Source: Lepidodermella squamata
Taxonomy: Eukaryota; Animalia; Gastrotricha
Reading direction: 5' to 3'
DNA length: 64,000 nt
Assembly: GCA_047495785.1 (NCBI GenBank)
Contig: JBLDXI010000042.1
Location: 434,001-498,000 of the forward strand
This document shows positions 1 through 64,000 of this stretch, one piece after another (positions within the stretch are counted from its first letter, which is position 1; each line of letters starts with the position of its first letter). The notes beneath the pieces were generated by a model. It ran no database searches. It was given only the letters and a program-made list of their open reading frames with translations, and was not told the DNA's origin. A program made the translations under genes and the position numbers.

Positions 1-523
1 TTGATAACTCCTCGTAGAGCAGGCGTACCTGAGTAGATTGAAGAACAAGCAACAAGAAGTGAACGGCGGGGTTTGACGAATAAATGTTTGGCCAGCCAAG
101 TTTTGGATCATGAGTTTTTTCAAAAAAATGCGCTTAAAATTCAATTATATTGGGCAAAATTGTCAAATTTGTTGGAATTGTTGGAGTTGTAGTGAAAATT
201 TAAATTGTCAAATTTTAAAATTTCAATTTTCGAAAATCGAAATAATTAAATTTTCAAACTTCAATTTTCCAAAATCGAAAATGTTAGCTTATTTTACTTA
301 TATTACTGATTATTATGCTTACAAATATGTCGACTACAGCAGTTTGTTTTTCGGCCTTCGCCACTTCCAATGGCGTGAAGCCGTTTTTGAGCTTCGCGCT
401 CTCGAAAGCACCTTTGATTTGTGCGTTCTTATCAGCACCTTTAGAGAGCAAAAAGAGAACGGCGTCGACGTTCCCCCGACCAGACGCATAGAACAATGGC
501 GTGATGCCATCCTTAGCCGTAGC
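1..523. repeat. End of upstream copy of a 7,157-bp tandem duplication (matches 7158-7680)
   Basis: 1-523 reads the same as 7158-7680 (constant offset 7157; ORFs 110..541 and 7267..7704 share their translation up to the junction). Identity stops after ...CCTTAGCCGTAGC. Confidence 0.93.
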
Positions 524-1016
524 ATTTCCCAACTGATTTGATGAAATTTATCAGTCCGATATTCGTATTTTCCATCGGCATTTGAATTCGATAGATGTTG
601 GAATACAACGATCGTTGCGCTATGAAACCTGGCGCGGTGCAGCCATGCGTGAACATCGTGAAGAAATTCGCTTTAGCCGCGACGGCTACGTTACCGCAGC
701 CTGTGCTTGGCCCGACAACTATCGGAGCGACAGAGGATGAAGTCGAGTTTGAGAGGAAGTTCGCGAAGCTTGCGGCTGATTTTGTAGCTAGATAACCTTC
801 GTCACCAACAGCCATTGTCAGCTCGTAATTCGGTAGAATATCAGCCCGGGAATTGACTTCATCTATAACGATTTGCATCGAAGCTTGGCAAACAGCTGAT
901 GTGGACGGCTCCTGGCCTGTTTTCGCAAGCAATGTCAGTATCGAGAGCTGTTTTGGCTTAAGAAGCCCTGACGCTGCGCCAAGCGATACTGTCAAAAGTA
1001 AAACGCTCAATTTCAT
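513..1016 (-). pseudogene. 3'-truncated class C GPCR / Venus-flytrap (ANF-receptor) ectodomain fragment fused out of frame to ankyrin sequence
   Basis: ATG at 1016 gives signal peptide MKLSVLLLTVSLGAASG, then VFT motifs 'IVIDEVNSRADILPNYEL', 'IVVGPSTGC', 'LYSNIYR' like the paralog at 49.3-51.6 kb. Ends 3 codons past the junction at 523/524. Confidence 0.82.
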
Positions 1017-1235
1017 GTCAAGTGACAAAACTAGAAGTGACTTTTGAATTGAATTTATCTAAAGCTCTAGATGTGAAATTCGATCTTCCGTATCGGCTTC
1101 CTTCCGAATGGGCCTCATGCAGGAAGAACATGATGTTTTCAAGAATTGCACACGTGGTTCAATTCGATTTCCGCAAACGGACCTAAGATAAAAAAAACCT
1201 TGATCCAAAGTTGTTAACTGCTTTTATTCAATGAA

Positions 1236-3619
1236 TCACGCTCCACGCATCAGTCCGATGATAGGCGACTCAAACGCAACAGAAAACACGGTCGATACAA
1301 TGAAAGTTGATACAAGTGTACCTAAAAAGCCGTAAATCGCTGTTAAATCAGTTAGATGAATAGGGCGACGAGCTGATTGAATGAAGTACATTAAAACCAA
1401 AGGATGAATAAGATACGCGGCATAGGACAGGCGAGCTGGTAGCGCCCAGACCCGCCAGTTAAGCATCCAACCTATAATCCCGGCCTTATTCAAGGCACAA
1501 GCGATTACAATCCAACCTAAAGCTACACCCCAGGCAGTTCTTGCAAAGGCGTTGAAGATGCAATCCACCCAAATAGGGTCTATCCTATACCCAAGATACT
1601 GCCCATGAGGTCCGTAGATACCTGCGCCAATTGTGGTTAAACAGATGGCCCAGCCTATGATTTGAAGCCACTTACTACGGAAAATCTTGTCTAAGATAGG
1701 CCGATGTTTGACCAGAACGTGGCAAATCATTACCCCTGCGATATAAGGCCCTAGTCTCGTGTACGGTTTAACATAGTAAATCTCGTACTGGCGAACGTAG
1801 TCTTTCGGCTCTTCGTTGAATTCAATCAAAAGATCTTGGTAGTCATTAGGGGCGACATTGACAGCCGGTAGTCGGTAGATTGCGGTTAAAACCGCTGAGC
1901 TAACCATTTGAATGACTAACAAGGTCCAGCTTAACCCCCAACCGTAAACCGGCCATTTCTTGAAGGCGAAAACGATGAAGGGTAGGATTATGAATAGCTG
2001 CATGTCTACGGCTAGGTACCACGACCAGCCCACACAGGGTCTGATGAGGCGGTAGAAATTGTTGATGTACAGAATGTTAGACCACCAGTTCTCTTCACAG
2101 GGTCCGTCATTACCCTGGAAGTAGAATGGGCCGTTGCCTATATAAGCCCAAAGGCCGACATCTATCAAAATCATAGCGACGTAGGGTGGGGTAAGTCTGA
2201 TGTAGCGGTACAGATAAATGATTGGCAGCGAGCCAAAAAATTTACAGGTCTCGGCTGAAATTTTGCGACATAGCGACCAGTAACCCAAAAAGCCGGAGAG
2301 GAAGAAGAAAGAATCTACAGAGAAGTAGCCGTTGATTATAAACATATTGGTCCAGTAGTACGATAGGTAATTGATTTCAGTTAAATTGTCTATATCTGTT
2401 ATATGGTACAGGTACCAATGAGCTAGGATGACCCAGAACAAACTCAAGGATCGTATGGCGTTGATAGAGGCGAAATTTGGTTGGTGAAGAGCCAATTTAG
2501 GCAAAGGTTCACGATCTTCGGGCGGAATTTTCAAGAGTTTTTCCAAGTTAGCCAATGGGGAGAAACATAATAGAAGATCGGAAAAGTGACTCCTGATAGT
2601 GAGCTTCTTTTCATCGGGAATTTTTGCGCTTTTTTCTGGCTTCGGCGTGAATCTTCGGATCAGGTCGACGATGAAACCACACAGCAACAGAAATCCAACA
2701 ACAGATAAGCAAGTTCTGTTAAGCAAAAAGGTCAAATATTAAATTTCTCTCTAATATTCAAAATTTACTAAAATTATATTTTCAAAATTTTCGAATTTTT
2801 AAAAAATTAGTGAATTTATTAGAAAATTCAAAAATAAAGACTTTGAGTAGAATCCTTCTTTTGGATTAAAATAAAAAATATTGACTTATTTTACAATTTT
2901 TTCACTATTTTTCCTCGCTAAATCTTTCGTAACTTACATTGCGACATAGGTTGACGTTCTCAGTGGTATTTCTTGCTTTTGACAGTACGTCAAACCTGCC
3001 TCTGGTCCCATGTTCAATGGCTGTAGTACTGCAGTTAGAATTGCGTTCAAGCTCTCTTCATCGCATCTAGTTGACGCGCACATTCCAATGTAGAGACCCT
3101 CTGTCAGCTGCCACATTTGATCGTTGATGTACTCTGGCGCATCGATTCGGCCTACGGCGAAATAACAGTAATTCGGCGCTAGTTCGGTTTTGAATGGAGG
3201 TCGTTGCATTGGAGGGATACTCTGGCATTGGTCGAAATCTCCGTACCACCTTAAAGCACCAGAATTCATTCCAGAAGGTTTCTGGCCTGTAGAATCCTTA
3301 TCTGAAAATTCAGTAAAATTGTAGGATTTTTCAAATCGAACCTCGAAAATTCACAATTTTTCACCACTGGGAACTTGGTCTCGTTCGCAGTCAAGACCCA
3401 TCGGATGTCTTGAAAGCATTCGGTTGCTGAGTCCCGAACTTGCCCATTGTAATTCGATATCAGATCGAACACTGTGTGCCAATTGATCTCAAATGCGTAG
3501 TTTTTCCTCTGGCTTGAAAGCCGGTTCAAAGCTTGAAAATAGGACGTGCTGGGTGATAAATCATCATGCCCACCAGCCAAAATAGCTAGGGGGAAAAGCG
3601 CAAACCTTATCCATAGCAT
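1236..3619 (-). CDS. NRF-6 / O-acyltransferase-like protein (NRF domain + Acyl_transf_3); exons 3619-3355, 3301-2938, 2715-1236
   Basis: Signal peptide; splicing restores 'YKDSTGQKPSGMNSGALRWYGDFDQC' (NRF domain). Acyltransferase-3 motifs 'INAIRSLSLFWVILAH', 'SVDSFFFLSGFL', 'RYIRLTPPY', 'WSWYLAVDMQ', 'SYAAYLIH'. Phase-compatible GT-AG introns. Confidence 0.93.
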
Positions 3620-3892
3620 ATTTGTGATACTAAGCAGAATTTTTCCCTAGGTTCTCCATAGCTTCCTGTTTTATCGCTACCCATGAACCCAGAGTAAGTA
3701 CTAATTAATTGAGATAACGAGAGTAATTATAGCCGTGGGAAAATGATATTATTGCGATAAGTTCAATTTTCCGATTCTTAACCTCACTGAGTAGTGATTC
3801 ATCTTTTCGGGCATGTTTTGAATTCAAATTAGGAGTTTAGAAATGCGAGACTATCGGATCATGATGCTTGGGGTAGACTTTATTCCGAAACT

Positions 3893-4198
3893 ATGGCCAA
3901 CAGTTCTGTACTCATTTCTGTATCCCTTCTGCTTCTGATTGAGCTGGCTCTCGGCTGCTGGCCCGGCTACAACGATTTCGGCATTTCTTGTCCAGAAGGT
4001 TGTGAGTACAATGCGAACAAGGACGTTTGCAACTGCCCGGATGATGTGAGCCGAATCCTAATGGCCCGGCCTGTATGCAAGCCAAACTGCTCTTGGTCGC
4101 CAAGTCTGGGCCGCTGTAAATGCAACGTTGCGCGTGGACGCTGCCGTCCGCCTTGTTGGTGGAGCGCTACTGAATGGCAATGCATTTGCCAAAGATGA
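3893..4198 (+). CDS. Small secreted Cys-rich protein with three C-x3-C-x-[WY]-x6-C-x-C modules
   Basis: Signal peptide MANSSVLISVSLLLLIELALG; modules CPEGCEYNANKDVCNC, CKPNCSWSPSLGRCKC, CRPPCWWSATEWQCIC; AATAAA near 4292. Confidence 0.85.
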   Translation: MANSSVLISVSLLLLIELALGCWPGYNDFGISCPEGCEYNANKDVCNCPDDVSRILMARPVCKPNCSWSPSLGRCKCNVARGRCRPPCWWSATEWQCICQR

Positions 4199-4705
4199 GA
4201 AGCCCTGAATATAAATAACCGCTTTTTCATCCTGAAAGTCACCATCAAACTAAGCTATAGACTATGAAATATCGGAAACTCCTGCAAAACTAATAAAAGG
4301 CTTTCAGTTCAAATGTATTTTGGTGGATTTTGGTATCAATTATGATTGAGTTTACTGAGATTTACGCTCACTTCAGCAAATTTTGAAATGTCCTCTTGGA
4401 CGTAGGTATGCCTTGATCCTTGACATTGACACGATTTCTGAACCGTTGCCATCAGATGACAGAGAAAGGGCGGTCTCTGAGAGATGACAGATCGATTAAA
4501 GTCCTCAATCGCCAAAATTCTAAAAGTTCGCAATGCTATAGCGATTCCCGCGATTTTTCAGCTTTGAATTACTAATCCCTCATTTTTCATTTCTGATTCT
4601 AATACTATTATGAGGCATATCATGATGCTAGTCACGCTTCGTGGTTGATTAAATTTACCATGCTTATACACCCAGACGCCCGTGTTTGTTAAGCTGTGAA
4701 CACAA

Positions 4706-5023
4706 ATGAATTTCTTGCTTTTCCAACTTTGTTTTGCCGCTGTGGTCGTCAACGTGGCGATTTGTCAATACGACTACGGCAACAATTTGAATTACAACAT
4801 CGAGTATGGCGCCGCGCGGTGTGCGAATGGCTGCACGTGGTTCATAGATACTGGCAAATGTGATTGTTCCGCCTTGCCGCAAACTGGCCGATTTGCGGGC
4901 CGACGTCGACCCGTCATTAAGGGGTGGCGGGGCCCTCCTCCAGGCGGCTGTCGCCCCGAGGGCTGCAGATGGTCGACCGTGAATGCCAGGTGCATGTGCG
5001 GACGATTCATCGGCAGCTACTAG
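4706..5023 (+). CDS. Small secreted Cys-rich protein, paralog of 3893-4198, with two modules and a basic linker
   Basis: Signal peptide; modules CANGCTWFIDTGKCDC and CRPEGCRWSTVNARCMC; GRRR linker; AATAAA at ~5033. Confidence 0.85.
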   Translation: MNFLLFQLCFAAVVVNVAICQYDYGNNLNYNIEYGAARCANGCTWFIDTGKCDCSALPQTGRFAGRRRPVIKGWRGPPPGGCRPEGCRWSTVNARCMCGRFIGSY

Positions 5024-5573
5024 ATCTTCGGTAATAAATAAAACGGCATCGCTGACCTTCATCTTGATGCGAGGTCTGAAATGATCCAATCTGGCAAAGC
5101 TGTGTTTAACATTGAACAAATATGATGTCGCAAACCACATACAGCCGAAAAATGAAGATTTTTCAGCTTGAAAGCCATTCGAGTTTCTATATATTGCCAG
5201 TTCCGGTTTCATTTACGCTTTCCATTCGAATTGCGACGAATCCATGGCGAGGCTGGACTAAGCGATCTCCCGTTGAAGCCTCGCAAATACTTGAAGGGAA
5301 TGTGCCAACCCGAATGCCCAGTTGAAAATCCAACACACCCACACACAACCATAGGCTCCGTATAGAGGAATTATGAATATTTCTGAAACCCTCTTTGCCG
5401 CCTCAGGAGAGACTGAAGAGTAATTTTGAATAGCGCGAATAATTAGGGGCATTAATTACGCAAACGTGGTACTCATGATACATTTCAGCAGCCGTTTCCA
5501 GATTGTCACGTGACATCGCCCTGCATGTGATAGATTGCAGCAGTCACCTCATCACTTTCCTCTCTGGCCTGAT

Positions 5574-5910
5574 TTAATGATCTGCTGGTCCGCAATATCT
5601 CACTTTTATAGCTCTTTTGGCCGTCCGCTACGCCCATACGCCTTTGCCTCCATTTAGCCTGGTGCATTCCTCACGGGCCTCTGCTTCGCGACCGTGACCT
5701 TTGGGGAAGCAAACTGTGTTCGTCTTGCTTTTGATTGTGATTGTTTTTCACTCGCCAGGCCAGCCCTTTCCATCAAAGCATGAACCACTAGAGTAGCCTT
5801 AACTAGAGTAGAGTTGGATAACACGTGAAATCAATGGAGAATTAAATCTTGCATGCAAATTGTATCTTACGAATTACGAAAGGGGCAATGATTAAAACAA
5901 GCTTAGCCGT
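5574..5910 (-). pseudogene. MAKL-family peptide precursor pseudogene (paralog of 14054-14396)
   Basis: Start ATG->ACG (5910). Exon 2 reads CFDGKGWPGE*KTITIKSKTNTVCFPKGHG-REAEAREE-CTRLNGGKGVWA*RTAKRAIKVRYCGPADH with premature stops at 5748-5750 and 5628-5630. 3'-UTR stem-loop retained. Confidence 0.85.
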
Positions 5911-6306
5911 GATGTTTCGAGAGTTTTCCACGGTGGTGAAATTCGAACTCAATCAGCGAACTTCGAACCACATGCGAGCGAAAGTAGCAGAAATGTGTGG
6001 TTTCAGGCTCAAGATTGTATAGCTGAAAGTTCCGAGAGTGGTAAACATGAGCCCCAGGTCGGGCCTGTCCATGGGTAGCCTTTGAGGGATCAGAGACCAC
6101 AGCCTAAGAATGACGCAAGAAGTTTGAAAATCCCTGTAACAGAGGCTTCTGTTTCTAATAAAAAGGTCTCCGAGTTAAAAAAAAGATTTCTGATTTATTT
6201 CTAGTAATACTGTGACGGTAATAATATAGTGGCATTACGATAGGTTATGATGTAGTTGAATTCTGCTTTTCCTTAACTTGAATGTTTTTTCGTTGAGATG
6301 CCGTGT

Positions 6307-8154
6307 TCAGCATTCAGCAAGTTCATTGGCCCGAGTTGCACCTCGCGCCGTCAGCAGTTCCGCAATTTCGGCATGGTCACGACAAATCGCCAGGTCGAGC
6401 TCAGATCTCCCTTCGCTATCAATAATCTGCGCATTTGCACCGCGCTCCAACAACAGGCGTACGACCTCGACGCGCCCATTGTAGACCGCCATGGTCAACG
6501 CCGTCCAGCCATCCTTAGTCGTAACCTCCATGTTCGCGCCTTTGTCCAACAACAGACGAACTAGCTCCAGTTTGTCATTAGCGGCCGCCTTCATCAAAGC
6601 CGTCCTGCCGTAGATATCCTGGACGCCGATGTTCGCGCCGCGCTCCAGCAACAGCTGTGTCGTCTCGGCGTACCCATAGTTGGCTGCCCATAACAACGCC
6701 GTCCAGCCTGTGGGATCCGTGGCCTCGATGTTGGCACCACGGTCCAGTAATAGACGCACAACCCCGGCATTTTTGGCCGCTATAATCAACACCGGGTGCC
6801 CATTGTACTCTGCCTTGGCATCGATGCTCGCGTTGCGCTCGACCAGCAGTCGCGCTACTTCGAGATGCCCCTGGTCGGCCGCCAGCATCAACGGCGTCAA
6901 GCCGCGGTCTTCCACGGCATCGAACTCCGCCCCGCGATCAGCGAGCAGCTGAATAATTTCCAGCCGTTGCTCTGGTTCGCGCGTCACGCACTGAGTTAAG
7001 CGGTGAAGCAGAGTACCGTTTCTAATCCAGAACGAGGGACAATATTGGTGTAGCCTGGGATCTCGCCAGTTCGGGTCGAAGTTGTCGTCGGTTGCCGCGT
7101 CGATGGCCGCCACAAGTCGCCGCGCCTCAGTCACGTTCAGGGCCTCGCCAACTGCCGTTGATAACTCCTCGTAGAGCAGGCGTACCTGAGTAGATTGAAG
7201 AACAAGCAACAAGAAGTGAACGGCGGGGTTTGACGAATAAATGTTTGGCCAGCCAAGTTTTGGATCATGAGTTTTTTCAAAAAAATGCGCTTAAAATTCA
7301 ATTATATTGGGCAAAATTGTCAAATTTGTTGGAATTGTTGGAGTTGTAGTGAAAATTTAAATTGTCAAATTTTAAAATTTCAATTTTCGAAAATCGAAAT
7401 AATTAAATTTTCAAACTTCAATTTTCCAAAATCGAAAATGTTAGCTTATTTTACTTATATTACTGATTATTATGCTTACAAATATGTCGACTACAGCAGT
7501 TTGTTTTTCGGCCTTCGCCACTTCCAATGGCGTGAAGCCGTTTTTGAGCTTCGCGCTCTCGAAAGCACCTTTGATTTGTGCGTTCTTATCAGCACCTTTA
7601 GAGAGCAAAAAGAGAACGGCGTCGACGTTCCCCCGACCAGACGCATAGAACAATGGCGTGATGCCATCCTTAGCCGTAGCCTCGATGTTCGCCTTGTGCT
7701 CTAGCAACAAGCGTATAACGTCGACGTTTCCGCTGTAGGCCGCCTGATGCAACGCCGTGAAGCCATCTGTATTGGCATCGATGCTCGCGTTGCGCTCGAG
7801 CAGCAGCCTCACTGCTTCGACGTGCCCATTCGCGGACGCCGACATCAACGCCGTCCAGCGTGAGTTACCTTCCTTCGCATTGACATCAGCACCACGATCA
7901 ATGTAAAGCTGAGCGATTTCTAGCCGCTGCTCAGCTTGCCGTGACGCTTCTGCACATTGCATCAAGCGGTGAAGTAGCGTGCCGTCTTGTAGGTAGAATG
8001 GATGTTCGCATGTGTTGTGTGAGTATGGATCGATCCAGTTGGCGTCGAACTGGCCGTTTGACGCTGTGTCGATCTCTTCCACGAGTCGCTTCACTTCAGT
8101 CACGTTCAGAGTCTCCCCACTTGCGGTAGACAATTGCTCATAGAGCTCATGAAT
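6307..8154 (-). CDS. Ankyrin-repeat protein made of two tandem homologous units (exons 8154-7480 and 7185-6307); 5' exon not resolved
   Basis: Many G-x-T-[PA]-L-[HM]-x-A-A...LL-x-x-GA repeats. The two ORF-track ORFs join in frame through a phase-0 GTAAGC...CTCAG intron (7479-7186); both units start with an 'LYE[EQ]LSTA.GE.LNVTE..RLV' helix. Confidence 0.85.
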
Positions 8155-8193
8155 CTGTGTAGGGAGAAACAGAAATCCAAGATAAGTAAGCAC

Positions 8194-9516
8194 CATAGAG
8201 AACGTAGTGATCAGAGTGCGCACTCACGCTTTTTTCTTGAAACAAAAATTTTTTTTGTGTGTGCGCGCATCTTTTTTGAAAACATGCATGTTTTACAGTG
8301 TAATCTTGTGTTTTTCAACATTTTTCCGCGGAAATAGGCCGTCCAGTATTTTATGTCAAGTGACACCTTCCGAATAATTCAAACCTGCTCTTTCATGTAA
8401 TAATGGCCGCTTATTGCCGAAAATTACCTGTCCTGGCGATTTCCCAATGGATATCGAATTGCCCCCTATGAGGTCGTCCTCACTCACTTAGCTATTAGCA
8501 GTTACTAGTAACTACCAATGTCCCGGTTTGGATACTGTAAGATTCTTCATGAAACACGCTTTCCGCAGATATATAAAACTCATACTTTTGGCCACGCTAT
8601 GCGTGCAAAATGAGCCTTGAACTTCAGCGCATTTTATTCTGATTTTTCGGAGCAATTGAAAATTGAGCTTTGAAAGTTAAATATTTCTTCAGCGATTTTT
8701 CAGTTTTTATTACAAAGCGTGCTGAGTTCGTTGTTTAGCCTTCCTGAACTAATTTTACATGAGCTTTTCAAATATTTCGGTTTCAGACCTATAACTCGCT
8801 TCCATTATCGGCAAAAACGGGGGAATCTAATGTGGCAACTGAATCTTGGGAAACTTCCAATTTCAGGTTCCTGTGGAGGCACTGGTATAACTTGGTCTGC
8901 TGTTTTGAGCTTTCAGCTAGATTCCTCACCTTCAAATATCCTAAATGAGATTCAACTGAGTGCGTGAGGTTATCATTAGTGTGTGCAGTGAAGCAAATTA
9001 CGAGTGTATGCCAATAATTCAGATTTTTGAGAGCGCATTTCGAAAATTTGCATTTTTGGTCGAAGAATTTTTGAGACTGTGTTTCTCGACAACCATGATA
9101 GCTACGAACGCCGTTCAGATATCAATTTACTCCTTGTGCCTTGATCTTTGCAATAACAATAAAATTTCACCTGATTAACGCTTCTGATAAGGTGGATAGC
9201 TCGTTTTTCGGTGCAACAGGTCGCTAACGTGTTTGCATTTGTAAGTCGGAGAACTCATGATACGAAAATTTCGGCATGGTGGGATTTTCAGGAAGCGATA
9301 GAGCGAGAAAGGATCTACGTGATGCATATAATGAGAAAGAAAAATAAAACGGCCGATTTCAAGTAAAAATCATCGAAAAAATCAAAATTTGCATGTAAAA
9401 GTGCTATCCAAGGTTGTCGAAAAATTCGGCATTTAGAATTAGGGAGGGGTTTTTCATTTATTTTTTGTTTCAATTTAGCATCGTGAGTGCGCACTCTGAT
9501 CACTACGTTCTCTATG
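8194..9516. mobile_element. Non-autonomous DNA transposon, ~35-bp TIRs, 8-bp TSD (P-element- or hAT-like)
   Basis: TIR CATAGAGAACGTAGTGATCAGAGTGCGCACTCACG at both ends; TSD GTAAGCAC at 8186-8193 and 9517-9524; lies just upstream of the ankyrin acceptor site. Confidence 0.9.
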
Positions 9517-11188
9517 GTAAGCACTAACTAGGATTCAGTGCGAGATCTCGAGCTCTCTTCACCCGAGTTTGCGGGGAAATACGCAATGAAAATCATGATC
9601 CAGAAGTTTGAATATTAAAATCGAAATTAAAATGTAGGACAATTTTCAAATTTTGAAGTTCTGTGCAATTCAATTTCAGTTTCAGACTCTGTACAATTTA
9701 GAGTTTCGAAATTTCGATTTTCATTTTGATTATATGTCGATCAATCGATTGGGAAATGTTGGGTGTAGGGCTTTGGGTTAGGGCGACGTTAGGTTTGGGG
9801 TTAGAGTTAAGGGGGTCGCTATGCATCGAATCGAAGGTTTCAGGAGGTTTCAAATGTGAATACGCACAACTATTTCCCTGGCTAATTCGTAGACATGGAA
9901 TACATCTTGTCACTCAACCTAGCAGATCTAGTAGGCTATAGCAGCTAGGTTACCGATCTACTGCAGTCATATCCGGCCCAGCCTGCTGCACACTTGCAAG
10001 TATTAGGAGCGTAGCAGAAGCCTCCATTCGAGCAATTCTGCTTGCATGTAGCTGAAGAGAATTGAAAACGATGAATTTGCATCAAGAAACACACAGGCAC
10101 TTACGTAGTCTGCTCTGTATCGCATCTGCAGTCGATTCGAGCTTTTCCAGCTCTGATGTTCAATGAGAATACATTTTTGGACGGAATCCATGAAATAATT
10201 ACTTTCGGATATTAAATAAAGCAGGTCTTCCAAATCTAAAGAGTGGCATGAAAGTCAGTGTGTTTGCCGCCGGAAACCGGAATAGCTCACGTTTCGAAAT
10301 TGATTTATCCGCGGAAAGCAGAATGCCCAGTTCTTGAAAGCAAAAAAGTCATTTCGAAAGTGTTTTTGATAGATGTCGTTGAGTTTCGTTGTTTTCAACC
10401 TTTCAAAACGATCGCTAAAGGATAGGCTTAGGTGTCTGGGTAAGGCTTAGGGGATAGGCAGGGCGTAACCAGCTGGTTTTCGGTGTTCAAATAACCACCA
10501 GAATGAAAACTCAAAAACCCCAAGCGTGGAGGCAATATTGTCTGTAAAATTGTCAAACCTTTTCTCGCCTCGCTCGAAATCCCAATATTGTCAATATTTC
10601 CTACTGAAAATCGGCAGTCGTCGACCTTGGATTCTCCTGGGAAAAATGAAAGATTCGCTCTTAGATCCATAAAAACTACCAACAACATTGCCTTGTTACT
10701 GGTTACGCCCATAGAGGTCGGCTTAGGTTTTTGGCAGGGTATGGTTGGGGTGAGGATTAGGTTTATTATGGCTTTCTAGCTGTAGCCTTTCCTTGATGTA
10801 TATATTATGGTATAGAGCATCCAAAGCATCCAAAGTAGAAACAGAAAAAAGTCAATATTTTTCTGTTTCCAATTTCGGAACGCAAGAAACAAGAAATAAT
10901 TAGAGAAAAAATGTCTGAGGAATAACATACGCTGTTTTATTGGGACCTCAAGGGAAATGGAGACCGCATTTCCAGCGCAACACATTGCAACGAAAGCAAA
11001 TGTTAACAGGGATGAAGAATGCATTGTTAACCAGCTCCCTAACTGTAGCGATGGAGTAGAGTGAACGATGAAAGTGAAAAACCTAAATCAAAGACATGAA
11101 AAGCATTCTCACATATATTAAGTATTCTTCTGTATGTGGCTGTAACTTAAAGCGGAACTTTTCCTCGCATCCTATATCCCTGTATTTC

Positions 11189-11263
11189 GTTAGTAAAAAT
11201 TAACGCGTTTATTGCGGTTATTTGCTATATAGCCTTAGAAAAAACGCGTTAATTTCTACTAAC
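11189..11263. repeat. Small palindrome / mini-MITE
   Basis: Arms GTTAGTAAAAATTAACGCGTTT ... AAACGCGTTAATTTCTACTAAC. Confidence 0.65.
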
Positions 11264-12098
11264 AAGATTTGCTCTAAAATTGTAATTCGTACATCCTATA
11301 TATATACCTCACTAAAATGTTTTCACCGAAATTTGATCCACCATAGGATTCTTTTATTAATTCTAACGCGCACGCCAATGCGCAAATATCGGCACGTGGC
11401 ATCCGCCTTAAATATGAAAAAATGGTAGCCAGCAATGAAGCGCAACGTGGTAGCTTCAATTAGGTACACTGCTAATTCACAATCTACAGCTGCCAAAACG
11501 ACGGCAAGATAATTTATGCCGTTCCATGTCCGTTGCTCAAACCTGATAGAGGCAGCACTTGAATTTAAATTACAAAAATTACACTGAGCCAACTGATGTT
11601 CCACCTAGTGTTCCAAAGGGATCCGTGTGTTAGGTCCTATTTTATTCCTAATAGCGTTATCCGGTACAATTTTGAGCACCACCTACGCGAATTTCTGTGT
11701 AAATTCGGCACATGCGATTTCGGTTCATATTTTCAAGTTTCTGGCCGATTCGTATCATTCATCGCGGACTACACGTTCATATTCCTCATCTCTTGATTCT
11801 ATTTTTTGTCAACTTAACTAACTGTTTATAACACAGTTGTGCACAGTTTATCAAACCCTAGCAAATCCATTGTCTTTTTTTACAGCTGAGCTTTTCCACT
11901 TTTTCTAAAAACGGATGAATGGCTCTTAAATAAATAAATAAATATTAGCTCCTGCAGGTTTTATTCATTCATTATAGCAAAGCGCAAAATGGGTAAATAT
12001 CAGCAACCTTGTGCAGATGATAGTTGTGTGACATCGCTCTGCCTGCAACGCAGCAGTCACCTCATCCCTCCATTTCGGCCGATTTTCCCCGATAGAAT

Positions 12099-12615
12099 TC
12101 ACTTTCCTATGGCCTCGCAAATCCTTTCCGTCCGACGTATAGGAAAAAAGGAAATGTCGCGCGTTTTCCATTCACCTTTCTGGCCATATCCGTTCGTACA
12201 TTCCTTGGGAGGAGCTGGTGTTTCCTGGTGATCGGCAGAATATTGCATGCATTCACCTCGCCTATTACGATAGACGCAATGACGGGCCGCTTCTTCCGGT
12301 TGTGACTCTGCTTCGCGTGGCTTGGGAGGCTTGACGCAAAATGTATGTTTGCCGCCATATTTGTCTGTGTACGTTTTAACTACACCTTTCTCGCGTGCCT
12401 TGTTTTCACATTCTCCGCCATCTCCCGGCGCCGGTTGGGATTCAACTTTGGTAGATTTGGCTGCTGTGCCGCCTTTGCCCGCTCTTACACCGTAAACTGC
12501 TGCGACAACAAACGCAGCCTGTTGAGAAAGACATGCGAAATCAGAGGAGAATGAATAAAAGATACTGCATATTCCAACTTACGATAAAAGCGATCATTAA
12601 AACAAGCTTCGCCAT
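12099..12615 (-). CDS. MAKL-family secreted multi-peptide precursor, 150 aa (exons 12615-12583, 12518-12099)
   Basis: MAKLVLMIAFI|AAFVVAAVYG-VRAGKGGTAAKSTKVESQPAPGDGGE-CENKAREKGVVKTYTDKYGGKHTFC-VKPPKP-REAESQPEEAAR-HCVYRNRRGECMQYSADHQETPAPPKE-CTNGYGQKGEWKTRDISFFPIRRTERIC-EAIGK*. GTAAGT...CAACAG phase-0 intron; AATAAA downstream. Confidence 0.9.
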
Positions 12616-12619
12616 GATA

Positions 12620-12775
12620 TGCTTCAAGTAGGTATAGTAAAGTAATTCAACTTGTTATTGAAGTGTGAAAACAAATGAATGAAATAAGTTTCGATAGCCG
12701 ATTCGAAAAGCACTCATCCAGTAGCAGCCAGCTGCACATACAATTATCGACAAGATTGGCGTGATGTCTAGACCC
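12620..12775 (-). promoter_or_regulatory. Conserved upstream block of the MAKL family (also 13450-13520, 14400-14562, 26370-26530, 27540-27705, 30145-30310)
   Basis: Shared collinear motif TCTAGAC-TCACG-CAAT...TGTCGAT...TGCAGCTGG...TACTGG-TGAGTGCTTTTCG...TATTTCATT...AACAAGTTGAATTA at a similar distance (~155-170 bp) from the ATG. Confidence 0.7.
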
Positions 12776-14053
12776 GGTAGGCTGAACAAACAAATAGAGA
12801 AGGGGTTCAGGCTGGTGAAATCAGTCGAGCGCTGAGCCAATCGGCGATGACGCTGCCAGGAGGATTCGTTAGAAGTAACTTTCATTGCGGTGTATTTTCT
12901 GGCGAATCCGGAGGTCCCTGAAGGAGCAATGTAAGTAAGGAAGAGAGCATTTCCTAAGGAAGTTCCGATCCGATTGGTGCACGTTTCAACCGATTAGTTT
13001 AAGCTGGAATCTCTCCGCTCGCTGTGATAATCCAGCAAACTCAATGTAAAACATTATTCTCACGACTGGAAAACCAATCAACTTGTTAACAAATGGTTGA
13101 AAGCCTCTGTGAAGATACGGTGTGTGCTACGTGCGCCCTTAAAATAACTTCGGGGCTGGTCAACAATCTCAAGAATCAAATGAAAGCCAAGATCACAATC
13201 TCTTGATGCTTTCTCTGAAGATTCGGGCGGACCTTGAGCTTTGACCTCACGTCTACGAACCCATTCAAGGAGCATGAAAGCACTGGATCCCTGTTGGTTT
13301 CACGAGCTTTGGGTCAAAGAAATGCTAGGATTCAAAGTAAAATACAAAGTATACACAAGCTACTGCCAATTTCATTCAGTAGAGACTAGTAAACTTGAAA
13401 CAAAAAATCAGGAGCTGAGATGATTGAAAAGCACTGTTAGGCCATTCGAAAAGCGCTCATCCAGTCATCATCGAGATGAACATGCAATTGGTCGATGACG
13501 CCAAAGGCCATCCAGACTGTGATGACTGAAGCAACACATGGAATTAGCTCAAGTCTAAACGGTCAAGTTTTTTTGGAATCATAAATAGCATATTCATCCA
13601 AATGTGCACATCAAATGAGCCCCCCGGCGTTACTCTGCAGCAGCTGTTGCCATTTTAAAAACTTTCTGAATTAAAGCGCATTACAGCCCAATTGGCATGC
13701 CAACTTACAATGATTATGAAAACCTGGGGTGCGAAGTATAGGGGCGCTGGGGTGTTACGACACCACAGCTCCGATAATCCCTCCAGAGGAATGTTGAAAA
13801 ACCATAGGGGGACCCTTTGTTTCTTCTGCTGGAGAACACTTCAGCTCCTGGATCCTACTTCCTAATGAAATCTCAAATGAATATGGGGAATATGAGACTA
13901 CGCATGTTACACACTGCTGATTTTATTGAACAGGCAAACGTGGGAGTTATAAATATCAGCAGCCATATCCAGATTCTCACGTGACATCGCTCTGCTTGCG
14001 GTAGCTTGCAGCAGTCACCTCATCCTTTTCGTCACGCCCTTGTTGCCAAATCA

Positions 14054-14396
14054 TCAATTCGCAGCTCTACACAGACGAAATTTTTCACCATTTTTGAAGT
14101 TGAGCGTCCTCCATACGCCTTTGCTGCCATCTGGTCTCTTACATTCCTCGCGGGCTTCTTCCTCCGGTTGCCATTCTGCTTCGCGACCGCCACCTGTGTG
14201 GAAGCAAACTGTGCCCGTTTTGCCATTGATTGTAATTGTTTTCCACTCGCCTGGCCTGCCTCTCCCATCAAAGCATTTGCCACCGGCAACTGCTGCAGCA
14301 ACGAGAGCAGCCTATTAAGTTAAACACGTGGAATCAATGGTTAAAGAATTGGTTCATGCTTACGAAAACAGCGATAATTAAAACCAGCTTTGTCAT
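14054..14396 (-). CDS. MAKL-family secreted two-peptide precursor, 96 aa (exons 14396-14364, 14311-14054)
   Basis: MTKLVLIIAVF|AALVAAAVAG-GKCFDGRGRPGEWKTITINGKTGTVCFHTGGG-REAEWQPEEEAR-EECKRPDGSKGVWRTLNFKNGEKFRLCRAAN*; GTAAGC...TAATAG intron. Confidence 0.9.
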
Positions 14397-15998
14397 GATA
14401 TGATTCGAGCTTTGAAGTATAATAATTCAACTTGTTATGATAAGGGAATAAAAACGAATGAAATAATATTTGTAAGAATTCTCGAAGAGCACTCATCGAG
14501 TAGCCAACCAGCTAAACATACACTTGATAGCCGTGTCGATGATTGACGCGTGGCGTCTAGACTATTGTGCTGTCTATACTGAACTAACATAATATGAGGG
14601 GAGTAGGAAAGTAGTTAATCTAGAGAAGCTGGGAAGAACGCGCCGACCCTGTTATTCCATGTTTCAGTCGAACCGTTCATCAACCGATCAGATATACGCT
14701 GGAAGCTGGAATCACTAACAGCCACTATCGGCTACCTACCTTTCCCTATGGATCTTCCGAAGTGGAAAATCCACAAGGGGGCCCTTTGGGCCCGAAAAGC
14801 CCCTGGTTCGAGGATCCTACTTCGCGCACTGGGACCGATTGAACTGGCAGGGATGATCCTCACCATCCCTCTCTGGGCAAAATAGTGCCGTGACTTCATG
14901 AATATCGCCGGCCGCTGCACCGGCGAAGATCAACTACTGGTTTCCGCTGGCAACCAACAGATGCAGATTGCATTCAATCCCAATATCCCGAATCGATCGA
15001 TTTCAGCTACACTCACAGGCAATTTACGCTTAATCTCTATTTACGGGTAAAATTTGAGCGCGTTTACGGGTAAAACCTCTCAATAAAAATGACGCGTAAA
15101 TATTGCCTAATTTTACGCTTAAATATCTTTTACGCTTCAATATTGACCTAAATTTACGCGTTAATATCCCGACTAGGCAGACATTAACGCGTAAACCCTC
15201 AATCAAACGTTATTATTGATATTATTCTGAAATGAATCTCGGGAAAATTCCTCTACTTGCGCACATGAGGAATAAACTCAACAAAAAGACCATTGATTAT
15301 ACGAAGCGTGTTTTATTTCAGGTTAAACGTGGTATTTGAATTTTTTCTTAATTAATTTTCCAGCGTGTTTCTAGGTTTAATTAATATGTTGTTTTGTTTA
15401 ATAAAAATGCATTAAAATACAAGAGAGATTTTTTACATTTTTGCTTTATAATTTGAAATCCTTCGATGAGCGCACGTTTCATACAAAATATAGGTGATGA
15501 TACACGAAATCAAAGGAAGAATGAGAAAGAATGAGGAGAAGTCACAACGGGAAGAAGAAGACACATGTAGTAGTATACAGAGATATTATTATTCTCGATT
15601 AAAAAATTGAATATTTACAATTTGAATTTTTCCCTAACAAAAAGGCTTATATAATAACAGCATAAATACAGTATGATACAATAATATTATGGAGGAGACG
15701 CGACCACATGGAAAATACACCGCTCAAAACAGAAAAATATCTACACTAGACGCCATAAAACATAAAGCATGAAACGGAATAACAATGTTTATTGTCGCTG
15801 GATAAATTAAGGCGTTGAATTTCGTTGAATATAGTTTGAAGAGGAGTGTTCGGAAGATTATTTTGCAAAAACGATTCGAGCTAACAACTAATAAATTGGA
15901 AGCAACGAGAGTTTAGAAATCAGCGAAATTATTTTGAACTATCGGATGTATGTTGTGTACTATTTGGATAATATGAGACGAACATGAGGCAAAAACAG

Positions 15999-17481
15999 CT
16001 ACTGCTTACGCTGCCGAGTTGCTCGCGGAGCCGCTTCAGCCGTATCTTGTTTCGACGCTCCCCCACGTTTACGGCAGCCAATTTTGATTACGGGGGTACT
16101 GCTGGTATTTGCCTTCTGGCCGTCGCTGCTGCCAGGAATCTCGACTAGAATCATCTCCGTAGCTGTGTTGAGCGACTCGGGCAAGTTATTATCCACAGCT
16201 GGCATATTCTTCTCCAAGCCAGGCGTTGGCATTGAAATTGGAGCCAGGCGACGCACAGCGTAGTCCACGGGGGCCATTTGAAAAGTTGGCTGCTGGTAGG
16301 TCTGAGGGTTGATCGGGGTGAGAACGGCGTAGGTGGGCGTGGAAGAACTGCTAGACTGCACGAGGTCCGCCGGCACGTGTTGATAAGGCGCTTGCGGATG
16401 AAATTCCGAGAATTCACCCATTTCCGGCATTTCGGCGGCTGTCGGAAAGATTCCGCTCACGTTGCCGCTGAGAGAATCAGCGCGATTTTCATCACCCGAG
16501 GGTGCTCGCTGGATTAAAAAAGCTGGCTGTTCTGGTGTCGAAATAGCCGGTGTTTGAGATGTAGGTGTTGACTGGAGAAATAGGGTGGGCGGAGGCTGCA
16601 AGGGAGTCAGAGTAGGGCGCTGGTGGCGAGTATTGAACCCGCAATTTTCCCGCATGCGTATGGCAGAGGTAATCTTGTCGAATACCGGGGGCTGGAAAAA
16701 TAGAAAAATGACTATAAATTCACTATCCAAGTTGTAGGCGAACTCACCCTTGCATTCGAGCGACCGTCCGTAAGCACCGGAATCCCGGGGATTGCTGGGT
16801 AGTTGAGGAGCAGGGTGTCGAAGAAATTGGCGAACATAATTCGCCGTTGCACTGGGTTGCCAACATTTCGAGGAACAAATTTCCTGTAATAAAAAATGCA
16901 TATAAAACAAAATTCAAAAATTCAAAATTATTACACAATTTCAAAATTTATCATAATAATTAATTAGTGATTACCAAAATTTTATTTCGAAAAATTTCTC
17001 AAATCTTTCAATCAAAATTTCTAAATCATAAGCTTCAATTTTTTACAGATGATCCATGATTAATCCCCACTCCCCACATTTTACATTTTAATAAAAAATT
17101 CAGAAAATAAACAAAATATATAATAATTTCCATACAATTGCTACGATTTTATAATCAATTTTCTAAAAATTTCTGAAACATTTCTATCGAAGAAAACTAT
17201 TTTTACATTTTAAATAAATTGAAAATTAAATTAAAAATTAAAAATTGATTTCCATGATAAAAAAAATGATGAAAAAATAGTACTTACCATAGGTAATTCG
17301 TGATTTCGTTGCGAAACGATTTTTGAGCCTTCACTGAAACGTCGTGGCCATCAGCGAAAGCGCGGCCCAGTTCAGAAAGCTCGTCAGGTCGTGGGAAACA
17401 CGTGGGGAAGTTGAAATCGCGCAATTCAGGCGGCAAAAGCGCTGCGTGTTGCTTCTGTTGCTTCTTCGTATAACGATCCAT
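15999..17481 (-). CDS. Transposon accessory protein (ORF2); exons 17481-17288, 16883-~16748, ~16691-15999
   Basis: Three phase-compatible GT-AG exons (MDRYTKK...NYLW|KFVPRNVGNP...SNAR|PPVFDKITSAIR...); P/S/T/Q-rich tail ending in a basic NLS-like RKRGG...RQRKQ. Confidence 0.7.
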
Positions 17482-17531
17482 GACAAAAAAATGAAATTAA
17501 CAATCGACTCCTAAAAAAATAATTTATTGAA

Positions 17532-20500
17532 TTATTCGGTTTCGATTAAAAACAACACCCTTGGGGTTGCTAATAACAATAAGCGGTCTGCCTTACGCAG
17601 TACCGGCCAAGGGAAGCTAATTTGAGACAGAGGAGCTAAGATGGATTTGCCACCATAAGACACAATTTGATACGAATTAGTTCCCATAAAATAATTGCAA
17701 TTCGCTTCCAGTAGTCGAACTAAAATTTCACCGTCGCTGCGGTTATATACAAAGTGTTCAATTTTAAAAAAAATAAGCTCGCAGCCGTTAGCCAGGACGA
17801 TGTCATTCGAGTTGAACGTCGATCCGCGCCAGGTAACCGATTCGATTACAGCGTGATCGATTCCCAGCATAGCCACGTCCTTTCGACCATCCACAGCTTT
17901 TCCAATGGACTCGATTTCTCGGATTTGATTTTTCGATTCGAGGCCGAATTTGACCAGACGATACGCCAAGAAATCGGCCACTGATTTTGGCATATTAACG
18001 AAATTTCGCCAAGGTTTTAGCGAAATCGGCGCGTATGTGGCTTCCCACCTAAAAAATGGAGCAGGCAAATTAAAGTAAAATACAATGATGACCGATATTA
18101 TTTTCAGTTTGATAAAATTGGGCAGTTTCCACACGGGCATTGAGGACAGAATGATAACAGTAGAAATTCGCGCCCAAGTTTTGAAACGGCAATTAATTTT
18201 AGAAATCGAGAAAAAATTCGTAAAATGCCACCTTAACTTCTCGTTCAATAAAATACATGCAAAATGCGATCGTAAAAGTTTTTCCATGTAAAAGTTCGGG
18301 GAAATAAGAATAACCATGGTTATTAATGATCCCGCTTCTCTACACGTTTCATTTCATCGCTGACTGGAATCGCTGAATTTTGTTTGAATATTCCCGAATT
18401 TCAGTTATATTCTCGAATAATGTAGATATTGTTGTCTGGAAAAAAATCCATCGAAAAAATGAAGAAATCCAGTAATTACACCACAAATTTCGAAAAATCA
18501 AATAATTTTAAAAGGGCCAGGCAAATTTAACAAAATATTTAGCTAATCTCGAAGAACTAGCGAATAATTGTAAACTCAACATTAGAAATAACCTTACCTC
18601 ATGGCCCAGTAATTTCGAGCCGGGCCGAATTCCAACATTTGTGGAACGAAGTGTAGACTCCAGTGATGCTTGGCGACTTGTTTCGATTTAGGGTAGGCTT
18701 TCTTGAACGCGATGTGATGAGCAGTAGTTAGAGCTTTGACTTGCTCAATTGATTTCTGATCAATGATGGGCGAAAGAATGAGTTGAACCATCAAAGCCAG
18801 CTGGAGGATCGACGCGAATTGAACGCAGTCGGTTGGTAGGACTCGTTCAAGGGCGAGTGGCAGGTAGACCAGCAGTAGCAGATGCTCGATTCCTTTCCCG
18901 ATTGGGGAGTAATCCGTCTTCTTGACCAACGGCAACTTGTGCTTGGCGAGAAACGTCTTGAACGAGGCCAATTTATCGGCGAGTTGCTGGAAATTGATCA
19001 CTTTCTCGACATTGATTAGCCAGTTGAAAATCAGGCGAATTTCTCGAACGACAACGCCCTATATAAGCTTATTATTAGAAACCAACATAATATTAATATT
19101 TTATTGAACTGGTACCTGCAAGAATACATGAAAAGCATCAAAGAGATGCTGCTTGAAGCTGAAAATCGGCATGTCGAACAGCGCACTTCGGAAGTGCAAG
19201 CCGAAAATGCTCCTCAGCCTTTCACGTTCTTTTGGATTGCGGGCATTTTGGATACGCCTCAGCTGCGCGATGATGCTACCGCGAGTTCGCACGAATTTAT
19301 CGGCAACACAAACATGAGCTGATGATTCGAAAATAATTTCAATCAATTTTCAATCAATTTTAAAAATTTGGAATATCACAGATTTTGATAAATTTGAATA
19401 GTTTAAACAAAATTCACCAAAAATAAAGGAGAATCGAGCTTTAATTTGATATAAATAAACCGTAGTTCTGAATTCATAGGGAAATATTTGGGAATTTAAA
19501 ATTATTGAAAATAAAAAGAAAATTCATAACTTACGTATTTGACTGCCGCCGATCATGCATTGCGAGCATAAGGACTTCATGTAGAAACCGAATGATGCGA
19601 ACATGCCAAGGATTTCGTGGCAAGCCTTGCCGTCACCCAGAAGGGCGAGGAACTGCACACCCACTCTGATCTTGCAACCAGGAATTTCAATGCCGTTGAG
19701 ACAAAGGTCACGCATCGCTTCCAGAAAATCGGACAGAACCACACGCCAAGGTTTGTCGCCGCCAAACTTGAATTCTTTCGCGTTAGCTATGGCTAGCGGC
19801 ACGTGCGAAGTGATTCGCGAACGGATATACTGCCAGAGGTTAGAAGGTTGCCATTGAATTATTCGCATCAAGTTGCTTCCGCGGCGGGCACCTGAAAAAA
19901 AGTCGTAAAAGTTTCGTAAAAGTCATACCTTCTGGCCAGAAAAATTTCAGAAAAATTCGAAAAAATCACGAAAAAAGTAATTAGGTATGTCACTTCTTAA
20001 TGAGATTAAAAACGTTCGGAAAAATTTGAATTTGTTGACGGAAAATTAACGAATCAGTTATCGTCGGGGTTTTCCGGCTTTTCTCCGGTAAATTTTCTAT
20101 TTCTTCGGTTAAATCGCGGATAAAAGATGGAATTTTCTCTCGGTAGGTTCAATTGTAAAAAATTGTTGAATTTCCTACAACAAGCTGGCAAATTAAAAAA
20201 TTGTTGCACAAATTCTGGGACACTACATAAAAAAAATGCGAGGTGTTCAACTAAAACAATCATCTCAAATTCACTGAACCGGAACCCCGATTTAAAATAG
20301 ACCCTGTAATACATATCAAGCCAAATTTGATCGTGAATAACTCATATAATAGTTCAGAAATTTTATCGAAATGCAATTTATCAATTTTAGAATTTATTGG
20401 AGATTTATTTTCTATTTTCAAGGAATTTGTTTAAAAAAATGACAGATTTTTGAAAATATATAAATCGAAAATACACTCACCTAAAGCGTTTGTCATCCCA

Positions 20501-21390
20501 AGATCATCGAGGTGAAGCATTATTCCGATGCAAGTGTCAAAGCCACTCTGCTTTTGAATGTCTTGAAAAAATGGAGCGTGACAGAAGTCGGTCATTGCTC
20601 CATCGACTGGCGGTTTCACCGGGTTGAAAATTTGCTGTTGAACAGCAGGCATTTTGAGAACAGCTTTCAGCGTGGGCAGAAAAGGTATGACGTAGCCTTT
20701 GTTTTTCGACGGGAATACAACCGGCACGGGCTTGATCAGTTGGCCGGTGTTGCTGAAATACCGCTCTCTGCTACGCTCGGTTTTCATCGGGCCGAGTAGT
20801 TGTGCCGCAGGGAAGTGGCCGTATCGACGAAGTTGATTCAATCGACCCGCGACGTATCGGTCGATTTCCGTCAACATGCTTCCGCTGATGCGCATGTCAA
20901 GGCAATCTGACACAACTTCATTAAAGTTTTCAGTATCGACATCTCGACGCTCGAGTTGATTTCGGGTGTATCGCACAGGTAGATTCGACGTAGGAACAAA
21001 GTTCGACGTGGGCACAACCAAGGGCGCGAGGTCATCTTCAGGTGAATCGGGCACGGAAATATCCGGAACGCCGACCGGAAACATCTGATCACCCTGAAGC
21101 GATTGCGGCAGAGGCGGCATAGGTAGAGCGACCGAGTCGATTTTTTGCAATTTAACCGGGGCATCGCAGTTGCTTACGTGGATTTTGAAGTCGTGCAAAT
21201 AACTGATGCTTGATGTCTGATTGCAATCTCGGGGACAACGAAAATTCAGAGCCAGCCGAAACGAATCGGGATGCTGTTGCCGCAGATGACTTTCCAAAGT
21301 CGACATCACATGATGAGCAAATTTACAGCCTGAAACCGGGCAGATGAACTGGATAGAAAAGTCCGGGAGTCGTCTCTTACGACCCGCCAT
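17532..21390 (-). CDS. CMC/EnSpm-type DDE transposase, ~815 aa; exons 21390-20481, 19891-19535, 19318-19116, 19058-18598, 18048-17532
   Basis: Spliced length 2448 nt, open. N-terminal C2H2 finger (CPVSGC...HLRQQH); motifs 'LHLDDLGMTNALG', 'LGDGKACH...CSQC', 'DAFHVFLQGVV', 'KHHWSLHF...FGP...WAMRWE' typical of animal EnSpm-like transposases. Confidence 0.88.
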
Positions 21391-24300
21391 TATAGTGAAA
21401 ATTCTCTAGCATGCGAATATAAAAATTAAGCATTTAAATAAATTCACGAAAATTGTGCTTAGAAAAAAATCAAGTATATGAAAATTTTTTTCAAAAAGTT
21501 GGGTATCTTAAGGTGGCTGTGGGAAGCAGCTGAAGTTCAATTTAGGGCTAAGGTGGTCCCTGAAGAAAAATTATAGGAACGCCTATTATGCTTTTTTCAA
21601 AAATTATGTAAATTAAATTAAATAACGTCGTCTTGATAGCTTTGTTTGGCCGTATGAAAGCGGTAAAAAATCAGGCCGGCTTTCTATAGCAGCCGACGCC
21701 GTGAAAACGACAAATTGAAAAGTGAGAAAATAACCGTAAATTATTAAAAAATGATATAAAACTTTACGTGCTTACATGCTTAAAAATTTTCCGAAATATC
21801 AACTTCAAAATTGTTATTAATAAAAATGAACGACGGCAGCATTACCTACCCAACTTGATTATAGCAAAAGTAAACAGAACATTTTTACCAGCTTTTAGCG
21901 GAGCCGAATTTCGGTGAAAAATTAAAAATATGCAATAATTTGAGACAACTCATCCGCGGCAGAGCGGCCGGGCGGGACAAGTTGCAACCGGATGATTCCG
22001 CTCAAAATTTAATTCGCTGCAATTTTCAAATTTTTTACTGAAATTTAGTTCCGCTAAAAGCTGGTGAAAAAATTCTGCAAAAAGCAAATTTGGTACCGCT
22101 ATAAGGAGAGATATAAGGAGAGATATAAGGAGAGAATAGAGCCAAATGTGTCTCTCTTACCAGCAAAATCATGCGGGCGAAAAATAATCTGAGCTAAAAC
22201 ATGTAAATACAACCGAGCTAAAAAAAATTTCCAGTTGGATTTCGGGAACGAAACTGCAACCCTGAAATTTGAAGCAGTATACCTTAAAAGCTATTAAGAA
22301 AATTTTGGCGAAATTGAAACGTGATAAAATTCAGATGTTTGTCAAAGAATTAATTAAAAATCCTGATTTTCAAGAAAGAAATCAGAAGCACGTAACAACG
22401 GCGCAGGCCGAATAACGCGAAAACCTAGAAATAAACATGGTGAAATAATAATGATATGCATTGATGAGCATGCAATCTGGGGATACACAGCCGAGGGGAG
22501 AGCAATAACGTTTCAGGTCATAATGTCTAATAATGTAATGAAATCACCGGTCAGGTAGTTCGGCGTTAAATTAGGCATTGCAGCCAGCAACCGGAGGGCA
22601 GCAGTTCAGCTCCGCCCATCCGCCGGCTGCAAGGCAGAACAAGGTGTCCACATTTTGGCGCCAATATTTTGAATTCGAATTTGGCGCCTAGATTTTACGA
22701 TAAAACGACGCGCGCATTGGGCTGGGCGCGCCGAACCACAACTTCACGCCTCCGCAGTTTTTCACGCCGCGCACGTGGCAACAACTTCACGCTGCGTGTG
22801 ACTCGCGCGACCCGAGCGACGTGTACACTCTCATTAAATGTCAATTACTTGCCGTGAAGTACTGATCCAGGTTTTGCAGGTCAACACCGTCAGCCACCTG
22901 TTAAATTAACAGCGGCCGCTTTGCGGCTCGTTAAAAGACCGGCGGCTAACACGCCCTGCAATCAAGACTTTTCATCTCTCCGTTGCAAACAGGTATTGCA
23001 GGTGTTGCCCTTTTCCTATTATTGTAGTCTGTTTTTATTTCCGGCCGCAGTGATAAAGGCTGGTGAAATGATGTGATAAAAAGTGATGAAAAAAATGGGT
23101 ACAGGTTGAGTGGCGCATTAGGAATACCGCGCATCAAATCAAATTTGCCAGCGCCTCAGTTTGTTGCATCATAAAGGACGAGCCGCCGCGCGCGCACAAA
23201 GGCGCCGCTTTTAGCCGCGCGTCAGTTACAAAGGCTGTGCGCTGCCAGCATTTGAAATTTTGAACTTGTCGAGCGTTCATGTTTTATTCACTATTTTCAT
23301 CGTGTTTGAATCTCGTTACCATCAGCTCTAACCAGATTAATTTACAAATTAATATCTCTGATATCATCATCATCATCATCGCCATCATCGGACGGTTGGT
23401 TATTTCATTGCCCTATTTTATTTTATTGCCTCGTATTCGGCTTGTTTAATACAGGAAAAATAACACAGCGACAAGGTTAGCCATCATTAATTCAAAACGT
23501 GTATTACAACAATTTTCATTATTCGTTTATCACTTCATGCACCGCTAATACTTGATACACCTATTTGCACTGTTTCATCACTTATCTATCACTTTATATC
23601 TATTGCTTTATTGCACGTTTTGCACGGATTAAAGCCGCGCCGCGCTTTTGAAGTTTATTGTGCTGTTATATGCGGCGCGACCGTCTCATTATGTTAAAAT
23701 TGATGGCATTTGAGATGTTTCCTGATAGCTTTTATCGAAAAACAATTCAATTATTACTGAAAATTCAGCGTTGCTCAATCATCGTTGAATTTGATTTAAT
23801 TTGAATTAATGGGGAAAATGACAAAATTACCAAAATTCAGAAAAATTTAGGAAAACACTTTTGCATACCGAATGTTCGCCCTAGATTTTGCGTTATAGTA
23901 AATTTTAGCAAATAAATACTACCTAATAAGTCGCGCGCGCGCGCGCCTGTAAAACTAAGTAATTTAGACGCGCGCAAAAATATAGGCCGAATAGCGCACG
24001 TTATTATCATCACTTCCACGCAATAAATCCTGAATTTATTTATTCTCCGGCGTTTCATTTCCAAACAGCAATGTTTTATTTCTTTTTATTACTTTCTATG
24101 ACTGTTTTCTGTTTCTCTCATCAGAGGAAAATAAGATAAGTTTTGATGAAGTCATCGCTCATCTTCAATTACCAGCGCCAGGTCGACAGGCGCGTGCGGC
24201 CGCACGAACGATTAATAGAGGAACGCCGCGCTAAAACCTTCCTGTTGAAAAAACATAAATGATGAAAATGATGATAATGATGAAAAAGTGGGAAAGCGAG

Positions 24301-25015
24301 AGATAATGATGATATAAATTACGTCAGCGATAATAATGACCTCGAATAATTAATGCGTAAAACGAATGATAATTAGACCCACATTTTCTGCGTAAAATTT
24401 GCCGAGTTTACTCGTAAAATTGAAACTAATTTTACGCTTAAAATATTAATCTTATACGCGTAAAGCTTGAACGATTTACGCTTAAACATTTTCGCGCAAT
24501 TTTACGGGTAAAATCACGCACCTACGATTTTAAGCGTAAAAGCAAGACAATTTAGGGGTAAAATATTCGAAATACGCTTACGCTTAAAATTATGCGCATT
24601 TACGCCTAAAAAGCCTCTCAGTGTAGATTTGAATTTGCCTGTGATTCTGATAGATCGCGAACCCACCCATACTTAGTCTTCCTGTCCTCATTCGTTTATC
24701 ATTCCTCGTCTCCGTTGGTTACCTACTTCATATGGACAATTCTCACACATGTAGTTGTTTCTTTTCCGACCTAACCAAGTGAGCTGGGATATGCGACAGC
24801 CATCACCCCCAGGGGCTTCGTAGGCACTGAATTACATGAGGGAATCTATTAGCTTCTGCAGGCTAAGCCAGTTCAGTGACTGTTGTCCTTATCCAGGCCG
24901 AACGCCGTCCTACTTGTTGATACTGATACTGATACTGATACTGTTTTATTTTGCAATTGTTTTCGCACTTCAATTACGAGTTGAATTATTTTACTAAAAC
25001 TACTCGAAACATATC

Positions 25016-25325
25016 ATGTCTTGGCGAAGCTTGGTTTAATTATCGCTGTTTTTGTAAGTTGAAATATGCTGGATCATTAATTCATTCTAAACTAATATCT
25101 TCATCAACAGGCTGCTCTCGTAGTGGCAGCAGTTCACGCTGAATCGCAGCCGGAAGAAGCGTAGTAAATGCGTCGAGCCGAGGTATCTGCCTACAATTCT
25201 ACTCCACGTCCCTACCGCCATTGCAGCCGGCAACACCAGATCCAGCTAGCCCCAAGGAATGTACGAACGAGAAAGGCGAGAAAGGTGTATTGAAAACGGT
25301 CCAACAAGGATTTCCTGATGCATGA
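25016..25325 (+). pseudogene. MAKL-family pseudogene (paralog of 30312-30668)
   Basis: 5-nt insertion after the ATG (ATG-tcttg-GCGAAGCTT), premature TAG TAA after ESQPEEA; residual CTNEKGEKGVLKTVQQGFP module; 3' end lost. Confidence 0.85.
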
Positions 25326-25669
25326 AGCTCGTTTTGGAATCACTTCTACTCATAAAGCATTGCTGCCCAATTTAAAAAATTAATACGAAAATCCGATTGA
25401 ACCATGTGTGACAAATTGATGAATTAGAGAAAGCATGAATCATATTATCCAAAAAACGTGAGGTATTCGCAGGATGTGGCTTCCTATCGCTATGAAATCT
25501 CAAATGAATAGGGGCCATAATTCGGTACTACGCCTGCTAAACACTGCTGATTTTATTAAACACAGACAGGCACATACACATCAGCAGCAATGTCCCGATG
25601 CTCACGTGATATCGCCCTGCTCGCCGTAGCTTGCAGCAGCCGCCTCAGCACGCCCTTGTTGTCAGATCA

Positions 25670-26365
25670 TCACTTCGCAGGCGCACACTGACGAAAGCTG
25701 AAACCATTTGGGAGTATGACCGTCTTCCATACGCCTTTACTGCCTTTTTTTCTCCTACATTCCTCACGGGCCTCTTCTTCCGGTTGCGATTCTGCTTCGC
25801 GCGGCTTGGGAGGCTTGACGCAAAATTTATGTTTGCCGCCATATTTGTCTGTGTACGTTTTAATCACACCTTTCTCGCCTGCCTTGTTTTTACATTCCTC
25901 ACGTGCCGCTTCTTCCGGTTGTGACTCTGCTTCGCGTGGCTTGGGAGGCTTGACGCAAAATGTATGTTTGCCGCCATATTTGTCTGTGTACGTTTTAATC
26001 ACACCTTTCTCGCCTGCCTTGTTTTTACATTCCTCACGGGCCGCTTCTTCCGGTTGTGACTCTGCTTCGCGTGGCTTGGGAGGCTTGACGCAAAATGTAT
26101 GTTTGCCGCCATATTTGTCTGTGTACGTTTTAACTACACCTTTCTCGCCTGCCTTGTTTTTACATTCTCCGCCATCTCCCGGCGCCGGTTGGGATTCAAC
26201 TTTGGTAGGTTTGGCTGCTTTGCCGCCTTTGCCCGCTCTTACACCGTAAACTGCTGCGACAACGACAGCAGCCTATTAAGAAAGACATCAGTTGAGAATT
26301 ATCAGAGATACTGCATAGGTATTACAACTTACGATAAGAGCGATCATTAAAACAAGCTTCGCCAT
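25670..26365 (-). CDS. MAKL-family secreted four-peptide precursor, 211 aa (exons 26365-26333, 26272-25670)
   Basis: MAKLVLMIALI|AAVVVAAVYG-VRAGKGGKAAKPTKVESQPAPGDGGE-[CKNKAGEKGV(V/I)KTYTDKYGGKH(T/K)FCVKPPKP-REAESQPEE(A/E)AREE]x3-CRRKKGSKGVWKTVILPNGFSFRQCAPAK*. Confidence 0.92.
25760..26165. repeat. 3 x 135-bp coding tandem repeat (one peptide plus spacer per unit)
   Basis: Near-identical 135-bp units = 45 codons each. Confidence 0.92.
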
Positions 26366-27229
26366 GATAAGCTTCTGGTATAGTAAAATAATTCAACTTG
26401 TTTATGAAGTGTGAAAACAAAAGAATGAAATAAGCTTCGTTATCCTGCCCGAAAAGCACTCAGCCAGTAGACAACCAGCTGCATATACACTCCCCGGGAA
26501 TATCGACAAAATTGACGTGACGTCTAGACTAGGTGGACTGAACCAACAAATAGGAAGGGGTTCTGGCTGGGGACGTTAGCTGAGTGCCTAGCCAATGTCA
26601 ATCTACGCAAACGGGTCAGTCATGCTCGGGTGAGGAGGATGACGCTGCCAGGAGGATTTTCCAATCCTGAGAAGTTACTTTCCTTTAAGTGTATTACCTA
26701 TCCAAGCCGGAGGTTCCCGGAGGAGCAGTATGAGTTAGGGAGCAAGAATTTCGGTAATAGAAAGTAACGATTCAATCGGTCCAAGTTTCAGCCAATACTG
26801 GAATATCTCCGCCCGCTTTGATGTCCAGTTGACTCAATGTAAAACATGTCTATTTCCCAAGCCTCGCCTTTAAACCTATAAACATTTTAACGAATGGCTG
26901 TGAAGCCTCTGTGAAGACCCAGTGTAAAAATTTTTTGAAAGGTGGATGAATCTCGGGATCGTATAATGTCGTGGTGCTTTTCCCTGCAGATTCGGGCGGA
27001 ACTTGGGTTGGGGTCAACTTGATGGTTTCACTTGATGGTTTCACGAGAAATCCTAGGAGCTAGGATTCAAGTTTAGAAGAAATCCCTGTATACATAAGCT
27101 ACTACCAATTTTATTCATATCAGACAAAGTAACCATGATACAAAAAGTCAGCAGCTACATTTTGCGTGACGTCGCCCTGCAAGCGCAAACTCGCAGCAGT
27201 CACCTCATCCTATGCCGTTAGCGCTGCAC

Positions 27230-27534
27230 TCAAACTTTCGCCATTGTTGGATAATATCCTGGCTCGACAACTAAGCACCACCGCTTCCCATTGACATCAC
27301 CCCATTTGCCAGGTCGACCGTCCCTCAAACAACCATCTTTTCCCATGCAGATCGTCTTGCCACGGTAAGTCGCCTGCTTACCTTTGCATTCTGTTACTGT
27401 AGGCTCACTGCTGGCAACTGAAACTGCAACAAGAGCAACCTATTGAGAAATTACGCGGCAATTATTTGATTAATAGTTATATATTGAAATTTTAAACTAA
27501 CGATAACTGCAATGATTAAACCGAGCCTTGCCAT
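27230..27534 (-). CDS. MAKL-family secreted peptide precursor, 80 aa (exons 27534-27502, 27439-27230)
   Basis: MARLGLIIAVI|VALVAVSVAS-SEPTVTE-CKGKQATYRGKTIC-MGKDG-CLRDGRPGKWGDVNGKRWC-LVVEPGYYPTMAKV*; shares the promoter block and 3'-UTR stem-loop. Confidence 0.88.
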
Positions 27535-27984
27535 GAAATGCTTCAAGTTTTATTGTAGAGAAAAAATTTAACTTGTTATGAAGAGTAAAAACAAAAGAAT
27601 GAAATATGCTCTGATAGGCTTTTTGAAAAACACTCAGCCAGTAACCAACCAGCTGAATATACACTTGATCGCCGATCGCGACGCGACGTCAGATGCCGTC
27701 TAGACTGAAAACTGACTAATACAAGACATAATTGCTATTTGCCATTGACTTCGGATAACAAGAAAAGGCGGTTATCTTGATATTTAGAGATGTTGCGAAA
27801 CGTAAGTCCCGTAGCTTCTCGCTGTCCATTACGCAGCAGCCTACAACCCATCCCGCACCGAATTTGCTCGCCGCTCGCCGACCTGGTGTCGTTCCTGGCG
27901 GGTCCTAACGGCTTATCGAGCACCAGTTCCGACATTTTCGCACTTGCTAATTTATCATAAACAAATTTTGATGGCGAAAGAAAC

Positions 27985-28058
27985 GCGCGACGTGTGGAAT
28001 CGAACCCGGAATCTGCCGTTTTTCAGACAGCCACAATACCACAAGACTTCGGTCGCCA
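27985..28058 (-). repeat. tRNA-derived sequence (SINE head or tRNA pseudogene)
   Basis: B-box GGGTTCGATTCC on the minus strand, tRNA-sized, with degenerate D and anticodon arms. Confidence 0.5.
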
Positions 28059-28062
28059 CGAT

Positions 28063-28337
28063 CAGTGTGCGAAGTAGGATCCTGGAACCAGGACCCAGCC
28101 GAAGCAACCAGACGGTCAACCTTCCTGTGGTTGGAATCCTCGCGACACCGCCAGCAAGCCTGTACTTCACACCCTGCCCGCCAGGGCGCGAGTACGGGGG
28201 ATTGAGAGGTATCGTACCCCCCAGTTCAGCTGGCCAAAGTGGCAAACACCAAAAAGACCACATGGGGGACACTTTGGTCATAAAATTTGGGCCCGAAAAT
28301 ATCCCCTAGTTCGAGGATCCTACTTATTAGCGCACTG
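28063..28337. mobile_element. Two nested/adjacent hAT-type MITEs (28063-28176 and 28182-28337)
   Basis: Termini CAG(T/G)G(C/T)GCGAAGTA...TACTT...CACTG/CCCTG; imperfect 8-bp TSDs CTGCCCGC/TTGCCCGC and GCCACGAT/CCCGCGAT. Confidence 0.78.
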
Positions 28338-28949
28338 TTGCCCGCGATATCAAGGGTAGGGCGGATTCATATCTTCGCGCATATTTGTTAATGAAAGTGC
28401 GGAAATGCGCTACACCTGAATCACCTGTATCGGAATAACTTGGGCGTATTGGGACCGGCAAAGATTTGGCGGAAATTTTGCTTGTCTTTCTTCTTGTGGT
28501 TCTTTCAATACCGCTTTCACTACTTTCGCGCCTCACCAGTGTGCCGGAAAAAATGGCTTAAACATAAGTTTTTGCATTTCCGCCAAGTCTGTCGCGTGCA
28601 GATCATTAAATCACCAGTTTTTTGTGTGATATATACACAACTCGGACGCCATGTCATCAGAGAGATTTCATGGACCGTGTTATTGTAGGATTCAGGTCAC
28701 AAGGTAGCTGAATACGAAGTTACATCATCATGAGCCCACACTTGCGAGTAATTAAACGTAGTCTTCCAACTATGATCAGCAATTTTCAACTGACAATAGA
28801 AATCAGCGATGTACTTGTATGATATAACATGAGTAGGAATCTATATTTGAGTGAAGCACGAAATATAGATCGAGTAAAACGAATGAAGCGAGTGAAATCG
28901 AGGCGGAACGAGCCGGTAGGCGAGTGGAGACGAGATTTCACGAGGTGAA

Positions 28950-30122
28950 TGAGGACGGCGTTCGGCCTTGGTAAGGACAACATTCGTCTGAACTGGTTTA
29001 GCGCTAAGCCAATGCCAATCTACACTAGCGGTCAGTGCATGCTCGGGTGTGAGAATGAAGCTTAGTGGCGGAAAATACAATTCTGAGAAATTTATTTCCT
29101 TGAAGTGCATTAGTGTGTGCCGACTTGCTTTTTCATATTTTCAAAAAATTACAGTAAAAAATTGACAACTCGGATCACCATAAATCTTTCACCATAAAAT
29201 TCTGCCGGTTCAGGGGCCAAAGTAGGGTGCATACAAGAGGTATGCCCCTACGGAAAATCGAACTCGGGAAAATCGAGAAAATCCATATTTTCATGTCGGA
29301 TGATTTTAGTCACATTTCTTGTTGTCGGATGAAACAAGACATTGGTCGGATAAAAAAAAGTTACACCCGTAAAATCGACGATGTCATTGATTCAATCAAA
29401 CTGTCATAGTGACTTCGGCTGGGAGCTAAATCCGTGCGGTAAAACGCAAGTTATTTAGTTCGAAACGAAAGGGAACCTCTTAATAATTCGTGTTCTCGCG
29501 GAAATCGCTAGCTGTAGCAGGTGAATCTTCAACTCCACAGGCCATATACCCTGATTCAATAAACCAAAGAATAATCGTAACATTGACTTCAATTAATAAA
29601 ATTTTCGCTTTTTCTGTACATTTTACCGCCAACTTGATTTGTGAATCCTGTGTCCAAGTTCCAACCTAGATCCTAATAGAAGATGCATCTAGCATTAAGT
29701 CAGCAATCGACAAATAATAAAATAATGTACACCAAGGTCGAATAGCAACAATATGGCGTAGGCCCCATACGGTTACTTATTGTAACTTAGTAGGCTCAAG
29801 AAACCAACAAGGGTCCAGAGACTTCAGGTCCTTGAATGAACGCCAGCTCAAGGTCCCTAATCTTCTAGGATGGCACCACGAGATGGCCACGAGACCACTA
29901 TCATTTTATTCTCTATGCCACGAGATTGCGATTTTCAAATTCCACCCACTCCTAGAAATTATTTAGATCATACACTGTAATTTCTCAGTATTGAAAATTC
30001 CCGCTCGCAACGTCATTCTACGCACCCGAGCATGCACGGACCGCTGGTGTAGATTGGCATTGGCTTAGCGCTAAACCAGTTCAAACGAATGTTTTAATTT
30101 CCCATTCCGAACGACGTCCTAC
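28950..30122. repeat. ~100-bp inverted-repeat pair (28950-29057 / 30012-30122), probably ends of a non-autonomous element
   Basis: GAACTGGTTTAGCGCTAAGCCAATGCCAATCTACAC... and its reverse complement; related fragment at ~24862-24915; no clear TSD. Confidence 0.65.
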
Positions 30123-30311
30123 TTTTGTTTTGGTTAACCTCAACTAGATGCCACGTCAATTGTGTCGATATTCCCCGGGAAGTGTATGTGCAGCTGGCTA
30201 TCTACTGGCTGAGTGCCCTTCGAAAAGCGTAACGAAGCTTATTTCATTCTAGCGTTTTCGCACTTCAATAACAAGTTGAATTATCTTACTAAAACTACTC
30301 GAAGCATTATC

Positions 30312-30668
30312 ATGGCGAAGCTTGGTTTAACTATCGCTGTTTTTGTACGTTGCCCTACGCTGTATCATCAATTTATCTTTCACTAATTTCTTCATCAACA
30401 GGCTGCTCTCGCTGTTGCAGCAGTCTATGCCGAATCGCAAGCGGAAGAAGCGGCCCGTCAACAATGCATCAAGCGGACGAGATCGGGTTTGTGCGAGCAA
30501 TGGCAGTTCAACTTGCCACCACCACCGCCACCGCAACCGGCAGCACCAGCGGCTCCCACGGCATGTACGAACGAGAAAGGCGAGAAAGGTGTATTGAAAA
30601 CGGTCCAACAAGGATTTCCTAATGTTCGCACAGTAACTTATTGCGAAATCCAGGCGAAAAAGCCGTGA
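30312..30668 (+). CDS. MAKL-family secreted peptide precursor, 99 aa (exons 30312-30344, 30402-30668)
   Basis: MAKLGLTIAVF|AALAVAAVYA-ESQAEEAAR-QQCIKRTRSGLCEQWQFNLPPPPPPQPAAPAAPTA-CTNEKGEKGVLKTVQQGFPNVRTVTYC-EIQAKKP*; stem-loop at 30700-30741; AATAAA at 30805. Confidence 0.9.
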
Positions 30669-30699
30669 TTTCTATTGGAGAAAATCGGCCAAAATGGAG

Positions 30700-30741
30700 G
30701 GATGAGGTGACTGCTGCGTTGCATGCAGAGCGATGTCACGC
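30700..30741 (+). promoter_or_regulatory. Conserved 3'-UTR stem-loop of the MAKL family (other copies on minus: ~5505-5553, 12028-12066, 13976-14025, 25602-25649, 27165-27210)
   Basis: Consensus GGATGAG-GTGAC-TG-CTGC-(7-12 nt variable loop)-GCAG-RGCGAY-GTCAC. Confidence 0.7.
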
Positions 30742-31162
30742 AACCATCTGCATAAGGTTGTTGATATTGATGTACCTATTTTGCGCTTGTCTGTTTAAGG
30801 AATGAATAAAGCCTGCATAAGCTAATAGATTTCCTTCTCTAACTCAGTGCGTTCGAGGTCTTTGAGGATGATGGCTATCGCATATCCCAGCTCACGTGTT
30901 TAGGTCGGAGAAAGTAAACCCTATGGCCAAGGAGATGAGGTATTTAGTAAATAAACTGACCATCATTTTTGTCAGTTGGGAGTTAGGAGTAAAATGACAG
31001 TGGCTTTTGTTCTTGACTGTGGAAAATGCAATGATCTTTTCGAGAGCCTCTCAAGCTTCTGTATAATTACTTATCGATTTTGCGATGCTTATGCAAAGCC
31101 TGATGTAGAATGAAACTATGAATTGAAAATAATCCCACCGTTCTACGACGCATGTTTATACA

Positions 31163-31919
31163 CAGTGTTCCCTTTAGGCCTTCGACTTAATTGTCAAATG
31201 AGGAAAGCCAAAATTAGTTATTGGTCAAGCCATTAACCTTAAAGACCATAAGCTCAAAAATTGCGCTCGCTCGCTGTGCTCGCTCGCGGTGGTTTCCCTT
31301 TGCTTAGTGCTTAATCCATCGATTCTTTTTATTTTTCATTTTTTTGAGCTACAAATTGATTGCTTGTTAACATTGATTTTTGATGGTCACCTAGCTCGAA
31401 ATGAAACAACTCAGGTGAAATTTAAACAAAGCGTTTGAGCGAAGCGAGGAAATTTTTCGAATTTGAGACTGAAAACGACGTATTACATCTTGAAAATGAG
31501 ACCCTCGCGGTTCTCCCAGAAATTTATTTTTTAGCTGTCGTTCTCAATTATTAAATTTCAATTATCATCTCGTGTGGTAATATCTGTAACGAGTCCAAAT
31601 AACAAGGGACATGGGTCAAAGATTAATTCTATCCTTTGTCGTTTCTTGATCAGAGGCTTTCATACAAAAACTCATAAATAGGCAACTCACGAGCTAAGCG
31701 AGCTTTAGCTGACGCTTTTTTTGGATTTATCAGTCTGAAAACCGAAAAAAATGCCTAGTTTCTTAGTGTGGATCTATTTTGCAAACAGCAGATTGAAGCA
31801 AAACTCGCTAAAATGTGGCCAAAATCACAATTTCTTACTTGTCACAGGTGTTTTCTTATTGGTCAAGCCCATTTTCTTAATTGTCAATTAATTGTCAAAT
31901 AGGTTAAGAGGGAACGCTG
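31163..31919. mobile_element. Non-autonomous hAT-type element, 757 bp
   Basis: TIR CAGTGTTCCCT / AGGGAACGCTG; perfect 8-bp TSD TTTATACA; subterminal TTAATTGTCAA and TTGGTCAAGCC repeats. Confidence 0.88.
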
Positions 31920-32774
31920 TTTATACAAATTACGATTTCTACAGTAAAATGAATTTTTACGATAGTGAATTGTGGAATGTTCAATCGATATACCTATATG
32001 ATTGAGGAATTCAGATAACGAAATATTTTTCAGGAAATTGGTGAAAATTAACAATTGGAAACGAATGGAGAACCCATAATAATTCTTATTCTGATCTTTA
32101 GCGAGAATCGTTAGTGGTAGCAGGTGAATATTCAACTCCTTCCCACCAAGTAAATAGTTTTACAGCCCATCTAACCTAATTCAATTAACCAAACTATAAT
32201 CGGAATTTACGGTGTTAGCTGTAAGCAGCAACCTTTAACCTCGAAAATAGTCATTACCAGTAGGGAGATTCTGTTGAGACTGAGAGAAATTATTTCGAAC
32301 CAAATACGCTCGAATCAGAAGCATCAAGCATCACGAGCGTAGCATATACCTCCATTCGTAATTCTGCTCACAGGCAGCTGCAAATTATTGCAAACGATGA
32401 TTTTGCATCGAGAAACACGCAGACGCTTACACGGTCTGCCATGTATCGCATCAGCAGTGGTTCGAGATTCTCACGTATGTTTTTCAGTGAGAATTCAGTA
32501 ATTTTCGAAGGAAACTGGAAAATAATTGCAGAAATAAATTCTGTGTTTCTGATTTCACTCATCAAAATGTCGAAAAAATATCCATTAATAGAAGAACCAA
32601 ATGTTTCATCAAGGCATAAGAAAACCATGACCATGAATTATAAATTTGAAATAAAAAAATGACCTGATTTGTTTTTACTTTTCGAACCACTCGCTTATTA
32701 CAGCAAGTGGGGCCTGTGGTATTAACCGGCTTGGTCGGGATTCTGATATCTAACTTAAACTTAAAACCATGTTT

Positions 32775-32930
32775 CAGTGCGCGATGTAGGATTCTCAAAC
32801 TAGGTGGTATTTTCGGGCCCAATTTTTAATGACAAAGGGCCCCCCCTGTGGATTTTTTGGGGTTTTTCCACTTTGGCCTTGCGAACTGGGGGGTACGATA
32901 CCCTCCATTCTCCCCGTACTTCGCGCACTG
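32775..32930. mobile_element. hAT-type MITE, 156 bp
   Basis: TIR CAGTGCGCGA..TA / TACTTCGCGCACTG; perfect 8-bp TSD CCATGTTT. Same family as 28182, 58715 and partial copies near 13725, 14780, 47820 and 54000. Confidence 0.9.
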
Positions 32931-33759
32931 CCATGTTTAAAGGTGGATTCATAGGGCCTGAGTCAAAATTCGAGATTAAAGAATTACGACAAACTTTCAG
33001 TGAATTACAGCTCATTTCATCAGTTTCGTGCCAATATGGGATAGATAGAGCCACATTTTAGCTATAAGTATATCGATTCAACCTTTTCAGTTCACAACCG
33101 TAAAATTGATTGTACAGAATGCAATAGAAATCGTAATTTGTATTTACATGCGTAGTAGAAGCGTGGGCTTGTTTTCAATTCACAGTTTCATTTTACAGCA
33201 GGCTTTGCATAAGCATCGTAGAATCGATCGATACGCTATAGGCGAAGTAATTACAGCGGCTTGAGAGGCTCTCGAAAGTTCCTTGCATTTCCCACAGTGT
33301 CTTTTCAGCTCAAGATCAAAAGCCAGTGTCATTTTACTCCTTACTGACCAAAGGATGGTCAGCTTATTTACCAAAGAGCTATATGCATTAAGGAACAGCA
33401 TAGTGAATTATCTCCCCTATCATCTCGAGTTCTCAGGTTCGATCAAATAACACGGTCGTGTTTTTAATAAAACTAACAGCTGTTCACGCAATAACCGCAA
33501 AAATATGCGCCATTTCGGTATGACTATGCCGCGTTGTAGTACTACGTTAACGAATTGATCCTCTTATTTACGATACCAGTGGCGTAGTTTTTATGAGACT
33601 CACGGCGTTCCTATCAAACTTAGCGGAGCTTACTCATACTCTCTCACTTTTCACTAATTCTCGCAGTGCTCTAAATATTTAATAATCTTTATTAATTTGG
33701 ATTTATCCTTGAATTTAGTACTTAATTTTAGCAACTAAAGTCTTTCATGGCTTAGAAAA

Positions 33760-36700
33760 ATGGTCATCCGAATATTTTCGTCTCGAGTACCGGGCAATAG
33801 CAGCGTGAGTACAACGGCCAATTTTTCGAAAATGTTTTCCTATTATTTTGTTGTGATCAGATTAGACATCAGCAGCGGCATTTATTTGACATTCTTCAGA
33901 CGAAGAAAATTGCCTACGATGAGATCGATATCACAGATCCGTGGAATGAAGAATGGAAGCTTTTTATGCTGGAAAACTGCCCTCCTGACCCGGGACGAAA
34001 CCGCCCGATTCCGCCGCAAATTTTCTCCGGAGATGCGTACTGCGGGGTAATTTTAATTTTTTGACATTTTTTAAACATAATTTCCCTTAATTTAACTTAA
34101 TTACGTAACTAAATACTAACGATTTCAAAGTAATTTCACGTAATTTCTGTTTTTTAATTAGGCTGTTAGCAAATTCGTGAAAAACTATTAACGAATAACG
34201 AATTTTAATTGTTCGATTTTGTTTTTTAATTTTTTTGTTATTTGTAAAGGTCTCCGCACAAACTCTGCATGAAATAAGTAGACAAGTTATGCGTTAAGTT
34301 TTTTGCTTCTCTCGAATGTTTTAAGAAAAACATAACGCATACGACCAATTCACAAACTCTGAATGCGTAAGCGTTATGTATTTTTGCAACGAGACCTGAT
34401 CGCTTAAAAAAGTCGTGTGATGAGCGGGGTTCGAACCCGAGCCTCCAATCGTCGAGGTCAGTCAATAACCAACCTCACCACAACGACGTTCGCAAACAGT
34501 GAGAAAATTTCTCCGGTTTTATTTGTGATACCATCACAACTCGGCGAACATTGAAGTTGAAAATTACAATTTTTTGACTAATTGAATAATTATCAAGAAC
34601 TCGATGGAAAATCAGAAAAAATTGAGAAAAATTGAGAAGATTTTTTTTAATTCCCTGTACCTTTTGAGGCCCTTTGGGATAACAAAATAAGAAATTATTG
34701 TTTGTGTAATCGGTGTTATGCCGATCTCACAAACAAGTCACCCGGGTTCGATCCCTGGTCAGAGCAAGCCTTTTTTAGGCGACACCGTCGTTCAGCAAAA
34801 ACTTAACGCTTATGCATGCAGAGTTTGTGAATAGGGTGCGTATGTGGTCGTATGTTTTTCGTCGTATGCGTAAGTGATTGGTCGTATGCGTAAGCAAAAA
34901 AAAAGATACGGAGTTTGTGCGGAGACCTTAAGCGTATGAAAAGTGTCTGACGTTTCCTGATTTACATGCTGCATTTTTTAATTTTTTTTCTGCTTCTAGG
35001 CTTATTGTTCCTTTTTTCATTCATTCATTCTCATTCTCATTTTTATTGCAAATTGTTTTTCAACAGTTAGCAAATAGTTAAGTTTAGTTTAGCAGAAAGT
35101 TGTTTCTTGGCGCCTCACCACAGAAGTCACGTAGTTTACCAATGAAGGCGAATTAAATTTTATATGTTTGCAAAAAGCACTGTGAGAGTTTTTGGTACCT
35201 GGTACCCCTCAAAACAATTAGGCGCATGCTCTGAGTAAGACAAATTATTTGATCGGAAATTTCGATAGTGTTCATGTAGATTTTTCAATAGCTTACGTAT
35301 AATAAAGTCTGTATGTTCGAGATAATTTTGTTTAGGACGATTAATTTTGTCTATTTTTCCAGAATTATGAAGACTTTGCGATAGCTTTGGAAAATGAGCA
35401 GCTGTGGACTTTCCTCCGCTTACATGCCCCAATCGACGATGAGATGGCACGATGGAAGGTATGAAGCTAATTCCAGCTGCTATCAGTCCTTTTATCTCAT
35501 CTTGTTTTTCTTTAGGCTTCCTGGAGGCATCGGAATGTCCCTTTGAAAAAGCCCGTGCCTGCACTGCAACCCTCAAAATCTGAAAATACTGACAGTCAAA
35601 GCAAGCCATTGGCCGTAAAATCGTTCAATGAACAGGAAAACCCTGATGGCTTCAAGAAGGCTGCAGCTAAAAGTTCTCCAGTTAAACAAATGGTTCAATC
35701 TCTGGAGAGTCAGCTGCCGAAAGATCCCGAGAAAATGCCTTATATCGACGATGTGATCTCGAAGCAGAAATTTTCGCCTGTCGAAGAGAAAACTATCAGC
35801 ATCTCACAGGCGATTCAACCTTCATTCCGTGATTCAAAGGACTCAGCTCCAGAACCTAAATCCAGGACAGAAGTCCAAATCACAGAGCCATGTCTTAACC
35901 TCGAGAATAGTCCATACCAGAAGGGAGAATCTGTTGGGACTGTGAAAACTGCTTTGGAACCAAATATGCCCGAATCCGACGAAATCATCCCTAATCCTGA
36001 GCCCGTTTCCTCGCCTCAGCCTCCCTTAGCGCCCATTGAGGACCTCTCAGTCGATGAAATGTGTGCTTCGCCACCTCCTGATTCGAAGGAACATTATGAA
36101 GAATTGTCTTTTAACCATCGGGAGAAGGCGGAATATTCAGCGCTATCGCCCACTCCCCCTATTGCCACACTAGATGATCTGGCTTTGGGTATGTCCCCGG
36201 AGCCCGTGGAGGATGTTACTGCGGCTTCGGTCGAAGATCAAGCTATCAATGATGGATTGGAAAAATTGCAGCTGGAGGATAAGGTCGAGATCGAGAATCT
36301 GCCTAAGGAAGATGGCTCTGATGCAGCTCAAATCAATGATCAAGTGGTAACCATTGAGGAACAAGAATCTGGCGCCCAGGTTGTTGATACGCCAATTCAA
36401 GCCGACTTGGTAGAAACCATTGGAGAAAAACTTGTGGGAATGAGACCACAGCCGATTGATGCGCGCCAAAACGAACCGGAAGAGCAGGAAGAAGAGCAAT
36501 TTTTCGAAGTTGCTGAAGAGAGAAGCCAGGTTATCGATGCAGCTGAGCCGAGAACCGATTTCTCTACAGATGAGATCACTGGAGTTCCTAATCTAGAGAC
36601 TAGGGAAATCCTAACGCAAGATGAATCGGCAAAAGCGGAGGCGAAACCATCAGAGTCCATTCTTCCCGTGGAGGCTCAATCCTTGGAAGAATCGGATACC

Positions 36701-39700
36701 TTTCATGAATCCCAAGAGACGATTCCAACCTCAGACGAAGCAATGAAGTTTGCCTCTGCAGTGCTAGAATCTAAAAGACCAGAGATGATTGGCCAAGATG
36801 AAGGTGCTGATACTTCACTGGAAGTTCCAATCCAAGCGTCGAGTATTACCCTTGCAGCCGCTGATGAAAGAATTCCAGAATCCATTCAGAAAGTTGACGA
36901 ATCACTAGAAGGTCCTGCTGGAGGCGAGGAAGACATTGTAGTGGTCGTGGAAGAAGTCAAGAGAGACCGTCTTTCAAAGGTTGAAACCACTACACTTGGG
37001 GTCATAGCTTCATCGGCAACGGATTCTGATGAAACAGCTGAGCAACCTGACGATCAAATTCAGACTGGATTACAGGCTTTGGAAGTGGACTTGAACCAAA
37101 CTTCTTCTGTAAATGAGGAAATCACTGCTGAAGCGATTTCCGAACAACCAGTATCGGGGGAGATCCTTGAGCAACATCTAAATGTTTCTTCGGAACAATC
37201 TCGAGAAATCGAGGGAGCTTTAGAAAGGCCCGAAAACCTTGATATCGATTCCTCGGAAATCAGAAAGGATGGCATACCTCAGACTGATTTGAATTCGACG
37301 GCCGCCATTGTTTCAGAAACGGATGATCAAATTGCGCTTAATGACATCAAGGCTGAAGAAGATATTGACATATCAGCTTCATCTGTTAAATTGGGTGACG
37401 ATAAATCTGAGCGACTGGAGCTAACTCAGCCTCGCCAGCTAGAAACCCTGATTAGCGAGAATGAAGCTACGGACGAGGAAAAGACAGTTAGCATGGGCAA
37501 ACCAATCACTTCTGGAGATTCCGAGAACTCAGTTCTGATTGATGAACAGGCCGTTGCTGAATCTATTGAAGAAATCATTCCATTACCGGTGACTGAACTT
37601 CGTAAAGCCGATAATACTCAATCAGCTCTGGATGATGAAGATTTGACCAGAGTCGAAAAATCCTCCTCAGAAAAAGCCGAAAGCATTGCGAGTGAAGAGT
37701 CATTTCACAGTGTTACAGGCGAGAAAGCTGAGGAGGGGCAGCTGAAGGAATTTGAAAAGATTCTCCAGCCTGCTTATCAAAATTTCGAATACGACAATGG
37801 CCAACCAACATCTGAAGCGATTGAATCTGATCCAATGCTTCAAGGTCCCCAAGATTCTGCGGATCAAGCTAAAATGGACGATCTTACAACATCTGCGCTA
37901 ATCGTGGCTCCCCCGATCGAGGACGGAAAATCAAAGGCAGAACTAGCTGATCAGTCAATAAGTGAAGCAGGAAATGAGAGCGCTACAGCCAAAGTAGCCG
38001 ATGAGATATTAGCAGAAAGTGACAGTCAATTTGATTCTGTGGTCCAACCGAGTAACTCTGAAACGCTGACTTTGGAGCAGAACCTGGACCCTGTTACCCC
38101 GACTGAGGTTGAAAGATCAGATGGAGGAAGTACAGCTGTTCCTGAAGCGATTCCTATCGAGACCTCTGAGGAAAGATCGGCCGGAGAGGAAGTTGTTGCT
38201 GAGCAGTTTATGAGGAAACTGGAGACGGCTAGCTCAATCACGAGCCCGATGAGTGATGTCTCTGTCACATCCTTGAACGACTCTAAATATGAAAAATCTC
38301 AAGCTGACCCTGAGGCTGGGGAGTCAAAGGGCCTGAATCCGGAGAATGTTGCCAATGTTCAGGACGAATCCGAAGCTGAAAAAGGTCCAGAACACGGTCT
38401 CAAAGCTGCCTTGGAGTCCGATACAGTTAAAGATGGAACTGAGGAAACTTCGCCGGAGCAAGATTCAGATAAAACACTAACCCCTGGGATTACCCCGAGT
38501 GCATCCGAAGATCATACAGAAGGTACCGGTGAAGTGCTGAATCCTGAGGCAATTGAAGACGAGATTGAAGCGAGGTCAAGCGATGTTATTCCAAACACGG
38601 AAGTCGCTGTCGAAACGGCAATGAAAAGCGAGGATTTCATAGATAACTTGGACCTAGTGATGAAGGATGAGGAGGTCATCCCAAAATCAACCATTGTCGA
38701 GTCTTTATCCGACCCTACGTCAATCACCGAACCTGATGAACAAAGCCAACTCGATCTTGATTCAACTAAGATGGAACCCGAGACCTTAGTTTCAACTACA
38801 AGCGGAAAAGTTTCCACATTAATACTCGAGAATGTGGAAGAATCAGTAAAGGAACCCTTGCAAGAAGATTCAGATCGCGATGACCTCGTCGATTCCCTGA
38901 CCCAAGAAACAGCCACAGAATTAGAAAGGGATATGGAGGATGACCCGGAGATCAGTGCAGCTGTGGTTGATACTCCTCAAGGGGAAACAGCGGCACAGGA
39001 TGAGCATTTACCTGAAAAGACGTTCGTTGGAGATGATATAGAGGATCATCGTTCGGCTACTTTTGATGAGCCCATATCGGCGGAAACCACGGAATCTTTC
39101 GTTGGAGTTCCAGCGAACGATGAAGGTCTGGGTTCAACACTTGAAGCTGGCGAAACGGATACAGATCTTCCAGAGCTGGATAACCAGCTTGGTAATGCCG
39201 AGGAGACTATTCAACCTGATATCAACGCTAGTCAAAGTGAAGAAGAGTTTATGGTGGATTCGGAAAGTCCCAAGCTAGCAGCCGAGGAACCAATGATAGA
39301 AGTCAGCAAAGGTCAAGTGAGCGAGACCGAATGGCTATCATCTCAAGCTAAAGCTTTGGAGGCTTCTGAATCTATTGACAAAGCTGATGACTCTGGGCTT
39401 ATTACATCAAATGAGGAAACCTCCGGACTATTCTCGGAAGAATCTGGCCTTTCGCAAGTTGAACCTCAATCTGAAGAAAAAGACTCAAGAAAAGCTGCCG
39501 CTGATGAAACCGATGATCAGCCGGAGGAACAATTCAAAGATCAAACTGAAACAGGCGTAGAGGCGTCGGAATTTGACCTAAACCCAAACCATGATTCTTC
39601 CTCGGAGCATTTCACAGTTGAGATAACTCCCGAGCTGCCAGTGTCGGAGGAAATCCATGTAGAGAGGCACGATCCTATCACAGAACGGACTGAGAAAATT

Positions 39701-42700
39701 GATGGAGCGCATGAAAGGCCTGACAACGTGGCTAGCGATCTTTCAGAAGTTGACTTGGTTGAAGCACCTCAGAAAAATTTGAATCCCACGGCTACGACCC
39801 TCCTAGAAGCCAATGAAGACGAGATTGTTGCTGAAGATTCCAACACTGTTAAAGATACGATCGAAGAGCAACCGGCTTCTTCTTCTGCTGTTGAGGAAAT
39901 CGGCATTTCAAGTCTGTCTTCTGAGAAATCTCAAACTGAAGCTTCAGAGTCTCCGATTTCTCATACTGGCAGAACCTCCGTCGAAGAGTCAGTTGGTATC
40001 CCGATCAAAACAGAAGTGATCTCTGTTGAGTTAACGGACGAGTCTGAGCTTCTTGATGTAGCCGAACTATCCCAGGAAATCCCTATCTCTGGAACGTCTA
40101 GTGAACAACGGAAAGATGATCAGAGCAATGACCATGAATCAGCTTCATCTGCGGAAAATCCCACTGACCTAACTGAAACAGGTAAAATATTTGTTTTATT
40201 ATAATAAACCAAAGTTATATATATTTTCTCTCAGATGTCACTGAGGCCATTTCTGCCGAAGAAATTATGGATCGAGCGGGAACGCAAGAGCTTATTGATG
40301 CGACGCTACCGGTTGTTGAAGCACATGTAAGGTTGGCAGAGGATACGCTTGAAGAGCAAACGGCCCAGTTGAGCTCAGATCATGAAAAAGACGCTGATAT
40401 AGCGGAACAGCTAGTAGGCGATATTCCCTCTGATCAATCCGGCCTTGCTATTGCCGAGGAGCTTGAAATGTCGCTTGAAGATGAACTGGGGACTGATTCA
40501 AAGGGTGACGTCACTCGTGGTGATGATACCAAAATGGAAGAAGATCTTGACCTATCTCTCGAAGAAAAAAGGGTCGAACCTAACGAAGGGCCAGTCGATA
40601 TAACCTCTTCTTTCGACAAGATGGAAGAAATTACCGGTCGAACTGAAGTTTCAGCTGAAATGGAACTAGCTGATAGTCATCAAGCTGCTGTAGATGCTGC
40701 AACTGAAGACACCACTTCTGCAACTCAGCTGAAAGAAGCGGATGTCTCAGATGAAACAATCATCCAAGAATTATCCGGTATACCTGAAGCTGATGCTGAT
40801 ATAGTTCATGAAGTAGACGAGGCCGCGCCGTCGTTGCTTGAAGTCTCATCAACAGCTGATGAGCCAACGGCCTTCACTTCTCTTAGCGAGGGTCCAAACC
40901 AAGGCAAATCTGCAGAAATAATTCAAACCGATGTGATTCCAACCACGCAGGATGATCCTTCTTCTGCAGTAGCAGAGATTCTCGGGGAAAATAAGTTTGA
41001 CGATGATGTTACCTCGAATCTCACAGATGCTAGCGAAAACGAACCGGTGGGAAATTCTCGATCAACCCATCAAGCTGAAGCTGAAGCGGAGGATGTCCAA
41101 ACCTCAAAAGGATCGGTTGATGATAGGCTCGAAGAGCAAACAGCAGAGTTGGACTTCGCTCACGAGGAAGAACGTGAGAAGGCCGAACAGCCGGTAGCTG
41201 AGCTTTCTTCTCATCAAGCTCCATCTCAAGAGAAGACTGATAACAACAAAGATCCTGTCGTTCCGACTTTGCCCGAGGATGATGCAATTGATGCTGGGCT
41301 GTCTGTTCCAGTCGATTTTGCTTCGGAGGGCGGTAGCAATCTTGATGCAGATACTAAAATTGAGGAAAATGTTGATTTATCTTTCGAAGAAATGATGGTT
41401 GAACGCCCTGGGCCAGTCGACGAAACCTCTTCTCACGGCAAGATGGATGAAGTTACTGGTCAAATTGAAGTTTCAGTTCAAGAAGAGCTAGCGGCTAGCA
41501 ATCAAACTGCCTTGGATGCTACAACTGAAGGAAACACTACTGGAACCTTGGTGAAAGAAGCTGCTGTCACAGATGAAGCAATAGTCCAAGAATTATCAGA
41601 TTCTTCTGTAGCTAAGGATGATACTGCTGCTGAAGTAGATGAGGCGGCGCGACCGTTGCTTGAAATCTCATCAACAGCTGAAAAACCTATTGAAGAACCA
41701 AGCTTAGGTGAATCTGCGGGAATAATTCCAACGGAAGTTCACGACATTCGAACTCCGCAAGAGGCTCCTGCCTCTACAACAGTGGAGATTCCAGCGGAAA
41801 ATTATTTCGCAGATGATGTTCCCCCAAATCCTACAGATGCCTGCGTAAACGAGCCGGTGGTAGAACCTCAATTAACCAGCCTGGTCGAAGCTCGAGAAGT
41901 GGAGGATGTCCTGCGCACTGAAGCTATCCGACCTCCAGAAATCAATCAAGAGATGAATATTTCTGAGCCCAAAGATTCTACCAAAGAGTCCTCAATTTCC
42001 GGATTTTCCGATCTCAGCGGAAATGCAATTCCTTCAGATTCTCAGGCAAAAATCAGCATTCAGTCGGAAAATGTTGAAGAAATCTCAATCACGGATGACC
42101 AACTGCCTGTAGATAACACGCAGCCGGTGATTGAAGAGCCAACCATCATTCAGTCTCAAGCAGTTCCTTTAGGGAATGACGATTGCACCCTGCCTCCTCG
42201 TTCAGTTGAAGTTGAAGACACAGTAGATATTCCAGAACAGCAATCGAGCCACGAGGATTCCCCCTTGGAGCTTGCAACAATCGATTCAGGAGAAATTGCA
42301 GAGCCCAAGAAGTCATCGGAAATTACTGGTCAAGAATCGTTCCCCGACAATTCCGGGAAAGAACTGGACAGTGATTCTGATTCTGATTCTGTTGAGAAGG
42401 TAGATCTTCAAGCTAAACAGGGAATATTGCCTCTCCTGCAAACATCATCTGATCTGGTTGTTGGCGGACCGACAAATGAATCCGACACACTCGATGCTGT
42501 GTTGTCTGAAATTACGACCAAAGAACAAGCAAAAGCGGGACCTGGAGAAGAATCAGAGACACTCGATGCCCCATCAAAATCTGAGGAGAATTTAAAAATC
42601 GAAGAAATGAAACCGGATGAGATCGGCCCGATGGGGGTAAAGGCTACGGATCTAGCCGCAGATGATAATGCCCCGAAATTTGATGCTGAAATCGGAGAGC

Positions 42701-43896
42701 TGAAGGTGGCGACTCAGGATCATCTCGACGAAACAGTCTCATCACCGAGTCGGGCAGAAATCAAAGCTGAAATCGCCGAGACTTATTCCGCCCCGATGGA
42801 AGAGAAGATGATGGAGGCTCCTCTTGAGAAAAGCGATGAAGTCGATGTCTCGAGCCTCGAACAACAAATACCTGCCGATTATTCAATCAATGAGCCTCAA
42901 ACAACTCCAAATGCTGCTCAAGACTCAGCCGAAATAATTCAAGAAGAACTGCCTATTGATGAGCCATTTGACTCTGCGGATATCCCGAATCCTGACGGAG
43001 CTCCACTAGAATTCTTCGACGATGAAGATGATCTACCTCAAGCTAGGGCAAGCTTCAGTGATGACTTCTTCGATCAACCCGATGAAAATCTTCAACCGAA
43101 CCCTGAACAATGGCAAGAGCCGGACAGTTCGACCACAACTGAGTTGGTATCAATGCAAGCGTTATCGCCATCAACAGACGGACCTCTTGATGGGGACGAG
43201 GATGGGGTCCCGGAGTCAGCTGGCGAGGATGATTATTCACGAGCTTCGGTAAGGGTCTTCGAAAGATCGGAGACGTCTTCCCCTGAAAAACTCGATGAAG
43301 CGGATCCGCAACCAGAAAAAGACGTTACAGCAGAGGCTGGTGAAGATATCGATCCTAAATCTCCTGGTCAAAGTGACGTTCCTAAGGGATTCGAGGATAA
43401 TTCGGGAACACCTGCCCTGGAAAAGGATGATTCGCCTAAAAATCTGAAAACCTATTCGATGGTTTTGAAACAGGCCAGTGGAATCCCGCGTCCAGCTTCC
43501 CCAATATCCCCGTCTATCCCGACCAGCCCGCCAATGCAATCAAGGCTGCCTAGTCACATTCCAATGCCAGCTTCAAGACCAATGTCTCCGGAATTAGGTC
43601 AAAAGGTTCCTCACATTCAAGCTGAACCTCAATTTCCTTCTGATTTTCGTGAGAAGGAGGTTGAGCGAACCTCGGAGAAGTTAGCCGAAAAAAGCCAGTC
43701 GAAGGTCCAGCTCGACGTACCTGGTCTGAAAGCTGATGATCCTGAAAAGAAGAGCCTCGCTAGCTCGAACGAGAGCGTTAATTCAGCCGATGCCTACTTC
43801 AGTGCTGCGGAGGAAGATGACTCGTCGAAGCCGTCAAGCAAGCCAAGTCAAATTCCAGTATTGAAACCTGATGCTAAGGACAGTGATAAAAAATGA
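33760..43896 (+). CDS. SH3BGR: SH3BGR (thioredoxin-fold) domain protein with a ~2,770-aa acidic low-complexity tail, ~2,884 aa; exons 33760-33804, 33861-34046, 35363-35458, 35516-40181, 40235-43896
   Basis: Spliced N-terminus MVIRIFSSRVPGNSS|IRHQQRHLFDILQTKKIAYDEIDITDPWNEEWKLFMLENCPPDPGRNRPIPPQIFSGDAYCG|NYEDFAIALENEQLWTFLRL matches the SH3BGR pattern (MVI..., PLPPQIF, GDY..F..A.E...FL.L). All introns are GT-AG and in phase with the two long E/S/D-rich ORFs. Confidence 0.85.
34248..34928. mobile_element. PIF/Harbinger-like MITE in intron 2, carrying two divergent tRNA-like units
   Basis: TIR AGGTCTCCGCACAAACTC; TAA TSD (34245-34247, 34929-34931); tRNA-like sequences at 34412-34487 (-) and ~34698-34777 (+). 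Confidence 0.85.
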
Positions 43897-44433
43897 TTAA
43901 CCTTGTATATATCTGCTTCAATTATTCATTAGTCTAGCTTTTGAACTGGGAAACGCATACATTGTGATTTCAGGTAGCGTTTAGTTATCCTGCTTTGTAG
44001 AGTAGATTTTCATCTCGTTTTATTTGCTCAGATAGGTTTATGGGAATAAAACGTAATTATGCAGTTTTGTTGTTGACAACAGTGTCTAAATCTACACAGG
44101 AATTATAGTTATCGCTATAGGAAGAAACCGTTCAAAGCAAGAAGAATAATGGATACTCGAACTCAACGTCAACGAGAGAAGCAGAAGACTTTTTAACTTG
44201 TCACCCGTCTACTTGAAACTGAAATTCCCTCTAGTTTTCATCTCCTTTTACCGCATGCTTCTCAGTTGACTTCCTTACGTGACAAACGTTCGCTCGCCGC
44301 TTTCTTGCGCCTTAGCTTCAAATCGATAAAGAAGAAAAAACAATTTAACGCATGGCAGCTGTTCAACATGTGGCAAATGTTCGCATAAAGTGTTTGATGC
44401 TAATTAATTTTTATTTTTTCTTAATTTCCATTA

Positions 44434-45069
44434 ATGAAATTTCCAACTATTCTGGGGGTCTTCCTGACGTTATTTTGCTCCAATGAAGGAAGTAATTTTG
44501 AATAAAATTTCAAGTTTGAACGTGACTTTATCCATAAAATGACTTTCAGGTTTACCTAATTTTTACAGTCGAGTTGGTTATTACTGTGATGCCTTTTGGA
44601 AATACATTCCCTCCGTCAAAACAGCCGAACAATGCGGCGAGTTTTGCACTAATTCAGGTTCGCAATGCATGGGCATCGAATATCACCCGGTAAAACAAGC
44701 TTGCGAACTTCACAAGGCGTGCTCATTAAAAAATTTCTACATTCACGGCTGGATAACATGGAAGAAGGATGAATGTAAGAAAAATGTGCATTCTAACGTG
44801 AATAATTCTTCTTTTTCTCTGGAACAGCTTTTCAAGCCTTGGAAAATTTTAGAAATATCGACAGCTCTTGTAGAAATATTTATATCGCATCTCAAGAAGA
44901 TAATCTGGGCAAGTGCGCCTCAAAATGTCTGAGCCAACGGCCTTGTCGCGGCTTCAATTACGATGCTGCGAAAAAGAACTGCCATTTCAGTAGAAATTGT
45001 TTAGCCGGATCTCGAACTACCTTACACGCGTTAACAAGCAATAGCTATATTAAACTTGTTAAGAAATAG
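44434..45069 (+). CDS. Secreted protein with two PAN/apple-like domains; exons 44434-44491, 44550-44774, 44828-45069
   Basis: Signal peptide MKFPTILGVFLTLFCS; domains 'EQCGEFCTNSGSQCMGIEY...CEL' and 'KCASKCLSQRPCRGFNY...CHF'; in-phase introns; AATAAA at ~45100. Confidence 0.82.
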
Positions 45070-46198
45070 TTTTCAAATATGTTTCATTCATTTTGATGCA
45101 ATAAACGGCAAATTTCAATTCAATTCTAATTCATAATTCATTGTAATAATCGTTTCAGCAGTGATGTTCTTCCATTTTTAATGAGAGCATTCTTTGGCAA
45201 ATTCTAACTCGTACCGTTTGGCCCTGGTCATTTCGCTGGAAACATATGAACGAAACATATGTTTTCTTATCGAGAAAAACGCGCTGAATCATTTTTTAAT
45301 TTTTTTGAAGTAATTCCAGCTATTTTTAAATTAGATGTCAGAAAAAGTAGAATTAGCTGTAGAAAAAATGCCTAGATGCGAAAAAAAGATTTAGATGTGG
45401 AAAAAAGATATTAGATGCAGAAAAAAATGAATTAGATGAGTATTAAAGTATGGTCCTAGAAATGGCTCAAAGGGCTTTCAGCAGTGTATGGAACAGTGTG
45501 TGAACGAAGTTGTTACCAAATTTGTTGAAGTTTGTTTCGATCTTATAATCAATCAAAAGGCTGGAAGATGAATATCCAGCGTCCAGCGAACTATGAATGT
45601 CTAGTGGAAACCGAGTTGGGTTCAACACTCGAATCTGGCAAAGCTGAGTTATATATCACAGAGCTTGATACCAAGGTTGGAAATGCGAAAGGCCGATGAA
45701 ATTACATCGGTCGGATCCGCTAGGCAAACTCACGGATGATAATTTGAAGATGGCGAAGATTGATAAACCTCAGGCTCATTTTGAACTTGATGGGCGAGAG
45801 TAAACTTGTGAATTTTCACGGGCGAAAATGCATCCAGTTTGACGAAGCCTAATTTCGGATCGCCTAGCTAGTTCCTGATTTTGCTTTCATGAAAAGTCAA
45901 GAAAACTTGGGAACTATGTACACAGGAATACGGGAAACATGAGTTGAAAATGTTAATGTACGAACACTTTGTTGTCCGGGTCTAAAACTCTTATCTGAAA
46001 CTGCTATCAGTGCTTGAAAGTGCTATTTTAGAAGTAAGGTATTTTTACGGTCGCATGATGGTGTTTCGCACGCCTTGGGTACTAATTTATTAATTAGCGA
46101 GAATTATCGAGAAGCATATGCAGGATAAAAGGTAAACTACTTCGAATGATATTTCATTCCATTTCCCTTTTCCCAGCATTTTTCCTAGATAATTGATT

Positions 46199-46540
46199 AT
46201 GACACGTTTAGCCCTTGTCACATTCGTTTTCACCGCACTTATTGCTGGTTCATGTAAGAAGTCCCATTTAGAAACGCCAGTACTTATTTATTCGTCATGA
46301 ATTTCAGTTGCTTTCCAGTGCTATGTCGGTACAAGTCAAGGTTCAAAGAAAGAGTTCTTCAAGGCTGACAATTGTGAGATGTGCACGAAGCGAATCGATC
46401 AATATCTCGATATCATGACTATCACGAAATCCTGCGTCAACAAAAAGCCGGAGGGCGTCGAGATGAAATGCACGACCACGACAACTGGTAGAAATACTAC
46501 AAAATATTGCAACTGCGACTCTGAGCTGTGCAACTGGTAA
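46199..46540 (+). CDS. Secreted three-finger (Ly6/uPAR-like) protein, 95 aa, no GPI tail; exons 46199-46253, 46308-46540
   Basis: MTRLALVTFVFTALIAGSFA-FQCYVG...CEMCTK...KSC...C...CNCDSELCNW*; 8 Cys, typical 'CY' start and 'C-x4-CN' end, phase-1 intron after the signal peptide. Not in the ORF track. Confidence 0.85.
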
Positions 46541-48191
46541 CACTGAACATGTTGAGACTGATGAGATTTAATTTGATTCACAAATGATTGATCTACTAAA
46601 ATGTTGCATTCAGCTCGACTTATTTCTTATAGCAGACCATTAGCCCGAATCTAGCCGAACCTTACTCGAGAGGTCCAGGCAAAAAAAACCGAAAAACACC
46701 ACAGATCAGATGAACTCGGGGCTGAAAATATACCTAATCGTACCCCACGATTCTTCCGGCAGTTTTCCGAGTTCACTCTAGCTTTGTAATGAAGAACGAG
46801 GTGGCGCGCAGCGTCGGTTCGATAAAGTATTAGCACCAAGGCTATTTCCACCAAGGCAATCAACTGTCGTTATCACCTATAGAGGAGAGATATATAGGAG
46901 CCCGCATTAGAGACGTCACCTCCCAAAACCTTCATCGTCAAAGGACGTGAGGCACAAGCTATTTGGCAAATTAAATTAAGCAGCTAAACCGCTTTTTCTG
47001 CCTTGATGGCACGGAACAGGGCAAGATTTTTCCTTGACAGCAAAAATAAGGACATTTTATTAAGAGGAGTTTCAAACAAATTCAAACATCCCATCACTGG
47101 TTTCTCAGAAATTTCGGCGATTTTCTACAGTGAAACTTCCGCTTTTGAATCAGAGGTAAACATGAGTTATCCCACGCCTAAATACGTAACATTGCAAAGC
47201 TTTAACAATGCCTCGAGTCGCAAAGTCTTTACCGTGTTAGCGTCAGTAAACCATGGAATCGAATACCCTATAGGCCCACTGCACGAAATCGATGGAGCCC
47301 TGGACCAGCTGAGGAAGTGAGCTGATTGGCTGATCGAATTGGCAATCCAGCCTATTGACGATCAAGTACATTGCGTTTGGAACTTCATCCCGGCGTTGCT
47401 ATCAAAGCGTGAAATGAACCTGATTTGGCTTGGGAAATCGGCTGATACGGATAAAATGTTGACCGCGTTTCAAGAAATGGCTCGCTATGATCCGAGAATC
47501 GAACTGATACACAGCGAATCCCTGTCTCTATGGGTTGTTGGCTCTCACGGTTCAGATTAGCCAAGGCATCGAGTTCTTATCCAAACTTCATGGATCTACT
47601 GACCCTCTTACAGCTGAAATTCCTGAATATGGCCGAAGCTGGTGCTCTGTCGAAATGTTGATCGAAGTTGTAAGAAGTTCGTTCTACTTCGGCGATGGAA
47701 TTATTAAGGATATTAAGGGAGATGAGTTACTAGATTCGGTTGGATTGAGCAGGTCGGAATTGTTCGAAAAACTATCGAAAAAAGTGGTGGATGCAGACCG
47801 CAATTTAGCCTTTAACATTTGGCCCGAAAATACCCCCTAGCTCGAGGATCCTACCTTTATCGTTGCTATAACAGAAGGCGCAGTAATAATTCAAGGGCAA
47901 GCATGCCAATCTGAGAACAATGCATCGGGTTATTACGAATGGGTCTGCGGCTTTCTATGCTTGGTGCCTTTTTCTACGTCTATCCTTGGTGCATTTTTGC
48001 GCTTACTCTTGTTTATCGCTTTCATCATCTCTCTAATGTTTTTCGCCATTCAATGCCATATTTGGAGAAAGAATCGCCGATTAAACAATCGAGTATTTAC
48101 CCAGGTGACGAAGGAATGAAAGGGTCTTATCGCAGTGGGAAACCAACTATTATCCTTTCATTTCTTCATCTTTAATTTTTATTTTCACTTC

Positions 48192-48442
48192 ATGGCAAAA
48201 CTGGCTGTGCTTCTTGTCGCTGCTCTGGTAAGACTTGGCTAATTTTTTGTTTCAGACGCATCTGAATGGCGTAACTTTCTCTGCAGGTAGCTATTTTTCT
48301 AGTGATGGGCGCCGCTAGCTTCAGTGCTAGCGATGCTGCAGCTTGGATTGGCAAGGAATGCGTCAGATATAGTGGCAGGTCGGGTGTGTTTCGATACAAC
48401 TACAGTATCAATAAGCTTGAGTGCGTCGCTAGAAGCGGATGA
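48192..48442 (+). CDS. MAKL-family single-module peptide precursor, 63 aa (exons 48192-48227, 48287-48442)
   Basis: MAKLAVLLVAAL|VAIFLVMGAASFSASDAAAWIGKE-CVRYSGRSGVFRYNYSINKLEC-VARSG*; same C-x4-G-x2-G-V module; C-terminal Gly; AATAAA at ~48546. Confidence 0.82.
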
Positions 48443-49327
48443 GTGTACGTCGGATTTAACGTTTCATTAGACGGATGCGATGAGAGCAATTCAGTTAAAA
48501 TCTGTAAAATCAGCATCACTATTGTCTCCATGCTGTAGATCACTCAATAAAAAAGAATTATTCGCTCGAATTTCAGCGCCATCCAAAATGTTGTTAGCAG
48601 GCCCTTTTGCCGTCGGTTGCTTTTACAGCCCTGCGACCAGCGAAGGGTACAAATACAGGTGTGCAGCGTTGATATCGCTGCCTCAGGCTAAAACAAAATC
48701 GGCTGGGGACCGGAAAACCTCTCAGCTAGAGGCTAGTACTGCACATCGCACACAGGCCCGGCACACAGGCCCGGCGCCGTCGGGTTCGTCTCATGAAGAA
48801 CCTGATTAACGCATAAGCTTGGAGAGCTGCAGCTTCCGATAAAAATCCGTCTGCCTAAATGCTCGTTTTAGCCAAATCATCAGCCAAACTTATCGGTGAA
48901 GAGATTCAACAATAATTCCGCGGCATTTGGGCGCTATTTTTCATCTGACTAATTTTCAGGAAATTTAGCCATCATTTTATCGGCAATTTTCGGCAACTGT
49001 TGGTTAAAAGAAAGCCAAAAACATTTGGCTGAAACAGATTCGCAGTTAGTTGGATAAGTGGCGTCTAATAATCTGAAAATCTACACTTTTTTCATTCTTT
49101 AGGTAAAACCGGCTTATTTTTCGCTTGCAGTCTTCATTTACCAAACTATTCTGGAATAAGATCAAATAATTTAATCGAATTCATATCATAAGGTGTAAAG
49201 TGTCAAGTCTTTGTCTCTTCCTCTTCATTCACGTAAAGAAACATATTCAACTTGAAACTGAGGTAAACAAGCCAAAATTCGAGTTCTTACGCCAGCAGTT
49301 TCTTCTTCAATAAAAGCTCGCACTGTA

Positions 49328-51589
49328 TCATTGCAGATATTGGCTACCGGGCTGTAAAGCAGTGCGTGATAATGCTTCAACGCGAAAATCTGAATGGCAC
49401 TTTCGAAGTATCAAGCTGTGAGATGCTGAAATAGCAAGCAGGAATACAGATAAAATGGTATCATATTGAAAACTAGGCGCCATGATGTAACCAATAGCTG
49501 CAGGTGCGCAAAACAAAGTTGCTGTGATTCCCATCAAAGAATTACCCATTTTGATAACTGGCTGCTGCCAAAAAATTACGCATCATGGCTTGTAGTTTCA
49601 GCGCAAAAATTAAGCCAATTAGAATCAGGGCAAAGTTCAGTGCGACAAGAGAGCCAACCCAGGCAGATGCTTGCTTAGATTGGCATAACTTCCATTGCCG
49701 TATTGTGTAAGCATCGGCAACTTCATCATAGAGAGCGTATGAATCCAAAACTAAATCAGCAGATACCGGGTCCACAACTAACCAAGCCAAGACGATTGCG
49801 AGATTTATAACTGTATAGATGACCGTGAATGAAGCCTGGCGAACTTTTCCGATTTCAACGTCAATTATAAGATATTTTTCAGACTGAACTGTTTGGAAAG
49901 AGGCAAATGAATTCATTTGAGGCTCTCGCCCACGCCTAATGTTGTTGTGAGGTCGTAGAACAGCGTAGTAATTTGCGATCAAAATAACTATTCCAATTAT
50001 GAACGAGGAAACTCCGCCAGTGATAACAACAATCGCGATGTTACAAACCGCATTTGATCGTAAATTGAATGGCGTAGAAATCAGCGGAACGAACAGTGAG
50101 AGACAGAAATAGCTGATGAGTGAAATTGCATTCCTCACCACATCTTTTCTTCTCTGTTTATCTTTAAACATGAAAACAGCTTGTAAAGGGAATAATGTGA
50201 TCGCAGCAACCGTCAGAATGGCGTAAACGGATAATGGCTCTCCCGTAATCACATGAACTACAGCAGGCGAGTCGCGAGGTATCAAAGACACGTCGACGGG
50301 TTGAACTGGTTTGAATAGAAGAATATTCGGCTCTTTAAAATTCGTTGCATTTGTTAGCACAGTTCCGATGTATCGAACAATTAGGCCGCGGCCCTGTTGC
50401 CACGTCATAACAGCTTGAGGCTCGTAGTCCCACTCCCCGCGGTTCGAGTAATGAAAATTGGCGAATCTCAAGCTTTCGTAACGAATCGAACTAGTTGTTT
50501 GGTTAGCAACTTTCATGACAAACTCCGGATGTTTCTGGTAATCCTTCAGGCTCATGTTGAGCGTCGATAACTTTTTCTCAGTTTCATTCAATGCGACAAT
50601 GGCTTGAAGAGCTGCGTCGTAGCAGGCAGTGCGAAGGGTGTCGCCAGATCTGGATAGATTTTGCCCTCTCTCTGCCAAGATTCTCTCGAACCCTGTTTGA
50701 GTGTTGCCTAATGCGTCGATTCGGGATGAAGAAACAGGCGCAGCATCGATAGAGCCAACGACAATCACTGATTTTAATTGCTCGATGTAATTCTCCCTGG
50801 AGCAGCCACTAGGGTAGCTCTGGCCGGGCGATGGTTCTAAAAAAGCAGCCGATTGGATTAAGAACGTAAATCGTCGCCCTGTTATCCCGTTTTTGAACGC
50901 TTCGCATAGAAACAGTTGCGAAACTCCCGGCTCTGAAGTTTCCAAAGTGAAGATTCTGACATCTTGTTTTTTGAAAAGATGCATAAATTCATCATTAAGA
51001 TCAAGAAATGCCTCGAAAGGTTGGACCTTAATCCCGTTAGCTGCTGCAATTTCATGGAAAAATATGCCAGTTTGAACAGAAAACACGTTGCTTAAGTCCA
51101 CGATAACTGCCATTTTCTGCCATGGTGTGAATTGCTTGATGAAATGAAGACGAGTAACCAGGCCTAGCTCTATCGGGCCTCGAACTCTGTACATGTTAGG
51201 GTAAAGATCGCGTCTAGCTGTCTGGCTTGGAGCAGTGCAAGACGCGCCTATCATTACCATATTCATATGATTCGCAATCGATCCCCAAGCTTTGCAACCA
51301 GGGGTAACGATTGGGCCAACACTTATTGGAGATTTGTACGCTGGCATGTTTTGCCCAATGAATTTTACGCCCTCTGCGGCGGCGTTGGCGGTGTAAACTT
51401 GCTCGTCTGTGTGCAAGAATTTGACTTGGTAGGGAGTAGGTTACGTTCGTTGACGATTTCTCCGACCAAATTTACAGCGAAACGGCATCTGTCAAAAAAT
51501 GAGGGCAACTGGGCGAGAATCACCAGTTCGCTCTGGTTCTGAGTATTGGCGCGATGTATCAACGTAAAAAACAACAGCAGTTTATCCAT
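49328..51589 (-). pseudogene. Intronless class C (GABA-B-like) GPCR, VFT + 7TM, with two frameshifts (~51433, ~49550)
   Basis: Signal peptide and 'VNERNLLP' in one frame; VFT ('RDLYPNMYR', 'WQKMAVI', 'ACYDA') plus TM1-5 ('WLVVDP') in a second; TM6-7 in a third. Pseudogene or consensus indel errors. Confidence 0.78.
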
Positions 51590-52249
51590 TTTATCAAAAG
51601 AAAAACTGCCAACTGAAGCAGTGGTAAATGAGACTATTTACGCCGTAACAAGACTCGTTGAATCTATGCTTTTTGCATAAGCAAGAAATTAGGATTCCGT
51701 TGAAACTTGTTCCTCGGTCGAAGGGTGATGTTTTGCTCATCCATGCTCATCAATTAGGAAGCACGTAGGGCGTGCCAGCAATTAGCCATAGATGTCAGTG
51801 AGCGCTTGTTCAGAACGTTGGCTTAACGTTAATTAACCCTCTCAAATCGTTCGCCCACGTAACCCACGGATGCACGCACAATCGTATGTCGGTGGGTGTT
51901 TATCTATCCCTTCCCTGTAGGAAATTCTTACGCCAACTAAGGCTGGATGCAGGGATCAAATATCGACCTAAATCTTGCGCTTAGATAGCTTTAAAATTCA
52001 TCAATATTTTTGCCTATAGTGAACGTCAGAAATTCGAATTTTAGGAATAACGTTTTGCTTTCGAGCTACCATAATGCTTGCTATAAGTATATAATCTGCC
52101 GAATAATTTTCACTTTGTAATCTTAACCAAATTTAAACATCATTTGTCCTCATTAGTAAAGATTTCAAGTGTCAATTATTGTCGTTGCCTATAAATTCAG
52201 AAATAAACATAATTTTCTTAAAAAATATAGGCTGGATAGCTGAGCCAAT

Positions 52250-52433
52250 TCAATGTTTGTATTGGCGCGATACCATACCAGGGAGACAAGGGCTTGCTTG
52301 TAATGACCTGGTATATCCTGAGCTGCCTGTAAAGATAAATGTGGTATTCATGAGCATTTAACATAAAAAACAATCCTAACCCTTTAAAGTCTTTAAAACC
52401 CTTTGAAACAATAGCCGAGGCGAGCTTTGCCAT
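52250..52433 (-). pseudogene. Degenerate MAKL-family copy
   Basis: CACTTC-ATGGCAAAGCTCGC start and ~180 bp of upstream sequence homologous to the 53641 gene; signal peptide and splice donor degenerate. Confidence 0.55.
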
Positions 52434-53078
52434 GAAGTGAGAATAATTAATGCAAATGAAATTATATAAAAGAGATGAACGAATGAACAATGGACGATGG
52501 ATGGTAAAGTTGTTGTAAAAGCTCGCCAAAAACATCTGGGTAAACACTCGACTGGTAAATCGATGATTCATGCGTGCAGAGTTTAATACCAACCGAGTAC
52601 ATAGATAACATAATATACAGGGTGTCTTTTTGCAGTGGCAATGGAAAATATACTGCTGAAAATATAAACCTTGAAAAAAAAGGAAATCGATACGTTTGTT
52701 GTTTGCATTCAATCCGTTTTTTTTCATGGCCTTTATGAACGTATTGCTCCTGAAAACAGTCAACGAAGCAGGGGGGTTTTTGTGACCAAAGGTCCCCTTG
52801 TTTTCGTGTTTTCCACCTTGGCCCTCCAACTGGGGGCTCGATACCCCTCGATACCCTTTCTTTGCACATTCAATAAAATTAAGACGTATATAACTGAAGG
52901 TTTAGACTTTAGTCTCAAAGCTTGATATTCAGCCAAGATGGCGATTTTTATTTCATACATCTAATGAAAACAGCTGATAGCTCTTCTCGTTAGAGATTCT
53001 TCAATTTCTCCCTCCCAGAGTATGACCTCAACAGCTTGCCTTTCTCGCGCCTCACTTCATTTTCCATTGCCCTTCTCC

Positions 53079-53641
53079 CTAGCGCCTCGGCATCCTACCA
53101 CTGCTGCGCTGCGCCTCAATCAGGTTAGCTTCTGCCTCACGCCTCGGTCTCCGACCAGAAATGCTGCGCTGCGCCTCCATCAGGTTAGCTTCTGCCTCCC
53201 GCCTCGGTCTCCGACCAGAAATGCCGCGCTGCGCCTCAATCAGGTTAGCTTCTGCCTCACGCCTCGGTCTCCGACCAGAAATGCTGCGCTGCGCCTCCAT
53301 CAGGTTAGCTTCTGCCTCACGCCTCGGTCTCCGACCAGAAATGCTGCGCTGCGCCTCCATCAGGTTAGCTTCTGCCTCCCGCCTCGGTCTCCGACCAGAA
53401 ATGCCGCGCTGCGCCTCCATCAGGTTAGCTTCTGCCTCCCGCCTCGGTCTCCGACCAGAAATGCCGCGCTGCGCCTCAATCAGGTTAGCTTCTGCCTCAC
53501 GCCTCGGTCTCCGACCAGAAATTCCGTCACACGCCACGACGGCAACAAGTGCCTATAACAGAAAAATGCTCTTTAAATCAGATTTTAAGAAAAGCTCGAG
53601 ACCCATACCATAAAAGCAAGAGCTGATGCGAGCTTTGCCAT
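53079..53641 (-). CDS. MAKL-family polyprotein precursor with 8 short peptide units, 168 aa (exons 53641-53609, 53552-53079)
   Basis: MAKLASALAFM|ALVAVVACD-[(G/S)ISGRRPR-REAEANL(I/M)EAQR]x7-SSGRMPRR*; GTATGG...TTATAG phase-0 intron at the family position. Confidence 0.9.
53102..53522. repeat. 7 x 60-bp coding tandem repeat
   Basis: Seven near-identical 60-bp units differing at three positions. Confidence 0.95.
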
Positions 53642-54184
53642 GAAGTGAGAATAATTAATGAAAGTGAAAATTAACGATGAACAAATGAGCTGCTGACAAT
53701 TGGTGAGTCGTTTTAAATGCTCGCCCGAAACATCTGGGTAAACACTTGACTGGTAGATGATTCATGCGAGATTGAATAGCAACCGCGTGGATAATATAAT
53801 ATGCTTAGGAATGCCAAAAAAACTTGAGTTAGCTGAGTGCGTTGTCATCTGTCGCAGCTGAACGTTTGGACTTTGGACTTAAAGCGTAAGCCAAAGGACA
53901 ATGACATTTTCTCTTTGTGCTTCACCAATTTCAGACATTTCCCGCAGGTTAAGGGTTCTTTCAACCTTCCTTCGGAGGGAGTCCCGGAGCTGGGGTGCCG
54001 TGACAACCCCGCACACCTATATTTCGCACCCTGATTCACGTTTTACGTTTTTAAGCTTTCGAAGAACTATAGAAAATAATATATGAAATTGTGTTGGTGC
54101 ATGATGAGAAGCAATGAGAAATTATGGTTCTAGGGACCTAACATGTTTTCCATAGTGCGACGATAGGAGAATACGACCAGCTCA

Positions 54185-55095
54185 CGGGGTGGTGATCGTA
54201 AGCTCCTTAACCCCACCTTAATTCCTTAAGTGCTAAGGTTGGTGATCGAAAGTTAAGGTCGCCCTTATCTTTAACTGTTTTTGCGAAATAAGGTCAACTT
54301 AAGTCGAGGTGTGATCGAATGCTCAAGTTAAGGAAATAAGTAAACATTTTGTACTTTTTAACAATAAGTAAGTGATCGAAGGAAAAAGACGCCTTAAAAT
54401 GGACTTAAGGAATATAAGTTAAGGGTTGTCACACCCCTAAGTGTAAGGGACCTCGAGAGGTCCCTCAGCCAACTGGTTGTCGATATTTCACGAGGAAAAA
54501 CCGGGTTTACCGGGCGTCGACGACTCTGTCGTGCCACTGCGGACCTATGCCAAGGCATTGGTGTCGAGTTTTCCTGTAAATTGCGCAAAAATATTTATCG
54601 ACAATGAAGAAAAGATAAGTTGGGTGATCGTATCACGATTTTTCTTATCTTAGTGAAAGTTTTAGCGGCTACGGACAGGTGAGCAATCTTGAATTAGTGG
54701 AGCATCGCGGAGAAAATATGGGTTCCGCAATACTAGAAATAAAATAGAATCGATTACAAAGCTTCTAATCTTGACCAATGAAAATATAGGACTAATAATT
54801 GGGACACAAATTTGTCTCTAGAAATTAGGCCATCTTTTGGCATTGTTGCGCAATCACTTAAGGTCACATTAACTTTGATCACTCAACTTACGAATCTCAG
54901 TAAAACGTTAAGGTCGGTGATAGAACGGTATCGAGATCCGGATAAGGTACGATAACATTCCTTTAAGTAGACCTTAACTAAGGGCGCCTTTGATAAGGTG
55001 AGTTTCGATCACACACCAATTTAAGGTCAACTTAGCAAAGTGAACTTATCTGAAAAGTTACCACTTAAGTTAAGGTCCGTACGATCACCACCCCG
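54185..55095. mobile_element. PIF/Harbinger-like non-autonomous element, 911 bp
   Basis: TIR CGGGGTGGTGATCGTA; 3-bp TSD TCA; internal GTGATCG and TTAAGGT repeats. Confidence 0.85.
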
Positions 55096-55389
55096 TCAGA
55101 ACTAGTTTCGCACTCAAAAAAAACCAAAACCCAGAATAAACACATAGAAACACATAGAAAAGCTTCCGATCTTTTCGAAATACCCGAACATGGAGAAACC
55201 TCAGCATGGAGATTCATGCAGGGTAATTATATCACCACAGAACACAGTATCGCGATGAGTATGATGCGATATCATGAAAAGGCCATCGGGTTCAATTTCG
55301 AATTAAACCACGAAGCTAGCGGATGCTACAATTACAATTTTTCGACCGTTGTTCCTAACCCCAACTTCAAGGTCCGAGAAGCCTGTGAG

Positions 55390-55628
55390 ATTAGTGAAAC
55401 AATCAACCCGCGGATTATATTTATTCCATATGCTCCCTCTTATCACCGCAGTATTTTCACATTTTACAGTCACAGTAGAATCCAAGCCTATCGACGTTTT
55501 CGTACCAGGTTGTAATTTTCAGTCTAATTGACGCTGGCGAACAGCGTTACGACAACAATAGCTGCCTGTCTGAAAACTCACTGAAGTTTAGTTATGTTTA
55601 AAATTAAAGCCAATGTAAGCTTTGCCAT
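55390..55628 (-). pseudogene. Degenerate MAKL-family copy
   Basis: TTC-ATGGCAAAGCTT start (MAKLTLALIL), acceptor ACAG|GCAGCTATTGTTGTC (AAIVVV), frameshifted module CENTAVIRGSIWNKYNPRVDC. Confidence 0.6.
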
Positions 55629-56238
55629 GAAACGCGGGAATTGTATGGTTTTAATGAAAATTGAATATGTATGAAGCGAATGGTTTACCGAAAAACTCCC
55701 TTCACCACCTGGTCAAACACTCAACTTGGAAATCGATGGTTTTTTTCGCTTTTTGTGGCATTGAACGGTAAGCTTGTCAACATGCTTCTAAACAAAAAGT
55801 CATTACCGATACCTAGAATAATGCTAAAAGTGCTCTCAGCCAATGCTAAAAGTCTCAGTGCGAAAATGCTTGGACCATATGCATGGGAAATGTCTATTCG
55901 CAATGAATGGAAGTGCAAAGTGCAAAGTGCTATTCGATTTTAAATTTGTCGGTTAAAGGTTAGTTGTTACTGTTTTAGTAGCTTTCACTTTATTTGATCA
56001 AAGGATCAAGGATCCAGGCCGTTTTTTCCTTATGAGATTTCGAACCATGTCTCACTTGAAAGTGATAGAGCTTTTCACTGCATTAGGGGGAATTGGAGCC
56101 AATATTGGCCCTTGCTAAAGATACTAAGGACTGGGCATAACTTGGACCATTTTTGGATCTGAGAGTTAAATTTTCATTTTCCCCAAAGGAATGCAAGGTC
56201 GCCGATACCACCAGCTGGCTACGCCCTTGCTCATGGGC

Positions 56239-58333
56239 TTAGTAGATCATCCACAGAAATAAAATCGTATCTGAGATTATCACGATTAACAGAGATACAA
56301 TACCTAGCAAGATATCAGCCAAGCGGCTTGTTCTGACATCATGGGCAACGTGAAAGCATCGGATCTTGATTCTGCTACTCCCGAAAAAGTCCTTAAACGA
56401 GCAATACATTGTCAGTAGAATGGCAATCGCGAATTTGATCCCAATCATGTATACAGCATAGATAGAGCTCGAAGTTTTCGGAATCATGCCGCTGACAAGG
56501 CTTAGCATCAGCGCATACGCAAGGACAACTGTTGCGCAAAACGCTGCCCGATCGGTTTCGTCCGGCTCAGCTAGCAAACATATGATCGGCAGTGAAATGA
56601 GAGACAGCGTAGGGAACAGGACATTCCAGATGAAGTATGCTGGCTTGCGTTTGAATGATATGCTGAAATCTATGCGGGTGAAGTATTCTTCGCTGCTTGG
56701 ATATCGCCATAGAATGCTAGTTGGCGAATCGTCAACCAACTGCCAGATTTCTGTGTCACTGACGAAATAGTCTCCCCATCTCGGGGAGATTCCGAAGTTA
56801 TCAATGCTGAAATTTACAGCAAAAACTGGCTCGCATGACTCGAAGCTCATGATGCAAGTTTGTTCGTCGAAAGGGAATTTAGCGTAATTGAAAGAAGGAC
56901 AAGACACATCGAAGCGGTCGTATATATCCCACGACAACGAGGGCTCTTTGATTCGCAACTTTTTGATGTCATTCAATCTGAGACAAAAAATGACTGATCA
57001 GAGCAGTGAATTTGATAGGATTTTTACAAGTGAATAGCTTTGCATCGTTTGTTTTAAACGGTCATCTATCTGCTCAAGTATGTCTTATCATTTCGATAAA
57101 AAATAAAATAAAAAATAAAATAAAATAAAATAAATAAATGAATATAAAAAATAGCCTTGGTACCCTGATTTTCTGATAATAGCTATTAAAAAGCAGCCCT
57201 TCATATTGTATGGGGATACCACGTAGTCTTGTGAAAGTGGTTTTCGAAAATTAAAAAAATGTGTTAGCTATGTTTTCTGGAGTCGATATTTGTACTTAGA
57301 TAAGTACGAATTTTTATATGCAAATTAGGCGGCTTTCGGTTATGTAATATTCTAACAATTTTCGACCATGAAATTCGACTTTTAAAAATGAGTAAGAATT
57401 CATTATCATTCCTTGAAGGCTGAGATCACTTGGAACATGGACTTGTTGAATTTGCCAACTAAAACATTAAATTAGGATTGGAAGGCTAAGGAAACTTAAG
57501 TTTCGGGGTGGGCAGTCTCGAAAAGGGGGAAATATACCTCAAAAGTCAAATAATAGCCAAAAATTCGGAGTAGCCAAACATTGGGGTGGGAGGATATAGT
57601 GCTATATAAACCCTTATATCGGTTTCATGTTTCATAGATCGAAAATACCCCACTCCGCTCCCCTTACCCCATATTTTTTTCTATAGCAGCCCGGGCTACT
57701 AAAATTTCCACCTCGAAAATGTGAACAATTTTTGGTGAACCGTTCATTTTTGATATTTTCGAACCAACTTTACCCCTCAACCCTGGGCTACTATTATGGC
57801 GATTATTAGTGAATGGGCTAATACTGAAACAAATACAGTATCCAAAGACATAAACGATATGAAATGAGCAAAAAATGTCAAACTTGCCCATTCAGTTGTA
57901 TCAGATGTTGTTCGATTGCTGTGACATGGAACAATCGCGGCACCCATGACGCATCGTTCCTAGGAAAATAGACGAAAGTAGTGCCTTCATTGATACGCTC
58001 GCACTCCTCGCTGGTTGTCAAATTGAGAACCTCGCACCGCGGCCAGTTATCAGCGCACATAGGTATCGCCCACTTCAGCTGTAGTAAGCCGACCAGTGAC
58101 AAACTCTGCTGCACGTCATCGATGCCGAAAAATCGGTACAGCTGCACTAGTACTTGGACGTTGATGGGCGTGCCGGTTTTTATGTAATTTTCCGAAGGCA
58201 GAGCCGTTGCATAGATCGCTGGGCACGACTCGGCGAATTCCTGCAGAAATTGGTTAAGCAATGAAGAAGATTCCGCCGCTGCGCCGAACGTGACGCATGA
58301 GATTACGATCGCTGAGATCATGCTGCCAGCCAT
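56239..58333 (-). CDS. Divergent Cys-loop ligand-gated ion channel subunit (nAChR-like, non-alpha), ~394 aa; exons 58333-57888, 56977-56239
   Basis: Signal peptide, 'GIDDVQQSL', 'WVPRL', Cys-loop CPSFNYAKFPFDEQTC, pre-M1 'FKRKPAYFIWNVLFP', four TM segments, 'LAD' before M4; intron uses a GC donor. Confidence 0.88.
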
Positions 58334-58714
58334 TGCAGGGCGAAAAAAACAAAATGGTGCTAGAGATTGAGCCTGTTCGCTTCAAATATTGAACGCCTCT
58401 GCAGCTAACGTAATAAAAACAAACCGTGATTATTATAGGCAAACAATTGGTAATATTTGTCACCGATACAATAACAAGTATTCGGAAAACAATATGTCTA
58501 TCGCATAGCTGGAAATCGCATCAAAAAGGTGTTTGTTTGAAGCGTCGAATCGTTATTGGCTCAACTTCCGGGTGTTCTGTAAAAATCAGGCTAATTTTTC
58601 GTTAAAGAGGCTTCCGGTTTGCTGCACTCACCGAAATCTCACACAGCAGTGACATTTGAGCTGTGATCACTGACCACTTATGATCCTCATCGAGCTTATG
58701 GTTCATATCGGCTC

Positions 58715-58827
58715 CAGGGCGCGAAGTACGGGGGGGAACGAGGGGTATCGTGCCCCCAAGTTCGGCAGGCTTAAGTAGAAAAATACTCAAAAAACCACAA
58801 GAATCAAGAATCCTACTTCGTGCACTG
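58715..58827. mobile_element. hAT-type MITE, 113 bp
   Basis: CAGGGCGCGAAGTA...TACTTCGTGCACTG; perfect TSD ATCGGCTC. Confidence 0.9.
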
Positions 58828-60163
58828 ATCGGCTCTGATATTTATAGGACCAGAAGGTTCCGCTGCGGTTTTTGGGTTACCCCCCCCCCCCCCCCCTTTA
58901 CCTCGCACGCCATTTGCTGAAATGTCCTAGCTGAAATGTCCGACCATGGGGTGACAGGAATAAAATGATGAAAAATGTACTCATGCAACAAATTAATCAT
59001 TGATTTATTTTATTTATGCTATAGCCATTCTCCGCTAATTTTTCAACAATTCTTGCATGTGATAAATAATCAACCCCGGTAGACAGGGTCGCGCCATCTT
59101 TTGAAAACACTTTGAGCCCATAGATGAGGTACTCCATTTCCGCTGTTTTATTGCCAGTGACGTAGTGAAAAGACACCGCCATCTCAGACAATCCCTTTAT
59201 GGTTTCGTTGTAGTACCGATCGCCTTTCGGCATCCAGTAGGCGAATCGCTTAGACGGGTACATCTCCGTTGCTGGGTCGAGAAAATTGAACCGCTGCCGG
59301 CCTGTCGGGTCACTTGACTCGGCCAGCTCAACGCCCGCTATTGCTAAACATCGGCCGATATTGACGTCTTCGTGAATCAGCGGACTGAGGTGCCGAGTTC
59401 CAGGACACTTGTCTGGGTCAGTTGTGTTTTGCAACGCATTTTCGACCAATTGCTTCACTCCTTGAAAAAAAATGGAAAAAAGAAATGACAAAATGAAGTA
59501 TCTAATTACTATTCAAATTTAACAGAAAAGCTTTATGACATTTAAATTATGAAAAAATCGAAACCAAGATAATATTAATACAATTAGAAAAACTGAAATT
59601 CTGAATTTTTTCACATCCAAATTTTTTGGAAAAATCAGGAAAAAGAATCCATGTTAATTGACCACGATCATTCTAACCTTGTCGTGATATGACGTAACCA
59701 GCCCCACCAGCAGCGTAGTGACGTCGTAAATCAGGCCTCGTGTGATTTATCGGTCGCGTTAGTTTCCGTAAAATGCCGACCTGTGTAAATAGCTTCATTA
59801 GGCCGGAAATGAGTGGCGAGGAAAAATTTGAGATTTTCCATAATTATAAATGAATCATCATCGGCCTTTAAAAACCAGTCGAAATCATTGAGAAGGCTTT
59901 CGTCATACACCCATTCGAAAGCTGCTCGAACCTGAAATAGGATTAACAAGAACATTTCAAATTTTAAAAAAATTGAACATTTAAAATTGAATTATACAAA
60001 ATTTGAAATTTGAGAAAATACAAATTCGGATCAATACATTTTTAAAACATGTCGCAGAGGTTCATAAACAAATATTTGAAGCTGTAAAATTCGAAACTTA
60101 AAAATTTAAAATTTCTCTTAATTCATAAAATGATGAAAAATAATTTTGATAATTTCAAAATAT

Positions 60164-60410
60164 GGGTCCCCCACAGAGTAGCAGGCTTCAAATAAAGCAG
60201 AGAGCAACAAATGGTGCACACTTCAGACCAAATGGCTTCAAAGCACTCCCATAAAAAAGTAAAAAGTATTAAGCAATGATCACCATGTTTTGGAATTAAT
60301 GCTATTATTTTACTTTCAAGCCATTTTTTAATTTTGCTTTGAGGTCATGGTGCTTTGAAGCTTTTGCTTTGAAGCCTGTTACTAAATTTTCCCTACTTTG
60401 TAGGGGACCC
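60164..60410. mobile_element. MITE with 8-bp TSD
   Basis: TIR GGGTCCCC-ACAGAGTAG / CTACTTTGTAGGGGACCC; TSD CAAAATAT; internal GCTTCAAA repeats. Confidence 0.85.
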
Positions 60411-60531
60411 CAAAATATTGCAAATTAATTATGATTAATTTCTTATGAGTTTTTGCCGTATGAGTTTGGATGAATTAGGCGTATCTTTAGCCAAACTGCT
60501 TTGTAATTTTTCTTCGAGCTGAATTTCTCGT

Positions 60532-60760
60532 GGGGCGTCAACTCGTCCGCGGTCAATACTCGTCCGCGACAACTCATCCGAAATTAAATAAATATTTAAA
60601 TAATTATTTTTAGTGACAACTCATCCGGTGACAACTGGTCTGGCCCGGCCGAGTTGTCGTGGATGAGTTGTCACTAAAATTTAATAATTAATTATTTTTT
60701 AATTATTTAAATTCTGGGTCAACTCGTCCACGGACAAATCATCCGCGACAACTCATCCTG
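60532..60760. repeat. Foldback cluster of (G/T)CAACTC(A/G)TCC motifs
   Basis: About 8 copies in both orientations, palindromic core ~60605-60685. Confidence 0.7.
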
Positions 60761-60935
60761 AGGTTACCAACAAATGTTCTATTTCGAATTTCGGATGAAG
60801 TCCCTAATAGGTTCATGAATTTATTGAAAAATAGTTGAAAAATAGTTATCAGAAATATAATTTGAAATTAAAATTGAAATTACAAAAATTACTAATTAAA
60901 AATTTAAATTTAAATTTATTCCGAGCAGGAAAGAT

Positions 60936-61405
60936 GGTTCTACGACATTTGCGCCAACTGAGCTGAGCCAAGCGACAACTGAGCCAGACATTTGCGCCAA
61001 CGACAACTGAGCTAAATTTCTTAAAACGACATTTGAGCCAAACGACAACTGAGCCAAAATTGAATAAAATGTTGAAACGACGTTTGCGCCAACGACAACT
61101 GAGCCAAATTTATTTAATTTATTTTTATTATTATTCAAATATAATGGACATCAAACATTATAGAGGTCGAGCTGGGCATGCTCGCTCCGCTCGCATAGCC
61201 AATGGTCATAGCTGAATAATATTTAATTCATAATTAGCTCAGATGTCGTTGGCGCAAATGTCGTTTCACACTTTTTGGCTCAGTTGTCGTTGGCGCAATT
61301 GTCGTTTTAAAAATATAAATTTTTTTTAGCTCAGTTGTCGTTGGCGCAAAAGTCGTGGCGCAAATGTCTTGGCGCAAATGTCTTTGGCGCAAATGTCGCA
61401 GAGCG
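60936..61405. mobile_element. Foldback MITE with modular arms
   Basis: Left arm of GACATTTGCGCCAA / ACGACAACTGAGC repeats mirrored in the right arm; near-TSD GGAAAGAT/GGAAAGGT. Confidence 0.8.
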
Positions 61406-62032
61406 GGAAAGGTTGAAAATAAAAAAAATCGAATATTTGTGTAGTTGAAGTCAATAAAATAATTTAATTTCATTATAAATAAGTTCAAATGTACTCGATA
61501 AAATGGGCTAACCTTTAGCCAAACTGCGTTGTAATTTTCTTTAACGCTGAATTTTTTGGCACCGATATCCGGGTCATCCTCGACGACAAAAAGCGATCTC
61601 GTTCATAAAATCGCACGCGCCTGCGTGAAAAGAGAAATTGTACGATAAAAAAATTCCTTGTTATTAAAATCACGTTGTCAACAACCTTGATTTTTCTCTC
61701 GAACATTTTTGACAATTCAATTATGTTTCCGTATTATAACTGAACTCATAGAATGTTGTATCACAATTTATATCGGCAACTGTGGTTCTGCTTGCGGAGA
61801 ACTCCGATAACAAGCTTCGCCCTCGGTTTCGCTTCAGTGATTTTCTTTACTACAACCATCGCCCGATATTCTCAAACCAGCTCGTGCCAGGTAAAAATAA
61901 CATTTAATTTTTACAAGTTAATTTTTTGAAATTTTAAAATATTGGAAAATGTTTTGTTAACAATTCTTATTAATCTGAAAAGAATAACTTATTTTGCGAG
62001 ATAATTTGCATAATTTTTTTCAAATCAAACAG

Positions 62033-62435
62033 AGCTCGGGTGAAATGCGATCTAGAATGGAGAAGCGATTGGAGCGAATCCGTGAAATTTGCGAGAAAGA
62101 CCCAGTAGCAGCTAGCCAATTGTTCGATTGGCAAGATTACGACAGCCGCCGAAATTCAAGCTACGTCTGGCTCTGGAATAACCTGCTCGTCAACGATAAT
62201 TACAAATTTGTATTTTGCGCGTAAGTGTCCCAAAATAAATTCTCTAAAATACCTGAATTTTCAAAAATTTCAAAAATTAAATTTATAATTTATTATTAAA
62301 TGTTTGATCGTTTTTTCAAGTATTCCAAAGGCTGGTAATACGAATACTCGGCACTATTTGATGCATTTGAGCGAAGGCAATACGGGCAATCCGGGATTAC
62401 AAGTACCGAGGCGCTGGTTGGAACCGGGTCTATGA
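62033..62435 (+). pseudogene. Carbohydrate sulfotransferase (Sulfotransfer_2/CHST-like) 5' part, truncated; exons 62033-62220, 62321-62435
   Basis: Spliced 'LLVNDNYKFVFCAIPKAGNTN' is the 5'-PSB PAPS-binding motif; the frame stops where the AT-rich virus-like sequence begins. Confidence 0.78.
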
Positions 62436-62535
62436 TCCTAATTACAAGATCCTAATTACAACCTTAAGAATTTTATTTGATTATACTCAGCGGATTCTTT
62501 TTTACCACCCCGTGTCAAAGTAGCTAATCGTGGTC

Positions 62536-63048
62536 CTAATCCCTTTTATTATAATCAGATATATCATGTATTACATCTTCGATATGATCAGCTTCAATTT
62601 CGTCAATCAAAGGGAAATTGTGTTTCTTAATTACGTTTTCATTAAGACTTTTAATTTCATTTTCAGGTTCTCTAACAGTTTGATATTCATCAAATGAGGC
62701 TTCATTTCTATCAGTTGACTCACTTTTTGCTAATGGACTGGAAGGTTCCAATTTAGGTTGTCTTAATTCAGCTTCAACTTCTTGGGCAATTCCCCGAGCG
62801 ATCACCTCAGGTTTCATTCTTGTTAAATTATTATTCAATTTTTCTATGGAATTTACGATCGGTCGTTGTTTGATCGTATTTAGAATGGTTGCTAAAGGAT
62901 CCATTTCGGTTTTAATGTTATATTTATGCTTTAATGTGTATGTATCTCCATTCGCGATAGCAATATTCTGACTATACAGGTTTTCCTCTTTTTCAAGATT
63001 TTTCAAAATTTCAATTTGCTCGGGTATTGATAGTTCTTTGATCGGCAT
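62536..63048 (-). CDS. Hypothetical protein of the virus-like element
   Basis: 170-aa intronless ORF directly downstream of, and co-oriented with, the ATPase. Confidence 0.6.
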   Translation of the reverse strand: MPIKELSIPEQIEILKNLEKEENLYSQNIAIANGDTYTLKHKYNIKTEMDPLATILNTIKQRPIVNSIEKLNNNLTRMKPEVIARGIAQEVEAELRQPKLEPSSPLAKSESTDRNEASFDEYQTVREPENEIKSLNENVIKKHNFPLIDEIEADHIEDVIHDISDYNKRD

Positions 63049-63079
63049 TTGAACGTTTTTTAATTAGTAACTAGATATT

Positions 63080-63778
63080 TCAACAAAACAGGCCAACGTA
63101 ATTAGCTCGCAATTTCAAGCATTTGTATTTTGAATTGCCATCAATAATGAAACTTCCATGTCCATCATATGAAGATGTACTTTCTTCGTATTTCTTTATG
63201 AACTCATCTCTTTTTATTTCAGATGCATAAATATTATGTATGGTTTTTATTTCTCTGAAATCATTTAAACGCTTTAGCACAACGAACTGTGCGTTATCTC
63301 TAATTATTTTGGGCGTTTTAAAATAAGACTGAGATAAGTAAACAACAGAACAATTGTATTTCCTACTTCTTATGTACAAATCACCGATATATTTTTCTTG
63401 AACTTTTTTTTCTGCTAAACATACATCATCAAAAATGTAAAGATGCTGATAGTTCTTGTTAAGATCTTCTATTTGAACTACATCTTTCAAATCAGTGCTA
63501 AAATGTATGAGACTTTCTGATATTCCTCTTCTTGCTAATTCTTTTTCTTTTTGTTTTTGCACATTTATTAAAAATTGATACTTGTCTTCATCAAGTGTTT
63601 TTGAATAAACGAAAATTTTATGGAAAACGGAATGATGAATAATATTCAAAAGATCATTTGTTTTACCTGAATTACTCGGACCAATGATTAAACTTCTGCC
63701 TGGATGTTGTGGGAAAAATGGATTCGGATTTATATAATAATTATTAGCTTTGGAAATTAGATTATCAAAATTTATCAT
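63080..63778 (-). CDS. A32-like (FtsK-HerA) DNA-packaging ATPase
   Basis: Walker A GPSNSGKT, Walker B YIFDD, and 'RSRKYNCSVVYLSQSYFKTPKIIRDNA' characteristic of A32-family ATPases. Confidence 0.92.
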   Translation of the reverse strand: MINFDNLISKANNYYINPNPFFPQHPGRSLIIGPSNSGKTNDLLNIIHHSVFHKIFVYSKTLDEDKYQFLINVQKQKEKELARRGISESLIHFSTDLKDVVQIEDLNKNYQHLYIFDDVCLAEKKVQEKYIGDLYIRSRKYNCSVVYLSQSYFKTPKIIRDNAQFVVLKRLNDFREIKTIHNIYASEIKRDEFIKKYEESTSSYDGHGSFIIDGNSKYKCLKLRANYVGLFC

Positions 63779-63817
63779 TTATATATAAATTAGAAACTTT
63801 CTAGTTAATTACTAAAA

Positions 63818-64000
63818 ATGTTCGACAGCACTAAAAAAGATGGCGTAAATTCTCCGAGTGGGGGATTTTCGATGGGATTATAAACAATTTACCGATTGAA
63901 TTACATTTACCATCATTAGGACCAGGTGAATACGTGCAGAACGGTAGTTTTAATAACACAAATAAGTATTCATATGCAGGCCCAGGAACGAAATTTATTC
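63818..64000 (+). pseudogene. 5' part of a parvovirus-type phospholipase A2 domain gene (Polinton/adintovirus PLA2), start frameshifted
   Basis: 'GIINNLPIELHLP...YSYAGPGTK' in a frame offset from the ATG at 63818. Confidence 0.72.

Follow-up and report, generated by a model that had tools for sequence, protein, structure and literature searches.

The window (the whole 64,000-nucleotide stretch of Lepidodermella squamata DNA that was analysed) contains a family of short two-exon genes, seven intact (G1–G7) and four decayed (D1–D4; Table 1). An earlier note on this DNA had placed about 11 hidden genes of this kind here, and all eleven sites were found. Across the family, exon 1 has 11–12 codons and opens with M-A/T-K/R-L, as the earlier note had described. 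In the seven intact genes it is followed by a GT..AG intron of 52–64 nt, in phase 0 and with a pyrimidine-rich acceptor. Mean Kyte–Doolittle hydrophobicity was 2.1–3.7 for exon 1 and 2.0–2.6 for the first ten residues of exon 2. Because a hydrophobic stretch lies on both sides of it, the intron splits a signal-peptide-like segment, in agreement with the claim of a phase-0 intron inside the signal peptide. The hydrophobic N-terminal segment is 18–23 residues long, and a signal anchor instead of a cleaved signal is possible, above all in G6. Retention of the intron results in a frameshift or an added stop in seven of the seven intact genes, splicing is predicted in a form common to the paralogues, and the intact members would encode proteins of 62–211 residues. 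The loci are supported as real genes rather than chance open reading frames (ORFs).

Table 1 Members and relics of the two-exon peptide gene family (positions in the window)
Feature	Strand	Exon 1, or extent of relic	Exon 2 (including stop)	Intron (nt)	16-nt promoter motif	State
D1, G2 type	-	5460-5944				decayed; start codon lost, two premature stops; keeps 3'UTR element
G1	-	12615-12583	12518-12099	64	12729-12744	intact
Solo promoter fragment, first group	-	13420-13497				no gene behind; absent from the earlier note's list
G2	-	14396-14364	14311-14054	52	14509-14524	intact
D2, G5 type	+	24933-25320				decayed; start lost, three in-frame stops, at least one frameshift, 3' part missing
G3	-	26365-26333	26272-25670	60		intact
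G4	-	27534-27502	27439-27230	62 (donor GTTAGT)		intact
G5	+	30312-30344	30402-30668	57		intact
G6	+	48192-48227 (12 codons)	48287-48442	59	48092-48107	intact
D3, G7 type	-	52221-52616			52533-52548	decayed; promoter and exon 1 retained, splice donor lost, no repeat exon after
G7	-	53641-53609	53552-53079	56	53731-53746	intact
D4, second group	-	55390-55746			55706-55721	decayed; exon-1-like start, no usable intron, two stops, no loop; nhmmer E 1.1e-3

The family falls into a core group of G1–G5, two pseudogenes and a promoter relic (5.4–30.7 kb) and a distant second group of G6, G7 and two relics (48–56 kb). Other genes lie among or near these members: class C receptor genes (ANF_receptor plus 7tm_3) at 49545-51416, inside the cluster, and at 516-1028, beside it, and a transposase-like gene at 17.5–21.4 kb.

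With a nucleotide profile of promoter, exon 1 and intron, nhmmer matched the G1–G5 flanks at E values of 1e-73 to 1e-86 (3e-73 for G4, 7.5e-85 for G5), and a DNA pattern across the promoter and exon 1 matched five of five core genes versus 0 by chance. As a group, G1–G5 are homologous from about 150 nt upstream of the ATG to the poly(A) signal; in two pairs the homology reaches 300–500 nt further upstream. Mean pairwise identity was 0.73 upstream, 0.81 in exon 1, 0.61 in the intron and 0.73 in the signal part of exon 2. It fell to 0.43 in the mature region, no better than shuffled sequence (0.41), and was 0.66 in the 3'UTR and 0.51 (shuffled 0.50) past the poly(A) signal. Conservation is higher in the promoter than in the intron, and the proposed pairing of a conserved signal with a hypervariable second exon was borne out by these values. 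The 3'UTR of the core group holds a conserved element, and AATAAA lies at a matching distance, 106–139 nt after the stop, in all seven intact genes (136 nt in G1).

A 16-nt promoter motif had nine matches (0.25 expected), each of them 78–131 nt upstream of the ATG of a member, and an E-box-type motif (CAGCTG, CAGGTG or CAGATG) was present in nine of nine promoters. Because the promoter motif is common to both, the second group can be tied to the first; within the second group, G6 and G7 share a 42-nt match around the ATG.

The second exons of G1–G6 encode loops of 10–28 residues with a Cys at both ends, either 19–28 residues long or mini-loops of 10–14, with the signature G-x-[KPS]-G-x-[WVILF]-[KR]-T. 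The number of Cys is even in every protein but G7, which has a single one, and one disulfide probably closes each loop. Loop number and order differ between members: G1 has three (one of type A, a short one of 10 residues and one of type C, with charges of +3, +2 and +3), G2 two canonical loops with an acidic spacer between them, G3 four modules (three in a 135-nt tandem array, 25756-26167), G4 two divergent loops, G5 a short loop joined by a proline-rich linker to one of type C, and G6 a single loop. Type A modules are rich in Lys, Tyr and Gly. The two-Cys loop motif given in the earlier note matched 10 family loops and one unrelated sequence, compared with 0.6 per shuffle; the first loop of G1 is one residue off. 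The idea of cationic two-Cys loop modules stood for these 10 loops but not for G7, which is loopless, and when the loops of G4 and G6 were left out of the module profile, they matched it only weakly (hhalign E 0.042 for G4 and 0.0055 for G6). Net charge was +2 to +7 in every loop and 0 to -5 in every linker, consistent with the suggestion that an acidic pro-spacer alternates with a cationic peptide.

AlphaFold placed three beta strands in the G2 spacer plus second loop (mean pLDDT 76, about 88 over the loop). In the module model, strands flank a turn, with a block-mean pLDDT of 78–89 over the module, and G3 was modelled as four hairpins (pLDDT 82–89) with low-confidence spacers and a pTM of 0.25. 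The loops are predicted, on these models, to be beta-hairpins strung on acidic spacers. They have no obvious amphipathic pattern and are longer than most known beta-hairpin antimicrobial peptides (AMPs). Between the internal units of G3 dN/dS was 0.12–0.18; between paralogous loops it was 1.3–2.9, on only 15–60 sites per comparison, and a value near 1 would be expected under relaxed constraint.

The loops of G1–G5 are flanked by single-Arg sites and by no dibasic sites. The linkers of G1–G3 carry an R-E-A-E motif, that is, a single Arg followed by E-A-E, and the loops of G4 and G5 are not separated by such a site. In G5 and in the 3' half of G1, two loops are joined by a proline-rich linker without an obvious cleavage site. 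Because the loops lack dibasic sites, the release of separate peptides from G1–G5 is uncertain, and some products may stay whole. The family could then consist of uncleaved proteins with a structural or adhesive role, either secreted or anchored in the membrane: Lys-, Gly-, Tyr- and Pro-rich chains with a beads-on-a-string layout. The low pTM of G3, with independent modules and flexible linkers, would suit such proteins, as would the lack of dibasic sites in G1–G5, the long hydrophobic N-terminus and the Lys/Tyr/Gly-rich type A modules under purifying selection. However, the proteins are very small, the loops of paralogues are hypervariable and the alternation of acidic and cationic segments is typical of pro-peptides, and we consider a structural role improbable.

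The decayed copies each resemble a particular part of the family. D1 is 70% identical to G2 over 347 nt (nhmmer E 1.8e-8), D2 78% identical to G5 over 383 nt (nhmmer E 2.1e-45), and over 211 nt D3 is 77% identical to the upstream region and first exon of G7; the solo promoter fragment was recovered at an nhmmer E of 2.5e-9 (blastn 81% over 52 nt). G1 shares 86% identity with G3 over 574 nt and 76% with G5 over 291 nt, and by these alignments is a mosaic with a G3-like 5' half and a G5-like 3' half. Four decayed copies and a promoter relic bear out the birth-and-death evolution proposed for the family. Decay in four of 11 copies could also mean that there is no functional family at all, only a transposon-derived or selfish repeat, or dead relics with frames open by chance; the antisense frames of the repeat arrays are open too, and the transposase-like gene is nearby. 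We find this very improbable. Homology is bounded by the promoter and the poly(A) signal, with no transposase and no apparent terminal repeats in the unit, and splice sites, starts and stops are intact in seven copies despite non-coding divergence to about 60–70%. The low dN/dS within G3 and the conservation of the promoter above that of the intron argue in the same direction, and the antisense ORFs of the repeat arrays gave only sub-threshold Pfam noise.

The module family had no match in Pfam, PDB sequences or metagenome scans. Foldseek found no structural relatives (best E 0.36), and a search of 1.84 billion protein representatives gave no relatives and one spurious repeat match. The exon 2 products contain no BRICHOS and no other Pfam domain. 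The module had been put forward as belonging to no named family, and these searches agree; no match to a described family came out of them. As the databases lack the proteome of the source animal, the restriction to one lineage inferred in the earlier note is a possibility. The family is new in sequence and of a known kind; secreted Cys-peptide families confined to one lineage are commonplace in the genomes of invertebrates. Venom or repellent toxins directed at prey or predators would have a comparable conotoxin-type layout, with a conserved signal, a pro-region and a hypervariable Cys-stabilised mature part, and comparable tandem duplication and pseudogenes. A single disulfide per module would be atypical, however, since animal neurotoxins mostly have three or more, and no toxin family was matched in Pfam, PDB or Foldseek; a toxin function seems quite unlikely.

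G7 departs from the other members. Its exon 2 encodes seven near-identical 20-residue linear repeats and no Cys loop (TRF: 60-nt period, 7.0 copies, 96%), and BLASTP found no similarity between the G7 and G3 proteins. In the units, a furin-type R-x-R-R site occurs together with E-A-E-A dipeptides and Gly-Arg-Arg, and the unit junction has R-R-P-R-R plus E-A-E-A. The probable product of G7 carries no net positive charge, and by its layout G7 looks like a neuropeptide-type precursor. All members might encode precursors of signalling peptides, whether neuropeptides, hormones or water-borne pheromones; loops and linear repeats alike would then be receptor ligands and not weapons. Gly followed by Arg-Arg, as in G7, is the usual amidation/dibasic layout, and the E-box-type motif of all nine promoters would fit as well, since sites of this type are targets of bHLH factors in secretory and neuronal cells. 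Class C receptor genes lie inside and beside the cluster, although their nearness may be coincidence. Neuropeptides are usually conserved, whereas here the mature regions of paralogues are at the shuffled level, loop dN/dS is 1 or more and no homologue was found among the 1.84 billion representatives; the loops of G1–G5 also lack dibasic flanks. We regard signalling by the whole family as unlikely.

We propose instead that the locus holds a tandem, fast-evolving family of small secreted pre-pro-peptide genes whose loops are most plausibly host-defence effectors, a reading to which we give a probability of about 0.5. Each transcription unit would span ~0.6–1 kb and start from a common promoter of roughly 150 nt, with an E-box-like motif about 80–130 nt upstream of the ATG; units of the core group would end with the conserved 3'UTR element and the poly(A) signal. 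Exon 1 would encode the charged start and the first half of the hydrophobic core of the signal peptide. Exon 2, past the short phase-0 intron, would finish the signal peptide and encode the product, which in G1–G6 would be one to four cationic single-disulfide hairpin loops on neutral-to-acidic linkers.

Once the signal peptide is removed, the linkers would serve as charge-neutralising pro-pieces, and cutting of the linker after Arg, with trimming by a dipeptidyl aminopeptidase, would free cationic hairpin peptides that act extracellularly on microbes. We infer secretion, processing and defensive function alike from the architecture of the genes. New variants would arise by gene duplication, by module duplication within a gene (G3) and by recombination between paralogues (the G3/G5 mosaic G1); the mature regions would diverge freely, and the regulatory and signal sequences would stay the same. 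Part of the earlier idea of a defensive or offensive arsenal stands, namely an architecture like that of multipeptide AMP precursors and beta-hairpin AMPs; the loopless G7, with its probably non-cationic product, and the two weak modules do not fit it.

A bolder form of the proposal, possible but doubtful, is that the G-x-K-G-x-W-K-T two-Cys loop is an unseen disulfide-stapled beta-hairpin scaffold and the locus a combinatorial generator. Acidic spacers would act as recombination joints at which loops could be duplicated, recombined and exchanged from one paralogue to another, all under a common promoter. If so, one animal lineage would have to itself a repertoire of extracellular effector peptides that it can renew quickly. 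In a more speculative version, these peptides would be ligands that co-evolve with the class C receptor genes lying between members of the cluster. Provided that the peptides are produced and secreted, a new sequence family would join the disulfide-closed beta-hairpin peptides, a small class, and would offer a clean case of repertoire growth, in which promoter, signal exon, intron position and 3'UTR are fixed and modules are duplicated, shuffled and diverging. The locus shows, in addition, how annotation based on ORFs and homology misses short peptide genes of two exons. Because members in the window were recovered by the promoter-plus-exon-1 nucleotide profile and the 16-nt promoter motif, flank-based searches could help to find hidden peptide genes elsewhere.

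Among known systems, neuropeptide polyprotein precursors resemble G7 only, with many identical short units, basic-site flanks and a Gly before the basic pair (principle: PMC5850478); the other members are hypervariable and without dibasic flanks, and no orthologues were detected. Conotoxin superfamilies, mussel MgCRP-I and frog skin AMPs have in common with this family a conserved signal and flanks, a hypervariable mature part in which the Cys positions are fixed, and tandem duplicates with pseudogenes among them (PMC4558851). They differ in that each precursor has one mature peptide with 4–6 or more Cys, whereas a member here has as many as four modules with 2 Cys each; no homology was found.

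Thanatin, arenicin and other AMPs of the single-disulfide beta-hairpin type (PMC13001179) are cationic peptides excised from larger precursors (PMC13001179, PMC4410394), and thanatin has many precursor isoforms (PMC8767025). The loops described here are like thanatin, arenicin-1 and -2 and the tigerinins in being cationic, Cys-closed (by a putative disulfide) and, by AlphaFold prediction, beta-hairpins. At 19–28 residues, plus mini-loops of 10–14, they compare with 11–21 for the whole known peptides; they have a signature of their own and no sequence similarity to these peptides was found. Precursors of the arenicin/capitellacin type contain a BRICHOS domain, which is absent here.

In insect multipeptide AMP precursors, RR sites and E-A/E-P dipeptide spacers accompany a maturation like that of yeast alpha-factor (PMC3415428). 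Apidaecin, ant hymenoptaecin and Drosophila Baramicin have a signal peptide and tandem mature units in one exon, in variable repeat number (PMC3415428, PMC8423362, PMC9246212). The present family has no sequence similarity to them and encodes putatively disulfide-closed loops in place of linear Pro- or Gly-rich peptides; G1–G5 have single-Arg rather than RR sites, and paralogues mix module types in mosaic order. The likeness lies in the plan: tandem units follow the signal peptide (seven in G7, four in G3, three in G1 and two each in G2, G4 and G5), the spacers of G1–G3 carry R-E-A-E, and the R-R-P-R-R plus E-A-E-A junction of G7 fits the insect arrangement closely.

All eleven sites listed in an earlier note as a hidden toxin or antimicrobial peptide family hold what it described: seven predicted two-exon genes for secreted peptides (G1–G7) and four decayed copies (D1–D4). 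In each intact gene, exon 1 has 11 or 12 codons and starts M-A/T-K/R-L followed by hydrophobic residues; the predicted intron is GT..AG, phase 0, 52–64 nt long and has a pyrimidine-rich acceptor; and exon 2 opens with ten further hydrophobic residues and extends to the stop. Retention of the intron shifts the frame or adds a stop in all seven genes, so without the predicted splice the start codon does not read into the long open frame. The predicted junctions are 12583|12518 (G1), 14364|14311 (G2), 26333|26272 (G3), 27502|27439 (G4), 30344|30402 (G5), 48227|48287 (G6) and 53609|53552 (G7). AATAAA follows 106–139 nt past every stop. The decayed copies, read unmended in three frames, show lost starts, stops, at least one frameshift or missing splice sites, and a solo promoter fragment is a further relic absent from the earlier list. 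G1–G5 and their relics form a core group at 5.4–30.7 kb, and G6, G7, D3 and D4 a second group at 48–56 kb.

Positions of family members, shared elements and neighbouring features in the window
Feature	Position	Strand	Remark
G1, intact	12099–12615	−	
G2, intact	14054–14396	−	
G3, intact	25670–26365	−	
G4, intact	27230–27534	−	
G5, intact	30312–30668	+	
G6, intact	48192–48442	+	
G7, intact	53079–53641	−	
D1, decayed, G2-like	5460–5944	−	start codon gone, two premature stops
D2, decayed, G5-like	24933–25320	+	start codon gone, three in-frame stops, at least one frameshift, 3' part missing
D3, decayed	52221–52616	−	G7-type promoter and exon 1 kept; donor site and repeat exon missing
D4, decayed	55390–55746	−	start and hydrophobic stretch kept; no usable intron, two stops, no loop
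Solo promoter fragment	13420–13497	−	nhmmer profile
3'UTR element copies	12008–12069, 13966–14027, 25591–25652, 27151–27212, 5495–5556	−	
3'UTR element copy	30698–30759	+	
Inverted copies of G5 flanks	28952–29092 vs 29979–30120; 24758–24864 vs 30810–30917		near G5 and D2
NRF-domain and Acyl_transf_3 gene	1239–3269	−	Pfam
Class C receptor pieces	49545–51416 and 516–1028	−	ANF_receptor and 7tm_3 (Pfam)
Ankyrin-repeat ORFs	6310–8223		Pfam
Ly6/QVR-like gene, predicted	46199–46537	+	two exons, small, secreted; between the two family groups
Cys-loop channel ligand-binding match	56242–56976		weak
Identical segments	1–523 and 7158–7680		100% over 523 nt
ORF run	17532–21390	−	261, 135, 115 and 319 residues
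Acidic low-complexity ORFs	35543–43896	+	1553 and 1209 codons
Pox_A32 ORF	63083–63778	−	232 residues
Low-G+C end	60000–64000		G+C down to 0.32–0.34
Palindromic repeats	60582–60704 and 60939–61402		

An nhmmer profile of the shared flank, spanning 160 nt upstream to 130 nt downstream of the ATG (upstream region, exon 1, intron and start of exon 2), recovered G1–G5 at E values of 1e-73 to 1e-86, D2, the solo fragment and D1 at 1e-45 to 1e-8, and D4 and G7 marginally (~1e-3). Mean pairwise identity among G1–G5 is 0.73 over the 150 nt upstream, 0.81 in exon 1, 0.61 in the intron, 0.73 in the signal part of exon 2 and 0.66 in the 3'UTR; it is 0.43 in the mature region (shuffled, 0.41) and 0.51 beyond the poly(A) signal (shuffled, 0.50). 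Homology across the family extends over promoter and transcription unit; the intron is less conserved than the promoter, and the mature coding sequence has diverged to noise. This bears out the proposed pattern of conserved signal and hypervariable mature peptide.

Within the promoter, a 16-nt motif (AGTGTWT-N3-CAGSTG, allowing one mismatch) is present at nine places in the 64 kb where 0.25 would be expected, and all nine copies lie 78–131 nt upstream of the ATG of a family member, G6, G7, D3 and D4 among them. The case for kinship between the two groups rests mainly on this motif, along with the marginal nhmmer matches of G7 and D4, a 42-nt match between G6 and G7 around the ATG, and the common gene layout; similarity between second-group and first-group proteins was undetectable (BLASTP of G7 against G3). 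Members of the core group also have a CRE-like element in common, farther upstream. About 35 nt past the stop, G1–G5 and D1 share a 3'UTR element that is more strongly conserved than coding sequence and whose predicted fold is a 13-pair hairpin; covarying pairs were absent, so the hairpin is neither supported nor refuted.

With cysteines paired consecutively, the two-Cys loops of exon 2 are all cationic (+2 to +7) and the linkers between them all neutral to acidic (0 to −5); the Cys count is even in G1–G6, and G7 has a single Cys. The loop motif given in the earlier note recurs in 10 family loops and one unrelated match, versus 0.6 per shuffled window, and its canonical form reads C-x4-G-x-[KPS]-G-x-[WVILF]-[KR]-T ... 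C. Linkers of G1–G3 and G5 share an E-[AS]-[EQ]...E-E-A-A-R piece ahead of the Cys, and those of G1–G3 an R-E-A-E junction. AlphaFold, given the paralogue alignment, predicted a three-stranded hairpin for a single spacer-plus-loop unit (mean pLDDT 76, ~88 over the loop) and, for G3, four such hairpins (pLDDT 82–89) with low-confidence or helical spacers; the pTM of this G3 model, 0.25, indicates beads on a string. The loops of G4 and G6 fit weakly to module profiles built without them (hhalign), but G4 membership rests firmly on its flanks. G7 is without a loop: its seven 20-residue units (60-nt period, 96% identity) carry an R-x-R-R site, E-A-E-A, and Gly followed by Arg-Arg. For the antisense ORFs that overlie G2, G3 and G7, Pfam matches all stayed below threshold and amount to noise.

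The three 135-nt units within G3 differ chiefly at synonymous sites (dN/dS 0.12–0.18), and comparisons of paralogous loops gave dN/dS of 1.3–2.9 over few sites. That the copies are dead repeats is argued against by this constraint in G3 and by homology that spans the transcription unit and promoter; shared flanks and coding constraint together are evidence for genes. G1 is a mosaic that matches G3 at 86% identity in the 5' half and G5 at 76% in the 3' half; the last module and 3'UTR of G2 are nearest to those of G3; and among the decayed copies D1 pairs with G2 and D2 with G5. This pattern shows that the family grew by gene duplication, within-gene module duplication and recombination between paralogues, together with copy loss. 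The birth-and-death evolution that the earlier note had invoked is borne out by the four decayed copies and the promoter relic. Inverted copies of the far-upstream and downstream flanks of G5 may be what is left of rearrangements or of additional copies since lost.

Protein searches used the exon 2 products alone. Pfam returned nothing above threshold, and a word-indexed search with G1 gave 17 candidates, none significant. The sole HMMER match of G3 among 1.84e9 representatives, a repeat protein on an ENA contig (P0001), was rejected as spurious because it fits the module profile poorly (hhalign E 0.63). As the 11-module alignment holds no conserved stretch, metagenomes were scanned with a 4-module pattern (72 matches, none confirmed); the promoter and exon 1 DNA pattern had no metagenome match. 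PDB sequence searches gave chance-level matches (E 0.88 and 1.9), Foldseek only generic hairpins, none significant, and no Rfam family was found in the window. Relatives were found in none of Pfam, the PDB, the representatives or the metagenomes, databases from which the source animal's own proteins are absent. Two-exon genes this small usually escape annotation, so sister species could hold relatives that have gone unnoticed.

The window DNA (G+C ~0.42) is almost certainly eukaryotic, from an invertebrate animal. The acyltransferase ORF best matches eukaryote-like ENA metagenome contigs (40–45% identity) and, among named proteins, those of annelids, molluscs (chiton, bivalve), brachiopods and a spider (only 31–34%). 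Judged by these homologues, the source lies outside all annotated proteomes. Five fetched metagenome contigs (L001, ERZ27332993 k141_758231, and L002–L005; G+C 0.38–0.40) carry tandem NRF/acyltransferase genes in the same split-ORF layout as the window, suggesting that those samples contain a small, related animal not yet sequenced; none holds a family member. Exon 2 of the Ly6/QVR-like gene matches Ly6/uPAR-like Quiver just under the cut-off (E 6e-5). The class C receptor genes, inside and beside the peptide cluster, are highly divergent, and a word-indexed search with a receptor ORF returned nothing at E ≤ 1e-10.

Elsewhere, the two very long open frames encode a low-complexity acidic protein rich in Glu, Asp, Ser and Thr, in a region with strong A-over-T skew and a ~590-nt duplication inside it; a retrotransposon was ruled out by this composition and the lack of a Pfam domain, and exact look-up of the 1209-residue ORF found no record. 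The run of four ORFs, the first opening with a C2H2-like Cys/His pattern, looks transposase-like by eye and had no Pfam match. The identical segments, which include a 38-nt tandem repeat, were duplicated very recently or else are an artefact of assembly. Near the window's end an ORF matches Pfam Pox_A32 (E 1e-7, above the family cut-off), a packaging ATPase found in large DNA viruses and in elements of the Polinton/Maverick type; an integrated virus-like element may have its edge in this low-G+C stretch.

The predicted products combine a cleavable-looking signal, acidic pro-pieces and cationic hairpins closed by disulfides, with several units per precursor. Together with the conservation of the flanks, the hypervariability of the mature part and tandem birth and death, this is how host-defence peptide families are organised, and the earlier proposal of a defence or toxin arsenal is partly supported. 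Secreted defence peptides would be the likeliest role, at about even odds. We go no higher because loopless G7 looks like a neuropeptide-type precursor, which would favour signalling peptides, because G1–G5 lack dibasic sites, and because the hydrophobic start of the family's proteins is long enough for a membrane anchor, as in uncleaved structural proteins. Toxins and dead repeats are the other alternatives to defence. To a specialist, this would be a neat and moderately interesting case, not a surprise: the sequence family is new, bears a module signature of its own and clearly records modular shuffling, but systems of this kind are well known. In design it comes nearest to the multipeptide precursors of insects, with their RR sites and spacers of E-A/E-P dipeptides (PMC3415428; Baramicin, PMC8423362).
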